Below are positions 1-64,000 of a DNA stretch of 64,000 nucleotides, in pieces. The notes beneath the pieces are model-generated. The model was not told the origin of the DNA. It ran no database searches and saw only the letters and a list, made by a program, of their open reading frames with translations. Source of the DNA: Escherichia coli (GTDB taxonomy: Bacteria > Pseudomonadota > Gammaproteobacteria > Enterobacterales > Enterobacteriaceae). Positions within the stretch are counted from its first letter, which is position 1, and each line of letters opens with the position of its first letter. The translations under genes were made by a program, and so were the position numbers. Location of the stretch: assembly GCA_902499925.1 (NCBI GenBank), contig GCA_902499925.1_4130.1; one strand, 5' to 3'.

Positions 1-339
1 GATATCACCCGAACCCAGTAACTTGTCACGGAATTGTTTAAACTCGATTTCTTCATCGGATAATGAAAAACCCAAATCCATAAAGCACATACCACCAGCA
101 CTGAAGCATGACCCAGATGATGTACCAATTAAAATATCATCCATCCCATATAAGCCGTAAAAAATATTGGAGTACCAAGTACTAAGTTTACTTCGGTGAT
201 GATATTTAAGAACATTCTTCTTGATATTTACATCTAATGAATTAGCTGTTGATATCACTTTTTTGGTTAAAATAATAGTTTTGTTCAAATTACTCAACCA
301 TACTTTAGTATCAGTTGGGCTAAGAGCAGTGTATTTCAT
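1..339 (-). CDS. hypothetical protein (partial, 3' end beyond window start)
   Basis: ATG at 337-339 followed by 113 open codons to the window edge (MKYTALSPTDTKVW...); absent from ORF track because no stop lies inside the window. Confidence 0.45.
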   Translation of the reverse strand, partial: MKYTALSPTDTKVWLSNLNKTIILTKKVISTANSLDVNIKKNVLKYHHRSKLSTWYSNIFYGLYGMDDILIGTSSGSCFSAGGMCFMDLGFSLSDEEIEFKQFRDKLLGSGDI

Positions 340-340
340 A

Positions 341-865
341 TTAATCCTCTAAATTCCATTCATCAACCATAGTTGAGCATAATTCCATGTGTCGGAAATA
401 TTTCTCATTAAGTGAATATGGACTCTTATAAAATTGTCGTACATCAGTGAATATATCATAGTTTCTATATATAAATGACATATTTTTATTCATGAATTCT
501 ATAATCTTCCATAACTTTTCTGTATCGTTTTGTATAGTTTCTGCACTCAATCCCGTCAATTTCATTAGACGCTTGATTTTAAAGCCAGACTCTATTGACG
601 TATTATTATGCTTGGTTAAGTAACTATAGCCAATGGAACTATATATTAGTTCAATACTATCAGTACTGGTTATTGTTCCTAGAAATGATTTTAAATTTCT
701 ATTCAACCAATACCATTTTTTGTTCTTGTTATAGCAAGAATACCACTTTTTAACTATAGCTATTGCCTCTGAATTTAAACTTTCGGCAAATTCATCAATT
801 AAAAACATGTGATTGAAAAATACATCACTTTGATCTTCAGATAATTTATATTGCTGCATATCCAC
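341..865 (-). CDS. hypothetical protein
   Basis: 174-aa ORF, co-oriented and tightly spaced with neighbours; no domain recognised. Confidence 0.6.
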   Translation of the reverse strand: MDMQQYKLSEDQSDVFFNHMFLIDEFAESLNSEAIAIVKKWYSCYNKNKKWYWLNRNLKSFLGTITSTDSIELIYSSIGYSYLTKHNNTSIESGFKIKRLMKLTGLSAETIQNDTEKLWKIIEFMNKNMSFIYRNYDIFTDVRQFYKSPYSLNEKYFRHMELCSTMVDEWNLED

Positions 866-943
866 CTACCCTATTAACAATTACACCTTGGGTATTTACC
901 TTGTATGGATCAATTTTTGATCAATATTTTTTGATATGCAGCA

Positions 944-971
944 AATAAAATGGGAATCATGAAAGATTCCC
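944..971 (-). terminator. rho-independent terminator
   Basis: GGGAAUC-UUUCAU-GAUUCCC then AUUUUAUUU on the minus strand, just after the stop of 979..1425. Confidence 0.65.
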
Positions 972-978
972 TAAGTAA

Positions 979-1425
979 TTATTTCTGGAATGGAGTGTAC
1001 TGGTACTGCTCACAATCGGAAACAGTTAGTACACCTTCATCATAACCGTACTGGAGAATAAGATCAAATGCTTTATCAACCATAGCTACAACGTCTTTGT
1101 AACGAACAATAGTATGTGCCTGTTTCTCAACTGCTTTCATAATACCCATCAACATCCAGCGACCTTCATCAGTGTGAAGTTTAGCAAAACGAGGACGTTT
1201 AGTTGCTGCCATAATGTCAGTCCATTCTGCTTTAAACACTGATGGACGTTTAGGAATATCATACAGAGTTGTTGGGAATGTTACGTTGTTTTTCTTCATA
1301 GCTTCAGCTTGTGCAGCACGATAACCTTGACGGAATAGTGGGTGCTGTGATTTTAGCTGTTCATTGTTAAAAACTACTTTGTTTTTAAACGCGGCAGAAC
1401 CTTCTTTGTATTGTGCATTAGACAT
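979..1425 (-). CDS. hypothetical protein
   Basis: 148-aa ORF followed by hairpin terminator at 944-971. Confidence 0.65.
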   Translation of the reverse strand: MSNAQYKEGSAAFKNKVVFNNEQLKSQHPLFRQGYRAAQAEAMKKNNVTFPTTLYDIPKRPSVFKAEWTDIMAATKRPRFAKLHTDEGRWMLMGIMKAVEKQAHTIVRYKDVVAMVDKAFDLILQYGYDEGVLTVSDCEQYQYTPFQK

Positions 1426-1426
1426 A

Positions 1427-1717
1427 TTATTCTTTCCCCTCGTCAGTACTGATGAATTTTTTATCTGAGAATGTGCCGTGTTCTTGACGCATAGCTTCTG
1501 CGTGTTGAACTGCGTTAATTGGATTAATGTTCTTTTTAATAAGAACTTCTTGCATTAATTCGAGAACAATAGAAAAACCATTGAGTACTCGCTCTGCCTC
1601 GTCAACACCTTTCAATTCAATAGCCACTGCACTAATCTGATCTAATGCGGTATTAATAAACTCTGAATCATCTAACACATCATTGACTTCAGTATTATTA
1701 CGTACAAGAACTTTCAT
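1427..1717 (-). CDS. hypothetical protein
   Basis: Track ORF 1427..1756; start moved to ATG 1717, which has GGAG 5 nt upstream; 96 aa. Confidence 0.55.
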   Translation of the reverse strand: MKVLVRNNTEVNDVLDDSEFINTALDQISAVAIELKGVDEAERVLNGFSIVLELMQEVLIKKNINPINAVQHAEAMRQEHGTFSDKKFISTDEGKE

Positions 1718-1768
1718 ATAATCTCCAGAAATAAGATGCCCCAAATGAGGCATCAAATGAAATTCAAA

Positions 1769-2464
1769 TTAGACCCACTCTTCAACGCCACCGCGACGTT
1801 TGACGAGATACTTACCTTCTTCGTTGCGTGGTCCGAGGATGATACCATCAATGAAACCATGTTCACCGTATTCGAGTGCTTCTTCAGCGTTCAACCACAG
1901 GTCACGATCCGCATCTTTCAGTAGTTGTTCGTGTGATACACCAACTGCTTCAGCAATTTCTTTCGTCAATAGTGTGTTCAATGCATCAGAGTGTTTCAAA
2001 GAAATCTTCTGATCGGTAATCAGACCCTGAGTACCGGAACTTACTTGGTGGCACATGAAGTAAGAACGCTTACCACCTAGACGGAAACCTTTAGTACCAA
2101 CAACTGATTGAGTATAGCAACCCATTGATGCTGCATAACCCATTACTACTGTACGGATAGGAGATACACAAGACTTAGCAATGTCAGCGATACCCAAACC
2201 TGCGTGTACTGAACCACCAGGAGAACTAATGTAGAAGGTAATTGGTTCCGAACCCTGAGAATCCAACCACACCAATTGTTGCTTGATGATATGTGCCATT
2301 TGGTCATTGAAGTCAGTATCAAGGAAAATGATACGGTCTTGCATCATACGAGATGCTAGGTCATAAGTACGTTCTGCACCATTAACTTTTTCAACTACAT
2401 AAGGAATAGAAATGTTGCGAACTTCACCACCAGCATAACCACCAAAATTGAATTGTTCAACCAT
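1769..2464 (-). CDS. clpP: ClpP-like ATP-dependent protease proteolytic subunit
   Basis: 231 aa aligning by eye along the length of E. coli ClpP: SSPGGSV, catalytic Ser in GYAASMG, His in MCHQ, Asp in DADRD. Confidence 0.9.
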   Translation of the reverse strand: MVEQFNFGGYAGGEVRNISIPYVVEKVNGAERTYDLASRMMQDRIIFLDTDFNDQMAHIIKQQLVWLDSQGSEPITFYISSPGGSVHAGLGIADIAKSCVSPIRTVVMGYAASMGCYTQSVVGTKGFRLGGKRSYFMCHQVSSGTQGLITDQKISLKHSDALNTLLTKEIAEAVGVSHEQLLKDADRDLWLNAEEALEYGEHGFIDGIILGPRNEEGKYLVKRRGGVEEWV

Positions 2465-2498
2465 TGTTATTTTCCTCTATTGTTTCATTGATGTGAGT

Positions 2499-2526
2499 AT
2501 TATATCACAGTGTTCGTATTTGTCTA
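2499..2526 (-). promoter_or_regulatory. sigma70-like promoter with extended -10 (TAGACA-16-TGaTATAAT)
   Basis: Read on the minus strand upstream of clpP; -10 at 2499-2504, -35 at 2521-2526. Confidence 0.5.
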
Positions 2527-2907
2527 CAAGTTTCTTAAAAAATCTAGTAAACCGCAAATTGTATGTTTATTAAACATATCGTGGTCAATCTTTAACAACT
2601 TAACCATAGCATTATCATACACCGTAGAGTCGGTAATGTCAAACAAAGAATTTGTGTAATAACGTTCATTTTCTACATAAATGTATAAGTCATTTGATTT
2701 GTCAAGATCTTCATAGAAGTCAGCATCAAAGTACTCTGCAAATCCATCAATCCAAACCTCAACTGAATCATCATCTAAGCAGTAGTTTCTTGCTTCTTTT
2801 GAATATATTTCCAGCTTTCTGGCTGCACTGGAGTAATGTGTATACGCATTAATTACGTACTTTATTTCATCATTGTACTCAATTACATACACAACGATAT
2901 TTTCCAT
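2524..2907 (-). CDS. hypothetical protein
   Basis: 127-aa acidic ORF; 1-nt overlap with next gene. Confidence 0.6.
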   Translation of the reverse strand: MENIVVYVIEYNDEIKYVINAYTHYSSAARKLEIYSKEARNYCLDDDSVEVWIDGFAEYFDADFYEDLDKSNDLYIYVENERYYTNSLFDITDSTVYDNAMVKLLKIDHDMFNKHTICGLLDFLRNL

Positions 2908-3302
2908 CAGTACACCCCTATTGATGTAAGAGCGTATAGAAATTCATAGCGTGTACCAACTGGAATGTCATCAAAATCAATCTCAATCATTCTTAGTGAA
3001 TTTGAAAATTGTTCGTATCTAAAGAACATATTAATTGATAAAGTACTGAATGGCAACACATCACCACGACTATCATCATGAACAAGAACATACACCTTTC
3101 CCACAAATGAATCTAAATCGTCTGCTTGTTTTACATCACGGGTGAAGTGATATCTATCTTTCATCACAGTACCAGTACCATCTGGATTGTAGTATTGGGT
3201 TTTGTCACAAGAGGATAGCATACGCATACCCCATCGTTGATACATATGACAGCTACCCAATATAACAAGCATTTTGTCATCAATGTGAAATGTATGTATC
3301 AT
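2907..3302 (-). CDS. hypothetical protein
   Basis: 131-aa ORF, co-oriented. Confidence 0.6.
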   Translation of the reverse strand: MIHTFHIDDKMLVILGSCHMYQRWGMRMLSSCDKTQYYNPDGTGTVMKDRYHFTRDVKQADDLDSFVGKVYVLVHDDSRGDVLPFSTLSINMFFRYEQFSNSLRMIEIDFDDIPVGTRYEFLYALTSIGVY

Positions 3303-3311
3303 AACCTCACC

Positions 3312-4103
3312 TTAGATTTCAAATACAAATTTAGGATCGTAATCGAAGTTCTCACATGCACCACTGTAAGATTCATAACCTCTTGGGTTACAAATGATAC
3401 GAGTTTTTCCAATGTTGTAGTCAAAACTACTATGAACATGACCATGAATCCAAACATCAGCACCCAAATCTTCGATGTACTGGTCCATATCAGAACAATA
3501 ACATCCATTCAGTGAGTCATTCTTGTATCTCGGAGATACACTCTGATAACTTGGTGCATGATGTGTTACCACCACAACCTTGATATCATTATCATTCATT
3601 AGACGAACTGTGTCAACTGAATTTTTGATAAATTGTTTATCCTGATAATGCATGAACTCAACATCATCAGGTTTGAGCTTACGTTTCCACGGTTCTGATG
3701 TTGTTCCATGACGAATGTGTTTATAATCATTCATCTTTTGTTGAGCATCAAACTTAACCAGTGCATTGCCTTTATCAAAGTCAGTCCACAGTGTACTGCC
3801 AACCAGCAGTACACCATCCAGCCATACAAATTTGTTTTGCAAAAAGATGAAATTTGGAATCTCATCTTGCATATCGGATAGTACTTTATTAGTCTTGTGA
3901 ATGTTTGAACCGTAGTACTCATGATTACCAGGAACCAGTACTACATTCTTGAACTGCTTGCACAGGGATTCGATACCAGTACGATAACGACTGCGTTTAG
4001 CTTCATCAAAGTCCCCTGCAATAATCAGCACTGTATCACTGTAATCACCACTATGGAGGTAATCAGTGCCACCGTGTACGTCTGACGTTACAACAAATTT
4101 CAT
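3312..4103 (-). CDS. calcineurin-like metallophosphoesterase
   Basis: Motif series SDVHGG / AGDFD / PGNHE / VTHHAP / HGHVH in canonical order; GGAGG RBS upstream. Confidence 0.8.
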   Translation of the reverse strand: MKFVVTSDVHGGTDYLHSGDYSDTVLIIAGDFDEAKRSRYRTGIESLCKQFKNVVLVPGNHEYYGSNIHKTNKVLSDMQDEIPNFIFLQNKFVWLDGVLLVGSTLWTDFDKGNALVKFDAQQKMNDYKHIRHGTTSEPWKRKLKPDDVEFMHYQDKQFIKNSVDTVRLMNDNDIKVVVVTHHAPSYQSVSPRYKNDSLNGCYCSDMDQYIEDLGADVWIHGHVHSSFDYNIGKTRIICNPRGYESYSGACENFDYDPKFVFEI

Positions 4104-4122
4104 AATTACCTCCTATAAATGA

Positions 4123-5541
4123 TTAACCGAGTGATTCAAGAATACTATTAGAGAACACCTCAACCGCACTATCACGAATTTCTAAGATACGAGTATAGTC
4201 GTCACAAGTGTTTTTGTCAAATCTAAATTCAATAAACACTGGTAAAAATAGTGATGGCTCGCCAGTACGCTTATCGAATACAATATCATTGCACTCTACT
4301 GTTACTACTTGACCGATGAGTTCTTGCATTCTTTCCCAAATGGTTTTAAACGTCCATTCTGCGTCTTTCTCTTTAATTCCAGTACCTACATTAACTTTTA
4401 ATGTACCACAAGCACTTTCCAGTTGTAAAGAACCAAGGCTACCTTTACGCTTACCTTCACCTTCATTGAAACCAACAATACGCAAGTCCAATTGCATCTT
4501 AAGTTTCATTTTCAATTGCTTAGGAGAAGTGTGAGATTTCCAGATACCATCTTCACATTTCAGTACTGAACCCTCTTCACCTTCGTTCATTAGTTCACTA
4601 TTGTACTCAAATGCTTCTTTGATGTTTAGAACTTTACGGAATCCAACCATACGAACAAAATCACTACCGAGTTCGTTAATTGCATCTACTAAGATCTCAC
4701 GGCGTTCTTTACGTTTTACATCCCATACACCTTCACAAAATGCATCATATGGAACAACATCCCATAGAACGAATACAGTACGCATTGCTTCATTCTGACT
4801 GATGCTATCTTTACCAGCTTTCTGGATAATACCGTTACCAGTAGTGCGTGGGAGAATGGTTTCTCCATCATTGTCCAGTACTACACCTTCACCCATAAAG
4901 ACTACACCACTACTAAAACGTTCATCTTTACTTTGGATGATGTGAGCAAGACCTGCCATTTCACCATCACGACAACCCAGGAAGTCGTATAGTTTACCAT
5001 TACGGGATGTAGAAGTTAATGAACCATTAATGACAACGTGGTTCAAGTACTGACCATCCATTTTCACTTCTGATATAGCATAACCATAATCTTTGAAGTT
5101 AATGTTCTTTGCAGTCTTTTTGTCAATCAAAGAACAACGCATGTATGGTTCGTCTTTGATGAAACCTTTCCCGAACACATCATTGCAGTTCTTTTCTTGG
5201 ATACCACAATCAAGGTTCTTCGTGAGCATTTTACGAAGAACTTCTTGGTCATCTTCTGATACAGAACCCAGTACTGAAGCAATGAAGTCACGTCCAGCAT
5301 TTCCGGTCACACCACGTTTGTAAATGCATTCTAGCTTATCAATAGCTTCATCTAATGTCATATGTTGGTATACATCATCAGCTTGTGGTAGCTTTTTATA
5401 CCCACTTACAATTGAAGGGTCTAGTGTATATTTCAGTACTTTTTGTAATGTTTGGTTATCTTTGTTTTGTTCAAGGATAGCTTTTTTACCCAGAGTACTG
5501 CTAGTATTTTTAATGCTTTCAAGAATTGCTAAAATGCTCAT
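4123..5541 (-). CDS. ATP-dependent DNA ligase
   Basis: 472 aa; nucleotidyltransferase motif I EVKMDGQ (KxDG), EGSVLK (motif IV) and LKMK (motif V); size similar to T4 gp30. Confidence 0.85.
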   Translation of the reverse strand: MSILAILESIKNTSSTLGKKAILEQNKDNQTLQKVLKYTLDPSIVSGYKKLPQADDVYQHMTLDEAIDKLECIYKRGVTGNAGRDFIASVLGSVSEDDQEVLRKMLTKNLDCGIQEKNCNDVFGKGFIKDEPYMRCSLIDKKTAKNINFKDYGYAISEVKMDGQYLNHVVINGSLTSTSRNGKLYDFLGCRDGEMAGLAHIIQSKDERFSSGVVFMGEGVVLDNDGETILPRTTGNGIIQKAGKDSISQNEAMRTVFVLWDVVPYDAFCEGVWDVKRKERREILVDAINELGSDFVRMVGFRKVLNIKEAFEYNSELMNEGEEGSVLKCEDGIWKSHTSPKQLKMKLKMQLDLRIVGFNEGEGKRKGSLGSLQLESACGTLKVNVGTGIKEKDAEWTFKTIWERMQELIGQVVTVECNDIVFDKRTGEPSLFLPVFIEFRFDKNTCDDYTRILEIRDSAVEVFSNSILESLG

Positions 5542-5552
5542 TGTATATTCCC

Positions 5553-6755
5553 TTATAGATAATACTTTCCAATGTAAAGTTTATTACTTAGTGATAGCTG
5601 GACGTGACAAGGTTTTTCTTGGTAGTAACGAGTTGATGATGTTTTATTTTCTGTTGGTGGGAAGAAAGGAGAACGGTATCCGTTCCATGTACCAAATGAT
5701 ACATGCTCGTTTAAATCCACATCCATTGTCATAATACCATTAGCATCAATTTCAACTGGATATGCACTGTATCGTTCAAATACATCAGTGTATTGAAGAA
5801 TATAATCACCATTACGACCATAATAACTTCTGGTTGTATTGTTCTTTACACCAAAGAAAACACGATATGCCTGTTCATCAACTTTACACATGAACGGAAC
5901 GTTCTCGTTGAATCGTCCATTACTCATTATATCATCAGGATTGATTTCTTCGTACTTTACTTTCAAATCTTGTGCTTTAAACGACTTATCACTTATCAGT
6001 ACTGGTATATTGCTTTCACATAATGGGTTACTGCGATTTCGTTGGATATTTTGCCAAAATGCATTAGCTTTAACAATTTCATCTTGAACTGTTGTTTTCA
6101 CATTCAGTGCAGCACTTGGTTCTAATGCATAAGTTTCAAGACGAGCATTAAGAGCATATGTCCCACGAGTAGTATTATATACTAAGTGATACTTGGAACT
6201 CTTATCAGAAAATGAAAACTCTTTAGTTTTCTTGATACAAATAGCATTTACTTTACCACAATAATAGTAATCTTCTTTATTGTGTCTAAAACCATCACCT
6301 ACTTTCAATTTAGAAACAACTTCTTTTTGTTGTTCTTTCTTATTCTCCTTCTCAACCAATTTAGCAAAGGTTTTAGTTTTACCGTTAATTAGTTCTAAAC
6401 TATTATTAAAGAACATAGGTTCAACAAATACACCCTTAACAATATCATTGTTGATGATAAGGTCGTTCATGTTTTTAGCACTCACCAAGAACTCGAAACC
6501 TTCAGGGTGACGTATGGTGAAGTATGTTTCACGAGCATGAACAGTGAGCTTATGTACCACAGAAAATCCAATTGTAGGCACATTATCAATCCATAGTGAA
6601 GGTAGATTGTTTTTCTTAGCCCAGTACTCGGCCTTTTCTTTTTTAGTCTCAAACGCTTTTGTGTGTGATTTTGTAGCATCTATAATGTAACCAGTAACTT
6701 GGTTATGATTTACATATGAACGAGCCACAAATAACTTCTCTGGAAAATCCATCAA
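5553..6755 (-). CDS. hypothetical protein
   Basis: 400-aa ORF, 4-nt overlap with upstream gene. Confidence 0.7.
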   Translation of the reverse strand: MMDFPEKLFVARSYVNHNQVTGYIIDATKSHTKAFETKKEKAEYWAKKNNLPSLWIDNVPTIGFSVVHKLTVHARETYFTIRHPEGFEFLVSAKNMNDLIINNDIVKGVFVEPMFFNNSLELINGKTKTFAKLVEKENKKEQQKEVVSKLKVGDGFRHNKEDYYYCGKVNAICIKKTKEFSFSDKSSKYHLVYNTTRGTYALNARLETYALEPSAALNVKTTVQDEIVKANAFWQNIQRNRSNPLCESNIPVLISDKSFKAQDLKVKYEEINPDDIMSNGRFNENVPFMCKVDEQAYRVFFGVKNNTTRSYYGRNGDYILQYTDVFERYSAYPVEIDANGIMTMDVDLNEHVSFGTWNGYRSPFFPPTENKTSSTRYYQEKPCHVQLSLSNKLYIGKYYL

Positions 6756-7165
6756 ACAGTCCTCATTGTACTAATTGCTTTTAATGTGTTAAACAATGAA
6801 CCATATTTTACTTGCATTAGTTGATCCCCAGCAGGAAGATTCATACGCATAACAGACATGTCTTCAACCATTTCAGATGTACACAGTACTGCTACACATG
6901 TAGTTGCATCATTTAATCCGGCTTCATTGAATTTAGCGAATGGCACTTTTCCCTGCTTACAAAGGTCATCATAATAAGAATTTAACTTATCATGACCACC
7001 AGCATTTAGTACTACAATAGTTTCGTGGTCATAATACCATTCATCAATAATAGTACTGAAAGCAGTACCTTCATATTCTTTAATTAGTTTTACGCCAGCA
7101 TGAAATGCTTGAATTCCAGCTTGTACACCTTGGCAGTACATGTTTGTTAAGCAATATAATTTCAT
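6752..7165 (-). CDS. possible PTH2-family peptidyl-tRNA hydrolase-like protein
   Basis: Start moved to ATG 7165 (ATGA overlap, GAGG 7 nt upstream). By-eye alignment to PTH2: GVQAGIQAFHAGV vs GKIAAQCSHAAV; IVVLNAG..KL and NEAGLNDATTCVAVL vs KVVVKAP..L and QDAGRTQIAPGSQTVLGI. Confidence 0.4.
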   Translation of the reverse strand: MKLYCLTNMYCQGVQAGIQAFHAGVKLIKEYEGTAFSTIIDEWYYDHETIVVLNAGGHDKLNSYYDDLCKQGKVPFAKFNEAGLNDATTCVAVLCTSEMVEDMSVMRMNLPAGDQLMQVKYGSLFNTLKAISTMRTV

Positions 7166-7389
7166 TTCCATACCTCTTGTTTTTCTACAAACCCTTTACC
7201 ATCACAATGTGGACAAGCATAATAACTGCGATAGTCTTCAGATGGTACTTGTTGTGTTCCATTACATGTAGGGCATACTTTACGTGCACCAGAAATAATA
7301 CGTTCATGATGTTCAGCTTGTTTAGCTGAATCAAAAATACGACCATCTTCAGTTTGGTATTTTTCTACCATAACTTGAATTACTTTCAT
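7162..7389 (-). CDS. small DnaJ-type zinc-finger protein
   Basis: 75 aa with two CxxCxGxG motifs (CPTCNGTQ, CPHCDGKG). Confidence 0.6.
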   Translation of the reverse strand: MKVIQVMVEKYQTEDGRIFDSAKQAEHHERIISGARKVCPTCNGTQQVPSEDYRSYYACPHCDGKGFVEKQEVWK

Positions 7390-7399
7390 TTCTATTTCC

Positions 7400-7669
7400 T
7401 TATAAAAATGTTAAATCTTCAGTACTTAATTGTGATAATTTACCATCATATTCAACTTCAACATATATTGTTTGGTCTGAAATTGTAACTACTCTTCTAA
7501 TAACACCATCAACCACGACATTTTTTTTGTAATAGAATTTAACCTCTGCACCAATAAGTTTTTTTGATAGGAAGTTACGTACCTGTTTGATCTGGTCGGC
7601 AAGTATAGAATTGATGGTTTTTTTCATAATATATAAATCATACAATGATTTTTTAATATCATCATGCAT
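7400..7669 (-). CDS. small helix+beta protein (KxxIGxxV group)
   Basis: Track 7400..7705; ATG 7669 lies 4 nt after the upstream stop; motif SKKLIGAEVKF. Confidence 0.5.
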   Translation of the reverse strand: MHDDIKKSLYDLYIMKKTINSILADQIKQVRNFLSKKLIGAEVKFYYKKNVVVDGVIRRVVTISDQTIYVEVEYDGKLSQLSTEDLTFL

Positions 7670-7673
7670 ATTA

Positions 7674-8417
7674 TTACCTTTTGAAGCGGTTAAATGAATA
7701 CTCATCTTTTTCTTTACGTAAGTATCTCATCCCGTCACTTTGGGGAGTTGCAAGAGTTAAATCACCAGTTAAAAACTGACTATCAATCCAGATACGATTA
7801 CCGTAGATGAGTGGGTCTGATACTGCGGTATGACCACTAAAGACGCAATGGATACCATCAAGTCTAGGGACGTAATATGTGTTATTTTTCTTGCAGTAGT
7901 CGAATGTATCACGGTCCCACAAGCACTTATCAATTATATCAGCACTAAGTGATTTTGTCCCACTAACGAAACGTTCCCATGTGGTATATTCCAAAGGAAC
8001 ACCAGCATGAACCAGTCCAATCTTCAATCCTCGGTGATTGATTTGGATAATCATAGGGAGATCCTTTAAGTACTGACGAAAGAACTGTATACCAGTCTCA
8101 CCAACTTCATCAAGGAACTTGTCGCCACCATTGGACATCCAGCAGTGATACCAGTCACGGTGAGTTTCAGAATCAACACACATGATCTCATGGTTCCCAG
8201 CAATCATAAAACGGTTTTCACCGAAAAGGAATTCAAATAGTAGTTTGGAATTCTGGTCACCACGGTCAATAACATCACCTACACAAAAAACATAGTCATT
8301 ATTGGTGATACCAAATTCTTTCTTGGTAGCATCCCACAGTTTTCCGTTGCCGTGTAAATCACCAACGATATATAAATCTTTATCATCCGGTACTGTAACT
8401 TCCAAAAAATGTTTCAT
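7674..8417 (-). CDS. lambda-type Ser/Thr protein phosphatase / ApaH-like metallophosphoesterase
   Basis: GDLHG, GDVIDRG, GNHE, HAG, GHT motifs in order; start set to ATG 8417 (TAATG junction). Confidence 0.8.
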   Translation of the reverse strand: MKHFLEVTVPDDKDLYIVGDLHGNGKLWDATKKEFGITNNDYVFCVGDVIDRGDQNSKLLFEFLFGENRFMIAGNHEIMCVDSETHRDWYHCWMSNGGDKFLDEVGETGIQFFRQYLKDLPMIIQINHRGLKIGLVHAGVPLEYTTWERFVSGTKSLSADIIDKCLWDRDTFDYCKKNNTYYVPRLDGIHCVFSGHTAVSDPLIYGNRIWIDSQFLTGDLTLATPQSDGMRYLRKEKDEYSFNRFKR

Positions 8418-8671
8418 TATTGTTCCAACCATATAATGTTAGTGTGTTTTGTAACTTGTGTTCCTGCAAAAGAACCATCTTTAAGATACGTATTAACTTT
8501 GAAACGCCATTCACCACCGCTAATATACATATCAGCGATAATGTACTTCCCATAACCCCTTGAGTTTATCAAACGTACTTCTTGTCCAATATACTTCGGC
8601 TTCAAATCATTAATAAAATCATCAGCCAAAGACATAAGATATCGCAAATGTGAATAGTCGGTGTTGAACAT
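8417..8671 (-). CDS. small helix+beta protein (KYIGxxV group)
   Basis: Track 8417..8746; ATG 8671 forms a TAATG junction; motif LKPKYIGQEVRL. Confidence 0.5.
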   Translation of the reverse strand: MFNTDYSHLRYLMSLADDFINDLKPKYIGQEVRLINSRGYGKYIIADMYISGGEWRFKVNTYLKDGSFAGTQVTKHTNIIWLEQ

Positions 8672-8886
8672 TATTTCTTTCTCTTGAAGTGGGATATAAT
8701 ATCTTTTATTATTGAGATAAAAAGATACACCATAGTTACAGGCCAAATTATAGCCATCAGTGCTGCTGATTGTAGACTCATTGCAGTTATGATTTCATCT
8801 TTGAAACATTTCCAATTCAGTACTAGAAAGTTACATATAAATGAGCAAAACGCTACGAACCCATATATTGCAAAAAATGTAGTCAT
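8671..8886 (-). CDS. small membrane protein (2 predicted TM helices)
   Basis: 71 aa; hydrophobic stretches TTFFAIYGFVAFCSFICNFLVL and AALMAIIWPVTMVYLFISII. Confidence 0.55.
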   Translation of the reverse strand: MTTFFAIYGFVAFCSFICNFLVLNWKCFKDEIITAMSLQSAALMAIIWPVTMVYLFISIIKDIISHFKRKK

Positions 8887-8888
8887 TA

Positions 8889-9221
8889 TTATTCCTCATC
8901 AACTTGAATAAGATATTCTAAACTTATTTCATCACCAAAGGCAGCGGCATCAATTGCATCGTGATTGATGTATTCTACTTGTGCAATTAAACGTATACCG
9001 TATTTCATAATTTCAATAATTCTCATTCTTGTATTGGAATTTATGTACTGGTAGTATGATTCATACTCTGGATCATCGTCAATTTCCGCATATCGGTTGA
9101 TGTACTCGTCAGTAAATTTTACTATCTTACCGACGAGTTCTGTTTCTGCACTTTTATAGAAATCATCTTTCATTTGATGCAACGCAATCAAGTACTGATT
9201 ATATTGTGCAAGATGTTTCAT
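8889..9221 (-). CDS. hypothetical protein
   Basis: 110-aa ORF; ELVGKIVKF resembles the small-protein group. Confidence 0.55.
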   Translation of the reverse strand: MKHLAQYNQYLIALHQMKDDFYKSAETELVGKIVKFTDEYINRYAEIDDDPEYESYYQYINSNTRMRIIEIMKYGIRLIAQVEYINHDAIDAAAFGDEISLEYLIQVDEE

Positions 9222-9223
9222 TG

Positions 9224-9820
9224 TTAATCACAGCTACCGGAACTGGAACTTGAGCTTGAATCACAGCTAGAGCTATCATATGAACCAGTATCAGCAGAAG
9301 AGATATATGGCGTTACGATTGCTGCGGTGGTGGCTGCTGTAATAATATGGGAAGTATGGTCGTGTGTACCTTGTTGTGGTTCATCTTGGACTTTGTTTTT
9401 ATTCTTCCCTTTAGTATAGCGAGCTTTCTTTGTAGTTTTGGTGTTCTTTGGTGCTTTAGTACTTTTCGGTGCTGCTTTAGGCTTTACTTCATTAACTACA
9501 GGAACAACAGTAACATTAACTTTAGGGTCAGATTCATCAAGTGCATTGTGAACATTCACTTGCATTTGAACTTCAACTTTAAGTTCTTCTTGTTCTTCAG
9601 GAATAACTTTTTCAGGTTCTGGTGTAACCTGATCACGTTTATCATTAATCATGAAGTTGATATTACGTTCACCTAGTACTAATAAAGTAACAATGGTGAG
9701 TACTGGGGTCAGTACTAGACTAAGTAGTACATAACCGATAACACTACGGTTGTAATTGTATGCAAGCATACCTGCAATGACTACACCTAGTACACTAATA
9801 ACTGCTGCGATTGTTAACAT
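9224..9820 (-). CDS. membrane protein with Lys-rich linker and Ser/Cys-rich C-terminal tail
   Basis: 198 aa; two N-terminal TM helices, KPKAAPKSTKAPKNTKTTKK region, tail SSSCDSSSSSSSGSCD. Confidence 0.65.
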   Translation of the reverse strand: MLTIAAVISVLGVVIAGMLAYNYNRSVIGYVLLSLVLTPVLTIVTLLVLGERNINFMINDKRDQVTPEPEKVIPEEQEELKVEVQMQVNVHNALDESDPKVNVTVVPVVNEVKPKAAPKSTKAPKNTKTTKKARYTKGKNKNKVQDEPQQGTHDHTSHIITAATTAAIVTPYISSADTGSYDSSSCDSSSSSSSGSCD

Positions 9821-10133
9821 ATTCTACTCCTTTGTATATAAATTTACCAATATCTTCGATGTATAAACAGATTCCACCTCGTTCATTTAACACAACCCAA
9901 TCACCAAAACCGCAACGAATGTTTTGTATATTAAATTCTTCAATACCATCCGGTGAATACGCAATGAATGGACATAAATCATCTGATATCCCATTTACAT
10001 AGTTATTACATATTAAATCAAATGTATGTGAACTATAAGAATTATCAGTACTGAAAATGTGCATTAATGAACTAGATAGAATTACTATTGTTTTTTCCCA
10101 CATTTTTAAAAAATCGTTATTCACAACAACCAC
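9795..10133 (-). CDS. hypothetical protein
   Basis: 112-aa ORF, 26-nt overlap with downstream gene. Confidence 0.5.
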   Translation of the reverse strand: MVVVNNDFLKMWEKTIVILSSSLMHIFSTDNSYSSHTFDLICNNYVNGISDDLCPFIAYSPDGIEEFNIQNIRCGFGDWVVLNERGGICLYIEDIGKFIYKGVEYVNNRSSY

Positions 10134-10181
10134 TCCATGTCAGTGTCGTAATGAAATTATATCACCGAATCAAGATATGTC

Positions 10182-10487
10182 TCATGAGATTCGCATTTCA
10201 TCCAGATATAAACTACATGCTTCGAAATTGTTGTCAGCACTTAAACCTAAATCAACCATCAGACCACAATGCGTTCCCCAGAATTTCTTTATGTATAGTT
10301 TTTTGCTACTATTACCTAAATCATAAACATATTCATTTTTAAATATACTTTTTAATTCTTCACATATACATTTTATTATCTTCATTAATTGATTATGATA
10401 TTCGTATGGTATTCCATCAAGTTCGTTAATTATTAATGCAAAACCATCATCATAGTACTTAAGTTTATTGAATGTTTGTATATCCAT
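10182..10487 (-). CDS. hypothetical protein
   Basis: 101-aa ORF abutting next gene. Confidence 0.55.
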   Translation of the reverse strand: MDIQTFNKLKYYDDGFALIINELDGIPYEYHNQLMKIIKCICEELKSIFKNEYVYDLGNSSKKLYIKKFWGTHCGLMVDLGLSADNNFEACSLYLDEMRIS

Positions 10488-10784
10488 TTAATATATAATC
10501 TCACTAGCTTCTATTGTGTAGACACCATCATCAGTCATTAATCTTACTGCAACTTTAATATTACTAGACATTCGTGTAACTATCAATCCAATAATTATAC
10601 CATTCTTTAAAGTACCATTATGGTATCTAACTTTTACTTCAGTTTTATTATCAATTAAGTATCTTCTAATTATGTGTATTTCATTTCTGAATAATTCTAA
10701 AAAAGCTTCACTATTTTCTTTATCTGACCCGTCTGAACACCAGTACAATAAATTTACTTGTTCAAATAATTTTTTTATATTCAT
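10488..10784 (-). CDS. hypothetical small protein
   Basis: 98-aa ORF, ATGA overlap upstream. Confidence 0.55.
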   Translation of the reverse strand: MNIKKLFEQVNLLYWCSDGSDKENSEAFLELFRNEIHIIRRYLIDNKTEVKVRYHNGTLKNGIIIGLIVTRMSSNIKVAVRLMTDDGVYTIEASEIIY

Positions 10785-11083
10785 AAAAATCTCACAGATT
10801 TAATATTACTGGTTACATGATTTACCCAAGTGTTATCGAACTTGTAAACAATTGTATTAAGTGATTTATGAAAATTAACCTCGCACACTAATGCCTTGGA
10901 ACCATTGATTGTACAGACCGTGGATGGTAAGTTGTTTGCTAATATCTCTTTTTCATCTAAACAAAGTGAACTAATACAATCATAATAGAGAGGTTCAAGA
11001 ACTTTTTCAGTACTGAGAAAGTCAAAAGAAAGATCATCTATTAGTTTTATGTAATTGAATAAATTTTGATAGTACTCATTCAT
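10781..11083 (-). CDS. hypothetical protein
   Basis: Track 10781..11140; ATG 11083 has GAGG 8 nt upstream; 100 aa. Confidence 0.5.
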   Translation of the reverse strand: MNEYYQNLFNYIKLIDDLSFDFLSTEKVLEPLYYDCISSLCLDEKEILANNLPSTVCTINGSKALVCEVNFHKSLNTIVYKFDNTWVNHVTSNIKSVRFL

Positions 11084-11327
11084 TGTCAATCCTCTTGAAT
11101 TTAGCATTATTCGAATAAGTATATGAATGTCCAAAATCATTTACACCATGCACATTCAATACACCGTCGATGAAATAGATTCGGTCAATGGTGAGTTCAC
11201 GTTTATAATCCGAATCATCATACCAGCACAGAACACGAATACCTTTGTACTTTGTCGTTAGCTCTTTTTCTAATGTAATTAAGTACTCGATATAACTTTT
11301 GAATAGCTCTAAGTCCTGCTCAAACAT
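11076..11327 (-). CDS. small helix+beta protein (KYxGxxV group)
   Basis: 83 aa; TTKYKGIRVLCWY. Confidence 0.55.
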   Translation of the reverse strand: MFEQDLELFKSYIEYLITLEKELTTKYKGIRVLCWYDDSDYKRELTIDRIYFIDGVLNVHGVNDFGHSYTYSNNAKFKRIDNE

Positions 11328-11587
11328 CAGTGTTCCTCGTATAATTCTATGTCATCAACTCCAACTTGGCGAATTGCAGTACTTCTTTTAAATGTACCTT
11401 TTTCATATAAACATACAGTTAAACGTATTTCACACTTCAATGCACTGTAATAAATCATATCAATAACACCATATGTTTCATACATTTCTACGTATACATT
11501 TCGTCCTAAGTACTTTTCTTCTAAATCAGTAATTAGACTATTGATAAGATTACCTATCTGTGTTATATCTGTGTGAAATTTATCCAT
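11327..11587 (-). CDS. small helix+beta protein (KYLGxxV group)
   Basis: 86 aa; EEKYLGRNVYVEMY. Confidence 0.55.
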   Translation of the reverse strand: MDKFHTDITQIGNLINSLITDLEEKYLGRNVYVEMYETYGVIDMIYYSALKCEIRLTVCLYEKGTFKRSTAIRQVGVDDIELYEEH

Positions 11588-11745
11588 TACAATAATCCTC
11601 TCACATAAAACATTGATGAAAATAGATAATCTTCAGTACTAGAATTTAGTAGTTTATCAAAACTATAATTTTTATGCTTATTTTCATACAAAGACATTCT
11701 GTAGTATCTTTCTATATTTTCTAAGTAGTCTTTTCGTAATAACAT
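11587..11745 (-). CDS. hypothetical small protein (52 aa, below track cutoff)
   Basis: ATG 11745 to TAA 11587-11589, forming a TAATG junction with the next gene (MLLRKDYLENIERYY...); no clear RBS. Confidence 0.35.
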   Translation of the reverse strand: MLLRKDYLENIERYYRMSLYENKHKNYSFDKLLNSSTEDYLFSSMFYVRGLL

Positions 11746-11775
11746 CTGTGTTGTTACATTCACTATAATGTACCT

Positions 11776-11807
11776 TAAAAGAAAAAGGGACCAATATATG
11801 ATCCCTT
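11776..11807 (-). terminator. rho-independent terminator
   Basis: AGGGAUC-AUAUAUU-GGUCCCU then UUUUCUUUU, after the stop of the pseT-like gene. Confidence 0.65.
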
Positions 11808-11812
11808 TTGTA

Positions 11813-12745
11813 TTAGAAATTTCCTTCTGCCACTTGGAAAACTTTCATCCCAAGTAGCTTACGCCACATGAATACAACTTGATTGCGGTCATCATAAACC
11901 TTTTTAACATCGTAATGATCAACCACATTTTTCATGTACAGGTCGAATTTGACAACATCATCAGGACGTTTATCATCAATGTCTCGCATAAACAATGCAT
12001 CGTAAGGAATACCCCAATTCTTAAGCCACTGTTCGGTATCAGCACGACACCCTTCAGTACGCCCACTCATGACGATAATCTTGCGTTTATGAAAAACTGC
12101 TTCTGCGATAATAGACAAAATAACTTCTTCGTCTGGTGTATCCTGGAGTACAGTACTTTCATCGAACGGATTACGCCCCCATTTATGAGCAAGAGTTCCA
12201 TCGATATCAACGATGATAGCAGCTTCGCGTGAATTACCATAGTAACCAATGTGTAATGCCTTACTATAATAGTACGTATCTGCCATTGTGTCAATGATAT
12301 CATCTTGTACTGAACGCTCACGCTGGAGATTATATTTCTTACAAAGTTTTACGAACTCTTTAATCTTAAAGAATTCATGAACATCTGCACCACGGTCTTC
12401 ATTAGGTACAAAATCATCATAGAAGTTCTTTTCTTTGTAATCATAACCATTATCTTTAGCCCACATTTTCCATTGATCACGGAAATGTGGTTTAAGGTTC
12501 GTATCGGATACGATGATGTTCCAACCATTCTCTGCTGCTGAATTTGCTGCACTGAACTGTAAATTAGTTACGTACTTCTCATTAGCATCATTGAATTTGT
12601 AAGCATCATGTGAACCAGCCATAGATTCACGAATATCATCACGGTTGATGTTGATAGTCTTGGATTTGGCTTTTTTAATCTCTTGCACTGCCCATGTAGT
12701 TTTACCACACCCAGGCAATCCAACTGTTAGTGTGATAGTTGGCAT
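11813..12745 (-). CDS. pseT: polynucleotide 5'-kinase / 3'-phosphatase (T4 PseT-like)
   Basis: 310 aa; N-terminal P-loop GLPGCGKTT, NRDD, SDTNL; C-terminal HAD phosphatase IVDIDGTL (DxDxT), VMSGR, DDRNQVV; collinear with T4 Pnk by eye. Confidence 0.9.
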   Translation of the reverse strand: MPTITLTVGLPGCGKTTWAVQEIKKAKSKTININRDDIRESMAGSHDAYKFNDANEKYVTNLQFSAANSAAENGWNIIVSDTNLKPHFRDQWKMWAKDNGYDYKEKNFYDDFVPNEDRGADVHEFFKIKEFVKLCKKYNLQRERSVQDDIIDTMADTYYYSKALHIGYYGNSREAAIIVDIDGTLAHKWGRNPFDESTVLQDTPDEEVILSIIAEAVFHKRKIIVMSGRTEGCRADTEQWLKNWGIPYDALFMRDIDDKRPDDVVKFDLYMKNVVDHYDVKKVYDDRNQVVFMWRKLLGMKVFQVAEGNF

Positions 12746-12748
12746 ACT

Positions 12749-13060
12749 TTAATCCTCTAAAAATTTAACATGCTCTATATTATGATAGGTGAGCCATTCC
12801 TGTGGCGTTCCCTTGCGTATTAAAACACCAATATACGCAATACCATTAATTAGACCATTACTATCAGTATTCACATCAACTTTCACAATCTCAGAATCAT
12901 ACCAGTGTTTGAATGTGTAATCCCAACATCTGACTTTCTTTCCAATAAGATTGTTCTTGTATTTGTCAATCATTTCATCAACGATTGTTTGTACTGAATT
13001 TTTAATTTCAGCTTCTACTGACTTTATATACAGTAAATTACTTTGTGCATTGTTTATCAT
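12749..13060 (-). CDS. small helix+beta protein (LIGKKV group)
   Basis: Track start 13078 is a TTG codon; ATG 13060 preferred; KNNLIGKKVRCWDY. Confidence 0.5.
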   Translation of the reverse strand: MINNAQSNLLYIKSVEAEIKNSVQTIVDEMIDKYKNNLIGKKVRCWDYTFKHWYDSEIVKVDVNTDSNGLINGIAYIGVLIRKGTPQEWLTYHNIEHVKFLED

Positions 13061-13274
13061 TGTATTTCCCAATCCCAAATCGCTTGGAGATTTTCACAAG
13101 TACAGATTCATCACAACGAATACTAGCAGTATCATTGGATGAACTGTACTTTAATGGGGTCCACTGTAATTGAGATTCTTCTAGGAACTTGATACATCTG
13201 AAATAATCTTTCAAGGAAAGAAATTTAACTACTGACATATCCTGAACAATACTATGCTGAACTTCAACTTTCAT
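13038..13274 (-). CDS. hypothetical protein
   Basis: 78-aa ORF. Confidence 0.5.
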   Translation of the reverse strand: MKVEVQHSIVQDMSVVKFLSLKDYFRCIKFLEESQLQWTPLKYSSSNDTASIRCDESVLVKISKRFGIGKYNDKQCTK

Positions 13275-13283
13275 ATGAACTCC

Positions 13284-13541
13284 TTATAGTGGGTCGAATT
13301 TATTTTCACGTTTCGATGTATAGCGAGTTACATCATGTATTCTCGGCTTAACACCTTTTGGTTTCCTTTTCTTCTTGTATTCAGTACTACTACACCCGAA
13401 AGTATTCTCGATTCGTTTCTTACTAATCTTCACACCTTTCTTAGAGCGTTTGTGCTGTAATTCATCGATTTCTTCTTGTATTTTCCTGAATTCTGTCGGA
13501 GAAAGGGAACCGTCATTTTTATACTTAGGTTTAGCCATCAC
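13284..13541 (-). CDS. small highly basic protein
   Basis: 85 aa, Lys/Arg-rich (KKRKPKGVKPR). Confidence 0.55.
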   Translation of the reverse strand: MMAKPKYKNDGSLSPTEFRKIQEEIDELQHKRSKKGVKISKKRIENTFGCSSTEYKKKRKPKGVKPRIHDVTRYTSKRENKFDPL

Positions 13542-13567
13542 TTCTCCTTGTGCTAGGCTAGATAGTA

Positions 13568-14710
13568 CTAAAAATCCTTTAGTACAATTTTCATGTACTT
13601 AATAAGAGTCTCTTTGTAATCGACTTTCTTATTGTTGTACATTGCAAAGGCCAAGCCCTGACGATTCAGTTCATTAGTTAAACACTCCTGAACCTTCTTA
13701 GCGAATTCCTTTCGCTCCAAGTGCTTGTGTTCCTTGACGAAGCTTTCAACTTCATCTTGTAAAGCATTATAGCACGAAAAGACTAGTTGTTCCATTCTTA
13801 ATATCTTTTGAGTAGCATATTCGTCAGTACTGAACAACTGTTTTAAATCATCACTCGAACCATTTAATACAGCTTCATATAAATGGGAATCGATTATAAT
13901 ACTGTCTTTCGTTAAATGCAAAGAACAATACCAGTCGGTTTTGATTTTGCACATTGTACCATTATTTAGGATGCACACAAAACCTTCAATGTCAAGCATT
14001 TTCTTAACTTCTTCAACACTTTCTTTGAATGTAGCACGAACAGGGAAAGTGTAATGAATATCTTTACCTGTCATATTAGTACTGTACTGTGCAAGGCATG
14101 GAAACTTATTACGTAATGCAGAACCACATAATAGTTCACCACTCTTGCGATGGCGAACGTTTAGTACAAATAATTGTTCAACCTGGTATGGTAATACAAT
14201 ACGGTACTCTGGACTTGTATACTCCAGATTAACAGTATAGCCCAAACGGTCTGCTTCGTCAATGTATTGATACAAATTTTGGTTCTCATTGAGAAGACGA
14301 GTACTGTTAATCGCATGGTCTGAATACAATGCAGTATGTGATTTACAACGAATTACACCATCATTATCACGGTAAGTACTGATTACTGAACCATCCAACT
14401 TAGGCATCACTACTGCAATGTCATCGAATGTGGTATCAGCAGGGAACATTGTAGCAGGATTTTCATAAGCATTGAAGAACTTTTTCATAGTACGAGCAGC
14501 ACAACGAATCATATCACCGTCTTCATCAATTTCCCACATAGAACCACGGGTTTCTAATGCATTGGGTTGCATGAAATCGGTATATGATGCTAGACGATAA
14601 CTGAATACACGATATGTTCCACCAGCAGGACTTTTATGATCCACATAAAAGAAAGCCTCACGGGTATTACATAAGTGCATTAAATCTTCATATATTTGTA
14701 AAAGGGTCAT
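13568..14710 (-). CDS. rnlA: RNA ligase 1 (T4 Rnl1/gp63-like)
   Basis: 380 aa; blocks shared with T4 Rnl1 by eye: TYRVFSY..ASY, ETRG, KFFN..ENP, adenylation motif MPKLDGS, IEGFV, KIKTDWYCSLHLTKDS, SDDLK. Confidence 0.9.
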   Translation of the reverse strand: MTLLQIYEDLMHLCNTREAFFYVDHKSPAGGTYRVFSYRLASYTDFMQPNALETRGSMWEIDEDGDMIRCAARTMKKFFNAYENPATMFPADTTFDDIAVVMPKLDGSVISTYRDNDGVIRCKSHTALYSDHAINSTRLLNENQNLYQYIDEADRLGYTVNLEYTSPEYRIVLPYQVEQLFVLNVRHRKSGELLCGSALRNKFPCLAQYSTNMTGKDIHYTFPVRATFKESVEEVKKMLDIEGFVCILNNGTMCKIKTDWYCSLHLTKDSIIIDSHLYEAVLNGSSDDLKQLFSTDEYATQKILRMEQLVFSCYNALQDEVESFVKEHKHLERKEFAKKVQECLTNELNRQGLAFAMYNNKKVDYKETLIKYMKIVLKDF

Positions 14711-14970
14711 TTTATTACCTCTATATCTACATCTGTGCCATAGTAGGAAACGTAACCATTATCTGAATTACATTGAATTGATAACTCTGATTCATAGTAT
14801 GTTACTTTGAACACTGTTAGAACTTTTTCATCAATTTTTCCCGTTAAATAATCCATTTCACGAACACGAACTTTGGTTCCTTTTGGGAGTTCTTGTGCAA
14901 TTTTATTAACAAGTTCAAAAGCAGCTTCTTCAAGTGTGTGCAACAATTGCAATCTATCTTGGATATTCAT
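14707..14970 (-). CDS. small helix+beta protein
   Basis: Track 14707..15015; ATG 14970 lies just after the upstream stop with GGTGGA upstream; LPKGTKVRVREMDY. Confidence 0.5.
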   Translation of the reverse strand: MNIQDRLQLLHTLEEAAFELVNKIAQELPKGTKVRVREMDYLTGKIDEKVLTVFKVTYYESELSIQCNSDNGYVSYYGTDVDIEVIK

Positions 14971-14971
14971 A

Positions 14972-15661
14972 TTATTTCCACCAAGTTGTATCACGACCAC
15001 CAGACAAAGATTCATTGTACTGATGTCTGAAATTAGTATTTGGATTATTTGTCATTGTACTAATAAAATCAAATTTAACATTCTCTTGAATGTAATTAAT
15101 AACATTATCTTTAAATTTAATAGTACTGAAGTCTAAATCTAAATGTTCATACAATACAGGATGACAAAACTCATGTGTACGCAATGATGGCATGGTATCC
15201 TTAATGTATTGCACAGTGTTAATCATTGCATTGTACTCAGGCATAGCACGCATCATCATTAGCTGAAAGTGTTCTTCCTCTGACATTGACTCATCCAAAT
15301 CAATAACTACTTCATCATTTTTAGAGTCATATACTTTAATGGAACTCTTTGTTGGATCAAGCATAGCCCACTCTGGATACAGGCATGTTTTCCAAAAAGG
15401 ATTATTGCACTGAAACATACTAATGAGATTTTGATTTTTATCAAAAATAGCAAATCCAAGATCCGAACTTGGCTGTACTTCACATACACAAATATCATAA
15501 GGGGAGTCTTCAGTACTGAATGAACCAACTACATTTGATATATGTGAATATGGAGTTTCTCTTGATTTTAATTCAAAGGCTCTCTCCATACGATTAACCT
15601 GTGGTTGTAATGTAATTACACCCCTCAGTACATATAAAATTCTATCTAAATCTTTAATCAA
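14972..15661 (-). CDS. hypothetical protein
   Basis: 229-aa ORF. Confidence 0.65.
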   Translation of the reverse strand: MIKDLDRILYVLRGVITLQPQVNRMERAFELKSRETPYSHISNVVGSFSTEDSPYDICVCEVQPSSDLGFAIFDKNQNLISMFQCNNPFWKTCLYPEWAMLDPTKSSIKVYDSKNDEVVIDLDESMSEEEHFQLMMMRAMPEYNAMINTVQYIKDTMPSLRTHEFCHPVLYEHLDLDFSTIKFKDNVINYIQENVKFDFISTMTNNPNTNFRHQYNESLSGGRDTTWWK

Positions 15662-16236
15662 AATTCTATCCTCGTATCGGTTAATTTCGTTCCGTCCATG
15701 TACTTAACAGTTATTTCAATGCGACGATCAGTACTCAATTTTTGAAGATCATTGTAGTACAATTTAAATTCTTCAAAGAACTCAAGTGGGGGAATATCGT
15801 ATAAAGTACCAATCTGGAAGTGCTCAGGTAATCCAAATTCCAATATATCAATCTTAGGCATAAGTCCATCTGCTGCTGCACCTTCTGGAGTACTGCTGTC
15901 TGCTATATAAAACATAGAATTACCATGACGCTGGATAACGAATATGCAATCATCTTCACTTACATAAATCATATTTCCAAGGTATGGATCGTTATCACAC
16001 AAATTATCATGGACGAGTTGTTGAACTTGAAGTAAATCTTTTATAATTCCCTGACCACTATCGTCAACTAGAATATGTAAACCAGAACAATCTTTGCTCA
16101 ACCAGCGGTATCTTGCATCACATCCTGATTCCATAAATGGATATTTTGAAAAATCCATATCAGTACCATTATAAAACCAATCGTACCACTCATTACGCAT
16201 AGTAATCAGCTTAGTACATAATTCTAATACATTCAT
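15658..16236 (-). CDS. hypothetical protein
   Basis: 192-aa ORF, ATGA overlap. Confidence 0.65.
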   Translation of the reverse strand: MNVLELCTKLITMRNEWYDWFYNGTDMDFSKYPFMESGCDARYRWLSKDCSGLHILVDDSGQGIIKDLLQVQQLVHDNLCDNDPYLGNMIYVSEDDCIFVIQRHGNSMFYIADSSTPEGAAADGLMPKIDILEFGLPEHFQIGTLYDIPPLEFFEEFKLYYNDLQKLSTDRRIEITVKYMDGTKLTDTRIEF

Positions 16237-16243
16237 TTTAGTT

Positions 16244-16546
16244 TTATCCTCTTAGTTTAATAATACTGGCTGGATAATCTACCATAGTACTATCTGGTAA
16301 TCCTATACAGTAATAAGGAAAATATCCCATCTTTATATTAATACCAATTAACATTCCAGTTTTATATGAAGTATTAATTTCATAGTGGTCGTCTATATCA
16401 ACCGCCAGTCCATATAAGGATATGTTACAATCCTTGATGTATCGTTCAAAGATTTTATACATTGATGGGTATAAAGTTCCATTGGATTCTCTTACTATAT
16501 CAGCCAACAACTTTATAGTACTGTTAATTAAATCTATACTAATCAT
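16244..16546 (-). CDS. hypothetical small protein
   Basis: 100-aa ORF starting just after terminator 16560-16584. Confidence 0.55.
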   Translation of the reverse strand: MISIDLINSTIKLLADIVRESNGTLYPSMYKIFERYIKDCNISLYGLAVDIDDHYEINTSYKTGMLIGINIKMGYFPYYCIGLPDSTMVDYPASIIKLRG

Positions 16547-16559
16547 CTTTGTACCTGCG

Positions 16560-16584
16560 AAAAAAGACCAGCAAACGCTGGCCT
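16560..16584 (-). terminator. rho-independent terminator
   Basis: GGCCAGC-GUUU-GCUGGUC then UUUUUU, after 16591..16872. Confidence 0.8.
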
Positions 16585-16590
16585 TAACAT

Positions 16591-16872
16591 TTAAATTATT
16601 TCATACAGACAATATACACCATCAACGCCATCACAAGGAAAATCAACATAGAAATTCACACTAACAGTATCATAATCAATCTCAGTGATGCGTCCGGTTT
16701 TACCTACACTCTTCACGAATAGGTCAGAGCCAAGATATACAAACTCAAACTCATCTGCATACTCTTTTATAATATCAGCAAAATCACAACCATATCTGGG
16801 ATCAGTATTAATAATCTCAAGATATAATGTAATGTATTGTTCGTATGACCATGTGTGTAGGTAAAAATCCAT
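16591..16872 (-). CDS. hypothetical small protein
   Basis: 93-aa ORF followed by a strong terminator. Confidence 0.55.
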   Translation of the reverse strand: MDFYLHTWSYEQYITLYLEIINTDPRYGCDFADIIKEYADEFEFVYLGSDLFVKSVGKTGRITEIDYDTVSVNFYVDFPCDGVDGVYCLYEII

Positions 16873-16881
16873 AACAGTTCC

Positions 16882-17619
16882 TTAGAAATATACCATACCC
16901 ATCAATTCTGAATCTTCAGGGCGAGTATAGCCTTGTTTCTTAACTTTAAAGTAGAAGGATTCATTGTCTTCTAAATTATAACGTTTCTTCAAGCAACGGG
17001 TATATGTCTGGCAATTAGGATGAACCCATTCATATATATGAACACCATCTTCATTATAACCATTTATACTACAACGGTTGCCTTCATGTTTCTTGTAGTT
17101 CTTGCTTTTCTCGGTAAATTCTTTTACAGCAGTAGTACTTGGTGATTTATATTCAAAAGGAACTTCAGTCATACGGAAATAATAATATTGATCGTCTTCA
17201 TCATATCCCAAGAGCACTGTGTTAGTTTCACGTACATTGTAATGATTCTTACTTTTCAATTCATTTTCATATATATCTTGAAGTACTTCTTCAAATACTG
17301 TAGTACTGTCAGCATTTGGGTTGGATACACCTGATACTCTTCGTTCAATAATAAAATCAGTATATTTGCGGTCTTCTGCAATGTCTTCATTCATATAAAG
17401 ACTAACGAACTTATCCTTGTACGTCTTTACACTGTATTGTTTACTTTGAACTTCGCTATATACATCTGCTAACATATTCTCCTGACCGCACTGCACACCA
17501 CTTACAGAATAAGCACATGCATGTTCAGCCATCACTGATGTTAACATTTGAAAATTTGCCATGTTTAATTCATTCGCCATCTCTGTAGCGAAACGGATAC
17601 GGTCAAGCACTTTCCACAC
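16882..17619 (-). CDS. hypothetical protein
   Basis: 245 aa; track start is a GTG 1 nt after AAGGAG; in-frame GTG at 17610 has better spacing, so the start is uncertain. Confidence 0.6.
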   Translation of the reverse strand: MWKVLDRIRFATEMANELNMANFQMLTSVMAEHACAYSVSGVQCGQENMLADVYSEVQSKQYSVKTYKDKFVSLYMNEDIAEDRKYTDFIIERRVSGVSNPNADSTTVFEEVLQDIYENELKSKNHYNVRETNTVLLGYDEDDQYYYFRMTEVPFEYKSPSTTAVKEFTEKSKNYKKHEGNRCSINGYNEDGVHIYEWVHPNCQTYTRCLKKRYNLEDNESFYFKVKKQGYTRPEDSELMGMVYF

Positions 17620-17650
17620 TCCTTGTGTTAGTTATTGTTCCTTATCCATT

Positions 17651-17678
17651 ATTATATCACTACTTGAGCTATCGTCCC
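17651..17678 (-). promoter_or_regulatory. possible promoter (GGGACG-16-TGaTATAAT)
   Basis: GTGATATAAT box in the 17620-17668 intergenic region; weak -35. Confidence 0.3.
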
Positions 17679-17953
17679 GCTTTGTAACAATAAAGATTCT
17701 CAAATTTAAAGTTCTCTATATCACATTCCTCACGAACTCGGTTCTTGTTCCAGAACAGAATACGAATCCTTTCATAATCACGATAAACACTAATAATACT
17801 TCTGTGTTTAGATTTGTAGTACTGCTGTATAACCTGAAGAGTTATATCCCTCAGCTTGGACTTAATTGGGTAAGACATATCATTACTAGTTGTTATGGTA
17901 TAAACCATCTTCATTGTTTCAGCAACAAGTACTTCATTCGATTTATTTGCCAT
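17669..17953 (-). CDS. hypothetical protein
   Basis: Track 17669..17971; ATG 17953 has AAGGA 5 nt upstream. Confidence 0.5.
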   Translation of the reverse strand: MANKSNEVLVAETMKMVYTITTSNDMSYPIKSKLRDITLQVIQQYYKSKHRSIISVYRDYERIRILFWNKNRVREECDIENFKFENLYCYKAGR

Positions 17954-18116
17954 TAAAATCCTTACAAACACTATGTAAAGTAAATCCTAAACCTACACCT
18001 ACGAATGGGAATAGTAAATTAATGTACCAGACATTCATTGTCGATAAGAAACAAATCCCACTTACGGTTAGTACTGCCAGTGAGAAAAGACTCCAGATAA
18101 AAAATAATGCTCTCAT
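17943..18116 (-). CDS. small membrane protein (57 aa, below track cutoff)
   Basis: ATGA overlap with upstream stop; MRALFFIWSLFSLAVLTVSGICFL...LLFPFVGVGLGFTL gives two hydrophobic helices. Confidence 0.45.
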   Translation of the reverse strand: MRALFFIWSLFSLAVLTVSGICFLSTMNVWYINLLFPFVGVGLGFTLHSVCKDFNGK

Positions 18117-18403
18117 AAAAATGTTACCTCGTTAGATGAGTAGTTACGATATATTTGTGAATTATGTTCCACACCATGAATTGTTATATGCCCGTTGTAG
18201 AAAAAAGTAACATCTACTACTTTTAGTTCTTTGCGTTTTTTAGTACTGAAATATCTACCAACTAACGCAGCATATATATAATCCCTGTACTCTTGAGTAA
18301 TGAATTTATACATATTATGATTTGCACTACACTTTTCATCATAAGTATTAGTATATTCTTTCATCAGTAGAGCATATGTTTTTTGTATTAATATGATATT
18401 CAT
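18113..18403 (-). CDS. hypothetical small protein
   Basis: 96-aa ORF. Confidence 0.55.
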   Translation of the reverse strand: MNIILIQKTYALLMKEYTNTYDEKCSANHNMYKFITQEYRDYIYAALVGRYFSTKKRKELKVVDVTFFYNGHITIHGVEHNSQIYRNYSSNEVTFL

Positions 18404-18663
18404 CTGTAGTTTAATATTGAAATGGGAAGACTATATATATGTGCGTAAAGTTTATCAACTCTTTCCATATTCACTTTTAAAGTACTTCCATAACGACTAA
18501 TGCTATCTATACGATAAAGCACGTCATTCAGCATCATTACGGTATCGGTGTAATCTTCACTAAGAGATTCAATGTAGATATCTTCAAGTTTCACATCCAT
18601 GCGTGGTATATCTAAATCCCTCAATAAACGCAGTGTTTGCACGATCAGTTCAGCTTTAGTCAT
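18400..18663 (-). CDS. hypothetical small protein
   Basis: Track 18400..18786 overlaps the zinc-ribbon gene by 131 nt; ATG 18663 (MTKAELIV...) reduces the overlap to 8 nt. Confidence 0.45.
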   Translation of the reverse strand: MTKAELIVQTLRLLRDLDIPRMDVKLEDIYIESLSEDYTDTVMMLNDVLYRIDSISRYGSTLKVNMERVDKLYAHIYSLPISILNYR

Positions 18664-18856
18664 GAATACGCTCACATGCCAGACAATAAATGCACTCAAT
18701 GTCAGGTCGCCATGATTTATCGAAATCTTTGTGCTGTTCTTCAGTGTATTCCGCATCATCATTGATAGGAAAGAAATCCCCAGCACCAGAGGCCCAGTCT
18801 GAATCTAAACGGAAACGAGCTAATTGAGTACTGTTGCAATATGGACATTTATTCAA
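18656..18856 (-). CDS. small zinc-ribbon protein
   Basis: 66 aa with CPYC...CIYCLAC cysteine pairs. Confidence 0.55.
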   Translation of the reverse strand: MNKCPYCNSTQLARFRLDSDWASGAGDFFPINDDAEYTEEQHKDFDKSWRPDIECIYCLACERIHD

Positions 18857-19133
18857 AATTTATTCCTTCTAACTGATATACGTTTAATGAAAATGACCCA
18901 CTATTATTATCGCATCTGAAACACAGTGTTAAAGAACCATTAAAACTAACAACATCAGTACATATACATTTTTCACCATTGGATATGATAGATTTTCCTA
19001 TATATAAATCTCTTACTATAGTACGGTAATGTTGCCATAAAAAATAATACACACTTTCATAGTACTCATCTTTTACATATGACAAGTATAAGAATTTATA
19101 AAATACTTGTATTTCCTTTAAGTTGTTTTTCAT
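18849..19133 (-). CDS. QFTYK-family small paralog
   Basis: 94 aa; N-terminus LKEIQVFYKFLYLSY. Confidence 0.6.
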   Translation of the reverse strand: MKNNLKEIQVFYKFLYLSYVKDEYYESVYYFLWQHYRTIVRDLYIGKSIISNGEKCICTDVVSFNGSLTLCFRCDNNSGSFSLNVYQLEGINFE

Positions 19134-19407
19134 TCTCCAACTCCAGTAAATTTACACCAATCCAATCAACATCACTATCAGTACTTAATTCCAATCGTAG
19201 CTTACCGCTATGACTAACAATATCGCGGAATTTGTATATTTTATTATCACGAACTATACACAAATCATGGTAATATTCATGTAATTCATCCAAAAACTTT
19301 ATCCATACCGAACGATAGATTTCACCGTAGAGATATTCTCCAGCATCAACCGTAGCGTATTGGATATACAAAAATTTGTATGTGAATTGTATATCATTAA
19401 TATTCAT
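19096..19407 (-). CDS. QFTYK-family small paralog
   Basis: 103 aa; MNINDIQFTYKFLYIQY. Confidence 0.65.
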   Translation of the reverse strand: MNINDIQFTYKFLYIQYATVDAGEYLYGEIYRSVWIKFLDELHEYYHDLCIVRDNKIYKFRDIVSHSGKLRLELSTDSDVDWIGVNLLELENEKQLKGNTSIL

Positions 19408-19417
19408 ATGTCAACTC

Positions 19418-19729
19418 TTATAGGTCCGTTAACTTCATAACTTTAATCTCCATAAATTCCCTATCAGTTTTTTCAAGAAATTCTACATGGATAATACCTT
19501 GATAAGATTTTACACCTGAATATTCAAATATGTCATCTCCATCAGTGTAAGTACTGTAATTCTTTTTTATATATTCAGCAATAGAATCTAAGTAATCATA
19601 GTAATTATTAATAAATGGTGATTCTTTTGATTCGACATGTTCACCAATCTTCCCACTAAAAAGATACATGTCATACAAACCATATATATTTTTATACGTG
19701 AATTGAACATCATTCAAATTTAATTTCAA
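19418..19729 (-). CDS. QFTYK-family small paralog
   Basis: 103 aa; MKLNLNDVQFTYKNIYGLY. Confidence 0.65.
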   Translation of the reverse strand: MKLNLNDVQFTYKNIYGLYDMYLFSGKIGEHVESKESPFINNYYDYLDSIAEYIKKNYSTYTDGDDIFEYSGVKSYQGIIHVEFLEKTDREFMEIKVMKLTDL

Positions 19730-19986
19730 GGGAATATCTCCAGAGGAACACTCGTAAATCCAAAATCAGTGAAGAACTGTACCTCGACTTTACCATCGAG
19801 CTTAATGATTATATCTGAAAATTCTGCATGATCGTTGTTAATAATTACAGTACTGAATTTTTCTTTAATCCTCTCACGCACAATATTAATCATTTCAATA
19901 CATGTATCTTCTAAAAACACACTATTATTTTTATTTGCTAGGTCACGAATGCACTTGAATGTTAATTGGAAATCTTTATAATTCAT
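19726..19986 (-). CDS. QFTYK-family small paralog
   Basis: 86 aa; MNYKDFQLTFKCIRDL. Confidence 0.6.
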   Translation of the reverse strand: MNYKDFQLTFKCIRDLANKNNSVFLEDTCIEMINIVRERIKEKFSTVIINNDHAEFSDIIIKLDGKVEVQFFTDFGFTSVPLEIFP

Positions 19987-20252
19987 ATATTCACCAAATC
20001 AACAGAGAATAAGTCGTTATCAAATTTATATGAAAGTACTAATCTACCACCAAAACTATCGACTCTAAGTATCTTTCGTTTTTTCCCATTAATGAAAATT
20101 TCAGTATTAATAAAATACTCACGTAATTCTTCTAGGTAATTTGACCATAATTTATGAGTAAACGCATTTTTATTAATTGTGTTAGTACTTCTGTGATTAT
20201 GGTGTAATTTAAATAATTCCATATAAGTGAATTGTATATGTTTGTAATTCAT
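19983..20252 (-). CDS. QFTYK-family small paralog
   Basis: 89 aa; MNYKHIQFTYMELFKLH; followed by terminator 20263-20292. Confidence 0.65.
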   Translation of the reverse strand: MNYKHIQFTYMELFKLHHNHRSTNTINKNAFTHKLWSNYLEELREYFINTEIFINGKKRKILRVDSFGGRLVLSYKFDNDLFSVDLVNI

Positions 20253-20262
20253 ATTTCCCCTT

Positions 20263-20292
20263 ACAAAAATAGCCCGAACTTATGTCGGGCTA
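20263..20292 (-). terminator. rho-independent terminator
   Basis: UAGCCCGA-CAUAAGU-UCGGGCUA then UUUUUG, after 20299..20913. Confidence 0.8.
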
Positions 20293-20298
20293 TATGTA

Positions 20299-20913
20299 TT
20301 ATTCATCGTCATCATCGTCGTCGAGATCTAGGTAAATGTCAGCATCACCATCATCAAAGTACTCAACAACTACACCAGGAATGTTCAGTGCTGTAAACAT
20401 CGCATCATATTTTTCATCAGATGGGATAAGAACAAACTCATCAATGCTTTGAATTTCAGGCATACGATCTTCAGGAATACCCATTTGCAACAAGGATTGG
20501 ATGATTTTTTCCTTGTATTCTTGGAACTTCTCTTCTGATTCGAAATCCATAATAAGTTGTGCTACATAACCATCTTCGTTACCAAATGCGATTGACATTT
20601 GTGCATCAGTACCGACATATGACCATGTACGCTTGCCAGTATTTTTCTCAATGAAGTTCTGAATTTCAAGAACGATTTCATGACGAGAACTATTGGCAAT
20701 GTTGTTAAGGTTAGCAACACCAGCAATAATTTCTGAACTATCATTGGATTCTTCGAATGTACCATAGTCACCTAATACATATTGAACACCATCACAATGT
20801 AATGCATATGCATAATCCAAATCAGCAAGTGAATCACACTTACCACGGATTGGGCGTAGGGAAAGCCCTAGGCGAAGATAACGAAAGTATGTATTAGTAT
20901 TTGTATTTGTCAA
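20299..20913 (-). CDS. hypothetical protein with poly-Asp C-terminus
   Basis: Track start 20958 is TTG; in-frame TTG at 20913 has AAGGAG (20921-20926) 7 nt upstream; the next in-frame ATG is about 100 codons further; C-terminus DLDDDDDDE. Confidence 0.55.
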   Translation of the reverse strand: MTNTNTNTYFRYLRLGLSLRPIRGKCDSLADLDYAYALHCDGVQYVLGDYGTFEESNDSSEIIAGVANLNNIANSSRHEIVLEIQNFIEKNTGKRTWSYVGTDAQMSIAFGNEDGYVAQLIMDFESEEKFQEYKEKIIQSLLQMGIPEDRMPEIQSIDEFVLIPSDEKYDAMFTALNIPGVVVEYFDDGDADIYLDLDDDDDDE

Positions 20914-21181
20914 CGTAATGCTCCTTAACAATATAAAAGTAGTTGCTGTTGTTGTCAAAAAAGATGACTAATCCTTTGTAGACATTTACACCAATCTTGA
21001 TTTGGCATATTTTATTCGATTTACAAGCCTCAGTCAATAACATCTTGTGCTCTTTACTGAAAGTGTGGAATAGTGGTTTTACATGCCACATCTCCACACC
21101 ATCTAGTACTGGAAAATGTTCACTGAATTTGATCATTGATTCTTGTAAAAAATAACCTGTTAGATTCGAATCATCAGACAT
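20894..21181 (-). CDS. hypothetical protein
   Basis: Track start 21202 is TTG; ATG at 21181 preferred; 95 aa. Confidence 0.5.
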   Translation of the reverse strand: MSDDSNLTGYFLQESMIKFSEHFPVLDGVEMWHVKPLFHTFSKEHKMLLTEACKSNKICQIKIGVNVYKGLVIFFDNNSNYFYIVKEHYVDKYKY

Positions 21182-21467
21182 GTAAGTTCGCCAGGAAGTC
21201 AATTACTTCGTCATGTGTTAACTTATCACTACGCTCTAGAACATTGATGATGAATGGTGTTTGACTATATAATTCAGCCAGAAAAGCAACTTCATCAGAT
21301 GTATAAGAATATCCCATAGGAACAACTTGTGCAGTCCAGTTTCCTAAAGTTTTGTTTGCAATGATTGCAACCACCGTATTACCTTTGAATTCAACATGGA
21401 TTGAACGGAAACCCGAATCCTCATTCTGATCCCAAAGTACTGGGTTAGTTTTAAACAGTACTGACAT
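21174..21467 (-). CDS. hypothetical protein
   Basis: 97-aa ORF. Confidence 0.55.
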   Translation of the reverse strand: MSVLFKTNPVLWDQNEDSGFRSIHVEFKGNTVVAIIANKTLGNWTAQVVPMGYSYTSDEVAFLAELYSQTPFIINVLERSDKLTHDEVIDFLANLHV

Positions 21468-21469
21468 AG

Positions 21470-22003
21470 TTATTTCCTCATGTATTTTATTACATCTTCA
21501 AATAGTTTAGTTTTCAGTGCATCATCATTACCAGGTAGAAAAGTACTGAAGCTATTAAAATCTTCATTCTTGGCAAACTCACGCATCTGTGTGGAACTGT
21601 AGCGACTTACATTTCGGTCAATTCCAGCTTGAACTGCCTTGATTGAACAAAAATTATATAACTTCCCATTGTACGTGTCAAGTGTTTTTTGGAATGGTTC
21701 AAGTCTGTCTGAACCACATATGAAAAGAACATCTAAGTACTTTCCATCCAGTTCTCTCATTATATCAAACAGATTATCTTCTGTATAGATATTTTCTTGT
21801 ACAGATGGGTAAAATCCTTCTGTATAGTACATTTTCAGTTCAGGAGGTAATGGGTTTTTGACGGCATCAGTACTGGTACTAAGGAATATTTTCAAATCAG
21901 CATTGTACTGTTCTTGTAGTGCTTGAGCTTTTTCAAACACTAAACCATGACCTCGATGTACAGGGTTAATTCTTCCGAATGTCACTACGCATGTTTCTTT
22001 CAT
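21470..22003 (-). CDS. cytidylyltransferase-superfamily nucleotidyltransferase (NMN adenylyltransferase-like)
   Basis: 177 aa; N-terminal FGRINPVHRGH ((H/T)xGH motif) and C-terminal SSTQMR (ISSTxxR-type motif). Confidence 0.7.
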   Translation of the reverse strand: MKETCVVTFGRINPVHRGHGLVFEKAQALQEQYNADLKIFLSTSTDAVKNPLPPELKMYYTEGFYPSVQENIYTEDNLFDIMRELDGKYLDVLFICGSDRLEPFQKTLDTYNGKLYNFCSIKAVQAGIDRNVSRYSSTQMREFAKNEDFNSFSTFLPGNDDALKTKLFEDVIKYMRK

Positions 22004-22524
22004 ATGTTCTTCATCACCTGACCAATAGATTTAAGATGGTTGATTTTAGCTGGAGTCAAATACTTATCCAGTACTATTAAACAACTAGGGAATGGAGCAC
22101 TGTCAGTCTTTTTATCTGGTTCTTCAGGGATACCGAACTTTAAGCGACCTTTTATAAAACAAATACAGTCGCATAACTTAGACGCATAGTCCTGGAACGC
22201 AATAGTATCAGTTCTTGATGGTACGAGAATCAGTACTGTAGCACCTTTGTTATATGCATCAACTGCCTTAGATAACCACGTTTTCAAATCACTGTACGGT
22301 GGGTTGAGCCACACGATATTGTTTCCCCAGTCCTGTTCAAGTGAATTGTCTTCTGGTGTAAAGAACTTATCACACAATGCAGTTTCTTTGACACAAGCTG
22401 CATCTAGTGTAAATTCCCAGAGTTCATCCAAATCTTCAAAGAAATCCTTTGGAGTAGTCCAGTTATCTTTTCCAGTACTGAAATGTACTGATTGTTTTTT
22501 CTTCGAAGCATCCTTCTTCGACAT
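22000..22524 (-). CDS. phage Dam-type DNA N6-adenine methyltransferase
   Basis: 174 aa; TPKDFF..LDAAC, catalytic NPPYS, LVPSRTDT, KGRLKF, APFPS, typical of the phage N6-adenine MTase family; ATGA overlap with downstream gene. Confidence 0.8.
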   Translation of the reverse strand: MSKKDASKKKQSVHFSTGKDNWTTPKDFFEDLDELWEFTLDAACVKETALCDKFFTPEDNSLEQDWGNNIVWLNPPYSDLKTWLSKAVDAYNKGATVLILVPSRTDTIAFQDYASKLCDCICFIKGRLKFGIPEEPDKKTDSAPFPSCLIVLDKYLTPAKINHLKSIGQVMKNI

Positions 22525-22540
22525 ACATAATTTCCTTTGA

Positions 22541-23086
22541 TTATAGACAGTTAAGTACTATGTCATCAAAAGTACTACTGTCAATGTTGTATTCATATAA
22601 AAATTTAAAATGTGATCCATAACGCATCATCAGATTAAACTCTTCTTCAGTATTAAATTTGTAATCATGAAGAGTTTCAAGGGTACATGTTAAACCTAAA
22701 AACTCAATAATTTCTGATGTTACATCATTTCCTGAATTGAAGTATTTAACCCAAACACATTTTCCTTGTGGGTTGAATTTTCTATATTCTCCTTCTAGTT
22801 CTCCATTGACGATATGTGCTTTCGCACTGATTAGATTATTACTATAACGCTCTTCGTAGTAGTTCCCATAACGAGCTTTAAGAATTGTAGGCTTCTTGGT
22901 TGGGAATAACTTAATGGAAGTTAATTCAAAACCGCACTGCAACTCTTTGATGTACGAAATACATCCCTTTTCTTTAATCACAACAAAACCAGTAAAATTC
23001 TCTTGGTCTTGGTTCTGATTGTCTGAATCAACAAATTCTAGTGTTTTATAAGTGACGCTTTTAGATTTTTTAATAAATGACATCAT
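22541..23086 (-). CDS. hypothetical protein with MORN/YwqK-like repeats
   Basis: Start moved to ATG 23086 (AGGA 5 nt upstream; the track start would fall at the promoter); NGELEGEYRKFNPQGKCVWVKYFNSGN resembles MORN-type repeats. Confidence 0.4.
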   Translation of the reverse strand: MMSFIKKSKSVTYKTLEFVDSDNQNQDQENFTGFVVIKEKGCISYIKELQCGFELTSIKLFPTKKPTILKARYGNYYEERYSNNLISAKAHIVNGELEGEYRKFNPQGKCVWVKYFNSGNDVTSEIIEFLGLTCTLETLHDYKFNTEEEFNLMMRYGSHFKFLYEYNIDSSTFDDIVLNCL

Positions 23087-23144
23087 TATTCCTATGGAAA
23101 CATCAATGACTGTACATGGCGTTGACTTCATCAACACCAGTCGA

Positions 23145-23173
23145 ATTATACACGCTTCGCATGTCTAATTCAA
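23145..23173 (-). promoter_or_regulatory. sigma70-like promoter (TTGAAT-17-TATAAT)
   Basis: -10 at 23145-23150, -35 at 23168-23173, upstream of gene 22541..23086. Confidence 0.6.
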
Positions 23174-23704
23174 CGAAAGTACTATGATTTGTTTTAATTA
23201 ATATTGACGGGGTTTGCTTGAGCATATTTCATCCCCCCGCAGGGGAAAGAACAAAAAAAGTTTGACGCTGGTGGCCTTCACATAGTTCATATCACGAATT
23301 CTCTTACGAGGCGAAAGCGGGTTGCTCTGTTTCTCTCTATCGCGGTTCTTGTAGCAACGGTCGTCGGTCTTAAACATCCCGACACATAATACAAATACCA
23401 TATGACCAGTACTTGTATTTGATTTCACGAATTTTGGACGCAACTATATTGTATAAATTACGACCGCAAATTTCTCATGAAATCTCCCTTAGATAATTGG
23501 TAAGGTGCGATCCTTATATGTCTATCGAGGAACTCTCTTTATCCTATTGGAGTTCTTTATACAGCCGCATTGCCGTGAGTGGTTCAAACTATGCCATCAT
23601 CTAACGGGTTTCATTTGCTGTTCGTACTGAAAGGACTACTCATCTACCCTCTACTTTTCGAGTGGATTAGGCTTTAATCATTTCCATATGGAACCTTTCA
23701 GGAT
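23174..23704 (-). ncRNA. candidate structured non-coding RNA or decayed gene (non-coding island)
   Basis: About 530 bp with no convincing ORF, GC about 40-45% versus about 30% in the flanks, bounded by terminator 23705-23735 and promoter 23145-23173; several local hairpins (TAAGG-n6-CCTTA at 23502-23517, GAACTC-n14-GAGTTC at 23530-23555, palindrome TTCCATATGGAA at 23682-23693, CCCC-n-GGGG around 23233-23245). Confidence 0.3.
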
Positions 23705-23735
23705 TAAAAAAGGCGACAACATATTCTGCTGTCAC
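23705..23735 (-). terminator. rho-independent terminator
   Basis: GGUGACA-GCAGAAUAUGU-UGUCGCC then UUUUUU, after 23767..24615. Confidence 0.7.
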
Positions 23736-23740
23736 CTTAC

Positions 23741-23768
23741 ATTATATCATAAACTTATGGTATGTCTC
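23741..23768 (-). promoter_or_regulatory. possible promoter (GAGACA-16-TGaTATAAT) abutting a terminator hairpin
   Basis: -10 at 23741-23746; -35 overlaps the stop codon of 23767..24615; the predicted start falls at the first bases of the 23712-23735 hairpin. Confidence 0.4.
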
Positions 23769-24615
23769 AGTTGTATTCTGTTTTTTCAGTGAAATTAGTT
23801 AAGATATCTGCACTTAAGCTTCTCATAACCTCAATCTTACTTGGCATGAATCTGTGCTTGTTTTTTACATACAACTCGTCATCTTCAATGAAAGATGTGA
23901 ACATGAATACCATATCTTCACGTGGGATTGAGAGAATATTACAGTTTTCATTTTCAGCAACAGGGGAATCATTGTAGTACTTAGAGAATGCAGTACTTTG
24001 ACGACCGATTATGATAGAATTACGGATTAGAAAATTACTACAGTACTGAAAATCTTTGTAGTACTTGTCAAGGATATATGGCATTATCGCTTCTTTCACT
24101 TCTTCATATCCATTGGTACTATCAATTTCAGTACAATAATCTTCTCGGTCTTTATTCCCTCGATGATTATCAAACTCGTACTCAAAGAATAAATTTTCAT
24201 TTAATGAATTATTTGAACCAACTGATCCACTATAGTATGATTTTCTATCATTCATTCGATCATCGGGGCATGATGCATACATAGAAATGTCATGTGTTGA
24301 CGTACCGATATAAATTTTCTTAGTAATGTGATTGTACGCGATGTAATCATAATCTTGTACTCCAGTGAGCATTAACTGGAACATCAATTCATCAGGAACA
24401 TCAATCAACGGGTACTCAAACTTCGAATATCTACTACGACAGAAATTCTTTTCAAATGCTCGATATGCGATGAAATCTTTTAGGTTTGTAATAGATTCAT
24501 GCTCATGTGTATTACTGGTGCGTACATTGACATTAGTAGACGAGCAATACCCTTCAGATTCTTCTGCGTAGTCATAATAACCCTTACTGTAGTCAACGAT
24601 TAGATAAAGTTTCAT
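23767..24615 (-). CDS. hypothetical protein
   Basis: 282-aa ORF; GGAG RBS; terminator downstream. Confidence 0.65.
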   Translation of the reverse strand: MKLYLIVDYSKGYYDYAEESEGYCSSTNVNVRTSNTHEHESITNLKDFIAYRAFEKNFCRSRYSKFEYPLIDVPDELMFQLMLTGVQDYDYIAYNHITKKIYIGTSTHDISMYASCPDDRMNDRKSYYSGSVGSNNSLNENLFFEYEFDNHRGNKDREDYCTEIDSTNGYEEVKEAIMPYILDKYYKDFQYCSNFLIRNSIIIGRQSTAFSKYYNDSPVAENENCNILSIPREDMVFMFTSFIEDDELYVKNKHRFMPSKIEVMRSLSADILTNFTEKTEYN

Positions 24616-24627
24616 ATATCTCCAGAC

Positions 24628-24657
24628 AAAAAAAAGACGAGATATTATATCCCGTCC
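24628..24657 (-). terminator. rho-independent terminator
   Basis: GACGGGA-UAUAAUA-UCUCGUC (one G-U) then UUUUUUUU, after 24667..24972. Confidence 0.7.
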
Positions 24658-24666
24658 TTTGGTTTA

Positions 24667-24972
24667 TTAGTGGCTTGCCCAGCAGTAAACAGGACGTAGA
24701 TTTTCCATTGGGTTTACTTCAGGCTTCAGTACTGTAACACGAACTTCATACGGAGTACCATCTGCATGATGGAACGTTTCGTAATGAATACTCTCAATGA
24801 AGGTTTCATATTCTTCTTGAGAACGTGAACGAACTGATGGGGAATATTTCTTTTTGGTATCTGATTTTAGTGTAACACTTACTAGTTCTGATTCTTCACC
24901 ATTTTCAAGATTATTGAAATCGAACTCTGGTACACCTTCAAACATATCAAATTTCATTCCGTTGTCTTCCAT
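24667..24972 (-). CDS. hypothetical protein
   Basis: 101-aa ORF followed by terminator 24628-24657. Confidence 0.6.
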   Translation of the reverse strand: MEDNGMKFDMFEGVPEFDFNNLENGEESELVSVTLKSDTKKKYSPSVRSRSQEEYETFIESIHYETFHHADGTPYEVRVTVLKPEVNPMENLRPVYCWASH

Positions 24973-25023
24973 TTTAAATTCCTTTTTATATAATGTTAGT
25001 TAGATAGTTTTTAATAAATCAGA

Positions 25024-25410
25024 TTAGATTACGTCATACGGTAGAGTACCGTGACGGAATTTATCAAGTTGTGCAAGAACTTCTTTACGTTCTACAATCT
25101 CTGGCACATCTTCTTGCAGTTGGTCACATACTTCAACGATGAAATCCCAATCGCTCTCACAACTCACACGTACTGCTTCAATTGTTTTCCAATCAGCACT
25201 AATTTCACCTTCAGGATTTACATACGAAGGCCATACCTTTCCATAGTCTTGTACTGATTTGTCGTTAAGAACACGAATAGCATTGAAAATCTGTCCAGTA
25301 CTGAAGTGTTTAGTATTCTTCATGTCTTCTAAGCAACATAGCTTAGGTTCACCCTGGACTTCAATCAGAAGTACACCACCAATCGCTTTTAGAACAGAAC
25401 TTGTATTCAT
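25024..25410 (-). CDS. hypothetical protein
   Basis: 128-aa ORF downstream of promoter 25444-25471, GGAG RBS. Confidence 0.65.
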   Translation of the reverse strand: MNTSSVLKAIGGVLLIEVQGEPKLCCLEDMKNTKHFSTGQIFNAIRVLNDKSVQDYGKVWPSYVNPEGEISADWKTIEAVRVSCESDWDFIVEVCDQLQEDVPEIVERKEVLAQLDKFRHGTLPYDVI

Positions 25411-25443
25411 CTATATCTCCATTTATCAAAAAAAGATGTGAAC

Positions 25444-25471
25444 ATTATATCACAAGGAATTGTCATGTCCA
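25444..25471 (-). promoter_or_regulatory. sigma70-like promoter (TGGACA-16-TGaTATAAT)
   Basis: Intergenic region upstream of 25024..25410. Confidence 0.5.
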
Positions 25472-25481
25472 CAATATTTTA

Positions 25482-25775
25482 TCAAATAGTCAAACTTTCG
25501 TGCCAGTTATTGAAATCGTTAATAGCCAGCATAAACATATTCTCATCATTAAATTCTAGAATGTGTTCATTGTATAAGTAGCTAATGTACTTATTACTAC
25601 AGTGTTTGCTATTCATAATTAGCATTTCAACTGCACGTTCATATGAACATGGGCTGAGATACAATTTTGTTCCATCAGGATGCTCAATCTCCACTGCACC
25701 AGGTGGAATAAAACGTTCACCAGTATAAGGGATATACGGCTCTGTTTTGAAAATAAGTTTGAATTTAGTATCCAT
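25482..25775 (-). CDS. hypothetical protein
   Basis: 97-aa ORF. Confidence 0.55.
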   Translation of the reverse strand: MDTKFKLIFKTEPYIPYTGERFIPPGAVEIEHPDGTKLYLSPCSYERAVEMLIMNSKHCSNKYISYLYNEHILEFNDENMFMLAINDFNNWHESLTI

Positions 25776-25791
25776 ACCAAATCCTCCATAA

Positions 25792-26649
25792 TTACATTGT
25801 TTCTTTTATGTTGCGTAACATAGTATTAACTATGTTCATCTTCCCGCCTAACTTGAAGTAATATTCCAATTTATTAATAATATTACTTTTTAATATCTCA
25901 AATATTTGATATTCATTTGTTTCGAAACTAAGTTCGAATTGGAAAGTATATAAATTGTTGAATAGATGTACCAACGATGCATCAGGTGATTCCATTGTAA
26001 ATGTGTAGTTGGCACGATAACCAGTACTAATCACTACTTCCGATGATTCACCTTTCATGGATATGTCAATATTATACATCATTGGGCGACCAGTTGCAAT
26101 ATCTTTCATTCGGAAGAATGCAGTACTACGATACACAACACCATCTTCGGTAACCTGTTCTTGTATAGTGATATTTGAAACTTCACTCTCTTTGAATTTG
26201 GATTCGAATGAATGAATACGATTTGATGTTTCATCATCCGTATACATAGTGCATGTATATTTTCCAAAATCATCTCTAGATGTATAAGATTTATCACTGG
26301 CGGTTTTATAAAACGAAACCCCATTGACGTGTTCTTCTTTGTACATCATAGTGTCATGTGATTTGTAGTATGAACAATTAGGTGTTGAAAGAGATTCAAA
26401 ATTGTTCACATCATGACAGTAAGAAATAGAAGAATCGCTATACAGTACTACATCACGAATTGCAACTTCTTTTGAAGTACCTTTTTTGACAGAAATTTGA
26501 AAGTCATTGCATGGGAAGATTCTATATCCATCGTATGTATCTGATGTACTGATACCAAATGGTGTTGGGGAATTTAGAAATTCGTTGATATGTTCAAGTA
26601 CTGAATACTTTTTGAAATTGCGAAAGTCAGTGCTATCTAACATATACAA
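25792..26649 (-). CDS. hypothetical protein
   Basis: 285-aa ORF. Confidence 0.65.
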   Translation of the reverse strand: MYMLDSTDFRNFKKYSVLEHINEFLNSPTPFGISTSDTYDGYRIFPCNDFQISVKKGTSKEVAIRDVVLYSDSSISYCHDVNNFESLSTPNCSYYKSHDTMMYKEEHVNGVSFYKTASDKSYTSRDDFGKYTCTMYTDDETSNRIHSFESKFKESEVSNITIQEQVTEDGVVYRSTAFFRMKDIATGRPMMYNIDISMKGESSEVVISTGYRANYTFTMESPDASLVHLFNNLYTFQFELSFETNEYQIFEILKSNIINKLEYYFKLGGKMNIVNTMLRNIKETM

Positions 26650-26661
26650 TCTCCATAAATT

Positions 26662-26695
26662 TGGACAAAAAATTAGTCGAGAATAAATCTCGACT
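26662..26695 (-). terminator. rho-independent terminator
   Basis: AGUCGAG-AUUUAUU-CUCGACU then AAUUUUUUG; overlaps the 3' end of small ORF 26673..26804. Confidence 0.65.
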
Positions 26696-26804
26696 TGTGT
26701 TTTACTTTACCATTCTTCATTGCTTTTTTACGGTCCACATGTGTTTGAGGTTTATTAAACTCATTCATATGCTTTTGTACAAAGTTGTTTACATTTTTAG
26801 CCAT
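26673..26804 (-). CDS. small basic protein (43 aa, below track cutoff)
   Basis: ATG 26804 with GGAG 6 nt upstream, MAKNVNNFVQKHMNEFNKPQTHVDRKKAMKNGKVKHKSRFILD; the stop lies inside the terminator hairpin. Confidence 0.5.
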   Translation of the reverse strand: MAKNVNNFVQKHMNEFNKPQTHVDRKKAMKNGKVKHKSRFILD

Positions 26805-26806
26805 AC

Positions 26807-27280
26807 TTACTCCAAATCGGGATCTTTAACTGTTAGGCTTTCAATATCACTTGCGTAAAGAACTACATTAGTTTGTGTCTCTGATACTTTAAAATCATGA
26901 TAACTATCTTTCACTTTAAAATTATCCAAAATAAACCCTTTACTACAACACATCATGATTTTATCATCTTTGATGGTGTATGTATTCTTTTTCTTACGTA
27001 CTTCAGATTGTGGGGTAATATTATCATTGTTACGAATAACACAATCAATGTACTCGTCATTTGTACTCATAGGCATACCCATGATAAACGAATTACTAGT
27101 ACTGATTGTTAGTATAAAAACATTAGTATTTGGATTGTGAAAGAAGTCGTGCATAGTTTTACTGCATAAAAACAAGCACTGAATTATGTCCTTTACATTG
27201 AACATTATATCATGAACTTTGAATGCGTCCAACTCTAAAATGTCATCTATCTTTCCATTCTCAACAGTTTTAATCTCCAT
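26807..27280 (-). CDS. hypothetical protein
   Basis: 157-aa ORF; no FQ motif. Confidence 0.6.
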   Translation of the reverse strand: MEIKTVENGKIDDILELDAFKVHDIMFNVKDIIQCLFLCSKTMHDFFHNPNTNVFILTISTSNSFIMGMPMSTNDEYIDCVIRNNDNITPQSEVRKKKNTYTIKDDKIMMCCSKGFILDNFKVKDSYHDFKVSETQTNVVLYASDIESLTVKDPDLE

Positions 27281-27322
27281 GATCTATCCTTGATCTTCAA
27301 AGGCACTCCATGTGCACATATA

Positions 27323-27823
27323 TTAGGTCACAGCTTTGTATTTCTCCATTGCTTCGGTGATATTCAATACTGCTTGCGGTACGTCACTTTTGTTGTATGC
27401 AGTGTTTAGTTTTTCCATGTTATTGAGAAGACTTAGAAACAATGGAAGTACTTCTGCATTGTCACTGAAGTTACAATCATTGACAGTACTCAATTGAAAT
27501 AACTCACCCGCATCAACATTGAGTGTGTTGTATTCTTTAACAATGTTTTCTTCAGTATTGAAGATGTAGAATACAGTCCCCATGTGGTGTAAGTATACAC
27601 CAGTTTCATTCTGAATATGACATGGGGTGATTACAATTGCTGTGTTATCAATATTATTTACTATTGTCAAACGCAGACTATGTAACCCAAAGATTACAGT
27701 ACAATCCTTTGTACTGTGTTGGATCTGGTCACTAGTAAAGGAAGACCCACTATGATTTTTAGAACCATTTAGTATTTCTTTGATAATTTTAAATGAATTC
27801 TTCATCGAATTAGTTAAAAGCAT
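27323..27823 (-). CDS. FQ-motif paralog (long form), function unknown
   Basis: 166 aa; DAGELFQLSTVND. Confidence 0.7.
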   Translation of the reverse strand: MLLTNSMKNSFKIIKEILNGSKNHSGSSFTSDQIQHSTKDCTVIFGLHSLRLTIVNNIDNTAIVITPCHIQNETGVYLHHMGTVFYIFNTEENIVKEYNTLNVDAGELFQLSTVNDCNFSDNAEVLPLFLSLLNNMEKLNTAYNKSDVPQAVLNITEAMEKYKAVT

Positions 27824-28223
27824 GAACTTTACCTTTAAGTAGATTAATTAATGTTCGCATAGATTCAGTACTGACAGTACCAAAATCAACACCTAAGCAC
27901 TCGTATTGAAAGAACTCAATAGAATCAATTGAGTCCAAAGGAATCTCAACAACCTGATTCCCTATACCAGACATAGTAACATTGCTTTTATTAATCGTCA
28001 AGAAGTTTTTTGAATAAGTATTAAATTTTAGTGAAATCGCGTCGGGGTGCTTTGTAACAATGCAGTACTGGGAACCATACACATATAGTACTTTACTTTC
28101 ACTAAGATCCGTTTTAAAAAAATGAATCCCATTGAAGTATTTCTCATTGGCTCCCATCGCCGCGATTAGTTCATCTGTTGTTGTTAACCTTGTTTCGTTC
28201 TTCGTTAAACTGTTGAAAAGCAT
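27810..28223 (-). CDS. FQ-motif paralog, function unknown
   Basis: 137 aa; SIEFFQYECLG. Confidence 0.6.
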   Translation of the reverse strand: MLFNSLTKNETRLTTTDELIAAMGANEKYFNGIHFFKTDLSESKVLYVYGSQYCIVTKHPDAISLKFNTYSKNFLTINKSNVTMSGIGNQVVEIPLDSIDSIEFFQYECLGVDFGTVSTESMRTLINLLKGKVHAFN

Positions 28224-28644
28224 AGAATACTACCTTAACCATTTGTAGTGTTTCAGACATTACTTCTGATGAAAATTCAACATCATTGAATTTCAGCATA
28301 GTGTTCTGTGTAAAGAAAGTTGCTTCTAAGTCTTCCAGATTGAAGGGTTCATCAAACAAATTAGTACTGAACATGTCAGTCTTCTTCTTGTATGTGAACA
28401 AGAATTTGGAATTATAACGAAGAACTACTTCATCTTTATTGACCAAAATACGTGCAATGTTCTGACGTGCTAATGTTGTAATGTTTAAATTGAACACGTT
28501 CTTGCGTGTTTCAGTGATATCAACAAAATACCCATCTCCCTGATGGATATTACATCGTACATCCAACCCTTTCTGTACTGTATTGAACAGTGCATCTTGA
28601 ATAAAATAATTTGCTGTATCGATGTTTCCTAAAATATCTAACAT
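28171..28644 (-). CDS. FQ-family-like paralog (degenerate motif)
   Basis: 157 aa; LEATFFTQNTML. Confidence 0.5.
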   Translation of the reverse strand: MLDILGNIDTANYFIQDALFNTVQKGLDVRCNIHQGDGYFVDITETRKNVFNLNITTLARQNIARILVNKDEVVLRYNSKFLFTYKKKTDMFSTNLFDEPFNLEDLEATFFTQNTMLKFNDVEFSSEVMSETLQMVKVVFYAFQQFNEERNKVNNNR

Positions 28645-29156
28645 AACTTCTCCTTGATTGCTGTCATATTTAGAAGAAATTCTTCAAGCAATTCCTCTGT
28701 AACATACTCAACATACCAGAATATCACAATATCTTTTGAAAGTCGAGTATTAATAAAAATATCTACTAACTCTTTGTAGTACTTTAAATCATTAAGATCT
28801 TTTAAAATCAATGAGTACTGAAATATTAATTCTTCTGTTAACTTAAATTCTGGATATAGTAGATCATTAAATTCCTTTGACCCAATTAGGACTTTAATTT
28901 CTTTAAAATTATTTGTTATACCACCATTGCTTCCATATAACGCCGCATATTCCATGAATTTGGCTTTGGGGTTCCAGTCCAGAACCGTTTCCCCTTTATA
29001 TGATAAACGATAGAACGCAGAGAACTTGGTTATTTCCCACGGTTGCTTAATGCCTAATTCATGTATATCAATCCCACTGTACAAAATATCAGTGAATATC
29101 TCACCAATCTTCAATAATAATTTAGTACGTGCTAGTACTGTCATAGGTTCAATCAT
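28638..29156 (-). CDS. FQ-motif paralog (long form)
   Basis: 172 aa; TEELIFQYSLIL. Confidence 0.7.
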   Translation of the reverse strand: MIEPMTVLARTKLLLKIGEIFTDILYSGIDIHELGIKQPWEITKFSAFYRLSYKGETVLDWNPKAKFMEYAALYGSNGGITNNFKEIKVLIGSKEFNDLLYPEFKLTEELIFQYSLILKDLNDLKYYKELVDIFINTRLSKDIVIFWYVEYVTEELLEEFLLNMTAIKEKLC

Positions 29157-29569
29157 TATACACCTTCATATTCATCAAGGAAATCTTCGATGATCATTTC
29201 TGCGTCATCCATGTGCATAGCATCAACTTCAACAATGCGAACCTTAGACGTATCCCAAATCATATAGCTAGGAACTGTATCTGGTTCGTAATCGTTTTGG
29301 TACTGAACTGCATCATAGCCGTTAATCTCGCAGTACTCAATCACTCCACGCCATTCATCATCACTGCCCATATCCGTCCATAGAAGCACGTTATCAACAT
29401 CAACTTCTAAGGTATGCAAGTATACTGTATCAGCGTCAACGACGTTTAGTGGGCTTCTCAGTTTGCGTAATGCAGCTTCTAAAGCACTGTGTTTACCTCC
29501 CATATGAAGGCCACCATACGGGATATAAAAGTTATCAATTTTTACAGTACTCGCATGATACAGTTTCAT
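29156..29569 (-). CDS. hypothetical acidic protein (not an FQ-family member)
   Basis: 137 aa; MKLYHASTVKIDNFYIPYGGLHMGGKHS...; no FQ motif. Confidence 0.6.
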   Translation of the reverse strand: MKLYHASTVKIDNFYIPYGGLHMGGKHSALEAALRKLRSPLNVVDADTVYLHTLEVDVDNVLLWTDMGSDDEWRGVIEYCEINGYDAVQYQNDYEPDTVPSYMIWDTSKVRIVEVDAMHMDDAEMIIEDFLDEYEGV

Positions 29570-29578
29570 TATTCATTC

Positions 29579-30163
29579 CTATTTCAGTACTTTGACCAGG
29601 GCTTTAACCGCTGTTTCAAGTTGTGCAAAGTCGTTGATTGTAAGATAATGAATACCCAATGTACTCATTTCTGAATCTATTTTACTATACAAATCGAACA
29701 TGTCAAGTAGATATTGATATGTATATGACTCCGATGACACACATGATTCTTGAAATAGACGTTCTTCCATATCATTTACTACTTCATCATTTACGTCTCG
29801 AATCACACCATCTTTGTATGTGTAGTAAATCTCATCCCATTCATCTGATAAGCGGAATAGTAAAGGTTTACCATTAAACATCTCAAGGTCATATGCATTG
29901 ACTTCACTCAATAACATATCATCAGGATCAGGTGTGAAATCGAATTGAGCGAGTGAAGAACCATCATAATCCTTAAGGAATACACCAATAGCATTCAATT
30001 TAACTTCGCCATAATTGCCATTCTTGAACTTCACACGAATATTAATATCAATGCTTTGAACCGTATCATCATCTTGGAACTGATAATCAATTTTATACTT
30101 TTCCCAAAGTTTTTTAATATCTTTGAAGTACTTAATTTTACTTTCTATTTCTTTAAAGTTCAT
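29579..30163 (-). CDS. FQ-motif paralog (long form)
   Basis: 194 aa; MEERLFQESCVS. Confidence 0.7.
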   Translation of the reverse strand: MNFKEIESKIKYFKDIKKLWEKYKIDYQFQDDDTVQSIDINIRVKFKNGNYGEVKLNAIGVFLKDYDGSSLAQFDFTPDPDDMLLSEVNAYDLEMFNGKPLLFRLSDEWDEIYYTYKDGVIRDVNDEVVNDMEERLFQESCVSSESYTYQYLLDMFDLYSKIDSEMSTLGIHYLTINDFAQLETAVKALVKVLK

Positions 30164-30791
30164 CTGGAACCACCATCTCTTGTATGTTCTTGCATTTTAT
30201 CATTGCACAATTAGTATGTAAAATGATAGAGTACTTATGTAATGATTTAATTTTATAACACTCATTAAGTACTGAAATGATGCCCCATAACTCTTCTACA
30301 TCAATAGTGATAGGTTCACTAGTACTAAGTTGCATTAGTGCTGCTTCCACATCATCTTTATTATTGATTTTGAACTGCATACCATGTTTCAGTATTTTGG
30401 TTTTTGGATTATACTCTGCCATTACATCACCTTCAGGGTAACCCTCGTGTAATAATAATGTTGTATCATAATCTCCACAATTGAAATTAATTTCATCATA
30501 GTCAGGAACACAAATCATTCCTTCACCATATTGATTATCTACTGATTCGATTGTTAAAATACGCTGATGTTCATTACTCAGGATAATAGAATCGTGCCAG
30601 TACTGCGTAGTAAATTTACTACGTTTCTTTTGACAGCACATACTTGACATAGAGCCATACTTTTTATATAGGGACTTCTTGAATGCTATCGCACCAGGAG
30701 CCACCTTAATAACTTCTCGAATTAGGTCAATAGCTTCTTGATAACTTTTTCTCATTTGTCGTACCCATATAAAATATGATCTAGTGTGCAT
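30153..30791 (-). CDS. FQ-family-like paralog (degenerate motif)
   Basis: 212 aa; DVEELWGIISVL at the equivalent position. Confidence 0.5.
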   Translation of the reverse strand: MHTRSYFIWVRQMRKSYQEAIDLIREVIKVAPGAIAFKKSLYKKYGSMSSMCCQKKRSKFTTQYWHDSIILSNEHQRILTIESVDNQYGEGMICVPDYDEINFNCGDYDTTLLLHEGYPEGDVMAEYNPKTKILKHGMQFKINNKDDVEAALMQLSTSEPITIDVEELWGIISVLNECYKIKSLHKYSIILHTNCAMIKCKNIQEMVVPDEL

Positions 30792-31303
30792 TGTACTTCT
30801 TCATGGAAGAACAATGGGTAAATTTGTATCAATTTTTCTTTAAGTTCAAGTGAATGGCATAATTCTAATGCTTTGATACAATCTTCATATTGAACTAAGC
30901 TATGTATTGTACTTAACTGGAAATGTTGTTCTTCAGAGTAAGCTAAATCATATACCAAATTATCATCTAAAAGGTTTGATTTCTTTGAAGGATCAAGTAC
31001 TGTGTTGCTATGACCTACCCAGAAAAAAGCATTGGTGTTCATATTATTACAACCCCAACCTTCCCCCATTTTCTGGTGAATAGCAAAGACACAACTATCA
31101 TAGAGATTAATACCAAGACGTTCTTCGTTGACATAAATCGTAACACCATCGATTGTCATGGTTATTTGGAAACGCATTGAACCTTCACTTCGTGAACGTG
31201 CACAGAAGCCAAGATAACGGTTAATAATTGTATTGATTTTATCTGCCCATCCTTCCACATCTTTGGATGCACATAATTTAAAAAGATCATGACTTTGATT
31301 CAT
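30752..31303 (-). CDS. FQ-motif paralog (long form)
   Basis: 183 aa; SEEQHFQLSTIH. Confidence 0.75.
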   Translation of the reverse strand: MNQSHDLFKLCASKDVEGWADKINTIINRYLGFCARSRSEGSMRFQITMTIDGVTIYVNEERLGINLYDSCVFAIHQKMGEGWGCNNMNTNAFFWVGHSNTVLDPSKKSNLLDDNLVYDLAYSEEQHFQLSTIHSLVQYEDCIKALELCHSLELKEKLIQIYPLFFHEEVQCTLDHILYGYDK

Positions 31304-31314
31304 GTAGTTCTCCG

Positions 31315-31896
31315 TTAATCAAGCATAAGTGGGATCATCGCCCATATCTTTTTCATAATCATATCTTCAGTAAAAACAAACGTTTTAGGTGCAGTATATG
31401 ATATTGACAACCCAAATGGAAGTACGATTGCATCATCAATTATATTATGAATATCAAACCATGTTTTTACACAATCATATGGTGGAAGTTCATGTATTGT
31501 ACTTAACTGAAAGTATTGTTCTTCACCAAATGTACTGCAATCAATATCACAAATTTTAGTGAATTGATGATTCCATTTAGATATAATACTGTTTTTATTA
31601 TTGAACATATTAGTTCTATGCATGAAACCATTTCTGCTAATATGATTTGATATTGCGTTTTCTTCAATATCATTGCTTATTTTAAAATTCATGTCAAAGT
31701 TGTAGTACGAACTCGACGATTCTTTGAATTTTAAATGAAAATAACGATTGTTATTAATTTCCATTTCAATACAAAACACATCTGAATCAAAACGATTAAA
31801 CTTGTAATCGTTGTCTTCAGGTAGATTCTGTAATTTTTTCATAACACCAAGCATAGGGTGAACTAAACTTCTAATAAAATCATTAGTTATTTTCAT
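31315..31896 (-). CDS. FQ-motif paralog (long form)
   Basis: 193 aa; GEEQYFQLSTIH. Confidence 0.75.
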   Translation of the reverse strand: MKITNDFIRSLVHPMLGVMKKLQNLPEDNDYKFNRFDSDVFCIEMEINNNRYFHLKFKESSSSYYNFDMNFKISNDIEENAISNHISRNGFMHRTNMFNNKNSIISKWNHQFTKICDIDCSTFGEEQYFQLSTIHELPPYDCVKTWFDIHNIIDDAIVLPFGLSISYTAPKTFVFTEDMIMKKIWAMIPLMLD

Positions 31897-32389
31897 AGTA
31901 TTCCTTTAGAACTTTAAATGATTCAACAATACTATCTTGTGTGTAATTAGAACTATATACAATTGCATTTGATTTGATTGACCACAGATATGACATAAAG
32001 GTTATAACACTACTACATGAACTTAATGTATTGTTTTGGAATTCATTTTCTTCAATGTTATCAGTACTGGTATTGATGAATTGGATAGTATCTTGTTTCT
32101 GATTAGACATTGAAACTAAAGTACAATCAGTATAAGGAGTGTACAAAAACGTCTCATTACTAATTGAACTATCATTAGTATATGATGGTTTGGTAATATA
32201 AATCAAACGCATGATATCACGCTCAATACCCGATTTACGACTTTCCACTAAAGAAATCATATCTATATTTTTCATATGATCAACATTGACATGGAACTTT
32301 TTGTTGAGAATTACATCTTTTGGAGAATTTTTATATGAAGATAAGATCTCATACATCTCAACTAATTCTCGTGCATTTAATAAACTCAT
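31883..32389 (-). CDS. FQ-motif paralog (long form)
   Basis: 168 aa; IEENEFQNNTLS. Confidence 0.7.
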   Translation of the reverse strand: MSLLNARELVEMYEILSSYKNSPKDVILNKKFHVNVDHMKNIDMISLVESRKSGIERDIMRLIYITKPSYTNDSSISNETFLYTPYTDCTLVSMSNQKQDTIQFINTSTDNIEENEFQNNTLSSCSSVITFMSYLWSIKSNAIVYSSNYTQDSIVESFKVLKEYYENN

Positions 32390-32814
32390 GTTTTGTCTCT
32401 TAATGAAAGAATATCCTTAGTATAAACTGAAACTGAAATATGATTATATTTCATCATTAATTTATACACATAAGAAGCTAGTACTAAATCGTAAATTAAT
32501 TTAGTATCATACAGTACTCCGTATTGTAAAGCAAGTGAATCAATATCATCTTTACTTTCAATATCCAGAAATGTGCCGAAATATGTAGTACCGTAGAGAT
32601 GAAAAGTGGAATTAATGCAATCAATGCATTCATTGTCCAATAGAGTAGATGCTGATGCCCTCGGTGAATCCCAAATAGTCACTGCGTGTATGCCCTCAAC
32701 GAACAAATCTATCCATATTTTGTGTCGTTGTCTTTTTTGTTTTTTATATTTTTCTGGATTTGAAAGTGTAGTGTCAATTATATCCCATATGTATAAGCAT
32801 TCATCTCTTGTCAT
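32386..32814 (-). CDS. FQ-family-like paralog (degenerate motif)
   Basis: 142 aa; DIDSLALQYGVLY. Confidence 0.5.
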   Translation of the reverse strand: MTRDECLYIWDIIDTTLSNPEKYKKQKRQRHKIWIDLFVEGIHAVTIWDSPRASASTLLDNECIDCINSTFHLYGTTYFGTFLDIESKDDIDSLALQYGVLYDTKLIYDLVLASYVYKLMMKYNHISVSVYTKDILSLRDKT

Positions 32815-33392
32815 TATAGCACCTTATCCATTGCTGCATTTAATGCTTTTAAACGATCAACATTCAAAGTATTGAAGATGTACGTTCCTAAAATGTGGAA
32901 ATCGAACTGGTTCTTTTTGTATGTGTGATAAATTAAACTACAAAAAACAACAGTACTAAGAACCTCTTCCGGTATAACGGTGCTCATCTGAAACAGTTCT
33001 TCATCAACTGTACTTGATTCTGGATTGATAGCTTTTAACTTATACTCTTCATCACCGAATAGTACTTTAATATTATATAAAACACCAACAGTACTAATAT
33101 GAAATGGATGGTGTGAAAAACTTCCATCATCATTAATTTGGATATCGGATCTAATCTCGCACTCTTCATTACTTTTACTATTATTTTTTACAATACAAAT
33201 ATTCCTGGCACCAGAAATAGTAAGAATACCGTGATCGTAATATTCTTTGGACATACATTTAGATGAAAATGACACATCACGGATGAGGTAATGTTTGTTA
33301 ATTTCTTTGGTACTACCAACAATGGATAACATTTTTGTACTGATATCATATAGCTGTTGGTGTCGGGCTGTCATATAACTATAAGCGTTCAT
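32814..33392 (-). CDS. FQ-motif paralog (long form)
   Basis: 192 aa; VDEELFQMSTVI. Confidence 0.75.
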   Translation of the reverse strand: MNAYSYMTARHQQLYDISTKMLSIVGSTKEINKHYLIRDVSFSSKCMSKEYYDHGILTISGARNICIVKNNSKSNEECEIRSDIQINDDGSFSHHPFHISTVGVLYNIKVLFGDEEYKLKAINPESSTVDEELFQMSTVIPEEVLSTVVFCSLIYHTYKKNQFDFHILGTYIFNTLNVDRLKALNAAMDKVL

Positions 33393-33963
33393 ATGTATCC
33401 TTGATGTTTTTGATTGCCGTGTGTAGCTCTTTTAATGTATCGGATTCACAGTTAATGAACTTACTATACATTACCAATTCACCAGTGTCAATAGCTTTTG
33501 CAGTTTCATAGCAAAGCATCATGTACTCAAACTCCTTGAAGTTGTCAAGTACTGATCTCTGGAAAATGTATGCTTCACGAATGTCTTCACTTTGATCTAG
33601 TTCTGGTGGAATTTCCAAATATGTATCATTCTCTACGTCATCAAAATTGGATTCGACAATTCGATTAATATCTTCGTGTAAAGCATTGACAAATATCATG
33701 TTTGGAGTAATGGAACCGATTTGCTCACTATGCCTTGATGTGCGGATATACATTGCCATAGTATCCCATGAACCTTTTTTCGTCGTTCCATAATCGTAAA
33801 CTTTATAAGACTCCAGTACTACTGAACCAAAACGATATGGTGATTTGCATTCAACTTTAAGACGATAATTTCCAATAGGCTCATGTTCAGTAATGTTGTG
33901 CTTTTCAGATAGTTCTGCAATGTCATGCATCAATTTCATAATTTGAATGTGTTCAGCTTGCAT
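33379..33963 (-). CDS. FQ-motif paralog (long form)
   Basis: 194 aa; IREAYIFQRSVL. Confidence 0.7.
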   Translation of the reverse strand: MQAEHIQIMKLMHDIAELSEKHNITEHEPIGNYRLKVECKSPYRFGSVVLESYKVYDYGTTKKGSWDTMAMYIRTSRHSEQIGSITPNMIFVNALHEDINRIVESNFDDVENDTYLEIPPELDQSEDIREAYIFQRSVLDNFKEFEYMMLCYETAKAIDTGELVMYSKFINCESDTLKELHTAIKNIKDTYERL

Positions 33964-34526
33964 TATAAGTCCTCTAATTTAACAGGTACATGTTCATTGA
34001 TGAACGTCTTAAGAGCCAGTACTAGATCTTCTAATTCTTCTGTACTGAATTTTAATATAGTTTTAAAGATTATCAATTCATTTCTTTCTATAATCTTTGG
34101 AATTTCATATGCTAACATAAGATTGCGAACAGTACCAGCGTTGTGTATGAGGTTCGCATTGAATAAAAGTACATCGTACTCGTCTTTTTTAATTTTATAA
34201 TTGTACTCTTCAATTACTTCATGTGTGTATGTATTCTTATAAGCAATTTTATTTTTATGAAATTTATAACCAACAGTAACACTATCATCATAAAATGTAG
34301 AACGATAATCTTGTTTTCTATCGCCGGACGAAATGATGTGTAATGCTGTGTATTTGTCCTCAACATCTAACTCAATGTTTGCATAACTGTTAACAGTTTC
34401 ATTCTTTAGGACGTTAATGTTATATTTCTCATTAACTTTAATGTACTGGCGTGAACCATTATCATCAATGAACTTAAAACAATGCTTTACCAACAATGTG
34501 ATTTCTTTAATTAATTCAGTACTCAT
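33963..34526 (-). CDS. FQ-family-like paralog (degenerate motif)
   Basis: 187 aa; KDEYDVLLFNANLIH; downstream of promoter 34554-34582. Confidence 0.5.
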   Translation of the reverse strand: MSTELIKEITLLVKHCFKFIDDNGSRQYIKVNEKYNINVLKNETVNSYANIELDVEDKYTALHIISSGDRKQDYRSTFYDDSVTVGYKFHKNKIAYKNTYTHEVIEEYNYKIKKDEYDVLLFNANLIHNAGTVRNLMLAYEIPKIIERNELIIFKTILKFSTEELEDLVLALKTFINEHVPVKLEDL

Positions 34527-34553
34527 ATCTTCTCCTGTACTCTGTTAAAAGCG

Positions 34554-34582
34554 ATTATAACACACCTGAATGCTCATGTAAA
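34554..34582 (-). promoter_or_regulatory. sigma70-like promoter (TTTACA-17-TGtTATAAT)
   Basis: Directly downstream of terminator 34592-34613, upstream of 33963..34526. Confidence 0.6.
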
Positions 34583-34591
34583 GCACTAAAC

Positions 34592-34613
34592 ACAAAAAGA
34601 CCCATAAGGGTCT
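34592..34613 (-). terminator. rho-independent terminator
   Basis: AGACCC-UUAU-GGGUCU then UUUUGUGUUU, after 34614..35132. Confidence 0.7.
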
Positions 34614-35132
34614 TTATTTTGGTAAAACGCTGTCAATGTACGCTAGAGCCTCATCTCGGAGGTACGTTCCATCTATCGTTATGTAATAGTTCTTAGGGAT
34701 ATCACTACCAATCTTCTCGTAAATTTTCATACATGATATCACATCTTCATCACAAATGGTACTCAATTGAAACTGTACTTCATCAGTTAAAGGTACGATA
34801 TCATGTTTAGATGGGGGGTTGGTATTTTCATTCAAAACAATATCAAACAAATTAGGAGTATTCTTTGACGAAATGTAACGATGTTTACTACGAATTACCA
34901 TTCTCGACAGAGAAATACTGGAACTCCATCTTGGGTCCACATCTTCGTATGTTAACGCAATTAACATTTCATAATAATCTTGGAATTTCATTGATGCATA
35001 ATATGTTTTGTCCTCACCGTACATTCCAAATGATTTGAATTCAATGTCACCTACATTGTGTGTATCACTATCACTATTCACGAATTTTAACAGACTGTTG
35101 ATTAGTCTGATTAGAATATCATCTTTATTCAT
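34614..35132 (-). CDS. FQ-motif paralog (long form)
   Basis: Track 34614..35198; ATG 35132 gives an 8-nt overlap; TDEVQFQLSTIC; terminator follows. Confidence 0.7.
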   Translation of the reverse strand: MNKDDILIRLINSLLKFVNSDSDTHNVGDIEFKSFGMYGEDKTYYASMKFQDYYEMLIALTYEDVDPRWSSSISLSRMVIRSKHRYISSKNTPNLFDIVLNENTNPPSKHDIVPLTDEVQFQLSTICDEDVISCMKIYEKIGSDIPKNYYITIDGTYLRDEALAYIDSVLPK

Positions 35133-35682
35133 TATCAGATAGCTCCCTGTGCATGTTGTATAAATCTCTAAAGTCCTGATAGAAATCTTTTTCTTCAAGA
35201 ATATCTTTTAAACTAGGAATCTCATCCATAATCTCATCGATATCAGTTTCAATAGTAAAACCTGATTTATAATTTTGTAAGAGATAACTAAAAGCAACAA
35301 TGTAAAGAATTTCATTTGGTTTATGGATTAACATGTGTTGGAACATAACTGATTCTAAATCAGATTCAGTACAAAGGTCAGCATAACATGTATCGTTTGT
35401 GTCAATTCGTACTTTACTTGAATTTGGATTCCATGTAAAGCAATGTGTTCCAACTGTTCCCAAACATCCTACTCTTGTACTATCATTTGTTCCCAAAAAG
35501 ATATCAAAATACGTTTCATCTGTATAATCGTATTTTTGTACTTTACCTTTTTTAAGGCACAAATCATTATCCTTTCGAAAAGTTTTAGATGATAATGTAT
35601 CAATGATGCACATTAATGTTTTTGCAAATGCAATACAATGACGTAATTCAAGTCTATGGAAATTATAATTAGTAAAATTCAT
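35125..35682 (-). CDS. FQ-motif paralog (long form)
   Basis: 185 aa; DLESVMFQHMLIH. Confidence 0.65.
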   Translation of the reverse strand: MNFTNYNFHRLELRHCIAFAKTLMCIIDTLSSKTFRKDNDLCLKKGKVQKYDYTDETYFDIFLGTNDSTRVGCLGTVGTHCFTWNPNSSKVRIDTNDTCYADLCTESDLESVMFQHMLIHKPNEILYIVAFSYLLQNYKSGFTIETDIDEIMDEIPSLKDILEEKDFYQDFRDLYNMHRELSDNE

Positions 35683-36224
35683 AATTGTACCTTCAATATT
35701 TTATCAGCAATTGATATAACCTTCTCACTGAATACATTACCAATCTCAATCCTTATATACATAGCAGGTGGAATCTTTCCTTGAAGTGCATAATATGTTT
35801 GTATACCTAAGTACTCATTATTTGATAATGAAAATTTGATTCTCTCCATATCTATGTCTGATTTTGGTAAATCTAGTAGTTCATGGTGGTAGTCAACATT
35901 TTCAGTGTATATTTGATTTAAGTAATTTGAATGATCACTACTAATGTAGATGCTATCATCACGAATAATTACTTTATAATCAGAAGGTTCAAACTTATCT
36001 TTAGGCGAAAAGAAGACATCATCTATCTTCTCTTCTCGTATACCGAATAACAATTTGCCATCGTACTTTACATCAAGCATACCACCTAGAATAGTAATTA
36101 CACAATGTTCATCAATGTCATGACGTAAAGAACGAGTCTTGTATTTTGGGTTAATGAAAATTTTCATTAATTTTATACAAATGTCGGCAATGCATTTTAC
36201 ATTATCATTTTCTATGTACATCAA
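35679..36224 (-). CDS. FQ-family-like paralog (degenerate motif)
   Basis: 181 aa; DMERIKFSLSNN. Confidence 0.5.
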   Translation of the reverse strand: MMYIENDNVKCIADICIKLMKIFINPKYKTRSLRHDIDEHCVITILGGMLDVKYDGKLLFGIREEKIDDVFFSPKDKFEPSDYKVIIRDDSIYISSDHSNYLNQIYTENVDYHHELLDLPKSDIDMERIKFSLSNNEYLGIQTYYALQGKIPPAMYIRIEIGNVFSEKVISIADKILKVQL

Positions 36225-36699
36225 AAACCCTCTTTAATTCTTTTACATTTTTAATGAATACTTTCATTGCAGAGATCTCAAAAGATAATGATTTAAAATT
36301 GCAGTACTTTTTAAAGTACGACATAATGAATAGCATCTTGAGTTCTTTTTCTGTGTAAATTAAACTATTTTGAAAGTAACTTTCTTCTGATAAATCATCA
36401 AGAAACGGATATAAAACTCCATTTGTTCTCAAGAACATGATACCTTCACTCCATGATCTAAATGAAAGGTAATCAGTCTTACCACATTCATATAAGGAGT
36501 TTATCATTCCATCAATCATTAAGGAGAACTCAATACTGTATCCTAATCTTTGACACTTGTATCTCTTATCTTCTTTCTTTGTAATTACGAAGTGATGACC
36601 CAGTGAGTCTTTGTTATCGAAAATGAAATCAACTGTCTCTAAACACTCCTTAGCGAACTTCATAGTTTCTCTGTACTTTCGGTTCATTAGTCTCTCCAA
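36205..36699 (-). CDS. FQ-motif paralog (long form)
   Basis: 164 aa; SEESYFQNSLIY. Confidence 0.75.
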   Translation of the reverse strand: MERLMNRKYRETMKFAKECLETVDFIFDNKDSLGHHFVITKKEDKRYKCQRLGYSIEFSLMIDGMINSLYECGKTDYLSFRSWSEGIMFLRTNGVLYPFLDDLSEESYFQNSLIYTEKELKMLFIMSYFKKYCNFKSLSFEISAMKVFIKNVKELKRVFDVHRK

Positions 36700-37100
36700 A
36701 CTTTACCAGGGAAGTGTTTCTCGTAGAACTCATCATCACTTAACATATAATCAGGTGTTTCTACTTCTATGGGTTTGTAGAATGTTTCTGGAATGTGTGT
36801 GATTTTATTTGGTTGTACTTTATGTTCGCGTAAAACCTTCTGTATAGCTCCTAGACGTTGTAAATCAATACAGGTGGGCAGAACTAAGCTGTACTGAAAT
36901 AGCTCATCAGGGGTCATTATAGATACATCCTTGGCTTGTTTGATTTTATTGTTGGCATCAATGAATATATCAAATCCAAGTACTGCATTATAGCTTACAT
37001 ATGTTGTTTTGTTTTTGTCAATAGCTGCACTTAAACTATATCCATATATTCCATGTTGGTCAACAATGCATCGTTGCATAATTTTAATCATTTCGAACAT
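36687..37100 (-). CDS. FQ-motif paralog (short-form C-terminus)
   Basis: 137 aa; TPDELFQYSLVL...GAIQKVL. Confidence 0.7.
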   Translation of the reverse strand: MFEMIKIMQRCIVDQHGIYGYSLSAAIDKNKTTYVSYNAVLGFDIFIDANNKIKQAKDVSIMTPDELFQYSLVLPTCIDLQRLGAIQKVLREHKVQPNKITHIPETFYKPIEVETPDYMLSDDEFYEKHFPGKVWRD

Positions 37101-45988: not shown

Positions 45989-46354
45989 GTACTCAACCTC
46001 TAAATTAAAAGATTCAGGAAACTTAGTCATATAATCTTCAGGATAGTTCTGCATTGTTTTGATCATCTCTACCTGTGTAGCACGGACGTATTCAATTGGT
46101 GCTCCTGGTAAATTCCAGACAGTACTTTCCTGAAAGAATTCCTCTTCTGACAGTACTGTAAGATTTACAAAATCATTACGGTAATTTTTTGAATCATCAT
46201 ATGTGAAGATTTTAAAAGACCCATTTTCATATAGTACAAGAACAAAATGTGAGAATTTTTGTAATGCACCACCCATTTCCACGTCCGCATGATTCAGTGT
46301 ACAGATGACCTCTTTTTTCCTCATACCGAATTGAATTCTAATTTCTTTTTTCAT
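45986..46354 (-). CDS. FQ-motif paralog (short form)
   Basis: 122 aa; SEEEFFQESTVW; AGGAG RBS. Confidence 0.75.
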   Translation of the reverse strand: MKKEIRIQFGMRKKEVICTLNHADVEMGGALQKFSHFVLVLYENGSFKIFTYDDSKNYRNDFVNLTVLSEEEFFQESTVWNLPGAPIEYVRATQVEMIKTMQNYPEDYMTKFPESFNLEVEY

Positions 46355-46364
46355 AAAATCTCCT

Positions 46365-46493
46365 TCAGATTAGTACTGAATTTGTACAGAATATTAGAAC
46401 TGTATCCATAATCAAATCACCTTTGTTTAAATTACAAAAGTACTGAAAACTATTCTTGAAAGAATGTACTGATATTACAAAATCAAATTCCAT
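46365..46493 (-). pseudogene. truncated FQ-family paralog fragment (42 codons)
   Basis: The first 27 codons (MEFDFVISVHSFKNSFQYFCNLNKGDL) are identical in protein to the start of 45630..45986; the frame then diverges and stops; it keeps the same ATGA junction with the upstream gene. Confidence 0.6.
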
Positions 46494-46495
46494 CA
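46414..46495 (-). repeat. 82-bp direct repeat, copy B
   Basis: 80/82 identical to 45907-45988; forms the 5' part of the truncated paralog. Confidence 0.8.
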
Positions 46496-46876
46496 CTCTT
46501 CCCCTAGATTGAAATAATTACTAAAATTAGTTTCACCAGTTTTACACCATTTATCGATACAATCCTTGTGAATAAATTTGATCCTACGCTGGATTTCAAC
46601 TATCTCTTCTAATGTACAGTTGTACTTCTTATCAAATACTAATGCCTCCTGAAACAGTGCAGCCTCATCCATTAATGTATAATCCAGCATATCGGTTGCT
46701 TTACCCCTAAACCCAGTACTAAAATCCATCAAATAAAATTGAGAATTTTCGAACTTTATAAGTTTGTCCCTTGCGTAGTTTAAATCACGCTTGCACAAAT
46801 TACAGCACGTAATAAACTCACCAGTGTACATCCATGTCCCTATATGAAAATCTTTATATTTCATTTGCATCTTCAT
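46493..46876 (-). CDS. FQ-motif paralog (short form)
   Basis: The track N-terminal extension (to 46966) is hydrophobic and unlike paralogs; ATGs at 46876/46870/46864 (MKMQMKYKDF) are plausible but the start is uncertain; DEAALFQEALVFDKKY. Confidence 0.65.
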   Translation of the reverse strand: MKMQMKYKDFHIGTWMYTGEFITCCNLCKRDLNYARDKLIKFENSQFYLMDFSTGFRGKATDMLDYTLMDEAALFQEALVFDKKYNCTLEEIVEIQRRIKFIHKDCIDKWCKTGETNFSNYFNLGEE

Positions 46877-47078
46877 TTCAATTGTAATCTTTACTGTAAT
46901 TAATAAGGTAAACTCCAATATAAGGAGCACGTTCGCGGCGGGGTATTTTTTTGTTTCAGGAAACATGAACTGTACTCTGAAAACACATTTTAAAACTTTA
47001 TATTAAACATATACCTTAACATGTTTTTCAGCGAAAATTTTTTTGACCCCCCCAGCGGCCTGTGAAAACGAAACGTCT

Positions 47079-47324
47079 CTATTTATTCAGCCTAGAAAGC
47101 TTGATTTCTTCAATCCTTTTCATCGCACAAAGCCTTCGACTCGTCCTCTCGTACATATTCAATACTCGTTGTAATGCATTATCTGTATTATCTGTAACTG
47201 CAATCTGAACCAAATATGTATCCTTCAAAATCGAATCCATCATGAATTCAAAACCTTTCACACTAAAGCAATATACCACTTCCGGCTCTTCAAACGTAAT
47301 CATAATTCCAATCCCCTGTCCCAT
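47079..47324 (-). CDS. hypothetical small protein
   Basis: 81-aa ORF, not in either family. Confidence 0.5.
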   Translation of the reverse strand: MGQGIGIMITFEEPEVVYCFSVKGFEFMMDSILKDTYLVQIAVTDNTDNALQRVLNMYERTSRRLCAMKRIEEIKLSRLNK

Positions 47325-47493
47325 CTAACCTTCTAAGATATCTTGCGTAAATTATTTCGAAATATCTGTGCAACGAAATTACGGATTGCTCATAATCATC
47401 ATTCCTGTACATTGTGCATGTAAGAAAATCATTTAAACCGTAATCTAAACTGCACTTGAACTTCTCCTTTGCAACATCTCTAAAATTATCCAT
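47290..47493 (-). CDS. hypothetical small protein
   Basis: 67-aa ORF. Confidence 0.5.
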   Translation of the reverse strand: MDNFRDVAKEKFKCSLDYGLNDFLTCTMYRNDDYEQSVISLHRYFEIIYARYLRRLDGTGDWNYDYV

Positions 47494-47647
47494 AATATGT
47501 CCTCTGCACAGCGTAGGTGTACTGTGAACTCAGCACCGTTAATAGGTAATCTATGTTGTAAGCACGATTTCCTCGTTGACTAGCACGACTAGAATAAAGA
47601 ATATTATCCACATATGTATCGAACTGTTCTTCAAATAACTCTTTCAT
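47486..47647 (-). CDS. hypothetical small protein (53 aa, below track cutoff)
   Basis: ATG 47647 with AGGG 5 nt upstream; MKELFEEQFDTYVDNILYSS...; overlaps the next start by 8 nt. Confidence 0.4.
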   Translation of the reverse strand: MKELFEEQFDTYVDNILYSSRASQRGNRAYNIDYLLTVLSSQYTYAVQRTYYG

Positions 47648-47649
47648 CA

Positions 47650-47669
47650 GCACCCTTTAGCACCCTTTA
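47650..47669 (-). repeat. 10-bp perfect tandem duplication (GCACCCTTTA x2 on + strand)
   Basis: Sits at a gene junction; one copy supplies the last codons and stop of 47657..48211, the other the SD-like AGGG for the next ORF. Confidence 0.7.
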
Positions 47670-48211
47670 ACAACTTTTGAAATGTAATCTTCTAATGCAC
47701 CAATGTTCTTTGTATTCGTTCGAACTAAAAGATAACTTAAATTCTCGAACTCCTGAACATAATGCTTAACAGCGTACATGCATCGTAATTCAAAATCTGT
47801 ATGAACCGTTTTGTACTGAAATAACATCTCTTCTGAAGCATCTAAAAGCTCTGTAGCTTGTTCTGTACTGAACTTAAAGGGATTCTGTACTCCTGAACTA
47901 AAACACTTTTGTACGTTCGTCTGGACACCCTGTGATAGATATAATCCTGTACTACCATCTTGTGTTGATATCGAATTGAAACCATTACTTGCAACCATTA
48001 AATCTGAACTCAATACAAATAATAATTTATCTTCCTTATGAATTAATAAATCTGACTTCAGGGATTTTATTCCTGTACTGGTTATATCACCTATACTAAG
48101 ATTGTCACTGAACTTCTCAGCGTTGTTCGCAATGCTCTGGACAAGATTTTTTAATCTCTTAATGGCACTTCTGTCTTTTTCTAATGTATCTAATAAACTC
48201 ATTGAACTCAT
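47657..48211 (-). CDS. FQ-motif paralog (long form)
   Basis: Track 47657..48283; ATG 48211 has AAGGA 8 nt upstream and follows the upstream stop; MSSMSLLDTLEK; SEEMLFQYKTVH. Confidence 0.7.
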   Translation of the reverse strand: MSSMSLLDTLEKDRSAIKRLKNLVQSIANNAEKFSDNLSIGDITSTGIKSLKSDLLIHKEDKLLFVLSSDLMVASNGFNSISTQDGSTGLYLSQGVQTNVQKCFSSGVQNPFKFSTEQATELLDASEEMLFQYKTVHTDFELRCMYAVKHYVQEFENLSYLLVRTNTKNIGALEDYISKVVKGC

Positions 48212-48221
48212 TGTACTTTCC

Positions 48222-48566
48222 TTACATATTTGTACTGAACAAAACGGAACTTTGAATGCCATTAATCGACACTTCATGTACATATATATTTTGTCTGAAT
48301 ACCTGAAGCAATTGAACTAAACTCTGTTGCATAATAATATGCATCGCTAAATTATCAAAGGCCGTTTCGTATTGGAATCGTGCAGCATCATCTTCTATGA
48401 AATTCGGAACTTGGACTGGATTTTCAAAATTTGTCCTTGTACTGAACTGTACATCATTGTCCTGTACCTTAATACCATATGAATTATCTTTGTTATCAAC
48501 TACATCAAATTCAATTAAACTACCATCTTTACTGACGTTTACTATATAAACTGAAAATCTACTCAT
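48222..48566 (-). CDS. FQ-motif paralog (short form)
   Basis: 114 aa; DDAARFQYETAF. Confidence 0.65.
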   Translation of the reverse strand: MSRFSVYIVNVSKDGSLIEFDVVDNKDNSYGIKVQDNDVQFSTRTNFENPVQVPNFIEDDAARFQYETAFDNLAMHIIMQQSLVQLLQVFRQNIYVHEVSINGIQSSVLFSTNM

Positions 48567-49081
48567 AATCCTATTTCCTTTAAATCTTCCAAAAATGTTT
48601 CATAATCACTTAAGGAAAAAAAGATATCCGTATCGATGTTCGCATCTAATACATTATACAAATTCTGCATCTGTAACACATCAGGAGCATCAATCAATGA
48701 TTGCTGGAAATAGGCAGCTTCATCTTCCAAAATATCTCTGAATGTTCTCTCTCGTACTCTGTGGTGTACTGAATTGAATATTGATTTCTCATCCTTAAGC
48801 ATTGGTAGGTATCGAATGTACATGTGTTCTCTTAGCTCTGGACTGATGGAACCCCTGAACTGTAACACGTATTCGAAGCACATAGCAACATCCTGAAGGT
48901 AATTGGCACTGTAATTATTGCTGTAAACAATCTTATGACTTCTGAACTCATCATCATTTCTGAACCAATTGTCACCTACTTTGGTGTACTTATGACTAAG
49001 CAATCCACCCTCTAACGCTTTGATGATCTTCAAAATGTTGTGTGCAAATGCATATGATGTATTGTACTTGGCCTGATACAT
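48563..49081 (-). CDS. FQ-motif paralog (long form)
   Basis: Track 48563..49204; ATG 49081 has GAGG 6 nt upstream; EDEAAYFQQSLI. Confidence 0.7.
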   Translation of the reverse strand: MYQAKYNTSYAFAHNILKIIKALEGGLLSHKYTKVGDNWFRNDDEFRSHKIVYSNNYSANYLQDVAMCFEYVLQFRGSISPELREHMYIRYLPMLKDEKSIFNSVHHRVRERTFRDILEDEAAYFQQSLIDAPDVLQMQNLYNVLDANIDTDIFFSLSDYETFLEDLKEIGL

Positions 49082-49097
49082 GTGTGCCTCATCTGCC

Positions 49098-49292
49098 TCA
49101 TTTGGCGTTAAAATATTCACTGAAATGATTATAACACAAAAGCACCACGATGTTAAGCACTCTGTTGTCAAAATCATCTTGTGATGCAGGATGCAAGGAC
49201 GCATTGATGTTAAAATTCACTATATCATTGTGGAATTGGTATGTGAACAAATCAAACTTCGTATGCCTTTGTTTGATATCATCGGCGGTCAT
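49098..49292 (-). CDS. hypothetical small protein
   Basis: 64-aa ORF. Confidence 0.45.
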   Translation of the reverse strand: MTADDIKQRHTKFDLFTYQFHNDIVNFNINASLHPASQDDFDNRVLNIVVLLCYNHFSEYFNAK

Positions 49293-49293
49293 A

Positions 49294-49902
49294 TTATATA
49301 TTCAACCCTTTAACAATGGAAATAAATTCTTTGTATACATTTTCAGGTAAAGCTCTACTACCATAAAGAACACTAAATTCAGGTAACATATCCGAAATCT
49401 CTTTCGCTAAATTTATTTCATCCCTGAACATTTGCACAGGCATGATATCCTGTACCAATGATAACTGAAAGAAAAATGATTCAATATCTTCATGCACCTC
49501 TGAATTTAAATAAATCTCTTCTGGAAACTGGTCTGTACTGTAATAATAAAATACGTCAATTCTTTTTTCATTATTTTGTACAAGAGGTAAATTTCTTTCG
49601 TCTCTCTTATTAATATTTGTTTTCCATGACTCAATGTTATTCGGAACCCAAAACTCATAAGGTGTTTTCTCTCCTGAAATATTATCCAGCTTCAATCCAT
49701 AATATTCACCTTCGCCGTACTTCTGCTTCAAAACAATACCTGTACTACTGATGTTTACAATGTACGTATCAACAATCCCCTCTGCGGTAAAAGGAATATT
49801 TAACTCTGAACCTTCAGGGTACTTAGCATTGAATGCATCTAATGCTTTACTAAGCACTGGAATTGCACTTGTACTGTACTTCATTAATTGATCTATGTTC
49901 AT
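49294..49902 (-). CDS. FQ-motif paralog (long form)
   Basis: 202 aa; DIESFFFQLSLV. Confidence 0.7.
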   Translation of the reverse strand: MNIDQLMKYSTSAIPVLSKALDAFNAKYPEGSELNIPFTAEGIVDTYIVNISSTGIVLKQKYGEGEYYGLKLDNISGEKTPYEFWVPNNIESWKTNINKRDERNLPLVQNNEKRIDVFYYYSTDQFPEEIYLNSEVHEDIESFFFQLSLVQDIMPVQMFRDEINLAKEISDMLPEFSVLYGSRALPENVYKEFISIVKGLNI

Positions 49903-50447
49903 TTTAATGCCCCTGTAATCATACTGAAATTTGAACGATACATATCGTACACTGTACTTTCTTTCTTGTGCACAATGAAATCATAAAGATCGACGAATGC
50001 AGGAATAATAATCTTGAATGATTTATTCTTGTACGTCCCAAACTCAACGGTGCTCAATTTTGCAACGAGCATAGCAACAAAGATTTCTTCTGGACTATGC
50101 AATGTACTGTACTGAAAATAATCCTCTGCACTTATTTCACCCATTGCACTAATATCTTGTACTTGTAATGAAATTTTAAGATAATAATAAGAAAAATCAT
50201 TCTCTGATTTGTTTTGTATTTTGTATTGGTCTATGGGTACATCTCTCATGAACCATAAACGGTCCTGACCATAAAAAGGAATGATTGAATTTGGGGAACC
50301 CAAAAAAACTTCTTCTCTATCAATATCCTTTAACTCAATTTGCATACTGGATGAATTGGCAATAATTAATTCATTAAAAATGTAATGAACCTTGTGTACC
50401 ATCTCTTGTACTGAATTGAAATCATCTGGTATTTTAAAATTTTCCAT
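49899..50447 (-). CDS. FQ-motif paralog (long form)
   Basis: Track 49899..50483; ATG 50447 has AAGGAG 6 nt upstream and lies downstream of promoter 50474-50502; SAEDYFQYSTLH. Confidence 0.75.
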   Translation of the reverse strand: MENFKIPDDFNSVQEMVHKVHYIFNELIIANSSSMQIELKDIDREEVFLGSPNSIIPFYGQDRLWFMRDVPIDQYKIQNKSENDFSYYYLKISLQVQDISAMGEISAEDYFQYSTLHSPEEIFVAMLVAKLSTVEFGTYKNKSFKIIIPAFVDLYDFIVHKKESTVYDMYRSNFSMITGALK

Positions 50448-50473
50448 AGGTATCTCCTTAAAAATGATTACAC

Positions 50474-50502
50474 ATTGTACCATGCATTTGTACTGGTGTC
50501 AA
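50474..50502 (-). promoter_or_regulatory. sigma70-like promoter (TTGACA-17-TACAAT)
   Basis: Intergenic 50448-50519, upstream of 49899..50447. Confidence 0.65.
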
Positions 50503-50519
50503 ACAAAAAAGCCCATATC

Positions 50520-51017
50520 TTACGATACAGGCATGTTTATTTGAATTTCATTGTACAAATCATCAATATATAGACATGAAAACGATAAACTTTCTTTAAC
50601 TATATTGTTGTGATAAAGCATTTTAAACACTATATAGAAAAATAAATCAATATCATCATGTACTAAATTCTGCTGGAACCACCACTCTTCTGTTAAATCT
50701 TGTGCATTAAAATCATCAGGAACTTCAATTGACGACATATCAACATCTTCTTTGTACTCAAACCACATGTCGTCATTCGGATAACGTTCATGTTTTTCTG
50801 GGTAACAATTGCTGGGATTAAATGCTAAAATATAAAATGTCGTCGCAGAATGTTCTTTATTAAAAAATGAATTATTCCACACCTGATACCTTTCACCAAC
50901 ATCAATCTCTTTTGATACTGATGTTATTGCACATAATGTACGATATATTGTTTCTATTTTGTGAACAAATTTAAAGGCTGCATCTAAACTGAACTCTAAA
51001 TCAGACATGCGGTGCAT
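50520..51017 (-). CDS. FQ-motif paralog (long form)
   Basis: 165 aa (alternative ATG at 51008); TEEWWFQQNLVH. Confidence 0.7.
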   Translation of the reverse strand: MHRMSDLEFSLDAAFKFVHKIETIYRTLCAITSVSKEIDVGERYQVWNNSFFNKEHSATTFYILAFNPSNCYPEKHERYPNDDMWFEYKEDVDMSSIEVPDDFNAQDLTEEWWFQQNLVHDDIDLFFYIVFKMLYHNNIVKESLSFSCLYIDDLYNEIQINMPVS

Positions 51018-51337
51018 AAAATTATCTCAACTAAAATAAGAACGGTATTGAATTCGAGGCAACCTTTGATACCTTGATTGTACATGTACTTTGCTACTAC
51101 ATATTTCTGTACTAAATTATAATTATTAAATTCCTCAAAATTGTAATTTAGAATGAAATTTGTACTCAAAAATAACTTATGCATCTCTAATGCACTCTGA
51201 TAATATTTGTACAACTCACTGATATCAATACTTTGTAAATCACTTTGTTCATATGTATGATAAGGAATGGCGTCAATTTCAATATTATTAAACCATTCTC
51301 TTAACTTATTAATATCAAATGTATTATTCAGCTTCAT
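50996..51337 (-). CDS. FQ-family-like paralog (degenerate motif)
   Basis: 113 aa; NFEEFNNYNLVQ. Confidence 0.45.
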   Translation of the reverse strand: MKLNNTFDINKLREWFNNIEIDAIPYHTYEQSDLQSIDISELYKYYQSALEMHKLFLSTNFILNYNFEEFNNYNLVQKYVVAKYMYNQGIKGCLEFNTVLILVEIILCTACLI

Positions 51338-51890
51338 AACTCAATACCTCCATTAAGCACTCATAAACACCATCAATCGCATAAGCACAAAAACTGAAAT
51401 TAATTTTGTTATTCTTGTGTAATGGACTATTGTATACTGTACTCATTATGACATTATAAAATAACAAACGCACTGGTACAAGCATTGAACCTTGGAAAAA
51501 TTCTTCCTCTGATTTATATGTATTGTACTCTATTGCTTTGTTCGTTTCTGTATCATATTTTACCATTACTAACGGGGCATTTTTATTATACCATGCGTAC
51601 TCTAAATCATTCTTTCCAATAACAGCACCAGGGGCAAAATCCAAAAGACTAATAACACTACGGGCATTTGGGGTATCAGGTGTATTGAATCGTTTATCAA
51701 AATGTCTCGTGCACGCAATATATGTATTGTACTTCGATGGAATAATACCAATACATTTGTGGATGTGACGCTTGTAATCTTTCTGTGCATTATATAAGGC
51801 TGCAACAATACAAGCTAACTTTTGTCCCATAAGGATTGCATTAGCGTAGGTGTACTGAATTTCATTGTACTCACTGTACGTCGATGTCAT
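51324..51890 (-). CDS. FQ-motif paralog (long form)
   Basis: 188 aa; SEEEFFQGSMLV. Confidence 0.75.
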   Translation of the reverse strand: MTSTYSEYNEIQYTYANAILMGQKLACIVAALYNAQKDYKRHIHKCIGIIPSKYNTYIACTRHFDKRFNTPDTPNARSVISLLDFAPGAVIGKNDLEYAWYNKNAPLVMVKYDTETNKAIEYNTYKSEEEFFQGSMLVPVRLLFYNVIMSTVYNSPLHKNNKINFSFCAYAIDGVYECLMEVLSYEAE

Positions 51891-52182
51891 AATACGCTCC
51901 TACCTCATAATCTTTCTTGCTTTGGAATTCATTAACGACTTTCTGTATATTTCTTAATGTTACCATGTCATGTCCGTACATGTCAACCACCAATTGCATT
52001 TGGAAAAATTCTTCTTCAGATAATGTATTAAAATCTATAAAATAATCCGTAACAACCTGTGCGTCTAAATTTGCCATGTACCATTGATTGGTATCGACCT
52101 CTTTAACCAAATTCCATGCATCTGAATCGGATTCTAATTCTACATATATTAATGTTAATGTATAAAGCATTTTATACTTCAT
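51871..52182 (-). CDS. FQ-motif paralog (short form)
   Basis: 103 aa; SEEEFFQMQLVV...NIQKVV. Confidence 0.7.
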   Translation of the reverse strand: MKYKMLYTLTLIYVELESDSDAWNLVKEVDTNQWYMANLDAQVVTDYFIDFNTLSEEEFFQMQLVVDMYGHDMVTLRNIQKVVNEFQSKKDYEVGAYYDIDVQ

Positions 52183-52732
52183 AACTGTATCCTTGCATTA
52201 AAAGATCATAAGCAATATCAACTAATTCTAAACGAATGAAAAATTTTAAATTATCTTTCAATGGATTCAAATGCATTGTACTAAACAACATAAGATACTT
52301 CATTTGATTTGTATTGTATATTAGGGATGTCTGAAATACTTCTGCTTCATTGTAAGGATCAATGAATTTTATACCTTCTTCACTGTAATCCGTTTTGGAA
52401 TTCTGATATATAAAATAATCATCACCAGCATTATACCACAAATAACCTTCAAAACTAGAATCAAATTCTGAATTTTCATTTCGCATTAAAGGTGATACTG
52501 AAATTGGATTTGAACCAACTGTTGCACAAACCTCAAGGAAAGCATCTTCACTTCCCTTAACTTCCTCTTTGATTTTATCATTGTACTGACCTGCAAAACC
52601 AGCTTTTACTTCCAAATATAAACTACTACCAACTTTATTAATTCTTAAAAGGGAACTCTGTACTGTATTCGCATTATTCAGCACAAACACTATTGTGCAA
52701 ATCTTATGTACCAATAACTGAATATCATTCAT
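52172..52732 (-). CDS. FQ-motif paralog (long form)
   Basis: 186 aa; NEAEVFQTSLIY. Confidence 0.7.
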   Translation of the reverse strand: MNDIQLLVHKICTIVFVLNNANTVQSSLLRINKVGSSLYLEVKAGFAGQYNDKIKEEVKGSEDAFLEVCATVGSNPISVSPLMRNENSEFDSSFEGYLWYNAGDDYFIYQNSKTDYSEEGIKFIDPYNEAEVFQTSLIYNTNQMKYLMLFSTMHLNPLKDNLKFFIRLELVDIAYDLLMQGYSYEV

Positions 52733-52733
52733 A

Positions 52734-53063
52734 TTATACCCTTGTGCATTTAAGCACTGTAACTAAACCTTTTGCGTTCTTGAAATGCATTAACGATAAT
52801 GATGCATCAACGTATTGTAATGATACAATTACATCTTCTGATGTGTTCTTGAATAAAAATTCCTGTACTGAATTCTCACCAAAATAAATGTACTTTGTGG
52901 ACTCAATTTGCAAATACGGAATTTCTGTACTATGTAAAAAGATATCAATTTTATCATTGTTTTGTAATCTGCAATCAAATTGATATACTTCATAATCAGC
53001 GGCCTGTACTGTATTAGAGAACATTGATAAAATAAATGTTAGAGCTAAAATAATTTTATTCAT
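52734..53063 (-). CDS. secreted/periplasmic protein with Sec signal peptide
   Basis: 109 aa; MNKIILALTFILSMFSNTVQA/ADYE gives n-h-c regions and an AxA-type site (VQA); no lipobox Cys. Confidence 0.6.
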   Translation of the reverse strand: MNKIILALTFILSMFSNTVQAADYEVYQFDCRLQNNDKIDIFLHSTEIPYLQIESTKYIYFGENSVQEFLFKNTSEDVIVSLQYVDASLSLMHFKNAKGLVTVLKCTRV

Positions 53064-53074
53064 ATTGGTATTCC

Positions 53075-53257
53075 TTAATTTGGTGGATTTGGATGTAATA
53101 AATGATCTATATAATTTAAATGTTCTATTGTAACTAATGAAAGATAATAATTGTAATCATCAATACCACCCTTTAAATGTATATTGTAATACATCTTGAT
53201 ACTTACTAATAAAGAATCATTTAAATCATTTATTGCTTTTGTATTAACGTCTTTCAT
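53075..53257 (-). CDS. hypothetical small protein
   Basis: 60-aa ORF. Confidence 0.4.
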   Translation of the reverse strand: MKDVNTKAINDLNDSLLVSIKMYYNIHLKGGIDDYNYYLSLVTIEHLNYIDHLLHPNPPN

Positions 53258-53379
53258 TAATGTTCTTCTCTTAAAAAACGCTTAATGGCACAATCTAAAT
53301 AAAAATCATAATACATCATATCTCGATTCTTAACCCATACACAATAATCTGCATTAATATTTCTTAATAATATATTCAT
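53257..53379 (-). CDS. hypothetical small protein (40 aa, below track cutoff)
   Basis: ATG 53379 to TAA 53257-53259, TAATG junction with the next gene; weak RBS. Confidence 0.3.
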   Translation of the reverse strand: MNILLRNINADYCVWVKNRDMMYYDFYLDCAIKRFLREEH

Positions 53380-53396
53380 ATTATAATCTTCACTCC

Positions 53397-53786
53397 CTAA
53401 TCGTGCCATTTAATAGGATACTCCGTTCCATTTATTGTATAAGATATAATCCATCCGTAATGAATAGGACTATTCTTTTCTCCTTTAGGAATAAAATATA
53501 AAGATGTACTAGGATTATAACTGAATAAATCTTTATTGTCAAATGTAAAATGAGATAACGTTATCTTCCTTGAACTTGGACTAATAACATTCTTAACACC
53601 AAACACGGTATCTTGATATTTCTCTGAAAATTCAAACAATGCATCTGTAATTAAATCATTGAATTCTATACATAATGGTTTAAAAGAACCATCATTATCT
53701 TTGAATTCCTTATATAAAGAGCTTCTTGTATTCAAAAGAAATATTACTTTTTTAAGATCCTGAACTATTTCTGGATTCATATTCAT
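53397..53786 (-). CDS. hypothetical protein
   Basis: 129-aa ORF, no family motif. Confidence 0.55.
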   Translation of the reverse strand: MNMNPEIVQDLKKVIFLLNTRSSLYKEFKDNDGSFKPLCIEFNDLITDALFEFSEKYQDTVFGVKNVISPSSRKITLSHFTFDNKDLFSYNPSTSLYFIPKGEKNSPIHYGWIISYTINGTEYPIKWHD

Positions 53787-54003
53787 TTATCTCATCCTGT
53801 AACTTAAGCATCAAAATTTGCATATTAATTTTTTGTACAAGGTGATTGAGAAATTTCTGTACTGTATCTTCTTGTTCTTTTGACCCAAGATAAAATAACA
53901 TATTAAATTCCGATAACCTCAGAGCAAAATCGTCATCTCCCCCTTGTAAACAAAAATCCCTGTACTTTGATGCATACAAATAACGGTTTATTTTTTTGTA
54001 CAT
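53752..54003 (-). CDS. GTNYQ-family-like small paralog (divergent outlier)
   Basis: 83 aa; LFYLGSKEQEDTV. Confidence 0.55.
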   Translation of the reverse strand: MYKKINRYLYASKYRDFCLQGGDDDFALRLSEFNMLFYLGSKEQEDTVQKFLNHLVQKINMQILMLKLQDEINEYESRNSSGS

Positions 54004-54031
54004 TTATATTGCATCTCCTTTAGGTATATTC

Positions 54032-54343
54032 TTATATGTCAATTTCAATGATCCTCCCTGACATACCTTGTATTAGCTTATCATACATATCGAGCATCAC
54101 TTTTTGAATACTAATTAATACTGGCATCGTGCAAATATCAATGTCGTATATTAAGCTGTACTGGAATAATTCCTCTTCCTGCATTTGTACTAAATTAGGT
54201 AAAAGATAATTGTCTGCCTCTTCATCCTGGTACTTGAAATGCATAACGCCATCCTTTTTGTACAAAAGAATGTCAATATCACCTAACTCTTCTGCATAAC
54301 CAAAAATACATATACTCGATGTTTTTGCTATATTAAATTTCAT
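54032..54343 (-). CDS. FQ-motif paralog (short form)
   Basis: 103 aa; QEEELFQYSLIY...SIQKVM. Confidence 0.75.
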   Translation of the reverse strand: MKFNIAKTSSICIFGYAEELGDIDILLYKKDGVMHFKYQDEEADNYLLPNLVQMQEEELFQYSLIYDIDICTMPVLISIQKVMLDMYDKLIQGMSGRIIEIDI

Positions 54344-54352
54344 ATTCTTCTC

Positions 54353-54676
54353 TTATATGTGGAATTCACATACGTGTTGAACAAAATTCTTTGGAAGATG
54401 ACAATGTGTAATCATCTGCTTTTGTACTTCCTTCATATCTTCGAATGTAAATCCTAAAGAATCATCATGTACTAACAAGTACTGAAACTCTTCTTCTTCA
54501 GAGATAGAACATAAATTCGGTACTGAAATTGTTTTTGTTTTTCTTGCACCTAATTTCCAATGAAAAGAATTATTGCATTTTCTGTACTCAAATATCTTCA
54601 ACCCAGAACCTGTATTAAAATCAGCTACTACAATGTAACATGAATTCTTACGTACAATACAATTGAACTTACGCAT
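54353..54676 (-). CDS. FQ-motif paralog (short form)
   Basis: Track 54353..54703; ATG 54676 has GGTGGAG upstream and a TAATG junction; SEEEEFQYLLVH. Confidence 0.7.
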   Translation of the reverse strand: MRKFNCIVRKNSCYIVVADFNTGSGLKIFEYRKCNNSFHWKLGARKTKTISVPNLCSISEEEEFQYLLVHDDSLGFTFEDMKEVQKQMITHCHLPKNFVQHVCEFHI

Positions 54677-54921
54677 TATCTCCACCTCTCTCCGTCTGTA
54701 CAAGAGTACTGGTACGTTGTCGTTAGGGTAGGAACCATGTTTGTAATGGGCATATTGTTAACAATAACCGTAACAGGCATAAGAATCGTCTCTTCTCTAC
54801 TCTGTCCTGTCCTTGTGCAATTCATCTTCTGCATTTCATCTGAATCCATGAAATACAATACAAATGGTGCAATCCCAAGAACAATACACAAGACGATAAG
54901 GAAATTTAAAAAATTTAACAT
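54676..54921 (-). CDS. small membrane protein (N-terminal TM helix)
   Basis: 81 aa; MLNFLNFLIVLCIVLGIAPFVLYF; GAGGG RBS; directly downstream of promoter 54961-54989. Confidence 0.6.
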   Translation of the reverse strand: MLNFLNFLIVLCIVLGIAPFVLYFMDSDEMQKMNCTRTGQSREETILMPVTVIVNNMPITNMVPTLTTTYQYSCTDGERWR

Positions 54922-54960
54922 AATTTTTACCCTCTATTTGAACGCTCAAAAAGTACAGGT

Positions 54961-54989
54961 ACTATAGCACTAAAGAAAAGTACTGTCAA
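54961..54989 (-). promoter_or_regulatory. sigma70-like promoter (TTGACA-17-TATAGT)
   Basis: The minus strand reads TTGACAGTACTTTTCTTTAGTGCTATAGT; upstream of membrane protein gene 54676..54921. Confidence 0.65.
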
Positions 54990-54990
54990 G

Positions 54991-55356
54991 CTAGTATTGC
55001 ACTGTTCTAATGAAAGTACCTGAACTCATGGATTTAAGCTTATGAACCTCTTCCTGTATACCCTTGAGCAACTCTAAAGGCATTGGTACATCATGTACTA
55101 AGCTGTACTGAAAGTATTCTTCTTCAGATAAAGTACTAACATCTGGGACGCCAATTTTAGTTAGATAATCTTGATGTGTTGACCAATAAATTATATCTTC
55201 AGTACAATTGTACTCCCCATATACTGAACAATATTGATGAATATCTTTCCTGTACCCTTGAGCAATAAAGAACTTATCTACGGCATTAATAGAACTCACT
55301 TCGATTGTTACAGTACTTGAGCTTGTTTTTCCTTTATTATGCATATTAATCCCCAA
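54991..55356 (-). CDS. FQ-motif paralog (short form)
   Basis: 121 aa; SEEEYFQYSLVH. Confidence 0.75.
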   Translation of the reverse strand: MGINMHNKGKTSSSTVTIEVSSINAVDKFFIAQGYRKDIHQYCSVYGEYNCTEDIIYWSTHQDYLTKIGVPDVSTLSEEEYFQYSLVHDVPMPLELLKGIQEEVHKLKSMSSGTFIRTVQY

Positions 55357-55532
55357 ATTAGATATCGAACACTATCAGCTTGATAGTTAGTTCCTACTGT
55401 GTGTTTTAATATTAACTCATCTTTCAGTACTGAACATTCTGCATTAGATATAGGAAGTGAATTAATTCTTTGAATTTCTGGTCGCAACATACCGCGAATC
55501 TTGCGATAATCTTCGTATGATAATCTTTTCAT
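55308..55532 (-). CDS. GTNYQ-family small paralog
   Basis: 74 aa; HTVGTNYQADSV. Confidence 0.65.
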   Translation of the reverse strand: MKRLSYEDYRKIRGMLRPEIQRINSLPISNAECSVLKDELILKHTVGTNYQADSVRYLIWGLICIIKEKQAQVL

Positions 55533-55535
55533 GGT

Positions 55536-55880
55536 TTAATACTCAATAATGTGTTCTTCATAATCACCATTAGGCTCCTGTTTAGCTTCTTTCATTAGTA
55601 CTATCATCTTATGTACTAATGGCATAGGAAACTCTAAATCCCATACTAATGATTCCTGAAAGTATTCCTCTGGTGATAAAGTACTTAAATCTTTAATATC
55701 AACGTGCTTGTATATTTTATTTTCGTAATTAACAAATGATATATATAAATCATTAATATAAGAATCATACGTAATTGTGAATGGCTTACCCTTGTAGTCC
55801 ATTACATCTCTACATAGACTACTTTTGATATATATATGTTCATAGGATTTATATACCTTGAGTTGTATATTAGTTTTCAT
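55536..55880 (-). CDS. FQ-motif paralog (short form)
   Basis: 114 aa; SPEEYFQESLVW. Confidence 0.75.
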   Translation of the reverse strand: MKTNIQLKVYKSYEHIYIKSSLCRDVMDYKGKPFTITYDSYINDLYISFVNYENKIYKHVDIKDLSTLSPEEYFQESLVWDLEFPMPLVHKMIVLMKEAKQEPNGDYEEHIIEY

Positions 55881-56112
55881 ATTTCTCTTTATTAGCTTGT
55901 TTGGTTTTATAGTGAATTAAATCTATTAATGTAATCAAGTACAACTTCAAAAAGTACTCTTGATGGTTCGTACCTAATGATACAAAGAACTTATGCTCAT
56001 AAATCAAAACCTGTTTCACTTCAAAGGGACACTTAATCCTCTGTATAGGTTTAAGTAAATGATAGTACTTATTAAATCTATGATACATTTCTAGTTCTGT
56101 CAGTACTTTCAT
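55870..56112 (-). CDS. GTNYQ-family small paralog
   Basis: Track start 56121 is TTG; ATG 56112 follows the upstream stop; VSLGTNHQEYFL. Confidence 0.65.
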   Translation of the reverse strand: MKVLTELEMYHRFNKYYHLLKPIQRIKCPFEVKQVLIYEHKFFVSLGTNHQEYFLKLYLITLIDLIHYKTKQANKEKYEN

Positions 56113-56113
56113 A

Positions 56114-56335
56114 TTAAACAATCACTCCATTAGCTGTAGCATCACGTAAAGCTCTCAAATACTTCTGTACTGCTTGCTCTTGCTTATTTGTACCTAAAAG
56201 TATATACATCCATAATTCACTGTAATGTACATCTTGTGTATAAGGGTTGTTGTAACTTTTTGATAATATAGCATCAAATTCAGATGCATGAACCCTTGTG
56301 AACTTAAGAATATCTTGTTGTGTTATGATTCTCAT
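56114..56335 (-). CDS. GTNYQ-family small paralog
   Basis: 73 aa; ILLGTNKQEQAV. Confidence 0.7.
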   Translation of the reverse strand: MRIITQQDILKFTRVHASEFDAILSKSYNNPYTQDVHYSELWMYILLGTNKQEQAVQKYLRALRDATANGVIV

Positions 56336-56547
56336 ATCTTTTCCTGTACTATCTGTATAAGAATCCCTATGTGTGAATTAACAGTTCTCTCTTGATGCTG
56401 TGTTCCTAAGAGTGTCAGTACTATCATCTCTGAACGCAAAAGATTTTTCTGAAGTTCACTTATATCAGTCCTCATATCAAGATTCAGAAATTCTTGACTA
56501 TTTTTTCTGAATAGTGCCAAGTACTCTTGATTTGATATTTCCTTCAT
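56332..56547 (-). CDS. GTNYQ-family small paralog
   Basis: 71 aa; TLLGTQHQERTV. Confidence 0.7.
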   Translation of the reverse strand: MKEISNQEYLALFRKNSQEFLNLDMRTDISELQKNLLRSEMIVLTLLGTQHQERTVNSHIGILIQIVQEKI

Positions 56548-56774
56548 AGTTTATCCCTGATGCCATTTAAAAGTGCTCTAATATGCTCCTGTACGAATTT
56601 GTACTGACTGTCTGTTCCTAGAGTGAGTAGCAATCTTAAATCTGAACTTTTGATGTGATATTCTAAATCATTATTTGATTCTTGCATCAGTTTCTTAAAG
56701 GATGAGAAGTTTGCAGCCATTAGTTCAATGTATTCTGCTGTTCCTAGTGGTTTGTGTATTGGCTGTTTGTGCAT
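56544..56774 (-). CDS. GTNYQ-family small paralog
   Basis: 76 aa; LTLGTDSQYKFV. Confidence 0.7.
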   Translation of the reverse strand: MHKQPIHKPLGTAEYIELMAANFSSFKKLMQESNNDLEYHIKSSDLRLLLTLGTDSQYKFVQEHIRALLNGIRDKL

Positions 56775-56986
56775 TTTAATTTTATTACCCTTTTGAGTGT
56801 ATTAATGTAATTATACACATTGGCTTCTTGATAGTTAGTTCCCAGTGTAGCTTGAACATAGATTTCATTTAACTTAATAATTTTATCAGTATCTGGTAGT
56901 TTTGATGTGTTAATGGCAAATAACTTCAAAAACAGTCCATTTAAGATTGTTAGGTATTCTTCGTCGGTAATGATTCGCATTTGCAT
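56744..56986 (-). CDS. GTNYQ-family small paralog
   Basis: 80 aa; ATLGTNYQEANV. Confidence 0.7.
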   Translation of the reverse strand: MQMRIITDEEYLTILNGLFLKLFAINTSKLPDTDKIIKLNEIYVQATLGTNYQEANVYNYINTLKRVIKLKCTNSQYTNH

Positions 56987-57192
56987 TGGATAAACCTTTT
57001 TAGTTCTTTGATGTAATCATTAATATTGCATTCTTGATAGTTAGTCCCTAGGGTAGCTTGAACATAGATTTCACTCATTAGAATATTTTTTTCTTCATCA
57101 GGTAAATCTGTGGTCTTTGCTATATACAATTTTAGAATTAAACTACTTAATAGTTCGTGGTATTCACTTGGTGAAAGGATTTTCATTTGCAT
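56950..57192 (-). CDS. GTNYQ-family small paralog
   Basis: 80 aa; ATLGTNYQECNI; close paralog of 56744..56986. Confidence 0.7.
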   Translation of the reverse strand: MQMKILSPSEYHELLSSLILKLYIAKTTDLPDEEKNILMSEIYVQATLGTNYQECNINDYIKELKRFIQCKCESLPTKNT

Positions 57193-57398
57193 GTTCTCAG
57201 TACAGATTCTTTAAGTTCATCGATGTAGTCCTCAACGAATTGCTCTTGGAAGTTAGTTCCAATATATAAAAGAACTCTTAAATCTGCTCTAAGTAACTCT
57301 TTTTCATCATCATCTATATCAGACAATGTTATGTTTAAGAATTTACTTGTATTAAAGATTAACAATTCTGTTTGTTCACTGTGGCTTAAAATTTTCAT
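57183..57398 (-). CDS. GTNYQ-family small paralog
   Basis: 71 aa; LYIGTNFQEQFV. Confidence 0.7.
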   Translation of the reverse strand: MKILSHSEQTELLIFNTSKFLNITLSDIDDDEKELLRADLRVLLYIGTNFQEQFVEDYIDELKESVLRTCK

Positions 57399-57606
57399 AA
57401 TCTCTTTTTGCTTTCCTCGACAGTAGGTACAAATACGATTCTTCGTATTGTGCTTGGAAGTTTGTGTTTAAGAGTCGAAACAACTTCTGTTCTTCTAGAA
57501 CGAGTTGCTTATCTTCATAACAACGGTAGCGTATCAACTTTTTGTATTCGATGTTGATTACATCCATTACTATAAGCCCATGTTCATCATCTGTCAAGTG
57601 CTTCAT
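57376..57606 (-). CDS. GTNYQ-family small paralog
   Basis: 76 aa; RLLNTNFQAQYE. Confidence 0.65.
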   Translation of the reverse strand: MKHLTDDEHGLIVMDVINIEYKKLIRYRCYEDKQLVLEEQKLFRLLNTNFQAQYEESYLYLLSRKAKRDYENFKPQ

Positions 57607-57845
57607 GCTTTTTTTCTTTTCCTGATGTGTTTAGTTAAAAGGTATATTAGTTTTCTGATGTATTCTTCCTGATAGTTTGTTCCTAATAGTGCAAGAAGTT
57701 TTGCTTCAACTAAAGCTAATTGACGTTCTTCAAATGTGTGTTCCAGTATGTACTTTGGGTTTGATTTTTTAGAAATTGCACTATTAGTTTTCATTACAAT
57801 CTTATGATATTCATTAACTGTTAGGATTTTTAAATTCTTGAGCAT
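57603..57845 (-). CDS. GTNYQ-family small paralog
   Basis: 80 aa; ALLGTNYQEEYI. Confidence 0.7.
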   Translation of the reverse strand: MLKNLKILTVNEYHKIVMKTNSAISKKSNPKYILEHTFEERQLALVEAKLLALLGTNYQEEYIRKLIYLLTKHIRKRKKA

Positions 57846-58071
57846 GTACCTTTTCCTTTATAGAGAATTTAAGATATCGAAGCATACTTTCAATGTAATA
57901 CTCTTGTCTGTCAGTTCCAAGAAAGTACAGGAGTTGAATGTATAAAACTTCTGCACTCCTTTCGGCATGTGACTTGTTTGTGTCGTTTGGAAGTTGATTT
58001 GTAAGTTTTCTGGATTTAATTAATCGTTCTTTTAACTCATCGTCTGTTAAGTATTTCATTTGCATTTGCAT
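57814..58071 (-). CDS. GTNYQ-family small paralog
   Basis: 85 aa; YFLGTDRQEYYI. Confidence 0.7.
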   Translation of the reverse strand: MQMQMKYLTDDELKERLIKSRKLTNQLPNDTNKSHAERSAEVLYIQLLYFLGTDRQEYYIESMLRYLKFSIKEKVHAQEFKNPNS

Positions 58072-58297
58072 TTACTTTTTCCTTAATAGTGATTTTAAGA
58101 TATCTAATCATACGTGCAACATATTCCTCTTGTCTATCAGTTCCCAGAAGATATGGTAGTGATTGGAATAATACTTCTGCACTCCTTTCTGCTGGGGTTT
58201 GGTTTAGGTCAATTGGACGTTTATTGGTATATCTCTTGGCACGAACTAATCTCTCGACGTATTCATTATAGGTTAAGTATATCATTTCATTTTGCAT
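58037..58297 (-). CDS. GTNYQ-family small paralog
   Basis: 86 aa; YLLGTDRQEEYV. Confidence 0.7.
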   Translation of the reverse strand: MQNEMIYLTYNEYVERLVRAKRYTNKRPIDLNQTPAERSAEVLFQSLPYLLGTDRQEEYVARMIRYLKITIKEKVNANANEILNRR

Positions 58298-58533
58298 TTA
58301 ATGTTTCTTACGTAAATTGTCTGGATTAAACAATCAATCCAAGTTTGAATATATTGGTTTTGATACTGTGTGCCTAAGAGACTCTGCATTTTAAACTCTG
58401 CTTCAAGTTCATATCTCTTTTCTATAGAAAAGCTCAAATGACCATATTCTTTATCGTATCTTCTCAGTGCTTCCCCAATTCTATCAAATCTTTCTGCTAA
58501 TCTGATGTTATTCACAATATTCATCGCATTCAT
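58282..58533 (-). CDS. GTNYQ-family small paralog
   Basis: 83 aa; SLLGTQYQNQYI. Confidence 0.7.
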   Translation of the reverse strand: MNAMNIVNNIRLAERFDRIGEALRRYDKEYGHLSFSIEKRYELEAEFKMQSLLGTQYQNQYIQTWIDCLIQTIYVRNIKCKMK

Positions 58534-58787
58534 CGATCAGTACACCTCAGTGGTTGGGTCATTTGATGAAAGTACAGCTTACCTCTGATTTCCAGTAGTA
58601 ACTCCGCGATTAAGCGATTTACTTCTGTATCTTGATAGTTTGTTCCTAAGAATACACCCATCTTTAACTCACGCATCATAATCATTTTCTTACTGTGTTG
58701 AATTTCTGGGTTGTGATAGATTGTATTACGTTTGTGCGTAATTTTTGTCATACGCTCGGTATATTCATCTTTACTTAAATTAATCAT
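58530..58787 (-). CDS. GTNYQ-family small paralog
   Basis: Track 58530..58808; ATG 58787 (MINLSKDEY) matches sibling N-termini; VFLGTNYQDTEV. Confidence 0.7.
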   Translation of the reverse strand: MINLSKDEYTERMTKITHKRNTIYHNPEIQHSKKMIMMRELKMGVFLGTNYQDTEVNRLIAELLLEIRGKLYFHQMTQPLRCTDR

Positions 58788-59019
58788 TTTTATTCTCCAA
58801 AGCATCACATTTATTTTCGATACAAATCATTAGTTCTCTAAGATAGTTTTTTATCTTACCTTCCTGATGGTTCGTCCCCAGGAAGTTGCATAACTCTGCT
58901 TCTATTATTTTGATTCTTCTGGTGTCAGGTTTCAATTTTTTGTTATTGAAGATTTGAATCCTTATATCCCTTGATGCATTTAAACGTTTTTGATATTCAT
59001 GGAAAGATAAATTAATCAT
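58780..59019 (-). CDS. GTNYQ-family small paralog
   Basis: 79 aa; MINLSFHEY; NFLGTNHQEGKI. Confidence 0.7.
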   Translation of the reverse strand: MINLSFHEYQKRLNASRDIRIQIFNNKKLKPDTRRIKIIEAELCNFLGTNHQEGKIKNYLRELMICIENKCDALENKND

Positions 59020-59234
59020 TTACTTTGTATCTCTCTCTTGAGGGCATCAATTAACAACAGTACAGCATTCTCTTGATAGTTTGTTCCTAAGACTGAAAGC
59101 ATCTTAATCTCATTTACTACAATCAACTTCTTTGAGCGTTCAATAATGTTACTATTATAAACGGCGTTACGTGCTGGATAAGTTTTTGCAAGACGAACAT
59201 AATATTCATCTTTACTTAAATTAATCATTTGCAT
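59016..59234 (-). CDS. GTNYQ-family small paralog
   Basis: 72 aa (alternative ATG 59228 gives MINLSKDEY); SVLGTNYQENAV. Confidence 0.7.
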   Translation of the reverse strand: MQMINLSKDEYYVRLAKTYPARNAVYNSNIIERSKKLIVVNEIKMLSVLGTNYQENAVLLLIDALKREIQSK

Positions 59235-59443
59235 TTACTTTGGATCTCCTTGACTAATGCATCAACCCACATGTCTATATACATTTGTTGATAGTTTGTC
59301 CCTATGAGTGCCCCTGCATAGAGTTCAGCTACCATTGCATGTTTTAGGTTGGCAGGGATGCTCTTATCAGATTGAATCTTTACTCTTCTGTTGGCACATG
59401 TTTTCAGAAGCTTAACATATTCGTAACCTATTAATTTTCTCAT
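59225..59443 (-). CDS. GTNYQ-family small paralog
   Basis: 72 aa; ALIGTNYQQMYI. Confidence 0.7.
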   Translation of the reverse strand: MRKLIGYEYVKLLKTCANRRVKIQSDKSIPANLKHAMVAELYAGALIGTNYQQMYIDMWVDALVKEIQSKCK

Positions 59444-59655
59444 TCTTTTGATATCACCTTGTTACGTAAGGCACTTAACAATACGTCAGTGTAGATGTTT
59501 TGATAGTTTGTTCCTACGAATACACCCAACTTCATTTCAGCTATTATAACACATTTGTCCTCTTGTGCAATAGACTTGTCTAAAGAAATACTAACAACTT
59601 TCCTTCTTATAGCTTGTAACCTCCAATGATACTGATACTCATTTAGGGTTATCAT
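59440..59655 (-). CDS. GTNYQ-family small paralog
   Basis: 71 aa; VFVGTNYQNIYT. Confidence 0.7.
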   Translation of the reverse strand: MITLNEYQYHWRLQAIRRKVVSISLDKSIAQEDKCVIIAEMKLGVFVGTNYQNIYTDVLLSALRNKVISKE

Positions 59656-59890
59656 TCTCTCGCCTCCATTTCTCGGTTCTAATGTGTTGACATTGTGCTT
59701 CGATGAACATATCTATTGATTTGGCAATTGCTTTTTTATCTGTGCCTGTCATCAGTACAAGCATCTCGGCCTCACAGTGAAGTAAACGCATGATATCATA
59801 GGGTAATATTCCAGATACCGTGTCATAGTGTTTCTGTGCCAGTGTCTGTAATAGTTTACAATACATTTTGTGATTTAGTCTGTGTCGCAT
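59639..59890 (-). CDS. GTNYQ-family small paralog (divergent core)
   Basis: 83 aa; LMTGTDKKAIAK at the core position. Confidence 0.55.
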   Translation of the reverse strand: MRHRLNHKMYCKLLQTLAQKHYDTVSGILPYDIMRLLHCEAEMLVLMTGTDKKAIAKSIDMFIEAQCQHIRTEKWRRENDNPK

Positions 59891-60147
59891 TGTTTATTCC
59901 ATTCTTTTTTGGCCTTGATGGTTTTATATTGGATTTGGTTTCTTAATGCTGATAAGTATCGTTGAATGAACAGATCTTGATAGTTTGTTCCAATGAATTT
60001 CATCAGATAAAGTTCACCGTTGATAACATCCACTTCAGGTGCACCATATAAGGCATTGTTTTTTCTAAGGGTATGGATTAAAGAGAATAGGGCAGTTTGA
60101 TACTCAACTCCTGATAAAGTCTTCATGTTTTGTGAGCCAATAATCAT
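59875..60147 (-). CDS. GTNYQ-family small paralog
   Basis: 90 aa (alternative ATG 60126 gives MKTLSGVEY); KFIGTNYQDLFI. Confidence 0.7.
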   Translation of the reverse strand: MIIGSQNMKTLSGVEYQTALFSLIHTLRKNNALYGAPEVDVINGELYLMKFIGTNYQDLFIQRYLSALRNQIQYKTIKAKKEWNKQCDTD

Positions 60148-60361
60148 CTAGTTTATCCTGTATAACATTCATTAATTGTTCGACATATTCTGTGCAAAAC
60201 TTATCTTGATATTGAGTCCCCATAAAGTACAACAACCATAGCTCATTAACTTTAGCTCGCATTTGGTTCCATGTAAGGCTGGGGTCATCGTAGACTATCC
60301 TTGCTATAGGGGTTAGTTTACGGACTATAGTTTCATATTCATCTAGTGTTAAGTGTTTCAT
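60104..60361 (-). CDS. GTNYQ-family small paralog
   Basis: 85 aa; YFMGTQYQDKFC. Confidence 0.7.
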   Translation of the reverse strand: MKHLTLDEYETIVRKLTPIARIVYDDPSLTWNQMRAKVNELWLLYFMGTQYQDKFCTEYVEQLMNVIQDKLDDYWLTKHEDFIRS

Positions 60362-60576
60362 TTACATTTGTCCCTTATTAGATCAGTGAGGGCAACTATG
60401 TGTGCAACAACATACTCTTCCTGAAAGTTCGTCCCCAGTACAGCCATCATGCGTATATCGGTGGTGTTTATCCTGTGTTCCCTTACACATAAACCTTCTG
60501 TGTGAGGAAGTGTAAAATATTTGTTTATTGCAGCAACGATAATTTTATTCTTCTCGGAGTTACTTAAATGTTTCAT
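60358..60576 (-). CDS. GTNYQ-family small paralog
   Basis: 72 aa; AVLGTNFQEEYV. Confidence 0.7.
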   Translation of the reverse strand: MKHLSNSEKNKIIVAAINKYFTLPHTEGLCVREHRINTTDIRMMAVLGTNFQEEYVVAHIVALTDLIRDKCK

Positions 60577-60785
60577 AGTTTGCTCTTAATGTATTTCTGG
60601 AGTGCAATTATATACTCATTCAAGAAATGCTCCTGATAGTCTGTGCCGAGGAATGCACCCAATAGTATATCATTTTCCAATACTAATGCTAAGTTTAAAT
60701 CATCAGTCTCTTCATATACTATGAGAATTTCAAGTTGTCTGGCAGCGACGCGTTCGGTATATAGATTTGAGTTAATGCTATTCAT
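60573..60785 (-). CDS. GTNYQ-family small paralog
   Basis: 70 aa; AFLGTDYQEHFL. Confidence 0.7.
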   Translation of the reverse strand: MNSINSNLYTERVAARQLEILIVYEETDDLNLALVLENDILLGAFLGTDYQEHFLNEYIIALQKYIKSKL

Positions 60786-60994
60786 AGTTTACTCTTAATG
60801 TAATTCTGGAGTGCAATTAAGTATTCCCCTACATAATACACCTGAAAGTCTGTATCCAAAAATGCACCCATAAGTAAATCTTTTTCTAATACCCTTGATA
60901 AGTTAAGGTCTGCATTTGAAAGGTATATAAGTAAGATTTCACCCTGTGCGGAATTGAAACGTTTCTTATATTCTTCTGGTGTTAAAAAAATCAT
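60782..60994 (-). CDS. GTNYQ-family small paralog
   Basis: 70 aa; AFLDTDFQVYYV; close paralog of 60573..60785. Confidence 0.7.
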   Translation of the reverse strand: MIFLTPEEYKKRFNSAQGEILLIYLSNADLNLSRVLEKDLLMGAFLDTDFQVYYVGEYLIALQNYIKSKL

Positions 60995-61200
60995 AGTTTC
61001 CTCTTAATATCTTCTATTAAAAATCGAATCCAATCGTCAACATACTCTTCCTGATGGTTTGTGTTCAGTACAGCCAACATGCGGATCTCTGCTCTTGCAA
61101 CTTCAATTGCAGTTTTAGGAAGGTCTTTTCTGATATCCAACATTAAGTCCATGTATCTCAAGATAAGACCGTATGATTGGGTTCGTGTTATAGTTTTCAT
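60991..61200 (-). CDS. GTNYQ-family small paralog
   Basis: 69 aa; AVLNTNHQEEYV. Confidence 0.7.
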   Translation of the reverse strand: MKTITRTQSYGLILRYMDLMLDIRKDLPKTAIEVARAEIRMLAVLNTNHQEEYVDDWIRFLIEDIKRKL

Positions 61201-61397
61201 TGTTTCCTCGTGGATAATATTTCATTTTTCAATGCATCCATATATTGAATCACCCATCTTCCCTGATAGCTTGTTCCCAATGTAATCAAAAGGTATAACT
61301 CAATTCGTTCTAAGTTTGTGTCTGTGTTATAAATCTTTACCATGTTTTTACGTAACAGTTCTTGATAATCTTCTTTATTTAAAATACGCATTTTCAT
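61197..61397 (-). CDS. GTNYQ-family small paralog
   Basis: 66 aa; ITLGTSYQGRWV. Confidence 0.65.
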   Translation of the reverse strand: MKMRILNKEDYQELLRKNMVKIYNTDTNLERIELYLLITLGTSYQGRWVIQYMDALKNEILSTRKQ

Positions 61398-61591
61398 AGT
61401 CTACCTTTTATGTCCCTTCGTAATTCTTGTAAGTATAGTTCGATATACTTTTCTTGATAGTTAGTTCCTATGAAAAGTTTCATAACCAATTCACGCTTAT
61501 ATGCAATACCACGGATATGTGACATATGTAGGATATATGCCATGTTGGATATGAGTGTGTGGTTGTGCTCTTCTTGAGTTAAAATACGCAT
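61394..61591 (-). CDS. GTNYQ-family small paralog (first gene of the array)
   Basis: Track 61394..61621; ATG 61591 (MRILTQEEH) has GGAG upstream and lies downstream of promoter 61622-61649; LFIGTNYQEKYI. Confidence 0.7.
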   Translation of the reverse strand: MRILTQEEHNHTLISNMAYILHMSHIRGIAYKRELVMKLFIGTNYQEKYIELYLQELRRDIKGRL

Positions 61592-61621
61592 AGGGACTCC
61601 ATTAAAAATAATATCAATCAT

Positions 61622-61649
61622 ATAATATACAATTCATATAAAAAGTCAA
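61622..61649 (-). promoter_or_regulatory. sigma70-like promoter (TTGACT-16-TATTAT) heading the GTNYQ array
   Basis: -35 at 61644-61649, -10 at 61622-61627; other -10 registers are possible in this AT-rich stretch. Confidence 0.45.
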
Positions 61650-61840
61650 TAACATTTTATTAGTAATACCCCTTTATCGAAGTCGCTAAGGTTACCCGCC
61701 CTTTAGCCCCCTACGCATTTTGCCATAGTCCAATCCCTTTTTATTCATAAAAGTCAAGGGATTACCTATGCATTTTTTTAACGCTGAAATTTAAAAATGC
61801 CTTGACTTTTTTATGATTCAGTACTAAATCCTTTTACGCA

Positions 61841-62050
61841 TTAATCCTTCGTTACGCTTACGATTATCTGTGTATCCCCATAGTCCTGCCATACTTCCAC
61901 GCCAGCCGCCGCCCTGGTTAGTCGTGCTGTCATCTGCTTAATGGTCTTAGGCTTTAGTGGAACCTGTTGCAGTACTGTACGCATAGCACTATCGACGTTA
62001 TCATGTACGCCTGCAATAGTGCCTAGAACGTTGTATACTGTATAGATCAT
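61841..62050 (-). CDS. hypothetical small protein (GC-richer module)
   Basis: 69-aa ORF, AGGAG RBS. Confidence 0.6.
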   Translation of the reverse strand: MIYTVYNVLGTIAGVHDNVDSAMRTVLQQVPLKPKTIKQMTARLTRAAAGVEVWQDYGDTQIIVSVTKD

Positions 62051-62084
62051 GTGTATGTACTCCTGATATAGTTAAGGCCGCTAG

Positions 62085-62104
62085 AGAGCGGCCTATGATG
62101 TTTG
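62085..62104 (-). terminator. GC-rich hairpin without U-tract (terminator-like or mRNA-stabilising)
   Basis: Perfect 8-bp stem AGGCCGCU-CUCU-AGCGGCCU after 62119..62520; no following U run. Confidence 0.4.
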
Positions 62105-62118
62105 ATGATGTGTAACGC

Positions 62119-62520
62119 TTACAACCCTAAGATAGTACGTGCTTCGTTGCGTTCCGTCCACAACTGCATGATGTGAGCAAGTAAGTCCTTGCTAATGTAT
62201 CCGGTGTTCATAGCTTCACGGATAGATACATCATAAGCACCGAAGCCAGTGCGAACGATACGCACATCATTCAGGTTAGTGTTATAGATACCGCCGAGAT
62301 CAACGGCTTCGAATACTGCATCAACAGAATATTCATTGTTGCCATCGTTGAAGTTTTCCAGTGCAATAGTATTGGATACCGCCCAACGTTTGCAGTTTCC
62401 AATGATGCGGCACTGTTCCGGTTGGATAGTGCCATTACTTACAGCGTACTCCAGTGCATCTTTACCAAAAGTCCGAGCCAGTACTAAAACGTCAGCGAAG
62501 GAAGTGATTGAGAAGGTCAT
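62119..62520 (-). CDS. hypothetical protein (GC-richer module)
   Basis: Track 62119..62583 runs through the promoter and UTR hairpin; ATG 62520 (MTFSITSF) has TAAGGAG upstream. Confidence 0.65.
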   Translation of the reverse strand: MTFSITSFADVLVLARTFGKDALEYAVSNGTIQPEQCRIIGNCKRWAVSNTIALENFNDGNNEYSVDAVFEAVDLGGIYNTNLNDVRIVRTGFGAYDVSIREAMNTGYISKDLLAHIMQLWTERNEARTILGL

Positions 62521-62540
62521 GATAAAACTCCTTAATTTAG

Positions 62541-62562
62541 GAGGGAGAACCATTTCCCCCTC
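62541..62562 (-). promoter_or_regulatory. conserved 5' UTR stem-loop, copy 1
   Basis: Minus-strand RNA GAGGGGG-AAAUGGUU-CUCCCUC (7 bp including one G-U); lies between the -10 box and the RBS. Confidence 0.55.
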
Positions 62563-62574
62563 TCTATGTAAAAC

Positions 62575-62602
62575 ATTATACATGAATCTAAGTACTATGC
62601 AA
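62575..62602 (-). promoter_or_regulatory. sigma70-like promoter (TTGCAT-16-TATAAT)
   Basis: Followed by the conserved GTTTTACATAGAG + stem-loop leader; upstream of 62119..62520. Confidence 0.65.
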
Positions 62603-62609
62603 GTACTTT

Positions 62610-62942
62610 TTACATTTTGATACCTGGATTCAGGTAGCGGTGAGATCCATATTCTGGATCGGTTTCGGCCCAGTACTGTAAATCTATAGTACCTTTAGCG
62701 TTAATCTTGTCTACCAGCTTATTCATCTTAGCGTATACTACATCAGCATCGATGCGTTTAAAGCCAGTGGCTTTAGTGAAGTAGTAGTGATTTGCTTCAC
62801 TATCATTAAGGATGTACCGAGCACCGTTTGCCGTTTGTGCAATAATGATTGAGTATTCTACGTTACGGTCGAGGCCGTCAATGAATACAGAGGAAACATT
62901 AGTACGGATGAAAGCTTTAACGATAGCGATTGAAGTAGTCAT
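62610..62942 (-). CDS. hypothetical protein (GC-richer module)
   Basis: 110-aa ORF, AGGAG RBS, own promoter 62996-63024. Confidence 0.65.
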   Translation of the reverse strand: MTTSIAIVKAFIRTNVSSVFIDGLDRNVEYSIIIAQTANGARYILNDSEANHYYFTKATGFKRIDADVVYAKMNKLVDKINAKGTIDLQYWAETDPEYGSHRYLNPGIKM

Positions 62943-62995
62943 TTTGAATCTCCTAACTTTGTGGGCCGTCGCACCGTTGCCGCCCTACGAGATAC

Positions 62996-63024
62996 ATTAT
63001 CGCAGTACTGATATACTTTGTCAA
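62996..63024 (-). promoter_or_regulatory. sigma70-like promoter (TTGACA-17-GATAAT)
   Basis: Upstream of 62610..62942. Confidence 0.6.
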
Positions 63025-63140
63025 TACTTTTTTATTAATAGTTTCCACTCCACCAGCAGATAGTTACTCACCGTTATTAACTATATATTTTGGGTACACC
63101 TATGCACCCTGTGGGCTAGTTTTTGTCTATGCGTATATAA

Positions 63141-63170
63141 TAGCAAAGGGACTGACCGGAGTCAATCCCT
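63141..63170 (-). terminator. hairpin terminator
   Basis: AGGGAUUGAC-UCCG-GUCAGUCCCU then UUUGCUAUU; the internal pair is G-U on the minus transcript but a C-A mismatch on the plus transcript, favouring minus-strand function. Confidence 0.5.
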
Positions 63171-63187
63171 TTTTTTATTCTTTTTTG

Positions 63188-63388
63188 TTAGATGATTCTC
63201 CAATCATCAACGATCATGGTAAGATACCGAACCAGTGATCCGAGTGATTCGTGTTCTCGATAGTCTGCCGCTCCACCAGCGGTACAAGTACAGCCGATTA
63301 AGCCGTTTTGTAGTTCCTGGATCTTTACGTCGATCTGGTTGGCTTTAGCTTCTTTCAGTACTTCAACCAGGGCGATAGCGATAGACAT
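63188..63388 (-). CDS. hypothetical small protein (GC-richer module)
   Basis: 66-aa ORF, own promoter 63444-63471, hairpin terminator downstream. Confidence 0.6.
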   Translation of the reverse strand: MSIAIALVEVLKEAKANQIDVKIQELQNGLIGCTCTAGGAADYREHESLGSLVRYLTMIVDDWRII

Positions 63389-63410
63389 AATGTTTTACTC
63401 CAAACTATTG

Positions 63411-63431
63411 GCGGGAGAACTATTCCCCCGC
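63411..63431 (-). promoter_or_regulatory. conserved 5' UTR stem-loop, copy 2
   Basis: Minus-strand RNA GCGGGGG-AAUAGUU-CUCCCGC; the A-U pair of copy 1 is replaced by C-G (compensatory change). Confidence 0.55.
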
Positions 63432-63443
63432 TCTATGTAAAAC

Positions 63444-63471
63444 ATTATACATTACTGGTTAGTACTGTCAA
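63444..63471 (-). promoter_or_regulatory. consensus sigma70 promoter (TTGACA-16-TATAAT)
   Basis: Followed by the conserved GTTTTACATAGAG + stem-loop leader; upstream of 63188..63388. Confidence 0.7.
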
Positions 63472-63478
63472 ATAGTTT

Positions 63479-63736
63479 TTATGAAATATCTTCGATGTAG
63501 TCGGCCCATTTCATTTTTTCAGTACTGTCAATGGCGACCGGATTATTTGGATCAAACCATTCACCATCACCGCAATACATACCCACGGCTACGGTTTTAT
63601 AGCCATCCTGGGCCGCACTCCACGACATTGCACGATAGATATGGCCTTTAACTGGTTGCAGTACTGGTAACGTTTTATGGTCTTCTACGTAGGCCATAGC
63701 TTGAGGATTTACCCGATATTGTGTGAACTGATCCAT
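63479..63736 (-). CDS. hypothetical small protein (GC-richer module)
   Basis: 85-aa ORF, GGGGA RBS, promoter 63764-63792. Confidence 0.6.
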   Translation of the reverse strand: MDQFTQYRVNPQAMAYVEDHKTLPVLQPVKGHIYRAMSWSAAQDGYKTVAVGMYCGDGEWFDPNNPVAIDSTEKMKWADYIEDIS

Positions 63737-63763
63737 TATGTTTCCCCTTGTAGTTAGTAAAGT

Positions 63764-63792
63764 TATTACATCAGTACTATCAAGCTATGTCA
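63764..63792 (-). promoter_or_regulatory. sigma70-like promoter (TTGACA-17-TGTAAT)
   Basis: Upstream of 63479..63736. Confidence 0.5.
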
Positions 63793-63887
63793 ATAGTACT
63801 GAAATAAAACTTTTAGATTAGATTATTGAGGCCGTCAATGGTAGACTCACTTTCTTCTTTCTCCCATTGTCGGTAGTACTTCCATGC

Positions 63888-64000
63888 TTCATGATAGGTG
63901 GCGATTAGTTCATCTTTTTGATCCTGGTTACATGCCAGTACTGAATCACGGTGAGCGGTGTTATAGATAGAATCGAATGATTTCTTCTCTTCTGCCAGGT
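63888..64000 (-). CDS. hypothetical protein (partial, 5' end beyond window end; C-terminus possibly frame-disrupted)
   Basis: Open frame from the window edge (..LAEEKKSFDSIYNTAHRDSVLACNQDQKDELIAHLS*) stops at 63888-63890; another frame stays open to TAA 63812-63814. Confidence 0.3.

Follow-up and report, generated by a model that had tools for sequence, protein, structure and literature searches.

The palindrome AGTACT is enriched in a lineage of jumbo phages and may be composed of a strand-specific word

Introduction

One close described counterpart of the AGTACT palindrome studied here is HIP1 (GCGATCGC) of cyanobacteria. Like AGTACT, HIP1 is a short palindrome found every few hundred bases genome-wide, within genes and in every frame; it is lineage-specific, is kept through codon choice and has no agreed function. 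HIP1 differs in being an octamer of cellular genomes that contains GATC and CGATCG, and host enzymes that methylate these two sequences have been identified (PMC6105098, PMC6604393). AGTACT, in contrast, is a hexamer of a lytic phage lineage, with no evident cognate methyltransferase and with strict one-strand islands.

Several other systems share single traits with AGTACT. Chi (GCTGGTGG), KOPS (GGGNAGGG) and DNA uptake sequences occur in numerous copies that are each under weak selection, can replace one another and influence codon usage, and they are read by a tracking enzyme in an orientation-dependent manner; the phage islands show such polarity around a point. These signals are asymmetric and strand-skewed genome-wide, whereas the phage superposes both orientations as a palindrome over about 95% of its genome. 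Primases initiate at short sites, 5'-(G/T)(G/T)GTC-3' for T7 and 5'-GTT-3' for T4. Like the word proposed below, such sites are short and strand-specific and are needed on the lagging-strand template of both strands, and 5'-AGTAC-3' contains GT and 3' bases that could be 'cryptic', as in the T4 GTT. To our knowledge, primase sites span 3-5 nt and have not been reported as strongly enriched. ScaI (AGTACT) and RsaI, Csp6I, CviQI and PabI (GTAC) recognize the identical sequence with the strict palindromic specificity typical of Type II enzymes, but phages normally avoid restriction targets, as do the T4-like phage and the Kuttervirus sampled here, whereas this target is 8-fold enriched. The nucleoid-occlusion protein SlmA of E. 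coli binds GTGAGTACTCAC, which shares the AGTACT core, and the hosts of the enriched phages are Enterobacterales; the phage, however, avoids the flanks that SlmA requires, and no such enrichment is seen in unrelated phages infecting the same hosts.

AGTACT is over-represented in every frame

The window, by which we mean the whole stretch of 64,000 bases analysed (positions 1-64,000), holds 198 AGTACT sites, or 3.1 per kb regardless of strand, and the core GTAC occurs 585 times against 195 expected. The extended consensus is (tt)C-AGTAC-T-G(aa). A sequence-only reading of the window had proposed a roughly ten-fold excess, and this was borne out: Markov models of order 0, 1, 2 and 3 predict 21.4, 17.5, 40 and 84 sites, respectively, and the excess is 9.2-fold over order 0, 7.6-fold over codon-order shuffles and 3.5-fold over synonymous shuffles. 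The local counts given earlier also hold, with 18 sites in 41,000-44,100 (17 by eye) and 9 in 14,000-16,550 (about 10 by eye). The symmetric base composition behind that estimate (about 32% each of A and T, 18% each of G and C) was inaccurate, as the window, whose genes lie nearly all on the - strand, is 31% A, 35% T, 19% C and 15% G.

Within the 143 ORFs, 170 sites were observed, compared with 22.5 +/- 4.3 after codon-order shuffling (z = 34) and 48 +/- 6 after synonymous-codon shuffling (z = 20), in which the protein sequence and the per-gene codon usage are held fixed. The sites occupy all three codon phases (71, 42 and 57) and intergenic DNA (27 in 6 kb), as had been claimed, and 86% of them are inside ORFs. 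Comparison with high-order Markov models, a check put forward with the original claim, gave a divided result: the count well exceeds orders 0-3, and at order 4 it falls within 2-fold of the 178.5 sites predicted. The order-4 model absorbs the signal rather than refuting it, because the pentamers from which it is computed, AGTAC and GTACT, are themselves each about 5-fold enriched. Nor can a few repeated segments account for the count, since the 198 sites lie in 192 distinct 30-nt contexts. AGTACT thus resembles the HIP1-type iterated palindromes in its over-representation against composition, Markov and codon-preserving nulls, and in occurring in all frames and in non-coding DNA without being borne on repeats.

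The enrichment follows the phage lineage

Sequence comparison identifies the window as part of a jumbo coliphage of the genus Asteriusvirus, with 98.6% identity to phage Turkey3. Extending the count to the rest of the genome and to relatives, as had been advised, gave the same picture. The whole Turkey3 genome contains 981 AGTACT sites against 122 expected, located in genes of both orientations and in spacers, and its + strand carries 1544 AGTAC and 1431 GTACT, 4-fold above expectation. RaK2-like giant phages of gut bacteria hold about 1000 sites per genome, eight to ten times chance, and the enrichment is common to every enterobacterial RaK2-like genus sampled (four genera) and to 13 metagenomic or uncultured relatives. 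Related jumbo phages that infect Pseudomonas, Xanthomonas and Agrobacterium (PA5oct, XacN1 and Atu_ph07) lack the enrichment or show the reverse, and AGTACT is depleted in a T4-like phage (0.35-fold) and a Kuttervirus (0.2-fold), which are unrelated to the enriched phages but share their hosts. The enrichment tracks the phage lineage, not the host, and AGTACT is probably read by some phage machinery. No published description of the enrichment was found in the literature.

In the genome body, the gaps between sites average 406 bp, with a CV of 0.93 and a maximum of 2.6 kb. The proposed test of positional periodicity showed no helical phasing there and an almost Poisson spacing, which is the behaviour of many interchangeable sites. 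Palindromes are otherwise purged from the genome, 24 of the 64 palindromic hexamers being absent altogether. The phage separately carries the host Chi sequence, about 15-fold enriched.

Two one-strand islands flank a conserved centre

AGTACT had been described as spread across the whole stretch, which is incorrect, as none occurs at 46,721-54,478. The gap corresponds to island A (46,715-54,478, - strand), 7.8 kb without AGTAC on the + strand, that is, with no GTACT on the coding strand. On the + strand of the island, GTACT stays at 6-7 per kb, with 37 copies of TGTACT, and the coding-strand sites read ttCAGTAC-A-G. Depending on the genome, 41-52 half-sites lie on the coding strand and 0 on the other (P <= about 2.5e-7 per genome). 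This one-strandedness is kept in the window, Turkey3, PBECO4 (about 81% identical) and A4 (75% identity over only 37% of the region). In all island A sites the departure from the palindrome falls at one position and always on one side, position 6 having become A, which is not what random knock-out of a symmetric site would give. The non-palindromic GTACT is also missing, though about 10 copies are expected at the body rate. Island A is a hypervariable cassette with paralogs of one family on both sides, and its ORFs have no match in Pfam, NCBIfam or PDB. The third-position GC skew is +0.2 at the island against about -0.05 elsewhere and stops where the island stops, as expected of a foreign or highly transcribed cassette.

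Island B (57,750-61,821, - strand) comprises 4.1 kb without GTACT on the + strand, its polarity being opposite to that of island A. The island, which is kept in PBECO4, Turkey3 and A4, consists of about 16 paralogous genes in tandem, each encoding roughly 70 aa. Its GTAC cores are few, mostly AGTACA on the + strand. Island B is weaker evidence than island A. Between the two lies a centre (54,479-57,749, no strand assigned) with dense full palindromes, the best-conserved stretch of the region, with an identity to PBECO4 of 0.95-0.96 at about 54.0-56.4 kb. A strong promoter, TTGACAGTACT...TGcTATAGT (54989-54961, - strand), is directed into island A. The centre shows no DnaA-box excess, no iterons and nothing else origin-like.

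Both islands are transcribed in the same direction with opposite word polarity, and their word units are directed away from the conserved centre. Both were seen in all four Asteriusviruses examined, and no other gap of this kind occurs in 361 kb, the next in size measuring 2.0 and 1.7 kb. Within them the strand specificity is strict. No consistent strand bias of the word was found across the rest of the genome, and the first 68 kb of CBB contain no polar islands, which are confined to Asteriusvirus; any Chi- or KOPS-like flip of polarity would lie between the two islands, which flank 54.5-57.7 kb.

A strand-specific word as the possible functional unit

The two adjacent one-strand islands of opposite polarity, present in four of four Asteriusviruses, suggest a strand-specific functional unit, 5'-(C)AGTAC-3', two overlapping copies of which would make up the palindrome. 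The explanation that we tentatively prefer is that a phage enzyme of replication or recombination reads AGTACT as an orientation-dependent signal. Selection would maintain 5'-(C)AGTAC-3' in the lineage at a density of about one copy per 240 nt of each strand. The AGTAC and GTACT counts of the Turkey3 + strand point to a word that is required densely and on both strands. As the word ends in the self-complementary GTAC, top- and bottom-strand copies could share one core, which would cost 6-8 constrained bases instead of 10-12, and most copies would then take the form of the palindrome (C)AGTACT(G). The word may act as a 'self' signal, read on one strand by a phage enzyme that tracks along DNA in replication or recombination-dependent replication. 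Candidate readers would be a T4-type primase-helicase, for which the word would be a long priming site, or a helicase or nuclease of the phage that responds to it as a Chi/KOPS-like signal. The Turkey3 annotation includes a primase, a DnaB-like helicase, a clamp, a clamp loader and recA/UvsX-, UvsY- and UvsW-type proteins, and the replisome is, judging from these annotations, of T4 type. Both orientations would be useful where forks or translocases come from either side, which with T4-like replication genes would be most of the genome. Beside one conserved point, which lies 6-9 kb into the terminal repeat, the outward orientation alone would be tolerated, giving rise to the two polar islands. 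A tracking enzyme as the reader, its identity and an origin-like point between the islands are what we infer from this arrangement.

Some features count against a strand-specific word. The primases known to us recognize 3-5 nt, not 5-6 nt, and the Chi and KOPS signals we know of are not palindromic. A misoriented primase or Chi site should be neutral, not forbidden, and its strict avoidance needs an extra assumption. The restriction of the polar islands to Asteriusvirus, the lack of origin features at the centre and the end of the GC3 skew together with island A also speak against it.

Selection on the sites and their flanks

In the comparison with PBECO4, 72.5% of AGTACT sites are intact versus 50.4% of all hexamers, and the identity of third codon positions is 0.872 in sites versus 0.775 outside. 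The counts are at equilibrium (102 vs 99), with a turnover of about 27% at 15% divergence. Purifying selection on individual sites is weak, and sites turn over. Ser-Thr pairs are encoded as AGT-ACT in 416 of 806 cases against 122 expected, and Ser-Thr is the most over-represented dipeptide (1.49-fold). The enrichment is at the DNA level, and the synonymous shuffles and the codon pairs agree with the earlier proposal that selection acts on the nucleic acid and not through a single peptide motif or a bias in codon use.

A biased mutation or repair process has been proposed for the cyanobacterial HIP1 palindrome, and very-short-patch-like mismatch repair, or context-specific base excision with A-rule bypass, could likewise yield AGTACT as a by-product, although we regard this as improbable. 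Such a process is consistent with the turnover and with a per-site constraint that is only modest. The island sites differ by one specific T-to-A transversion on one strand, a change that would follow from loss of the word's first adenine on one template strand and insertion of A at bypass, and the GC3 skew shows that mutation in island A is strand-asymmetric. However, no depletion of conversion substrates was found among the single-mismatch neighbours of AGTACT (the transition neighbours AGTATT and AATACT are at 1.06 and 1.05 times expectation). The better conservation of third codon positions within sites points to selection, and the protein is distorted at Ser-Thr, where a neutral by-product would be resisted.

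The flank preference is symmetric, with C before the site in 42-46% and G after it in about 38%, and the outer flanks vary by lineage, CAGTACTG being favoured in Asteriusvirus and RaK2 and AAGTACTT in CBB. These symmetric flanks, together with sites in promoter spacers upstream of transcription starts, argue for DNA rather than RNA. It is very doubtful that the word acts in RNA, with AGUACU as the site of an RNase or RNA-binding protein, or through a host protein such as SlmA. The mRNAs of island A do lack GUACU, which abounds in all other parts of the transcriptome, and all enriched phages infect Enterobacterales; but an RNA signal need not be palindromic, the two islands combine one transcription direction with opposite polarities, and the unrelated phages of the same hosts deplete AGTACT. 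SlmA sites, moreover, have the core between GTG and CAC, whereas G is the rarest base before the phage site (8%), and among the 981 Turkey3 sites GAGTACTC occurs 4 times, GT.AGTACT.AC 2 times and the full GTGAGTACTCAC 0 times.

Methyltransferases of the phage

A Dam-family N6-adenine methyltransferase is predicted at 22,000-22,524 on the - strand (PF05869; TIGR01712 below its cutoff), and a second phage methyltransferase, a DNMT3-like C5 enzyme, is encoded outside the window. Their presence raises the question of a dense modification or self-marking site at AGTACT or GTAC, whose marks would tell phage from host DNA or protect it, a reading to which we assign a low probability. An AGTACT-specific viral methyltransferase is implied for mollivirus (PMC7253447), and an abundant site would be safe if modified in a genome that avoids most other palindromes. 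The Dam-family enzyme was considered as the cognate of AGTACT and no link was found, in agreement with the sequence-only reading; its family is very widespread, occurring in 2,285 phage records, most of them outside the clade. RaK2 DNA has been reported to be CpG-methylated (PMC3622015), which does not fit AGTACT, as its cytosine is not in a CpG. A putative third 'methyltransferase', that of phage Sharanji (window 25,792-26,649), has no family or structure match and no visible SAM-binding motif, and nothing in Pfam, NCBIfam or PDB matched the ORFs that surround the Dam gene. No cognate enzyme was thus found among the two recognizable methyltransferases, which likely have other specificities, and the candidates near the Dam gene. 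Furthermore, protection accounts for tolerance of the site but not for its 8-fold enrichment, and a palindromic methyltransferase would not give one-strand islands.

Early promoters and a symmetric site

AGTACT holds fixed positions in early promoters, namely in the spacer beside the -10, over the -35, or just upstream of the -35. A predicted sigma-70-type promoter at 62,996-63,024 (- strand), TTGACA-N9-AGTACT-gc-GATAAT, carries the site in its spacer, adjoining an extended -10, the commonest layout in the early region of the Turkey3 terminal repeat. At 63,444-63,471 (- strand), in the early promoter TTGACAGTACT-N11-TATAAT, the site overlaps the -35 hexamer. The promoter coordinates quoted in the sequence-only reading were all correct, but its statement that AGTACT lies in most promoter spacers was too broad, the proportion being three of the six sigma-70-like promoters beyond 54 kb. 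Placement in the spacer is common in Asteriusvirus and in the terminal repeat of CBB, and 14 of 23 promoter-like sites in the CBB repeat carry AGTACT. The density of sites is also 2-3 times higher in the terminal repeat, which we take to be the DNA that enters first, in both genera examined.

These features are compatible with a symmetric double-stranded site for a phage-encoded dimeric protein or Type-II-like enzyme, which we consider possible but unlikely. The protein could be a global early sigma-70 repressor, a DNA-coating or compaction protein, perhaps packaged and co-injected so as to shield the incoming DNA, or an endonuclease or nickase that seeds recombination-dependent replication. 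A strict 6-bp palindrome with lineage-variable outer flanks is typical of Type II, and the tolerance of about 1000 ScaI-type sites in a palindrome-purged genome suggests that they are occupied or protected. The repeat density and the fixed promoter positions fit an operator as well as the strand-specific word, or better. A random 6-mer ends in a self-complementary tetramer 1 time in 16, which makes the palindrome a coincidence under the strand-specific word and a natural outcome for a symmetric reader.

A dimer reading the whole palindrome, as proposed earlier, nevertheless leaves the two one-strand islands unexplained, and the earlier interpretation is overall partly supported. Loss of binding would strike either half-site and any position, whereas island A keeps the coding-strand CAGTAC, alters only position 6 and lacks even the non-palindromic GTACT. 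The two flanks of GTAC show no positive association and are nearly independent, the 198 hexamers observed barely exceeding the number predicted from the pentamers. No candidate protein emerged from the ORFs of island A or those neighbouring the Dam gene, and about 2.5 sites per kb in late structural genes are hard to justify for an operator. A promoter element or operator confined to sigma-70 promoters was rejected given the share of window sites inside ORFs, and the main role of AGTACT is unlikely to lie in promoter spacers. In the published CBB promoter sequences, considered in part and mostly from outside the repeat, AGTACT is rare, and only one sequence comes close to it (TTGACAGTAC).

Genome context of the window

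Over its first 7.9 kb, the window is 98.6% identical to Escherichia phage Turkey3 (PQ471515.1), and its identity to PBECO4/121Q-type phages is about 85%; we therefore assign it to Asteriusvirus, RaK2-like jumbo myoviruses of about 350 kb. The Turkey3 genome (361 kb) was assembled from eight pieces, and its stretch from about 85.0 to 21.0 kb is the counterpart of window 1-64000. The minus strand carries 138 of the 143 window ORFs, and an early region of small genes with sigma-70 promoters starts at the window's right end. Direct terminal repeats of 20,993 bp have been described in the relative fEgEco12 (PMC13070987), and we infer that the right window end lies near the inner boundary of the left terminal repeat.

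AGTACT is over-represented at the DNA level

AGTACT occurs 198 times in the window, against 21, 17.5, 40 and 84 expected under Markov models of order 0, 1, 2 and 3, respectively, which bears out the over-representation proposed by the sequence-only reading; the local counts and promoter coordinates of that reading were also accurate on recount. Within ORFs, 170 sites were counted, compared with 22.5 ± 4.3 after codon-order shuffling and 48 ± 6 after synonymous-codon shuffling that keeps every protein. The excess thus stands against both shuffles but not against an order-4 model, whose expectation (178.5) is close to the observed count; that model is built from the enriched pentamers themselves and is therefore not an independent test. 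The two most over-represented hexamers, strand-merged, are CAGTAC/GTACTG (11.9-fold) and AGTACT (9.0-fold). Since the hexamer barely exceeds the product of AGTAC and GTACT given GTAC, the two flanks of the core are nearly independent of each other.

The ORF sites fall in all three codon phases (71, 42 and 57), and intergenic DNA carries sites too, as had been claimed; with 27 sites in 6 kb, it is richer than ORFs. Repeated gene segments are ruled out as the source by the 192 distinct contexts that hold the window sites and by the frequent sites in unique genes, such as the ligase gene. Across the whole Turkey3 genome, 416 of the 806 Ser-Thr pairs are encoded as AGT-ACT (122 expected from codon usage), Val-Leu is encoded as GTA-CTG 180 times (25 expected) and Gln-Tyr as CAG-TAC 107 times (29 expected); the pressure on AGTACT acts at the DNA level. 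These codon-pair counts agree with the shuffles in ruling out codon bias or a lone peptide motif as the cause, the conclusion already drawn by eye. Even the dipeptide content is altered, Ser-Thr being the most over-represented dipeptide (1.49-fold; Thr-Ser, 0.96).

The GTAC core was found 585 times against 195 expected, preceded by A in 50% and followed by T in 62% of cases. The next outer base of the Turkey3 sites is C or G in 46%, with a preceding G the rarest (8%), and the extended consensus reads (tt)C-AGTAC-T-G(aa). The outer flank of CBB prefers A/T, AAGTACTT being commoner than CAGTACTG, so that the conserved element is the hexamer. None of the one-mismatch neighbours of AGTACT is depleted, and Vsr-like conversion was rejected on that ground.

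The enrichment is a property of the phage lineage

AGTACT is the top or second hexamer in Pectobacterium phage CBB (Mimasvirus; 10.8-fold enriched), PBECO4 (9.8-fold), Klebsiella phage RaK2 (Alcyoneusvirus; 6.9-fold) and Yersinia phage fHe-Yen9-04 (Eneladusvirus; 5.9-fold). Its enrichment is 5.4- to 10.9-fold in 13 IMG/VR relatives. The latter were gathered by a ligase profile search of IMG/VR aimed at distant relatives, in which every one of the 13 loci lay inside the clade. Turkey3 carries 981 sites against 122 expected, and CAGTACTG occurs there 226 times against 3.8, so the enrichment extends to the rest of the genome; it is shared by the enterobacterial RaK2-like phages sampled. The distant jumbo relatives PA5oct (1 observed vs 8.5 expected), XacN1 (0 vs 6.4) and Atu_ph07 (2 vs 8.4) show neither the enrichment nor any comparable iterated palindrome. 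Two large phages that are unrelated but share these hosts, a T4-like phage (6 vs 17 expected) and a Kuttervirus (3 vs 14.6), show the opposite bias, which rules out a generic trait of phages on these hosts. The enrichment is a property of the phage lineage, not of the hosts. A full-text search of the literature on these phages returned no mention of it.

The evolution of individual sites was followed in an alignment of the window with PBECO4 that covers 34 kb at 85% identity. Intact AGTACT sites amount to 72.5%, compared with 50.4% for all hexamers, and third-codon-position identity is 0.872 within sites and 0.775 outside. About one quarter of the sites are unshared, with balanced totals (102 vs 99). 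As read from this alignment, the pattern is that of many interchangeable sites, each apparently under weak selection.

Sites are scattered through the genome body and dense in the early region

Spacing in the Turkey3 genome body is near-Poisson (mean gap 406 bp, CV 0.93, maximum gap 2.6 kb), and the check for periodicity excluded helical or otherwise regular spacing. The early region of the terminal repeat holds about 6.5-7 sites per kb, two to three times the density elsewhere, and its ORFs alone reach 5.4 sites per kb; the CBB terminal repeat has the same density excess. Many early promoters of this region take one of three forms, TTGACA-N9-AGTACT-N1-2-TATAAT, TTGACAGTACT or AGTACTaTTGACA.

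GCGC and many palindromes are avoided, and Chi is enriched

GCGC is absent from the window (24-50 expected) and from the 361 kb of Turkey3 (about 360 expected), as well as from every enterobacterial RaK2-like relative sampled, the 13 IMG/VR contigs included (samples: the window, the Turkey3 pieces L001-L008, and the records L009-L011, L013, L018 and L020-L033). It is near normal in PA5oct, XacN1 and Atu_ph07; in this sample, GCGC absence and AGTACT enrichment co-occur perfectly. Moreover, 24 of the 64 palindromic hexamers are missing from Turkey3, where 11-37 copies of each are expected, among them CTGCAG, CAGCTG, CCATGG, GGATCC, GGTACC, CGTACG, CTCGAG, GAGCTC, GCATGC, GCTAGC and GTCGAC; GAATTC and GATATC escape this avoidance. 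CpG is present in most GC-rich palindromes that survive, which fits protection by the phage CpG methylase. In a genome that shuns palindromes to this extent, one enriched 8-fold looks even more deliberate.

Turkey3 has 35 copies of the E. coli Chi sequence GCTGGTGG, where 2.4 would be expected (about 15-fold enrichment), more than of any other of the 168 permutations of these letters. Copies in one orientation cluster in the terminal repeats, nine to two in the 21-kb repeat of Turkey3 (1-21000) and seven to two in that of CBB (record L033, 1-22456); the window copies at 63050 and 63273 lie on the minus strand. Oriented Chi suggests protection of a genome end from RecBCD, a role that would thus be covered by a word other than AGTACT.

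Candidate enzymes and host factors

No methyltransferase considered here could be linked to AGTACT. The Dam-family enzyme (PF05869) encoded at window 22000-22524 (-) is a member of a family that is found in 2,285 phage records and lacks any relative in the PDB; nothing tied it to the site, in accordance with the sequence-only reading. DNMT3 catalytic domains align with the C5 methyltransferase from end to end, and it was rejected as cognate because it is DNMT3-like and RaK2 DNA was reported to be CpG-methylated on the basis of bisulfite sequencing (PMC3622015). For the 'methyltransferase' of phage Sharanji (window 25792-26649), family and structure searches gave no match, and no SAM motif was visible. 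SlmA recruitment was rejected, the required site flanks being wrong and avoided. Ten ordinary enzymes cut fEgEco12 DNA as predicted (PMC13070987), so bulk hypermodification is absent.

Two polar islands flank a conserved centre

Island A (window 46,715-54,478, minus strand) contains no AGTAC on the plus strand, while GTACT on that strand still reaches 6-7 per kb (37 copies of TGTACT). All sites of the coding strand have the form ttCAGTAC-A-G: A occupies position 6 in 90% of them and T in none, the following G is retained, and non-palindromic GTACT, of which about 10 copies would be expected at the body rate, is missing from this strand too. The same gap spans 8.85 kb in Turkey3, where the second-largest in 361 kb measures 1.98 kb, 7.7 kb in PBECO4 (about 81% identity) and 7.3 kb with 48 half-sites in A4, in which 37% of the region aligns at 75% identity. 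With a neutral partner base, the chance of finding no palindrome is at most about 2.5e-7 per genome. Island B (window 57,750-61,821) shows the polarity opposite to that of island A in four of four genomes and is smaller; it is the weaker evidence because it is a tandem array of about 70-aa paralogs with few GTAC cores.

The 3 kb between the islands (54,479-57,749; about 26.7-30 kb in Turkey3) carry dense full palindromes and are the best-conserved part of the region (identity 0.95-0.96), both islands being hypervariable, and a strong promoter at the edge of this centre is directed into island A. The centre shows no DnaA-box excess and no iterons. Polar islands were not found in CBB 1-68 kb or in the sampled parts of RaK2 and fHe-Yen9-04. 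The third-position GC skew is +0.2 in island A and about -0.05 elsewhere; ORFs of the island fall in PHROG families of unknown function and have no Pfam match. Island A looks like an inserted cassette because paralogs of one family bracket both sides. Long runs of small ORFs (100-210 aa) occupy window 26000-47000 and 54000-55900 and include at least two further paralog families (10 and 6 members by BLASTP), one of which brackets island A. In window 55870-61621, at least 16 paralogous genes, each encoding about 70 aa, follow one another in tandem roughly every 212 bp; they share CTTGATAGTTTGTTCCTAAG on the plus strand and have a strong AT skew (-0.2), and GTAC is not enriched in them.

A proposed reading: the palindrome as two strand-specific units

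If selection needed only to eliminate a symmetric site, changes would fall in either half and at any position; island A instead keeps one half, which is still enriched about 15-fold, and excludes the other. The 5'-AGTAC-3' copies of the two strands are therefore separately visible to selection, at least in Asteriusvirus. Together with the near-independent flanks, this suggests that the palindrome consists of two overlapping strand-specific units. Either replication or recombination, or else transcription, could supply such strand specificity. Islands A and B are co-directionally transcribed but opposite in polarity, a contrast that suggests a process which either leaves the centre or runs towards it. 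Seen from the centre, the units are directed outward, in the manner of Chi and KOPS relative to a bacterial origin; equivalently, they would lie on the lagging-strand template of forks leaving the centre. The phage replisome is of the T4 type, with a primase-helicase pair encoded at Turkey3 233025-235627, and a T4-type primosome would travel on that template.

The best-supported reading, a polar word for the replication or recombination machinery with a putative reader, is one we hold tentatively, since selection should ignore misoriented primase or Chi sites and not forbid them, origin signatures are lacking in the centre, the islands are genus-specific and the reader is still hypothetical. 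Its main rival is a symmetric double-stranded DNA-binding protein or Type-II-like enzyme, which would account at least as well for a palindrome of exactly 6 bp, for the placement in promoters and for the terminal-repeat excess but fails on island A, and which we consider rather unlikely. We regard as improbable a further proposal, self-recognition, in which the replisome or recombination machinery evolved a long (5-6 nt) strand-specific word, 5'-CAGTAC-3', and the genome was rewritten to match, in its codon pairs, dipeptides and possibly its tRNA set, so as to supply the word every few hundred bases on both strands. In one version, the reader would be a primase that primes efficiently only at this word. 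Phage machinery would then act on phage DNA and barely on host DNA, by sequence instead of base modification, and replication would start in a fixed direction from an origin marked by the two polar islands.

AGTACT is of the same kind as HIP1, Chi, KOPS and the DNA uptake sequences, iterated genomic words through each of which a DNA-handling machine was discovered. It differs from them in being phage-borne, in being a palindrome made from polar halves and in standing alongside extreme palindrome avoidance. The word is fixed across a clade of 350-kb phages without bulk base hypermodification, from which most other palindromes are purged, under a pressure that recodes half of the Ser-Thr pairs and lifts Ser-Thr over every other dipeptide. 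A reader, if found, could reveal how an unmodified giant phage separates its own from host DNA, how replication of a very large genome initiates or how early promoters are shut off. In practice, AGTACT is a simple diagnostic by which metagenomes can be screened for the clade, virion DNA is predicted to be either shredded by ScaI or RsaI or left uncut, and the word should be respected in recoding or synthesis of these therapeutic-candidate phages.

Further features of the word and its surroundings

The Turkey3 tRNA cluster (292.7-297.2 kb; piece L006, 42716-47180) comprises Ser(UGA), Ser(GCU), Ser(ACU), Met, Asn(GUU) and two Thr(UGU). To our knowledge, the anticodon ACU is unusual in a tRNA-Ser; it pairs base for base with AGU, the codon that opens AGT-ACT. 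TCA, AGT and ACT are codons of the extended motif in two frames; the first two are covered by this set, the third possibly through wobble. The major capsid protein gene (Turkey3 204910-206588) lies in a 1.7-kb stretch free of AGTAC, one of the longest in the genome body, which fits a translational cost of motif codons prevailing in the most highly expressed gene. Among the large tail genes (Turkey3 140000-160000, minus strand), half-sites on the plus strand number 44 for AGTAC not followed by T and 13 for GTACT not preceded by A; this skew may simply reflect frequent Gly-Thr (GGT-ACT) in these proteins, or else a replication-related polarity.

Another class of early promoters has its -35 hexamer within a hairpin with a 12-bp stem (AAAGGGATTGACTCCGGTCAGTCCCTTT) followed by TATTAT, without AGTACT, and occurs at window 63145-63172 (-) and at Turkey3 11686, 15344, 18623 and 20886. 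A sequence resembling it is given as both promoter and terminator in the CBB paper (PMC5259590), and its supplement predicts a terminator at 10171-10208 of the CBB record in which two copies of the word, AGTACTGG...CCAGTACT, precede a T run. Wherever two copies of the word lie close together, they can pair in RNA or single-stranded DNA.

Follow-up and report, generated by a model that had tools for sequence, protein, structure and literature searches.

The minus strand of positions 23768-23201 in the window (the whole stretch of phage DNA that was analysed, 64,000 nucleotides) is best explained as an autonomous gene that encodes a large structured non-coding RNA, independently transcribed and acting in trans. 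We put the probability of this reading at about 0.6, with both the expression and the action of the RNA inferred. The RNA is a member of a previously undescribed family of about 500 nt, found clade-wide in giant enterobacterial phages and in a few bacterial islands. Comparison of homologues establishes a fold of the minus strand only, consisting of at least 16 conserved helices in two domains, with four well-supported long-range or pseudoknot pairings (P1/P4, PK4, PK2 and the 7-bp K1). The headline of the original prediction, a structured RNA or phage ncRNA, receives strong support from covariation, strand asymmetry and the conserved upstream promoter; the four paralogues per genome, the many phage genera and the bacterial islands go beyond it.

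Large intricate RNAs of unknown function are rare, and past cases have been ribozymes, riboswitch-like machines and self-assembling cages. The family described here sits in cultivable E. coli phages under therapy development (121Q, PBECO4, G17 and phAPEC6) and is exchanged between phages and bacterial islands. Its study may shed light on a step of jumbo-phage biology that is still unknown, for example how replication is initiated, how the host is taken over or how conflicts with satellites and defence islands play out.

A conserved non-coding cassette and its distribution

Only short ORFs are present between the ORFs 22541..23137(-) and 23767..24615(-), both of them intact, distinct genes for which orthologues are annotated on either side. 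Positions 23138-23766 of the window are non-coding, with a GC content of about 40% vs about 35% in the flanks, and have a terminator and a promoter on either side. The 81-aa ORF 23198..23443(-) is interrupted by stops at the matching position in the copy of Salmonella phage Munch and in homologues L011 and L012, and the longest ORF differs in strand and frame among 30 homologues. The claim that the stretch is non-coding is thus confirmed, no ORF being kept across the 30 homologues, and a coding or pseudogene origin was rejected on the same grounds. The GC content of 23174-23734 is 40.3%, against a window mean of 33.6% and values of 35.5% and 34.8% in the 2-kb flanks, and ranks at the 96th percentile of 561-nt windows; the elevation, originally given as 40-45 vs 30%, is real but smaller than stated. 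The stretch is also the best-conserved 500 nt within its 7-kb neighbourhood. The cassette is 95.9% identical to that of 121Q and the flanking ORFs 81.4% and 84.8%, a difference which argues for selection on the cassette.

The source phage is an Asteriusvirus (121Q/PBECO4 group) with a 350-kb genome and four paralogues of the RNA, none of the others lying within the 64-kb window according to blastn and nhmmer. About 80 sequences of the family were collected. Phage 121Q carries four diverged copies (about 70% identity) at 90, 193, 247 and 327 kb, which precede unrelated genes, one of them running opposite to its neighbours, and 3-5 copies each were found in jumbo phages of Salmonella, Klebsiella, Erwinia, Yersinia, Serratia, Cronobacter, Pectobacterium and Xanthomonas. 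Synteny across genera holds for each paralogue. Small islands integrated in E. coli and Serratia also carry intact cassettes, beside unrelated genes; a search of the plasmid collection gave no cassette match.

The same cassette anatomy is seen across many phage genera, in the order extended -10 promoter, RNA of about 480 nt, box A with U-run, GC hairpin and box A'. In the window its elements are as follows.

23201..23768 (-): whole cassette; a 35-homologue nhmmer profile matches 23769-23152(-) with E=1.4e-139
23741..23768 (-): own promoter, -35-like GAGACA (23768-23763) and extended -10 TGATATAAT (23749-23741), from the signal scan
23706..23738 (-): the upstream gene's intrinsic terminator, a 12-bp stem and U-run, placed at 23738-23710 by the signal scan
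23253..23271 (-): box A CCAGCGUCAAAC (23271-60), then U7 (23259-53)
23228..23251 (-): GC hairpin UUCUUUCCCC-UGC-GGGGGGAUGAA
23201..23215 (-): box A' AAACCCCGUCAAUAU, repeating the core of box A in direct orientation
23145..23173 (-): next-gene promoter, TTGAAT-17-TATAAT, from the signal scan, outside the cassette

The terminator, the next-gene promoter and the inward promoter that had been proposed were all recovered by the signal scan, the last at 23770/23768-23741 with a TG extension. A TGnTAYAMT promoter lies upstream in 28/31 homologues, and the extended -10 is the general promoter type of this phage (in the window, 18 on the coding strand vs 2 on the opposite one). Transcription from the cassette's own extended -10 promoter would be carried out by the host sigma-70 RNA polymerase. 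The start of the RNA, near 23734, is inferred and not measured. The terminator of the upstream gene, annotated as such in G17 and Munch and with compensatory stem changes in Munch, is overlapped by the RNA promoter and start site, so that the RNA would start within the terminator stem. With a start about 7 nt past the -10, transcripts would not include the base of the 5' arm and, by inference, should escape that terminator.

A terminator made of a hairpin and a U-run follows box A in 21/30 homologues (helix 20). Unlike most copies, the window copy has no terminator hairpin after box A and its 3' end is therefore undefined, which weakens the best reading. A short form with its 3' end at box A/U-run is probable: the RNA would end at or near this point (about 480 nt) or, alternatively, extend past the GC hairpin as far as box A' (about 535 nt). 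Minus-strand expression is inferred, as no transcript has been observed for any member, and this absence of expression data also counts against the best reading; in the literature, no transcriptome was found for any phage carrying the family. The only transcriptome for the wider clade is that of a distant relative, the Pseudomonas jumbo phage PA5oct, in which four unexplained ncRNAs of 236-619 nt were detected by RNA-seq, two of them amounting to 2-5% of phage reads (PMC7318152). The nhmmer search of PA5oct, limited to 6-25 kb (ncRNA001 and ncRNA002, not ncRNA003 or ncRNA004), yielded no homologue.

A minus-strand fold with covarying helices and pseudoknots

From its 5' end, the fold comprises the following elements.

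23627..23701 (-): P1, CUGAAAGG (23701-23694) : CCUUUCAG (23634-23627), supported by covariation; its 3' strand CCUUUCAG is the loop of hairpin P4, which forms a pseudoknot. For helices 1-4, recorded under P1, both sides change in 7/8, 6/6, 3/3 and 2/3 pairs, and hold-out pairing is 87%, 75%, 100% and 100%
23693-23682 (-): P2, TTCCATATGGAA, enclosed by P1
23662-60 : 23651-49 (-): P3, enclosed by P1
23624..23639 (-): P4, GUA (23639-37) : UAC (23626-24), with a UGA..GA motif on its flanks; fully paired (100%) across 30 sequences, the middle pair being UA, AU or CG
23561..23621 (-): P5, 23621-17 : 23565-61; 100% paired, 3/5 pairs covary
23607-04 : 23576-73 (-): P5a, CCGU : ACGG, inside P5, with an optional inserted domain
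23530..23555 (-): P6, GAACUC/GAGUUC; both sides change in 6/6 pairs, and a position shows as many as four pair types
23518..23570 (-): PK4, AUG (23570-68) : CAU (23520-18), long-range and crossing P5; 100% paired, also in the hold-out, G-C and A-U alternating at one pair (19 vs 11)
23491..23544 (-): PK3, tentative, P6 loop GGAU (23544-41) : AUCU (23494-91)
23501..23516 (-): P7, UAAG/CUUA, supported by covariation; 98% paired, 2/4 pairs covary
23484..23492 (-): single-stranded motif CUAAGGGAG with an invariant UAAGGGA core

Towards the 3' end, the fold continues.

23421..23484 (-): P8, 23484-81 : 23424-21, closing an optional peripheral domain that is missing from several homologues
23388..23419 (-): P9, a 12-bp hairpin (23419-08 : 23399-388), supported by covariation; both sides change in 11/12 pairs
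23287..23405 (-): K1, P9 loop UCAUAU (23405-00) : AUAUGA (23292-87), a loop-to-3'-strand pairing of 6-7 bp
23362..23384 (-): P10, UGUCGG/CCGACG, 6 bp in the window copy
23321..23358 (-): PK2, a pseudoknot, GUUGC (23358-54) : GCAAC (23325-21, within the P12 loop); 100% paired, also in the hold-out, 3/5 pairs covary
23293..23344 (-): P11, 23344-40 : 23297-93, enclosing P12 and P13; 100% paired, 4/5 pairs covary
23337-33 : 23317-13 (-): P12, inside the nearly invariant GAUAGAGAGAAAC..ACCCGCUUUCG; 100% paired
23310-08 : 23303-01 (-): P13, with a GUAA loop; 4/4 pairs covary

In the alignment of 30 homologues, the 97 proposed pairs were 94.6% paired vs 35-42% when partners were slid, double compensatory changes were observed in 72 of them, and none of 500 shuffles attained any of the pairing or covariation measures. 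The helices were picked on the same alignment that gave these main statistics, a circularity mitigated by the hold-out test, in which eight sequences unused in the derivation had 90.4% of cells paired vs 36-41% when slid. A second set that included island and variant copies gave 94.9% pairing for the 3' domain. Since G-U cells (239) outnumber A-C cells (32), pairing drops to 87% on the other strand. The covariation check on related phages that had been suggested was therefore met by helices that covary, and the four hairpins listed originally correspond to conserved elements, namely P7 (TAAGG..CCTTA), P6, P2 and the C-run/G-run hairpin of the 3' module. The single-sequence folding energy is unremarkable (z = -1.8 for the minus strand and -0.7 for the plus strand), a point against the best reading.

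The K1 pairing is 99% paired with 5/7 pairs covarying in the 30-sequence set, and 7/7 pairs covary in a 25-sequence set that includes island and variant copies; about ten distinct complementary sequence pairs were observed. In P10, three pairs were tested across homologues (23384-82 : 23364-62, 99% paired), while the 6-bp extension in the window copy (23384-79 : 23367-62) was read from its sequence. PK3 was 90% paired in the derivation alignment and only 48% in the hold-out sequences, and it was downgraded to tentative because of this failure. Three homologues carry a CCG-UUCG-CGG tetraloop hairpin in place of the inserted domain of P5, a substitution that confirms P5a. P13 has a GNRA loop in some copies and an inserted hairpin in others, and exchanges of domains like these are characteristic of folded RNAs. 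Invariance is seen in several single-stranded motifs: UAAGGGA (positions 250-256 of the first sequence) does not change in the 30-sequence alignment, the flanking G being 70-90% conserved, and a variant class keeps the CUAAGGGAG motif as AAAGGGAG.

Comparison with known RNA families

No match was obtained in the whole 64-kb window with the 4227 models of Rfam 15 at gathering thresholds, among them GOLLD, ROOL, OLE, HEARO, raiA, RNase P, 6S, tmRNA, group I/II introns and self-cleaving ribozymes. At E<=10, no match in window positions 22900-24000 overlapped the RNA core, and at E<=5 the 12 homologue loci gave scattered small-RNA and miRNA noise, none of it shared. The Rfam/Infernal scan that had been recommended thus gave no known family. 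ARAGORN found no tRNA or tmRNA gene in the window, consistent with the absence of a tRNA noted originally, and no description of the RNA was found in the literature on ncRNAs of this phage clade. A group I intron interrupts a host gene and has guide sequences that pair with the exons and a P3-P9 core whose P7 binds G. It was rejected, as there is no Intron_gpI match and the flanking ORFs are complete (P7/G-site was not inspected by hand). A hammerhead ribozyme has an invariant core, CUGANGA ... GAAA, and a cleavage site after stem I/III. It was considered because of CAGAUGAG..CGAA around P4, and rejected because the core positions vary (CAGAUGA, CAGUUGA, ACAAUGA; CGAA, CGUU, CGCA); no Rfam hammerhead model matched.

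As far as sequence can tell, the structural and context criteria for a large 'ornate' stand-alone ncRNA are met (more than 400 nt, covarying helices and pseudoknots, conserved unpaired positions, no fixed downstream gene), its accumulation in cells being inferred; this is a descriptive class and not a homology family. GOLLD (RF01998) and ROOL (RF03087) are large ornate RNAs of bacteria and phages that form RNA-only cages by cryo-EM (PMC12286853). The jumbo-phage RNA resembles them in its length of several hundred nt, its many helices and pseudoknots, its strongly conserved unpaired nucleotides, its phage or prophage association as a stand-alone gene and its unknown function. On the other hand, cmscan detected no sequence or structure match to either; the jumbo-phage RNA belongs to lytic jumbo phages of Enterobacteria and Xanthomonas, whereas GOLLD and ROOL come from Lactobacillales or rumen samples; each genome carries 3-5 paralogues of it instead of one, and it is not beside tRNA genes and has a repeat-hairpin-repeat 3' module. 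By analogy with the action proposed for GOLLD and ROOL, the folded RNA may act in trans as a stable particle, either protein-bound, self-assembled or as a catalyst.

The phi29 pRNA is also a phage-encoded structural RNA with its own promoter, and its function needs a covarying loop-loop pairing; in the same way, the loop pairing K1 varies in sequence between paralogues yet remains complementary, although it may be purely intramolecular. The pRNA differs in being a single-copy RNA of 174 nt for the phi29-type packaging motor, whereas the phages studied here have a T4-type terminase, and no similarity between both RNAs was found.

The 3' module and the alternative readings

The cores of box A and box A' were identical in 79/79 sequences in which both were found, in four variants (CGTCA, CGAAG, CGACA and CGCCG), and the two boxes flank about 60-110 bp inside the cassette (46 bp in the window copy). 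In the 348-kb 121Q genome, the hairpin motif GGGGGGA[TA]G is present once at each of the four RNA loci and nowhere else, and in one Serratia copy the outer stem of the GC hairpin carries a double compensatory change. A pair of Serratia copies with near-identical RNA cores differs in the boxes and hairpin without any compensating core change, and no partner complementary to box A/box A' was found in the RNA core. This concerted change of the repeats, which have a nearly palindromic hairpin between them, is unexplained by intramolecular folding, looks more like that of a protein or DNA-level site and weighs against the best reading. For a trans-acting RNA, the box A-hairpin-box A' segment may serve a sequence-specific partner as a site of recognition or processing. 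The box motif was rejected as a general phage promoter element, the genome not being enriched in it and the G6AUG hairpin being found only at the four loci.

Because of this DNA-like repeat-hairpin-repeat module, the replication or packaging cis element suggested in the original prediction is not excluded. The main rival to a trans-acting RNA is a replication-origin cassette, in which a promoter-driven RNA primes or activates DNA replication, like T4 oriF/oriG or ColE1 RNA II. The module would be the site of an initiation protein, or box A of the RNA would anneal to the template strand at box A', since in a direct repeat the RNA copy of the first repeat can pair with the template strand of the second. 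The four dispersed copies would then be four origins, and an infecting jumbo phage would amplify the islands that bear the cassette. T4 origins consist of a promoter and downstream elements, and T4 replicates and packages plasmids bearing them. We consider this explanation unlikely, although several indirect observations fit it: the dispersed copies (3-5 per genome, at the four 121Q positions given above), whose number is unusual for a trans-acting phage RNA; the joint change of the boxes and the divergence of boxes and hairpin in the Serratia copies; the confinement of the G6AUG motif to RNA loci; the T4-type replisome of the phage, which includes RNase H, UvsW-like and UvsY genes; and the E. 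coli island, in which no replication gene was recognisable. The cassette also resembles the origins of T4, several per T4-type genome, and ColE1 in having a promoter and a downstream region; ColE1 RNA II is about 550 nt long and depends on its folding and a G-run/C-run interaction, and the cassette has a G6/C4 hairpin after the RNA.

However, an elaborate tertiary fold with invariant unpaired nucleotides goes far beyond the needs of a primer, and neither ColE1 RNA II nor the T4 oriF/oriG RNAs have a conserved pseudoknotted fold of this kind. The G-U usage indicates selection on RNA and not on duplex DNA, and in most copies an intrinsic terminator separates the RNA from the hairpin and box A'. 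Furthermore, no conserved AT-rich unwinding element was seen at the cassette, no origin activity has been demonstrated, and cumulative GC skew shows no feature at the RNA loci, though skew follows gene orientation here and is thus uninformative on origins. It is slightly more doubtful still that the cassette is a new origin type of T4-like jumbo phages, in which an ornate, pseudoknotted RNA and a co-evolving repeat-hairpin-repeat set the starting point of replication and which chromosomal islands exploit. If the origin reading were true, lytic giant phages would amplify and perhaps package the islands of E. coli and Serratia, and these would be their minimal satellites.

An anti-defence or conflict RNA, a special case of the trans-acting reading, would be a decoy or sponge for an immune sensor or nuclease of the host, with island copies that sense the phage RNA or interfere with it. 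The movement of the cassette between jumbo phages and integrated islands points this way, as do the candidate defence system PDC-M45 (DuOB/DUF488) on the E. coli island and the two Serratia islands, which have unrelated recombinases (22% identity) and a near-identical RNA core. The idea is purely contextual, however, and we find it improbable: no defence system is consistently adjacent, and no protein partner common to phage and islands was found, the only domain match (DUF4326) being unrelated to the cassette.

A selfish or mobile RNA, intact or as a relic (a group I/II intron without an ORF, an IStron or a miniature transposable element), with the box A/box A' repeat as target-site duplication, is very improbable. 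It would account for the multiple copies per genome, the occurrence in islands and the short direct repeat around the terminator-hairpin segment, but the paralogues are strongly diverged and syntenic across genera, which indicates ancient duplications and not active mobility. The repeats bracket an internal segment and not the whole cassette, no flanking gene is interrupted, and no intron or ribozyme model matched even at E<=10. The relic readings put forward originally (a decayed gene or an intron relic) find no support, as the stretch is conserved above the flanking genes, keeps no frame and matches no intron model.

Little more can be said for a 5' leader that regulates the downstream gene 22541..23137(-) in cis, as a riboswitch or attenuator, a reading which we hold to be marginally weaker. 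The RNA does lie upstream of this gene on the same strand, and its window copy has no terminator hairpin, but the gene has its own promoter (23173-23145), and known leaders are far smaller than this RNA, which is about 480 nt long and contains several pseudoknots. The upstream promoters, the terminators that end most copies, the unrelated neighbours of the paralogues (one of which is antisense to them) and the island copies argue instead for a stand-alone gene.

Finally, a decayed protein gene or chance hairpins in AT-rich DNA can be dismissed as having almost no chance, since the stretch is conserved beyond real genes, has no conserved frame and shows compensatory substitutions, even though GenBank records draw up to five 'hypothetical protein' ORFs on it; these are spurious, and the annotation of dozens of GenBank genomes is corrected by placing the RNA there.

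An unannotated, well-conserved gap in a jumbo coliphage genome

The locus occupies a gap of 629 nt between two ORFs (23767..24615 and 22541..23137), and the surrounding genes all lie on the minus strand. The GC content of segment 23174-23734 was 40.3% (96th percentile), compared with a window mean of 33.6% and about 35% in the flanks, indicating that the GC elevation of the original prediction is genuine, although milder than the figure put forward. The terminator and the two promoters that had been read from the sequence were all recovered by pattern scan:

23738-23710, minus strand, terminator
ending at 23741, minus strand, promoter with a TG-extended -10, directed into the gap
23173-23145, minus strand, promoter of the next gene

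No tRNA or tmRNA was detected in the gap, in agreement with the earlier failure to find a cloverleaf, and no Rfam family was matched with either curated or permissive thresholds. The 81-aa ORF noted within the gap did not hold up, as it was disrupted in the other homologues examined, among which no reading frame was conserved.

The window belongs to a jumbo coliphage of ~350 kb, an Asteriusvirus of the 121Q/PBECO4 type, with 99% identity to phage EC.P1. The syntenic gap is without annotation in the carefully annotated genomes of G17 and of the Salmonella phage Munch. In the comparison to 121Q, the cassette (promoter, RNA and 3′ module) showed 95.9% identity, versus 81.4% and 84.8% for the flanking ORFs, and was the best-conserved stretch within 7 kb. 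BLAST revealed four to five matching places in each genome. Whole-genome comparison of 121Q located four copies (90.3, 192.7, 247.5 and 326.7 kb), all in one orientation and with a mutual identity of ~70-73% over ~480 nt; the four are in annotation gaps, three co-oriented with their neighbour genes and one opposite. The window contains a single copy.

In many deposited genomes, 1-5 "hypothetical proteins" are annotated over the RNA cassettes; one of them, 121Q gp516 (NC_025447 247799-247954), is encoded on the strand opposite paralogue c4 and overlaps it. Such ORFs are very probably spurious. Another 121Q region of ~2 kb without annotated genes (NC_025447 135194-137161, outside the window) does not belong to this RNA family.

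Covariation and architecture of the RNA

The most conserved block of the RNA, used as an exact pattern to scan IMG/VR, yielded 43 loci, of which 34 were homologues at 68-77% identity. Their alignment revealed long invariant blocks between indel-rich segments, with obvious compensatory changes. The structure was derived by testing every pair of alignment columns for stacking and covariation, and was then scored by counting. In 30 sequences, the 97 pairs of its 20 helices were 94.6% paired, as compared with 35-42% after sliding the 3′ partners by 1-3 columns; both-sided changes were observed in 72 of these pairs, and none of 500 shuffles attained any of five measures. Since the helices had been chosen on that very alignment, the test was repeated with sequences found later. 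In this hold-out of eight full-length sequences (62-90% identity to any training sequence), pairing was 90.4% versus 36-41% when slid, in further support of the candidate structured RNA of the original prediction. The 3′ domain was also aligned for 25 sequences, island and variant copies among them; pairing was 94.9%, and all seven K1 pairs covaried. The PK3 loop pairing failed the hold-out test and is retained as tentative only. G-U cells exceeded A-C cells (239 vs 32), which assigns the structure to the minus strand. Folding energies of single sequences were unexceptional (z = -1.8 and -0.7), a common finding for pseudoknotted RNAs.

Elements of the RNA on the minus strand (P, helices; PK and K, long-range or loop pairings)
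P1, 23701-694 : 23634-627, 5′ domain; formed by a 5′ strand and the P4 loop, P4 being a short hairpin
P2, 5′ domain, enclosed by P1; palindrome TTCCATATGGAA
P3, 5′ domain, enclosed by P1; conserved loop GAAAAGUA
P5, 5′ domain; encloses P5a and an optional domain
P6, 5′ domain; GAACTC..GAGTTC
P7, 5′ domain; TAAGG..CCTTA
PK4, 5′ domain; P5 interior with the P6-P7 joiner
CUAAGGGAG, 5′ domain, after P7 and PK4; UAAGGGA core invariant
P8, closes an optional peripheral domain missing in several homologues
P9, 3′ domain; 12-bp hairpin whose loop forms K1
P10, 3′ domain, after P9
P11, 3′ domain; encloses P12 and P13
PK2, 3′ domain; GUUGC with the P12 loop
P13, 3′ domain; GUAA cap in the window copy, an inserted hairpin in others
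K1, P9 loop with the strand immediately 3′ of P11

Helices P6, P7 and P2 coincide with two hairpins and a palindrome already picked out from the sequence alone. A UUCG tetraloop substitutes for the optional domain of P5 in three homologues, and K1 occurs in about ten distinct complementary versions across the family. A peripheral module, (G)UACAAUAUAGAUCCGUCCAAAAUU, was observed as an optional insert at two sites of the RNA, inside P8 and atop P13 (for instance, window 23470-23430 and 121Q c4, L007:47467-48046); it has a CGUC motif in common with boxes A and A′ of the 3′ module.

Transcription signals and the 3′ module

A TGnTAYAMT sequence was found upstream of 28 of 31 copies. The extended -10 TGnTATAAT lies predominantly on the coding strand, with 18 occurrences vs 2 on the opposite one in the window and 85 vs 16 in 121Q (loci L003-L009), which is consistent with a large number of phage promoters used by the host polymerase. 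As the cassette RNA carries this general promoter type, its transcription by the host sigma-70 polymerase is inferred; it would occur early, with a putative product of ~480-535 nt. The -10 of the window paralogue is located just 5′ of the terminator of the preceding gene (both within 23706-23749, minus strand), placing the inferred start, ~7 nt downstream, within the 5′ arm of the terminator hairpin. This promoter-in-terminator layout, with a compensated stem, was also found in Munch and in other genera. Read-through from the upstream gene would halt at the hairpin (23738-23710), and transcripts from the internal promoter, missing the base of the stem, would elongate past it; one hairpin may stop the former yet spare the latter. 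A hairpin plus U-run terminator of typical form lies directly 3′ of the conserved box A in 21 of 30 copies, and the window copy has the U-run alone left at that site.

23271-23260, minus strand, box A, followed by the U-run
GC-rich hairpin UUCAUUCCCC-UGC-GGGGGGAUGAA, 3′ of box A and the terminator
23215-23201, minus strand, box A′, direct repeat of the box A core

In 121Q, the G6AUG motif is confined to the four RNA loci, with one occurrence at each. The cores of box A and box A′ agreed in each of the 79 sequences in which both were found, in four versions (CGTCA in 72, CGAAG in 5, CGACA in 1 and CGCCG in 1). Two Serratia copies (loci L055 and L056) have almost the same RNA core but different versions of both boxes, and their hairpin stems differ by a double compensatory change; comparison of these two copies revealed no core change compensating for the box differences. 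Direct repeats that co-evolve in this way cannot pair mutually; the two alternatives are that a sequence-specific partner recognises the pair of boxes, or that the RNA copied from one box anneals to the template DNA strand at the other. The co-evolution is not accounted for by folding within the RNA, and mainly for this reason the hypothesis of a replication origin is still open.

Distribution and possible roles

Cultured phages with the cassette (62-71 records) all belong to the RaK2/121Q/GAP32/CBB/XacN1 super-group, with hosts in Escherichia, Salmonella, Klebsiella, Erwinia, Yersinia, Serratia, Cronobacter, Pectobacterium and Xanthomonas. The metagenome pattern matches were homologues in 43 of 43 cases. 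In a variant class from metagenome contigs (L070, L073, L086, L088, L089 and L092), the 3′ domain is retained along with the GC hairpin and both boxes, which read CGAAG or CGCCG, and the 5′ half is quite different. This class stems from uncultured relatives, with capsid and portal regions that match 121Q at 55-78% translated identity. Two of the four RNA-seq "lncRNAs" published for the distantly related jumbo phage PA5oct (PMC7318152) fall in MK797984 6000-25000, where the profile of the RNA family gave no match.

Unexpectedly, bacterial chromosomes also carried the cassette, which was present in 2 of the 5,426 complete E. coli genomes and in two Serratia genomes. Plasmids gave no match.

L100:15950-26400, 10.5-kb island of E. 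coli LR-29-1 (NZ_AP027515) between ffs and ybaA; complete cassette at L100:19900-20550
L056:3700-4270, minus strand, cassette in an island of the Serratia fonticola GTA-SR07 chromosome
L055:5300-5960, plus strand, cassette in an island of a Serratia sp. 2723 contig

The LR-29-1 island encodes an IS3-split tyrosine integrase, a resolvase/invertase, several unknowns and the PADLOC candidate defence system PDC-M45 (DuOB, DUF488, DUF4326/mSLOG), and no replication or packaging gene was recognised in its 10.5 kb. The Serratia cassettes adjoin large serine recombinases with a mutual identity of only 22%, and the L056 copy adjoins a pair of identical rof genes next to tilS, an arrangement suggestive of att-site duplication at the edge of the island. 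No proteins were common to islands and phage except for an unrelated DUF4326 domain. About 400 nt 3′ of the LR-29-1 cassette (L100:20960-21035) there are three GATC-containing repeats resembling TTATCGATCGTT, which recall the iterons of plasmid and phage origins; phage copies are without them.

These results show that the cassette is a conserved, compactly folded structure at the RNA level, present in several diverged copies and provided with its own promoter-like and terminator-like signals. We favour, with a probability of about 0.6, a structural RNA that would act in trans as a folded particle, on the basis of its tertiary complexity, invariant unpaired nucleotides, natural domain swaps and unrelated neighbour genes, which are the signature of RNAs working as folded objects. 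Whether such an RNA would be a protein-bound scaffold, an RNA-only assembly, a ribozyme or an immune decoy cannot be chosen from the data. An RNA-based origin cassette, the main rival, accounts better for the dispersed copies, the co-evolving boxes and the islands devoid of replication genes, and agrees with the T4 precedent; it remains doubtful, leaving unexplained why a primer should need so elaborate a fold and why the terminator usually stands ahead of the GC hairpin. It is unlikely that the locus, with its unrelated neighbours and no conserved frame, is a cis-leader of the downstream gene, a mobile element or a pseudogene.

The trans-acting RNA favoured here matched nothing in Rfam 15, and the searchable literature yielded no description of it; large catalogues of candidate viral RNA structures may hold it as an anonymous entry. 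It is filed as a new class, outside any known family, of the large ornate RNAs already recognised from phages and bacteria.

Several copies (for example, L002:3872-3990, minus strand; L009:27230-27340; L026; L040), not including that of the window, carry further conserved hairpins just 3′ of box A′, with (G)AACGNAGUGA loops and, in many of them, AACGAAAATTCTTTGACAT. These extra hairpins recall the promoter/stem-loop cassettes that are repeated in T4-type phages.

Follow-up and report, generated by a model that had tools for sequence, protein, structure and literature searches.

A multigene family of small acidic proteins packed head to tail in an Asteriusvirus jumbo coliphage

Results

The window, by which we mean the whole 64,000-nucleotide stretch of DNA analysed, belongs to an Asteriusvirus jumbo coliphage and is 98% identical to WPEC3 and fEgEco12. 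Every gene between positions 27323 and 55880 lies on the minus strand, and 44 of the 68 open reading frames (ORFs) of at least 50 aa that make up the non-nested gene set of this interval belong to one family (Table 1). Membership was defined with a hidden Markov model (HMM), built first from the motif region and then iterated to convergence, which retrieved these 44 proteins together with a weak outlier at 14972-15661. The members are 103-213 aa long and acidic, with a median pI of 4.9 and a net charge of -9 compared with 5.5 and -3 among the remaining genes of the window, and the Phe of their shared motif lies 40-72 residues from the C-terminus (median 51).

An earlier note on this DNA had proposed a single family defined by an acidic Phe-Gln-Ser motif. 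Alignment of the 44 full-length proteins with MAFFT placed Phe-Gln in one column pair, with F and Q as the sole invariant columns, confirming that the motif is positionally homologous and conserved at the protein level. Nor is it a product of chance: FQx[ST] occurs in 36 of the 68 array ORFs versus 2.3 on average and at most 7 in per-protein shuffles, and in 3 of 87 ORFs outside the array, and [DE][DE]xxFQ occurs in 29 array ORFs versus 0.4 in shuffles. As had been noticed, the Phe-Gln codons vary among members (TTTCAG in 18, TTCCAG in 10, TTTCAA in 9, TTCCAA in 7), and conservation thus acts on the protein. About seven candidate degenerate copies were recognised by eye with the motif at the right distance from the C-terminus (that of 27810-28223 being less well placed), giving a family total of ~51-52, near the 53 first counted; the earlier figure of 46 clean copies was not reproduced (36 by strict regular expression, 44 by profile), and the statement that nearly every ORF carries the motif was too broad, as ~16 ORFs of the interval are unrelated to the family, among them a second family in two copies and one signal-peptide protein. 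No Pfam match and no recognisable N-terminal domain were detected in any of the 44 members, and a literature search found no paper describing the family, which the note had fairly said it did not recognise.

Two sequences beyond the 44 probably belong to the family. Two profiles that had not been trained on the gene at 48222-48566, the enlarged one and A3, score it at E = 5.5e-5 and 5.5e-4, respectively, and A3, likewise not trained on the outlier at 14972-15661, gives that protein E = 6.3e-5. Downstream, the outlier is followed closely by the RNA ligase 1 gene (13568-14710) and, at a greater distance, by the PNKP gene (11813-12745); in metagenomic locus L004 a family gene is placed likewise with respect to Rnl1 and PNKP. 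A Dam-like methyltransferase gene (22000-22524), RNA ligase 1 and PNKP are transcribed in the same direction as the array; in phage T4, Rnl1 and PNKP have known counter-defence functions.

Table 1. Features of the array and related genes. Upper coordinates of individual genes are longest-ORF starts; true starts may be further downstream. Identity (aa) and dN/dS are relative to the 121Q orthologue; L002 is a Klebsiella phage locus and RBM a reciprocal best match in it.
Feature	Coordinates	Strand	aa	Motif	121Q identity	dN/dS	Remarks
Whole co-directional array	27323..55880	-					68 ORFs; 44 profile-defined members and ~7 degenerate copies
Member, long	27323..27823	-	166	DAGELFQLSTV	67%	0.17	F109-Q110; RBM 30263-30760
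Candidate degenerate	27810..28223	-	137	DSIEFFQYECL			Just ~33 residues from C-terminus; by eye only
Weak candidate degenerate	28171..28644	-	157	LEATFFTQNTML			By eye only
Member, long	28638..29156	-	172	TEELIFQYSLI	76%	0.19	RBM 28809-29360
Member, long	29579..30163	-	194	MEERLFQESCV	72%	0.15
Candidate degenerate, F->M	30153..30791	-	212	VEAALMQLSTS			~60 residues from C-terminus; by eye only, no profile detection
Member, long	30752..31303	-	183	SEEQHFQLSTI	78%	0.16
Member, long	31315..31896	-	193	GEEQYFQLSTI	87%	0.26	phrog_34636
Member, long, S->N	31883..32389	-	168	IEENEFQNNTL	83%	0.32
Candidate degenerate, F->L, S->G	32386..32814	-	142	IDSLALQYGVLYD			~47 residues from C-terminus; by eye only
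Member, long	32814..33392	-	192	VDEELFQMSTV	91%	0.18
Member, long	33379..33963	-	194	REAYIFQRSVL	61%	0.20
Candidate degenerate, Q->N	33963..34526	-	187	DEYDVLLFNANLI			phmmer link E < 1e-4 to 33379-33963
σ70-type promoter, intergenic gap	34554..34582	-					TTTACA-17-TATAAT, 11/12, with TG
Terminator-like hairpin	34596..34615	-					8-bp stem, then T run; directly upstream of promoter at 34582
Member, long	34614..35198	-	194	TDEVQFQLSTI	87%	0.10	phrog_35776
Member, long, S->M	35125..35682	-	185	LESVMFQHMLI	70%		RBM 22129-22737
Member, long	36205..36699	-	164	SEESYFQNSLI	63%	0.30
Member, short	36687..37100	-	137	TPDELFQYSLV	88%	0.16
Member, short	37084..37446	-	120	SEEELFQESTV	75%	0.38
Member, long	37439..37921	-	160	TEEMYFQGSCI	79%	0.18	phrog_12674; RBM 19523-20014
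Member, long	37918..38397	-	159	SEEEFFQYSTL	58%	0.20
σ70-type promoter, intergenic gap	38431..38460	-					TTGACA-18-TATAAT, 12/12, with TG
Member, long	38457..39047	-	196	NEENYFQQSLL	72%		phrog_28549
Member, short	38998..39336	-	112	DRGELFQESLV	69%
Member, short	39326..39685	-	119	QEDELFQESLV	80%	0.07
Candidate degenerate, Q->T	39691..40293	-	200	DEDAMFTNDIT			~64 residues from C-terminus; by eye only
Member, long	40284..40880	-	198	TEENIFQNSLM	54%		phrog_32681
Member, long	41193..41726	-	177	FEEQCFQLSCT	73%
Member, long	41723..42169	-	148	TEEGYFQGSTV	73%	0.38
Member, long	42135..42608	-	157	SEDAYFQYSTI			No reciprocal-best orthologue in 121Q locus
Member, short	42608..42922	-	104	HETFLFQESLV	69%
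Member, long	42919..43362	-	147	SEEYYFQNSTL			phmmer score 104 to 43340-43828
Member, long, modelled	43340..43828	-	162	SEEYYFQNSTV	94%	0.05	F113-Q114; phrog_9317
Member, long	43831..44271	-	146	TEEYYFQQSLI	86%
Member, long, S->N	44268..44738	-	156	SEEFYFQQNTI	87%
Member, short	44922..45338	-	138	GEAEIFQESLI			phmmer score 99 to 45630-45986
Member, short	45268..45633	-	121	DDVELFQASLV	69%
Member, short, modelled	45630..45986	-	118	DAAELFQESLV			F69-Q70; phrog_15629
Member, short	45986..46354	-	122	SEEEFFQESTV	98%
Member, short-form core and N-terminal extension, S->A	46493..46966	-	157	DEAALFQEALV	70%	0.76	Family maximum dN/dS
Member, long, S->K	47657..48283	-	208	SEEMLFQYKTV	60%
Probable 45th member, degenerate, S->E	48222..48566	-	114	DDAARFQYETA
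Member, long	48563..49204	-	213	DEAAYFQQSLI			phrog_28680
Member, long	49294..49902	-	202	IESFFFQLSLV	58%
Member, long	49899..50483	-	194	SAEDYFQYSTL			No reciprocal-best orthologue in 121Q locus
σ70-type promoter, intergenic gap	50474..50502	-					TTGACA-17-TACAAT, 11/12, with TG
Terminator-like hairpin	50511..50532	-					9-bp stem, then TTTTTTGTTT; upstream of, partly overlapping, promoter at 50502
Member, long, S->N	50520..51017	-	165	TEEWWFQQNLV	81%
Member, long	51324..51890	-	188	SEEEFFQGSML	92%
Member, short, S->Q	51871..52182	-	103	SEEEFFQMQLV	59%
Member, long	52172..52732	-	186	NEAEVFQTSLI	53%		phrog_19795
Member, short	54032..54343	-	103	QEEELFQYSLI	84%
Member, short, S->L	54353..54703	-	116	SEEEEFQYLLV			RBM 12489-12824
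σ70-type promoter, intergenic gap	54961..54989	-					TTGACA-17-TATAGT, 11/12, with TG
Member, short	54991..55356	-	121	SEEEYFQYSLV
Member, short	55536..55880	-	114	SPEEYFQESLV	83%		Transcriptionally first family gene of array
Probable outlying member outside array	14972..15661	-	229	SEEEHFQLMMM

The genes are tightly packed, as the note had reported: 49 of the 67 junctions between neighbouring ORFs overlap, a count that uses longest-ORF starts and may exaggerate overlap, and at a further 10 the neighbours are no more than 25 nt apart. The four σ70-like promoters it had named are real consensus matches situated in the rare intergenic gaps. Promoter-like matches in total were not above shuffles; the signal is the placement in these gaps together with conservation of the hexamers in 121Q and fEgEco12. 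Both hexamers of promoter 38460-38431 are identical in the two phages and its upstream flank differs, promoter 34582-34554 keeps its -35 hexamer in 121Q with TATACT as the -10, promoter 50502-50474 is kept in fEgEco12 and rearranged in 121Q, and at 54989-54961 the alignment with 121Q is limited to the 30-nt promoter core.

In fEgEco12, which has a 20,993-bp terminal repeat, the array occupies ~27.6-56.3 kb of the record on the plus strand; its genes fall within the first ~60 kb inside the left terminal repeat, with transcription heading away from that repeat. An early region with RpoD-like promoters has been proposed for the related phage CBB (PMC5259590). Given this position and the terminator-promoter units with conserved host σ70-type promoters, the array is most likely transcribed as soon as infection starts, by the RNA polymerase of the host, a timing judged from promoter consensus. 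The virion proteome of the related phage phAPEC6, whose gp442c is a family member, lists no protein between gp347 and gp549 and none in the number range of the array, although for proteins this small their lack in a single virion proteome says little.

The members come in long and short forms, in agreement with the two C-terminal flavours described in the note. Pairwise phmmer comparison yielded two clusters, one of 16 members, mostly short forms but with two proteins of 183 and 193 aa, and one of 11 long forms; the F[YF]LD[LY][DE] ending is found only in the long subcluster, and the LV[FW]DKKY...IQxxMK continuation was seen in A2. One inference in the note was a variable N-terminal effector or target-binding domain joined to a conserved handle at the C-terminus, and profile-profile comparison of short with long forms, which aligned just 21 columns around the motif, leaves some room for such a reading. 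AlphaFold2 models of both forms instead predict a single compact domain in which helices follow a β-meander sheet (long form 43340-43828, pLDDT 87.3, pTM 0.83, motif helix 109-115, EEYYFQN; short form 45630-45986, pLDDT 87.2, pTM 0.83, motif helix 65-74). In the long form the best-predicted region, residues 101-120 with a pLDDT of 97, includes the motif. The order of predicted secondary structure, rather than superposition, suggests that the two forms share their fold beyond the motif.

According to the models, [ST/D]-E-E-x-[YLF]-F-Q-x-S-[TL]-[VI] forms the first helix to follow the sheet, which is made up by the N-terminal part, with S/T/D at position -5 as the predicted N-cap and the two Glu residues in the first helical turn. 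The helix position and pLDDT lead us to infer a Phe packed into the core with the Gln beside it, and on this reading the motif would be a structural keystone of a shared scaffold and not a detachable tag. Phe-Gln could alternatively mark a shared interaction site, and its invariance across ~180 very divergent sequences is stronger than at most purely structural positions.

That invariance extends well beyond the window. An exhaustive search of 1.84 billion cluster representatives returned 177 matches at E <= 1e-3, the 150 listed being 65-196 aa long. Among 181 sequences, comprising the listed matches and those of another search, the motif is present in 180, of which 179 retain F, all 180 retain Q and 149 have S/T/D at position -5. 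Their sources are Asteriusvirus, JNE01/A4/EJP2 phages, Salmonella phages Munch and SE_PL, a RaK2-like Klebsiella phage and metagenomes; the family is confined to enterobacterial RaK2/121Q-like jumbo phages. The Klebsiella jumbo phage has ~30 copies, 28 of which (E < 1e-3, all with [ST]EExxFQxS) were found in one 40-kb locus by a profile built from the window alone. Its array is partly collinear with that of the E. coli phage, with ~10 collinear reciprocal-best pairs, and the expansion is therefore old; much of it predates the split of the E. coli and Klebsiella phage lineages, with a few recent local duplications later, such as the long-form group at 42919-44738 and the short-form group at 44922-46966.

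Syntenic, one-to-one, reciprocal-best orthologues of 39 of the 44 members are present in 121Q, with a median amino acid identity of 73% and a median dN/dS of 0.25, none exceeding 0.76; the corresponding medians for 29 flanking genes are 87% and 0.14. Pooled dN/dS was 0.28 N-terminal to the motif, 0.13 within it and 0.24 C-terminal to it, and the N-terminal parts, so divergent among paralogues, are 72% identical between 121Q orthologues. Contrary to the diversifying selection that the note had supposed, each copy is now under purifying selection, and the diversification is ancient.

Discussion

Taken together, our analysis identifies the array as a multigene family that is restricted to a single phage lineage and codes for small acidic proteins, its copies packed head to tail. 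The mechanism we consider most likely is that a single scaffold, varied in its sheet, loops and terminal helices, gave rise to ~50 non-redundant intracellular binders, each of which would engage a different host target in host-takeover, counter-defence or toxin-neutralising roles. The array would be transcribed in units set by the terminator-promoter pairs, by host RNA polymerase as infection begins. That there are ~50 early binders with separate host targets is a tentative proposal drawn from context, to which we give slightly less than an even chance; the broader view of the note, that of a host-takeover or anti-defence arsenal, is plausible. No experiment or homology linking any member to a target was found. 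Anti-defence islands usually show rapid gain and loss of genes, whereas turnover here is low, as seen from the 121Q orthologues and the collinear Klebsiella phage array, and whole-gene dN/dS is below 1. The array may be likened to the terminal multigene families of large eukaryotic DNA viruses, of which it would be a phage counterpart. For a bacterial virus it is one of the largest expansions of a gene family seen, and is built on a small domain that was previously undescribed.

A Phe-Gln paralogue family fills most of the array

Across window positions 36000-46000 the sequence shares 98.1% identity with Escherichia phages WPEC3 and fEgEco12 and ~84% identity with 121Q, the Asteriusvirus type phage, and positions 1-12000 match the same genomes. 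The window has a GC content of ~32%, its sizeable ORFs all lie on the minus strand, and the matching GenBank genes across the array interval are annotated as 'hypothetical protein' throughout. A regular-expression scan of all minus-strand window ORFs found the acidic-FQ-S block to be nearly confined to the array. Within a gene set of 155 non-nested ORFs, an HMM was seeded with the motif region of 36 ORFs and iterated until it converged, yielding 44 members within the array and one weak outlier beyond it (see Table). The pattern FQx[ST] occurs in 36 of the 68 array ORFs versus 3 of the 87 ORFs outside the array, and in shuffled proteins it appeared a mean of 2.3 and a maximum of 7 times. By reading, a decayed motif was recognized at the expected C-terminal distance in ~7 non-member ORFs (e.g. 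LMQLST, LALQYG, ARFQYE and MFTNDI), and when the remaining array ORFs were scanned with an enlarged profile of 255 sequences, only one of these decayed copies, 48222-48566, emerged as a probable member. As the ~7 decayed copies add to the 44 profile members, the total of ~53 copies given in the earlier note was nearly right, while its description of nearly every ORF as a copy was too strong, with ~16 ORFs in the interval being unrelated to this family (hereafter the FQ family). The long and short flavours of protein that it described were seen in both the alignments and pairwise clustering.

Phe and Gln are the only invariant positions

A MAFFT alignment of the 44 full-length proteins, with a mean column identity of 11%, revealed that Phe and Gln are the sole invariant columns and that the Phe lies 40-72 residues (median 51) from the C-terminus. 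All four Phe-Gln codon combinations are in use (18, 10, 9 and 7 times), in line with the codon variation seen in the earlier note, and because the codons vary a DNA- or RNA-level repeat was set aside. In a database set of 181 sequences, comprising the matches from an exhaustive search and from a homologue search with a long-form alignment, the motif was found in 180, with Phe conserved in 179 and Gln in all 180 of these and a consensus of L-[ST]-E-E-x-[YL]-F-Q-x-S-[TL]-[VI]-[YW]-D. Position -5, counted from the Phe, is S, T, D or N in 32 of the 44 window members and S, T or D in 149 of the 180 database members, and the residue after the Gln is variable (Y, L, Q, N, E, M or G). An enzymatic reading was set aside, F and Q being the only invariant residues, with no catalytic set, as was a degron for the phage ClpP, the motif being a predicted internal helix.

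The motif forms a predicted helix within a compact α/β domain

Using paralogue alignments as input, AlphaFold2 generated a confident single-domain model for a long form (43340-43828; pLDDT 87.3, pTM 0.83) and a comparable one for a short form (45630-45986; pLDDT 87.2, pTM 0.83). The long-form model consists of an N-terminal helix, a seven-strand β-region, helix 109-115, helix 121-135, a strand and a final helix; helix 109-115 is the motif itself (EEYYFQN), and the motif region is the most confident part of the model (pLDDT 97). The short-form model runs through five strands, the motif helix (65-74), helix 83-99 and a strand. With hhalign, the short- and long-form profiles could be aligned only over 21 columns surrounding the motif (probability 87.6%, E = 3.5e-6), and our claim that the two forms would share the whole fold is based on the same order of predicted elements.

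The long model has S108 directly before the motif helix, the short model D64. Ser, Thr, Asp and Asn are typical N-cap residues of helices, whose first turn favours Glu; these N-cap preferences were reportedly described by Richardson and Richardson in 1988, and the 'capping box' is said to come from Harper and Rose in 1993. An N-cap residue at -5 followed by Glu in the first helical turn thus offers a structural explanation for the acidic part of the motif. From the models we infer that the Phe packs into the domain core, and the invariant Gln is likely to make a buried hydrogen bond or a shared contact.

Pfam-A gave nothing above the gathering threshold for 10 representatives and then for all 44 members, with isolated chance-level matches only (best E 0.003), and the PADLOC-DB defence HMMs gave four single chance-level matches (E of at least 0.001) for all 44 members. 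No PDB sequence was matched by any FQ-family member, and the fold of the domain is not represented among solved structures. The proteins are hydrophilic, with a median pI of 4.9 and a net charge of -9, and some members are basic (pI 8.5-8.9). A DNA-mimic anti-restriction function of the Ocr/ArdA type, for which a pI of ~4 or lower, an elongated surface mimicking charge and a fold match would be expected, was rejected, given the median pI and the lack of any fold match. A secreted or membrane family was also set aside, the proteins being hydrophilic and a signal peptide occurring only in the unrelated ORF 52734-53063. This ORF, which starts MNKIILALTFILSMFSNTVQA, a typical signal peptide, lies within the array and may encode an exported protein embedded among cytoplasmic ones.

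The motif could also be imagined as a processing or targeting signal, either a protease site or a capsid-targeting tag. Conceivable sites are the L-x-E of T4-type prohead proteases, immediately preceding the second Glu, or Gln followed by Gly or Ser as in TEV/3C substrates (ExxYxQ(G/S)). The sequence [LMIV]-x-E is present at positions -6 to -4 in ~22 of the 44 members, E-E-x-Y-F-Q corresponds to P6 to P1 of the TEV/potyviral NIa site ENLYFQ(G/S), the phage encodes a ClpP-type protease, and a head maturation protease is annotated nearby in related records. However, L or I is absent in half of the members, and the [LMIV]-x-E sits at what the models place as the start of a folded-core helix; likewise, P1' is not conserved and the putative site would be helical within the best-folded region, 40-72 residues from the C-terminus, and not in a linker or at a terminus. 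Because the motif is predicted to be helical and internal, the residue after the Gln is variable and the virion proteome of the related phage phAPEC6 contains nothing from the gene-number range of the array, with no protein between gp347 and gp549, we consider such a signal highly improbable. Two members, 37439-37921 (EEMYFQG) and 41723-42169 (EEGYFQG), contain exact TEV-protease recognition sequences, and most others match ExxYFQ; the exact sites are probably, indeed almost certainly, a coincidence, which matters in practice if FQ-family proteins are expressed with TEV-cleavable tags.

The family occurs in RaK2/121Q-like jumbo phages

With one long member as the query, tblastn weakly matched the 347-kb genome of a RaK2-like Klebsiella phage. 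A profile built from window members only identified 28 members in a 40-kb locus of this phage, each with [ST]EExxFQxS, and two more upstream, along with 44 members in the corresponding locus of 121Q and 47 in that of fEgEco12. The HMM search of databases that the earlier note had proposed as a check, run with HMMER against 1.84 billion cluster representatives, returned 177 matches at E ≤ 1e-3; the 150 that were listed are 65-196 aa long and have no fusions to other domains. Named sources were Asteriusvirus phages, the distant coliphages JNE01, A4 and EJP2, the Salmonella phages Munch and SE_PL, and metagenomes. A BFVD fold search found only uncharacterised proteins of PBECO4, slurp01 and RaK2 together with weak matches in Yersinia Eneladusvirus phages, and wider homologue searches with a long-form alignment and an 84-sequence alignment of distant members returned only Asteriusvirus-type proteins, adding little to the exhaustive search. 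In the databases searched, the FQ family occurs only in RaK2/121Q-like phages. Many family members labelled as 'Escherichia coli' or 'Salmonella enterica' proteins sit on contigs of ~350 kb, which are whole jumbo-phage genomes in isolate assemblies, in agreement with the over-representation of Asteriusvirus among 'persistent' virulent phages (bioRxiv 10.1101/2024.12.31.630880).

Nine of ten representatives matched PHROGs clusters at E 1e-51 to 1e-118, with weaker cross-matches among clusters, and the family is spread over at least ten of them (phrog_9317, 12674, 13866, 15629, 28549, 28680, 32681, 34636, 35776 and 19795, all 'unknown function'). These matches are full-length and show that FQ sequences have already been deposited in public collections. 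In PHROGs the family is scattered over many unlinked clusters, and the unifying motif, the shared domain and the copy number are not recorded.

Individual copies are old and under purifying selection

Reciprocal-best, length-matched orthologues in 121Q were identified for 39 of the 44 members, with a median amino acid identity of 73%, dN of 0.15, dS of 0.59 and dN/dS of 0.25 (maximum 0.76), versus 87% identity and a dN/dS of 0.14 for 29 flanking genes. The diversifying selection proposed in the earlier note is thus not supported at the whole-gene level. Segment-wise analysis, which it had also suggested, gave pooled dN/dS values of 0.13 for the 13 motif residues, 0.28 for the part upstream of them and 0.24 for the part after. 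As the parts that cannot be aligned between paralogues are well conserved between orthologues, each copy is kept for something specific. As tandem paralogues within one virus lineage with a dN/dS of 0.25, the genes fit the description of a viral lineage-specific multigene family.

Approximately ten pairs between the E. coli and Klebsiella phages are reciprocal best matches in the same order along both arrays (see Table for examples), and because of this collinearity most of the expansion must predate the divergence of the two phage lineages. Two groups of genes are recent local duplications. These duplications, the ~7 decayed copies and the five members without a reciprocal-best 121Q orthologue are what might be expected if the array were a neutral or selfish by-product of unequal recombination in a large genome, with most copies idle. 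Against this stand the dN/dS of ~0.25 over the 39 orthologue pairs, the collinear retention of copies in the Klebsiella phage, the intact reading frames and the conserved promoters; the selection data largely refute neutral amplification already, and on their account it is very unlikely.

The segment values bear as well on the main rival explanation, in which the acidic-FQ-S helix is a shared docking surface for a host hub or phage factor and the family consists of adaptors bringing different cargoes or targets to this one partner. A common partner would suit the invariance of F and Q in 179-180 of ~180 sequences despite a mean column identity of ~10-11%, the lowest dN/dS of the three segments falling on the motif, and the confinement of short-long profile similarity to the motif. 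However, in the models the motif looks like a textbook case of an N-capped helix and lies where a compact domain is predicted best, no candidate for the partner came to light, and the N-terminal parts do not form domains of their own (pTM 0.83, no Pfam domains). A docking handle of this kind was the reading of the earlier note, and we regard it as unlikely.

Neighbouring genes include two further paralogue families

Adjacent to the array, 27 small ORFs placed back to back (63-92 aa; mostly basic, with a median pI of 8.9) form a second family with a conserved LGTNYQE block, in which T, Q and one L are invariant. This family matches phrog_4148 ('unknown function') and has no match in Pfam or the PDB. 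The possibility that it is a truncated FQ family was rejected, with an hhalign probability of 0.2%. In the Klebsiella phage, 13 second-family copies are interleaved with the FQ family and do not form a separate block. A third paralogue group comprises four ORFs of 89-103 aa that phmmer connects at E < 1e-4; the two members scanned against Pfam had no match.

Further along lie genes for a Dam-like methyltransferase, T4-type RNA ligase 1 (Rnl1) and the kinase-phosphatase PNKP. In T4, Rnl1 and PNKP are a tRNA-repair pair that counters PrrC-type anticodon nucleases. The order of Dam, FQ-family genes, Rnl1 and PNKP recurs on a metagenomic contig, where seven FQ members lie between the Dam gene and the Rnl1-PNKP pair. 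Two calcineurin-like phosphoesterases and an ATP-dependent DNA ligase are encoded near the ClpP-type gene.

Table. Positions of the genes, gene groups and promoters discussed in the text (window coordinates)
Feature	Position	Strand	Remarks
ClpP-family protease subunit	1769-2464		Pfam CLP_protease, E = 1e-41
PNKP kinase-phosphatase	11813-12745		same transcription direction as array
RNA ligase 1, T4-type	13568-14710		same transcription direction as array
FQ-family outlier	14972-15661		probable member outside array; weak HMM match
Third paralogue group	18849-20252	minus	four ORFs
Cytidyltransferase-like ORF	21470-22003		upstream of Rnl1 and PNKP; same direction as array
Dam-like methyltransferase	22000-22524		upstream of Rnl1 and PNKP; same direction as array
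FQ array	27323-55880	minus	68 ORFs of at least 50 aa
Collinear pair	27323		Klebsiella phage 30263
Collinear pair	28638		Klebsiella phage 28809
Collinear pair	31315		Klebsiella phage 26028
Collinear pair	32814		Klebsiella phage 23269
Collinear pair	35125		Klebsiella phage 22129
Collinear pair	37439		Klebsiella phage 19523
Second family, stray copy	40828-41019
Recent local duplications	42919-44738
Recent local duplications	44922-46966
Probable FQ-family member (decayed) from enlarged profile	48222-48566		E 5.5e-5
ORF with signal peptide	52734-53063	minus	not FQ-family
σ70-type promoter in array	54989-54961		only 30-nt core aligns with 121Q
Second family, stray copy	55308-55532
Second family, main block	55870-61621	minus	27 ORFs
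σ70-type promoter	61649-61622		near-consensus
σ70-type promoter	63024-62996		near-consensus
σ70-type promoter	63165-63137		near-consensus
σ70-type promoter	63471-63444		near-consensus, 12/12

The array occupies a presumed early region at the genome end

Array genes overlap or lie ≤25 nt apart at 59 of the 67 junctions. The few larger gaps contain near-consensus extended -10 σ70-type promoters on the coding strand, two of them preceded by terminator-like hairpins, and near-consensus matches were found in these gaps at all four promoter positions proposed in the earlier note. As the total count of promoter-like matches was not above that in shuffles, the evidence for these promoters is their placement and conservation: in 121Q and fEgEco12 the hexamers are kept and the flanks have changed.

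Phage fEgEco12 has experimentally supported direct terminal repeats of 20,993 bp (PMC13070987). The window is the reverse complement of the fEgEco12 record, in which the FQ array lies at ~27.6-56.3 kb, and the order from the left end is the terminal repeat, the 27-copy small-ORF family, the FQ array, the Dam-like methyltransferase, Rnl1 and PNKP, followed by the ligase, phosphatases and ClpP, with all genes transcribed away from the left end. For CBB, another related phage, a region by the terminal repeat that carries RpoD-like promoters was proposed to be an early, host-takeover region (PMC5259590). Several near-consensus σ70-type promoters (see Table) lie upstream of the small-ORF family, near the inner boundary of the terminal repeat (estimated at window ~62,600), and their location is consistent with the start of an early transcription region. 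In its σ70-type promoters and its position by a genome end, the FQ array would fit early genes transcribed by the host RNA polymerase. The 62 proteins of the phAPEC6 virion proteome include none between gp347 and gp549, the range into which the FQ member gp442c falls, and by this literature on a related phage the family would not be packaged in virions as T4-type head proteins are. We infer that the FQ-family proteins are early non-structural proteins.

A role internal to the phage, with the proteins forming homo- or hetero-oligomeric assemblies or acting as chaperones or regulators (for instance of a replication compartment or fibre assembly) and not targeting the host, would account for the single scaffold common to all copies, for their stable, core-like retention across the genus and into the sister lineage, and for the second family of 27 copies that travels along and is interleaved in the Klebsiella phage. 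However, proximity to the terminal repeat and σ70-type promoters are more in keeping with early genes than with assembly genes, the phAPEC6 virion proteome lists nothing from the gene-number range of the array, and sequence signs of coiled coils or repeats are absent; we consider such a role improbable.

The best-supported reading, which we put forward tentatively, is that of a diversified early-binder scaffold. One scaffold, stabilised by the N-capped FQ helix, would underlie all copies and would have diversified into ~50 non-redundant intracellular binders, deployed from the start of infection against different host targets. In a stronger form, which we find doubtful, the FQ domain would be a previously unseen phage 'repertoire' scaffold, a novel α/β fold that the invariant N-capped Phe-Gln helix holds together and that has been varied into ~50 germline-encoded early binders, each neutralising a different host defence, toxin or housekeeping hub. 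If this were true, no phage would be known with a larger arsenal dedicated to counter-defence and host takeover, and dozens of new inhibitors could be drawn from the array.

Comparison with other expanded families

In their comparison of jumbo phages, Iyer et al. (2021, PMC7824862) called a ~35-copy zinc-ribbon expansion in Bacillus phage G 'unprecedented'. That expansion resembles the FQ expansion in being lineage-specific, in a jumbo phage and made up of one small domain at tens of copies. In contrast, the FQ domain is α/β and lacks metal ligands, a DNA-binding role is not suggested, and the FQ family is both larger (44 + ~7 copies) and common to several phage genera instead of a single phage.

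In kind, the FQ family appears to resemble the multigene families of large DNA viruses and the early host-takeover blocks of phages. The MGF110/360/505 families of African swine fever virus (ASFV) and the Bcl-2-like and ankyrin families of poxviruses are early, non-structural, located near the genome end and involved in host range and immune evasion. By analogy, the FQ array would share with them tandem diverged paralogues near a genome end and one fold whose surfaces have diversified; the FQ proteins are unrelated to them in sequence and fold, function is demonstrated there and inferred for the FQ family, and copy-number variation between isolates is much lower in the FQ family. In SPO1, T5 and T4, blocks of small early host-takeover genes with strong host-type promoters lie by the genome ends, and these are mostly genes without a function so far, including host shut-off and counter-defence proteins. 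The FQ array may be likened to them in its small early genes, host-type promoters and genome-end location, whereas those blocks are made up of unrelated small genes and the array of one domain in ~50 copies. Poly-immunity arrays of SUKH/Imm-type immunity proteins, reportedly described by Zhang, Iyer and Aravind in 2011, are also tandem sets of small diversified α+β proteins, each member being thought to neutralise a different toxin, and some immunity proteins of this type have been recruited by viruses.

Judged by title or abstract, none of the papers found to mention Asteriusvirus appears to deal with the FQ family. The genome papers on RaK2, CBB, phAPEC6, fEgEco12, Sharanji and UE-S1 and a jumbo-phage overview contain generic remarks on paralogues only, such as that of the RaK2 authors that ~10% of RaK2 proteins are paralogues.

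Asteriusvirus and RaK2-like jumbo phages are under development for therapy, and >80% of their genes have no assigned function. The FQ family accounts for 44-52 of the roughly 600-670 genes in such a phage (~8%) and for ~28 kb of DNA, and together with the neighbouring 27-copy family occupies most of the presumed early region. Demonstrating one shared domain reduces ~50 unconnected 'hypothetical proteins' to one problem that can be tested: the domain is old, has been kept copy by copy, has a predicted fold without a solved relative and is probably expressed early. If its copies bind different host targets, the family would be a rich set of new host-takeover or counter-defence factors, and would parallel, in a bacterial virus, the terminal families known from poxviruses and African swine fever virus.
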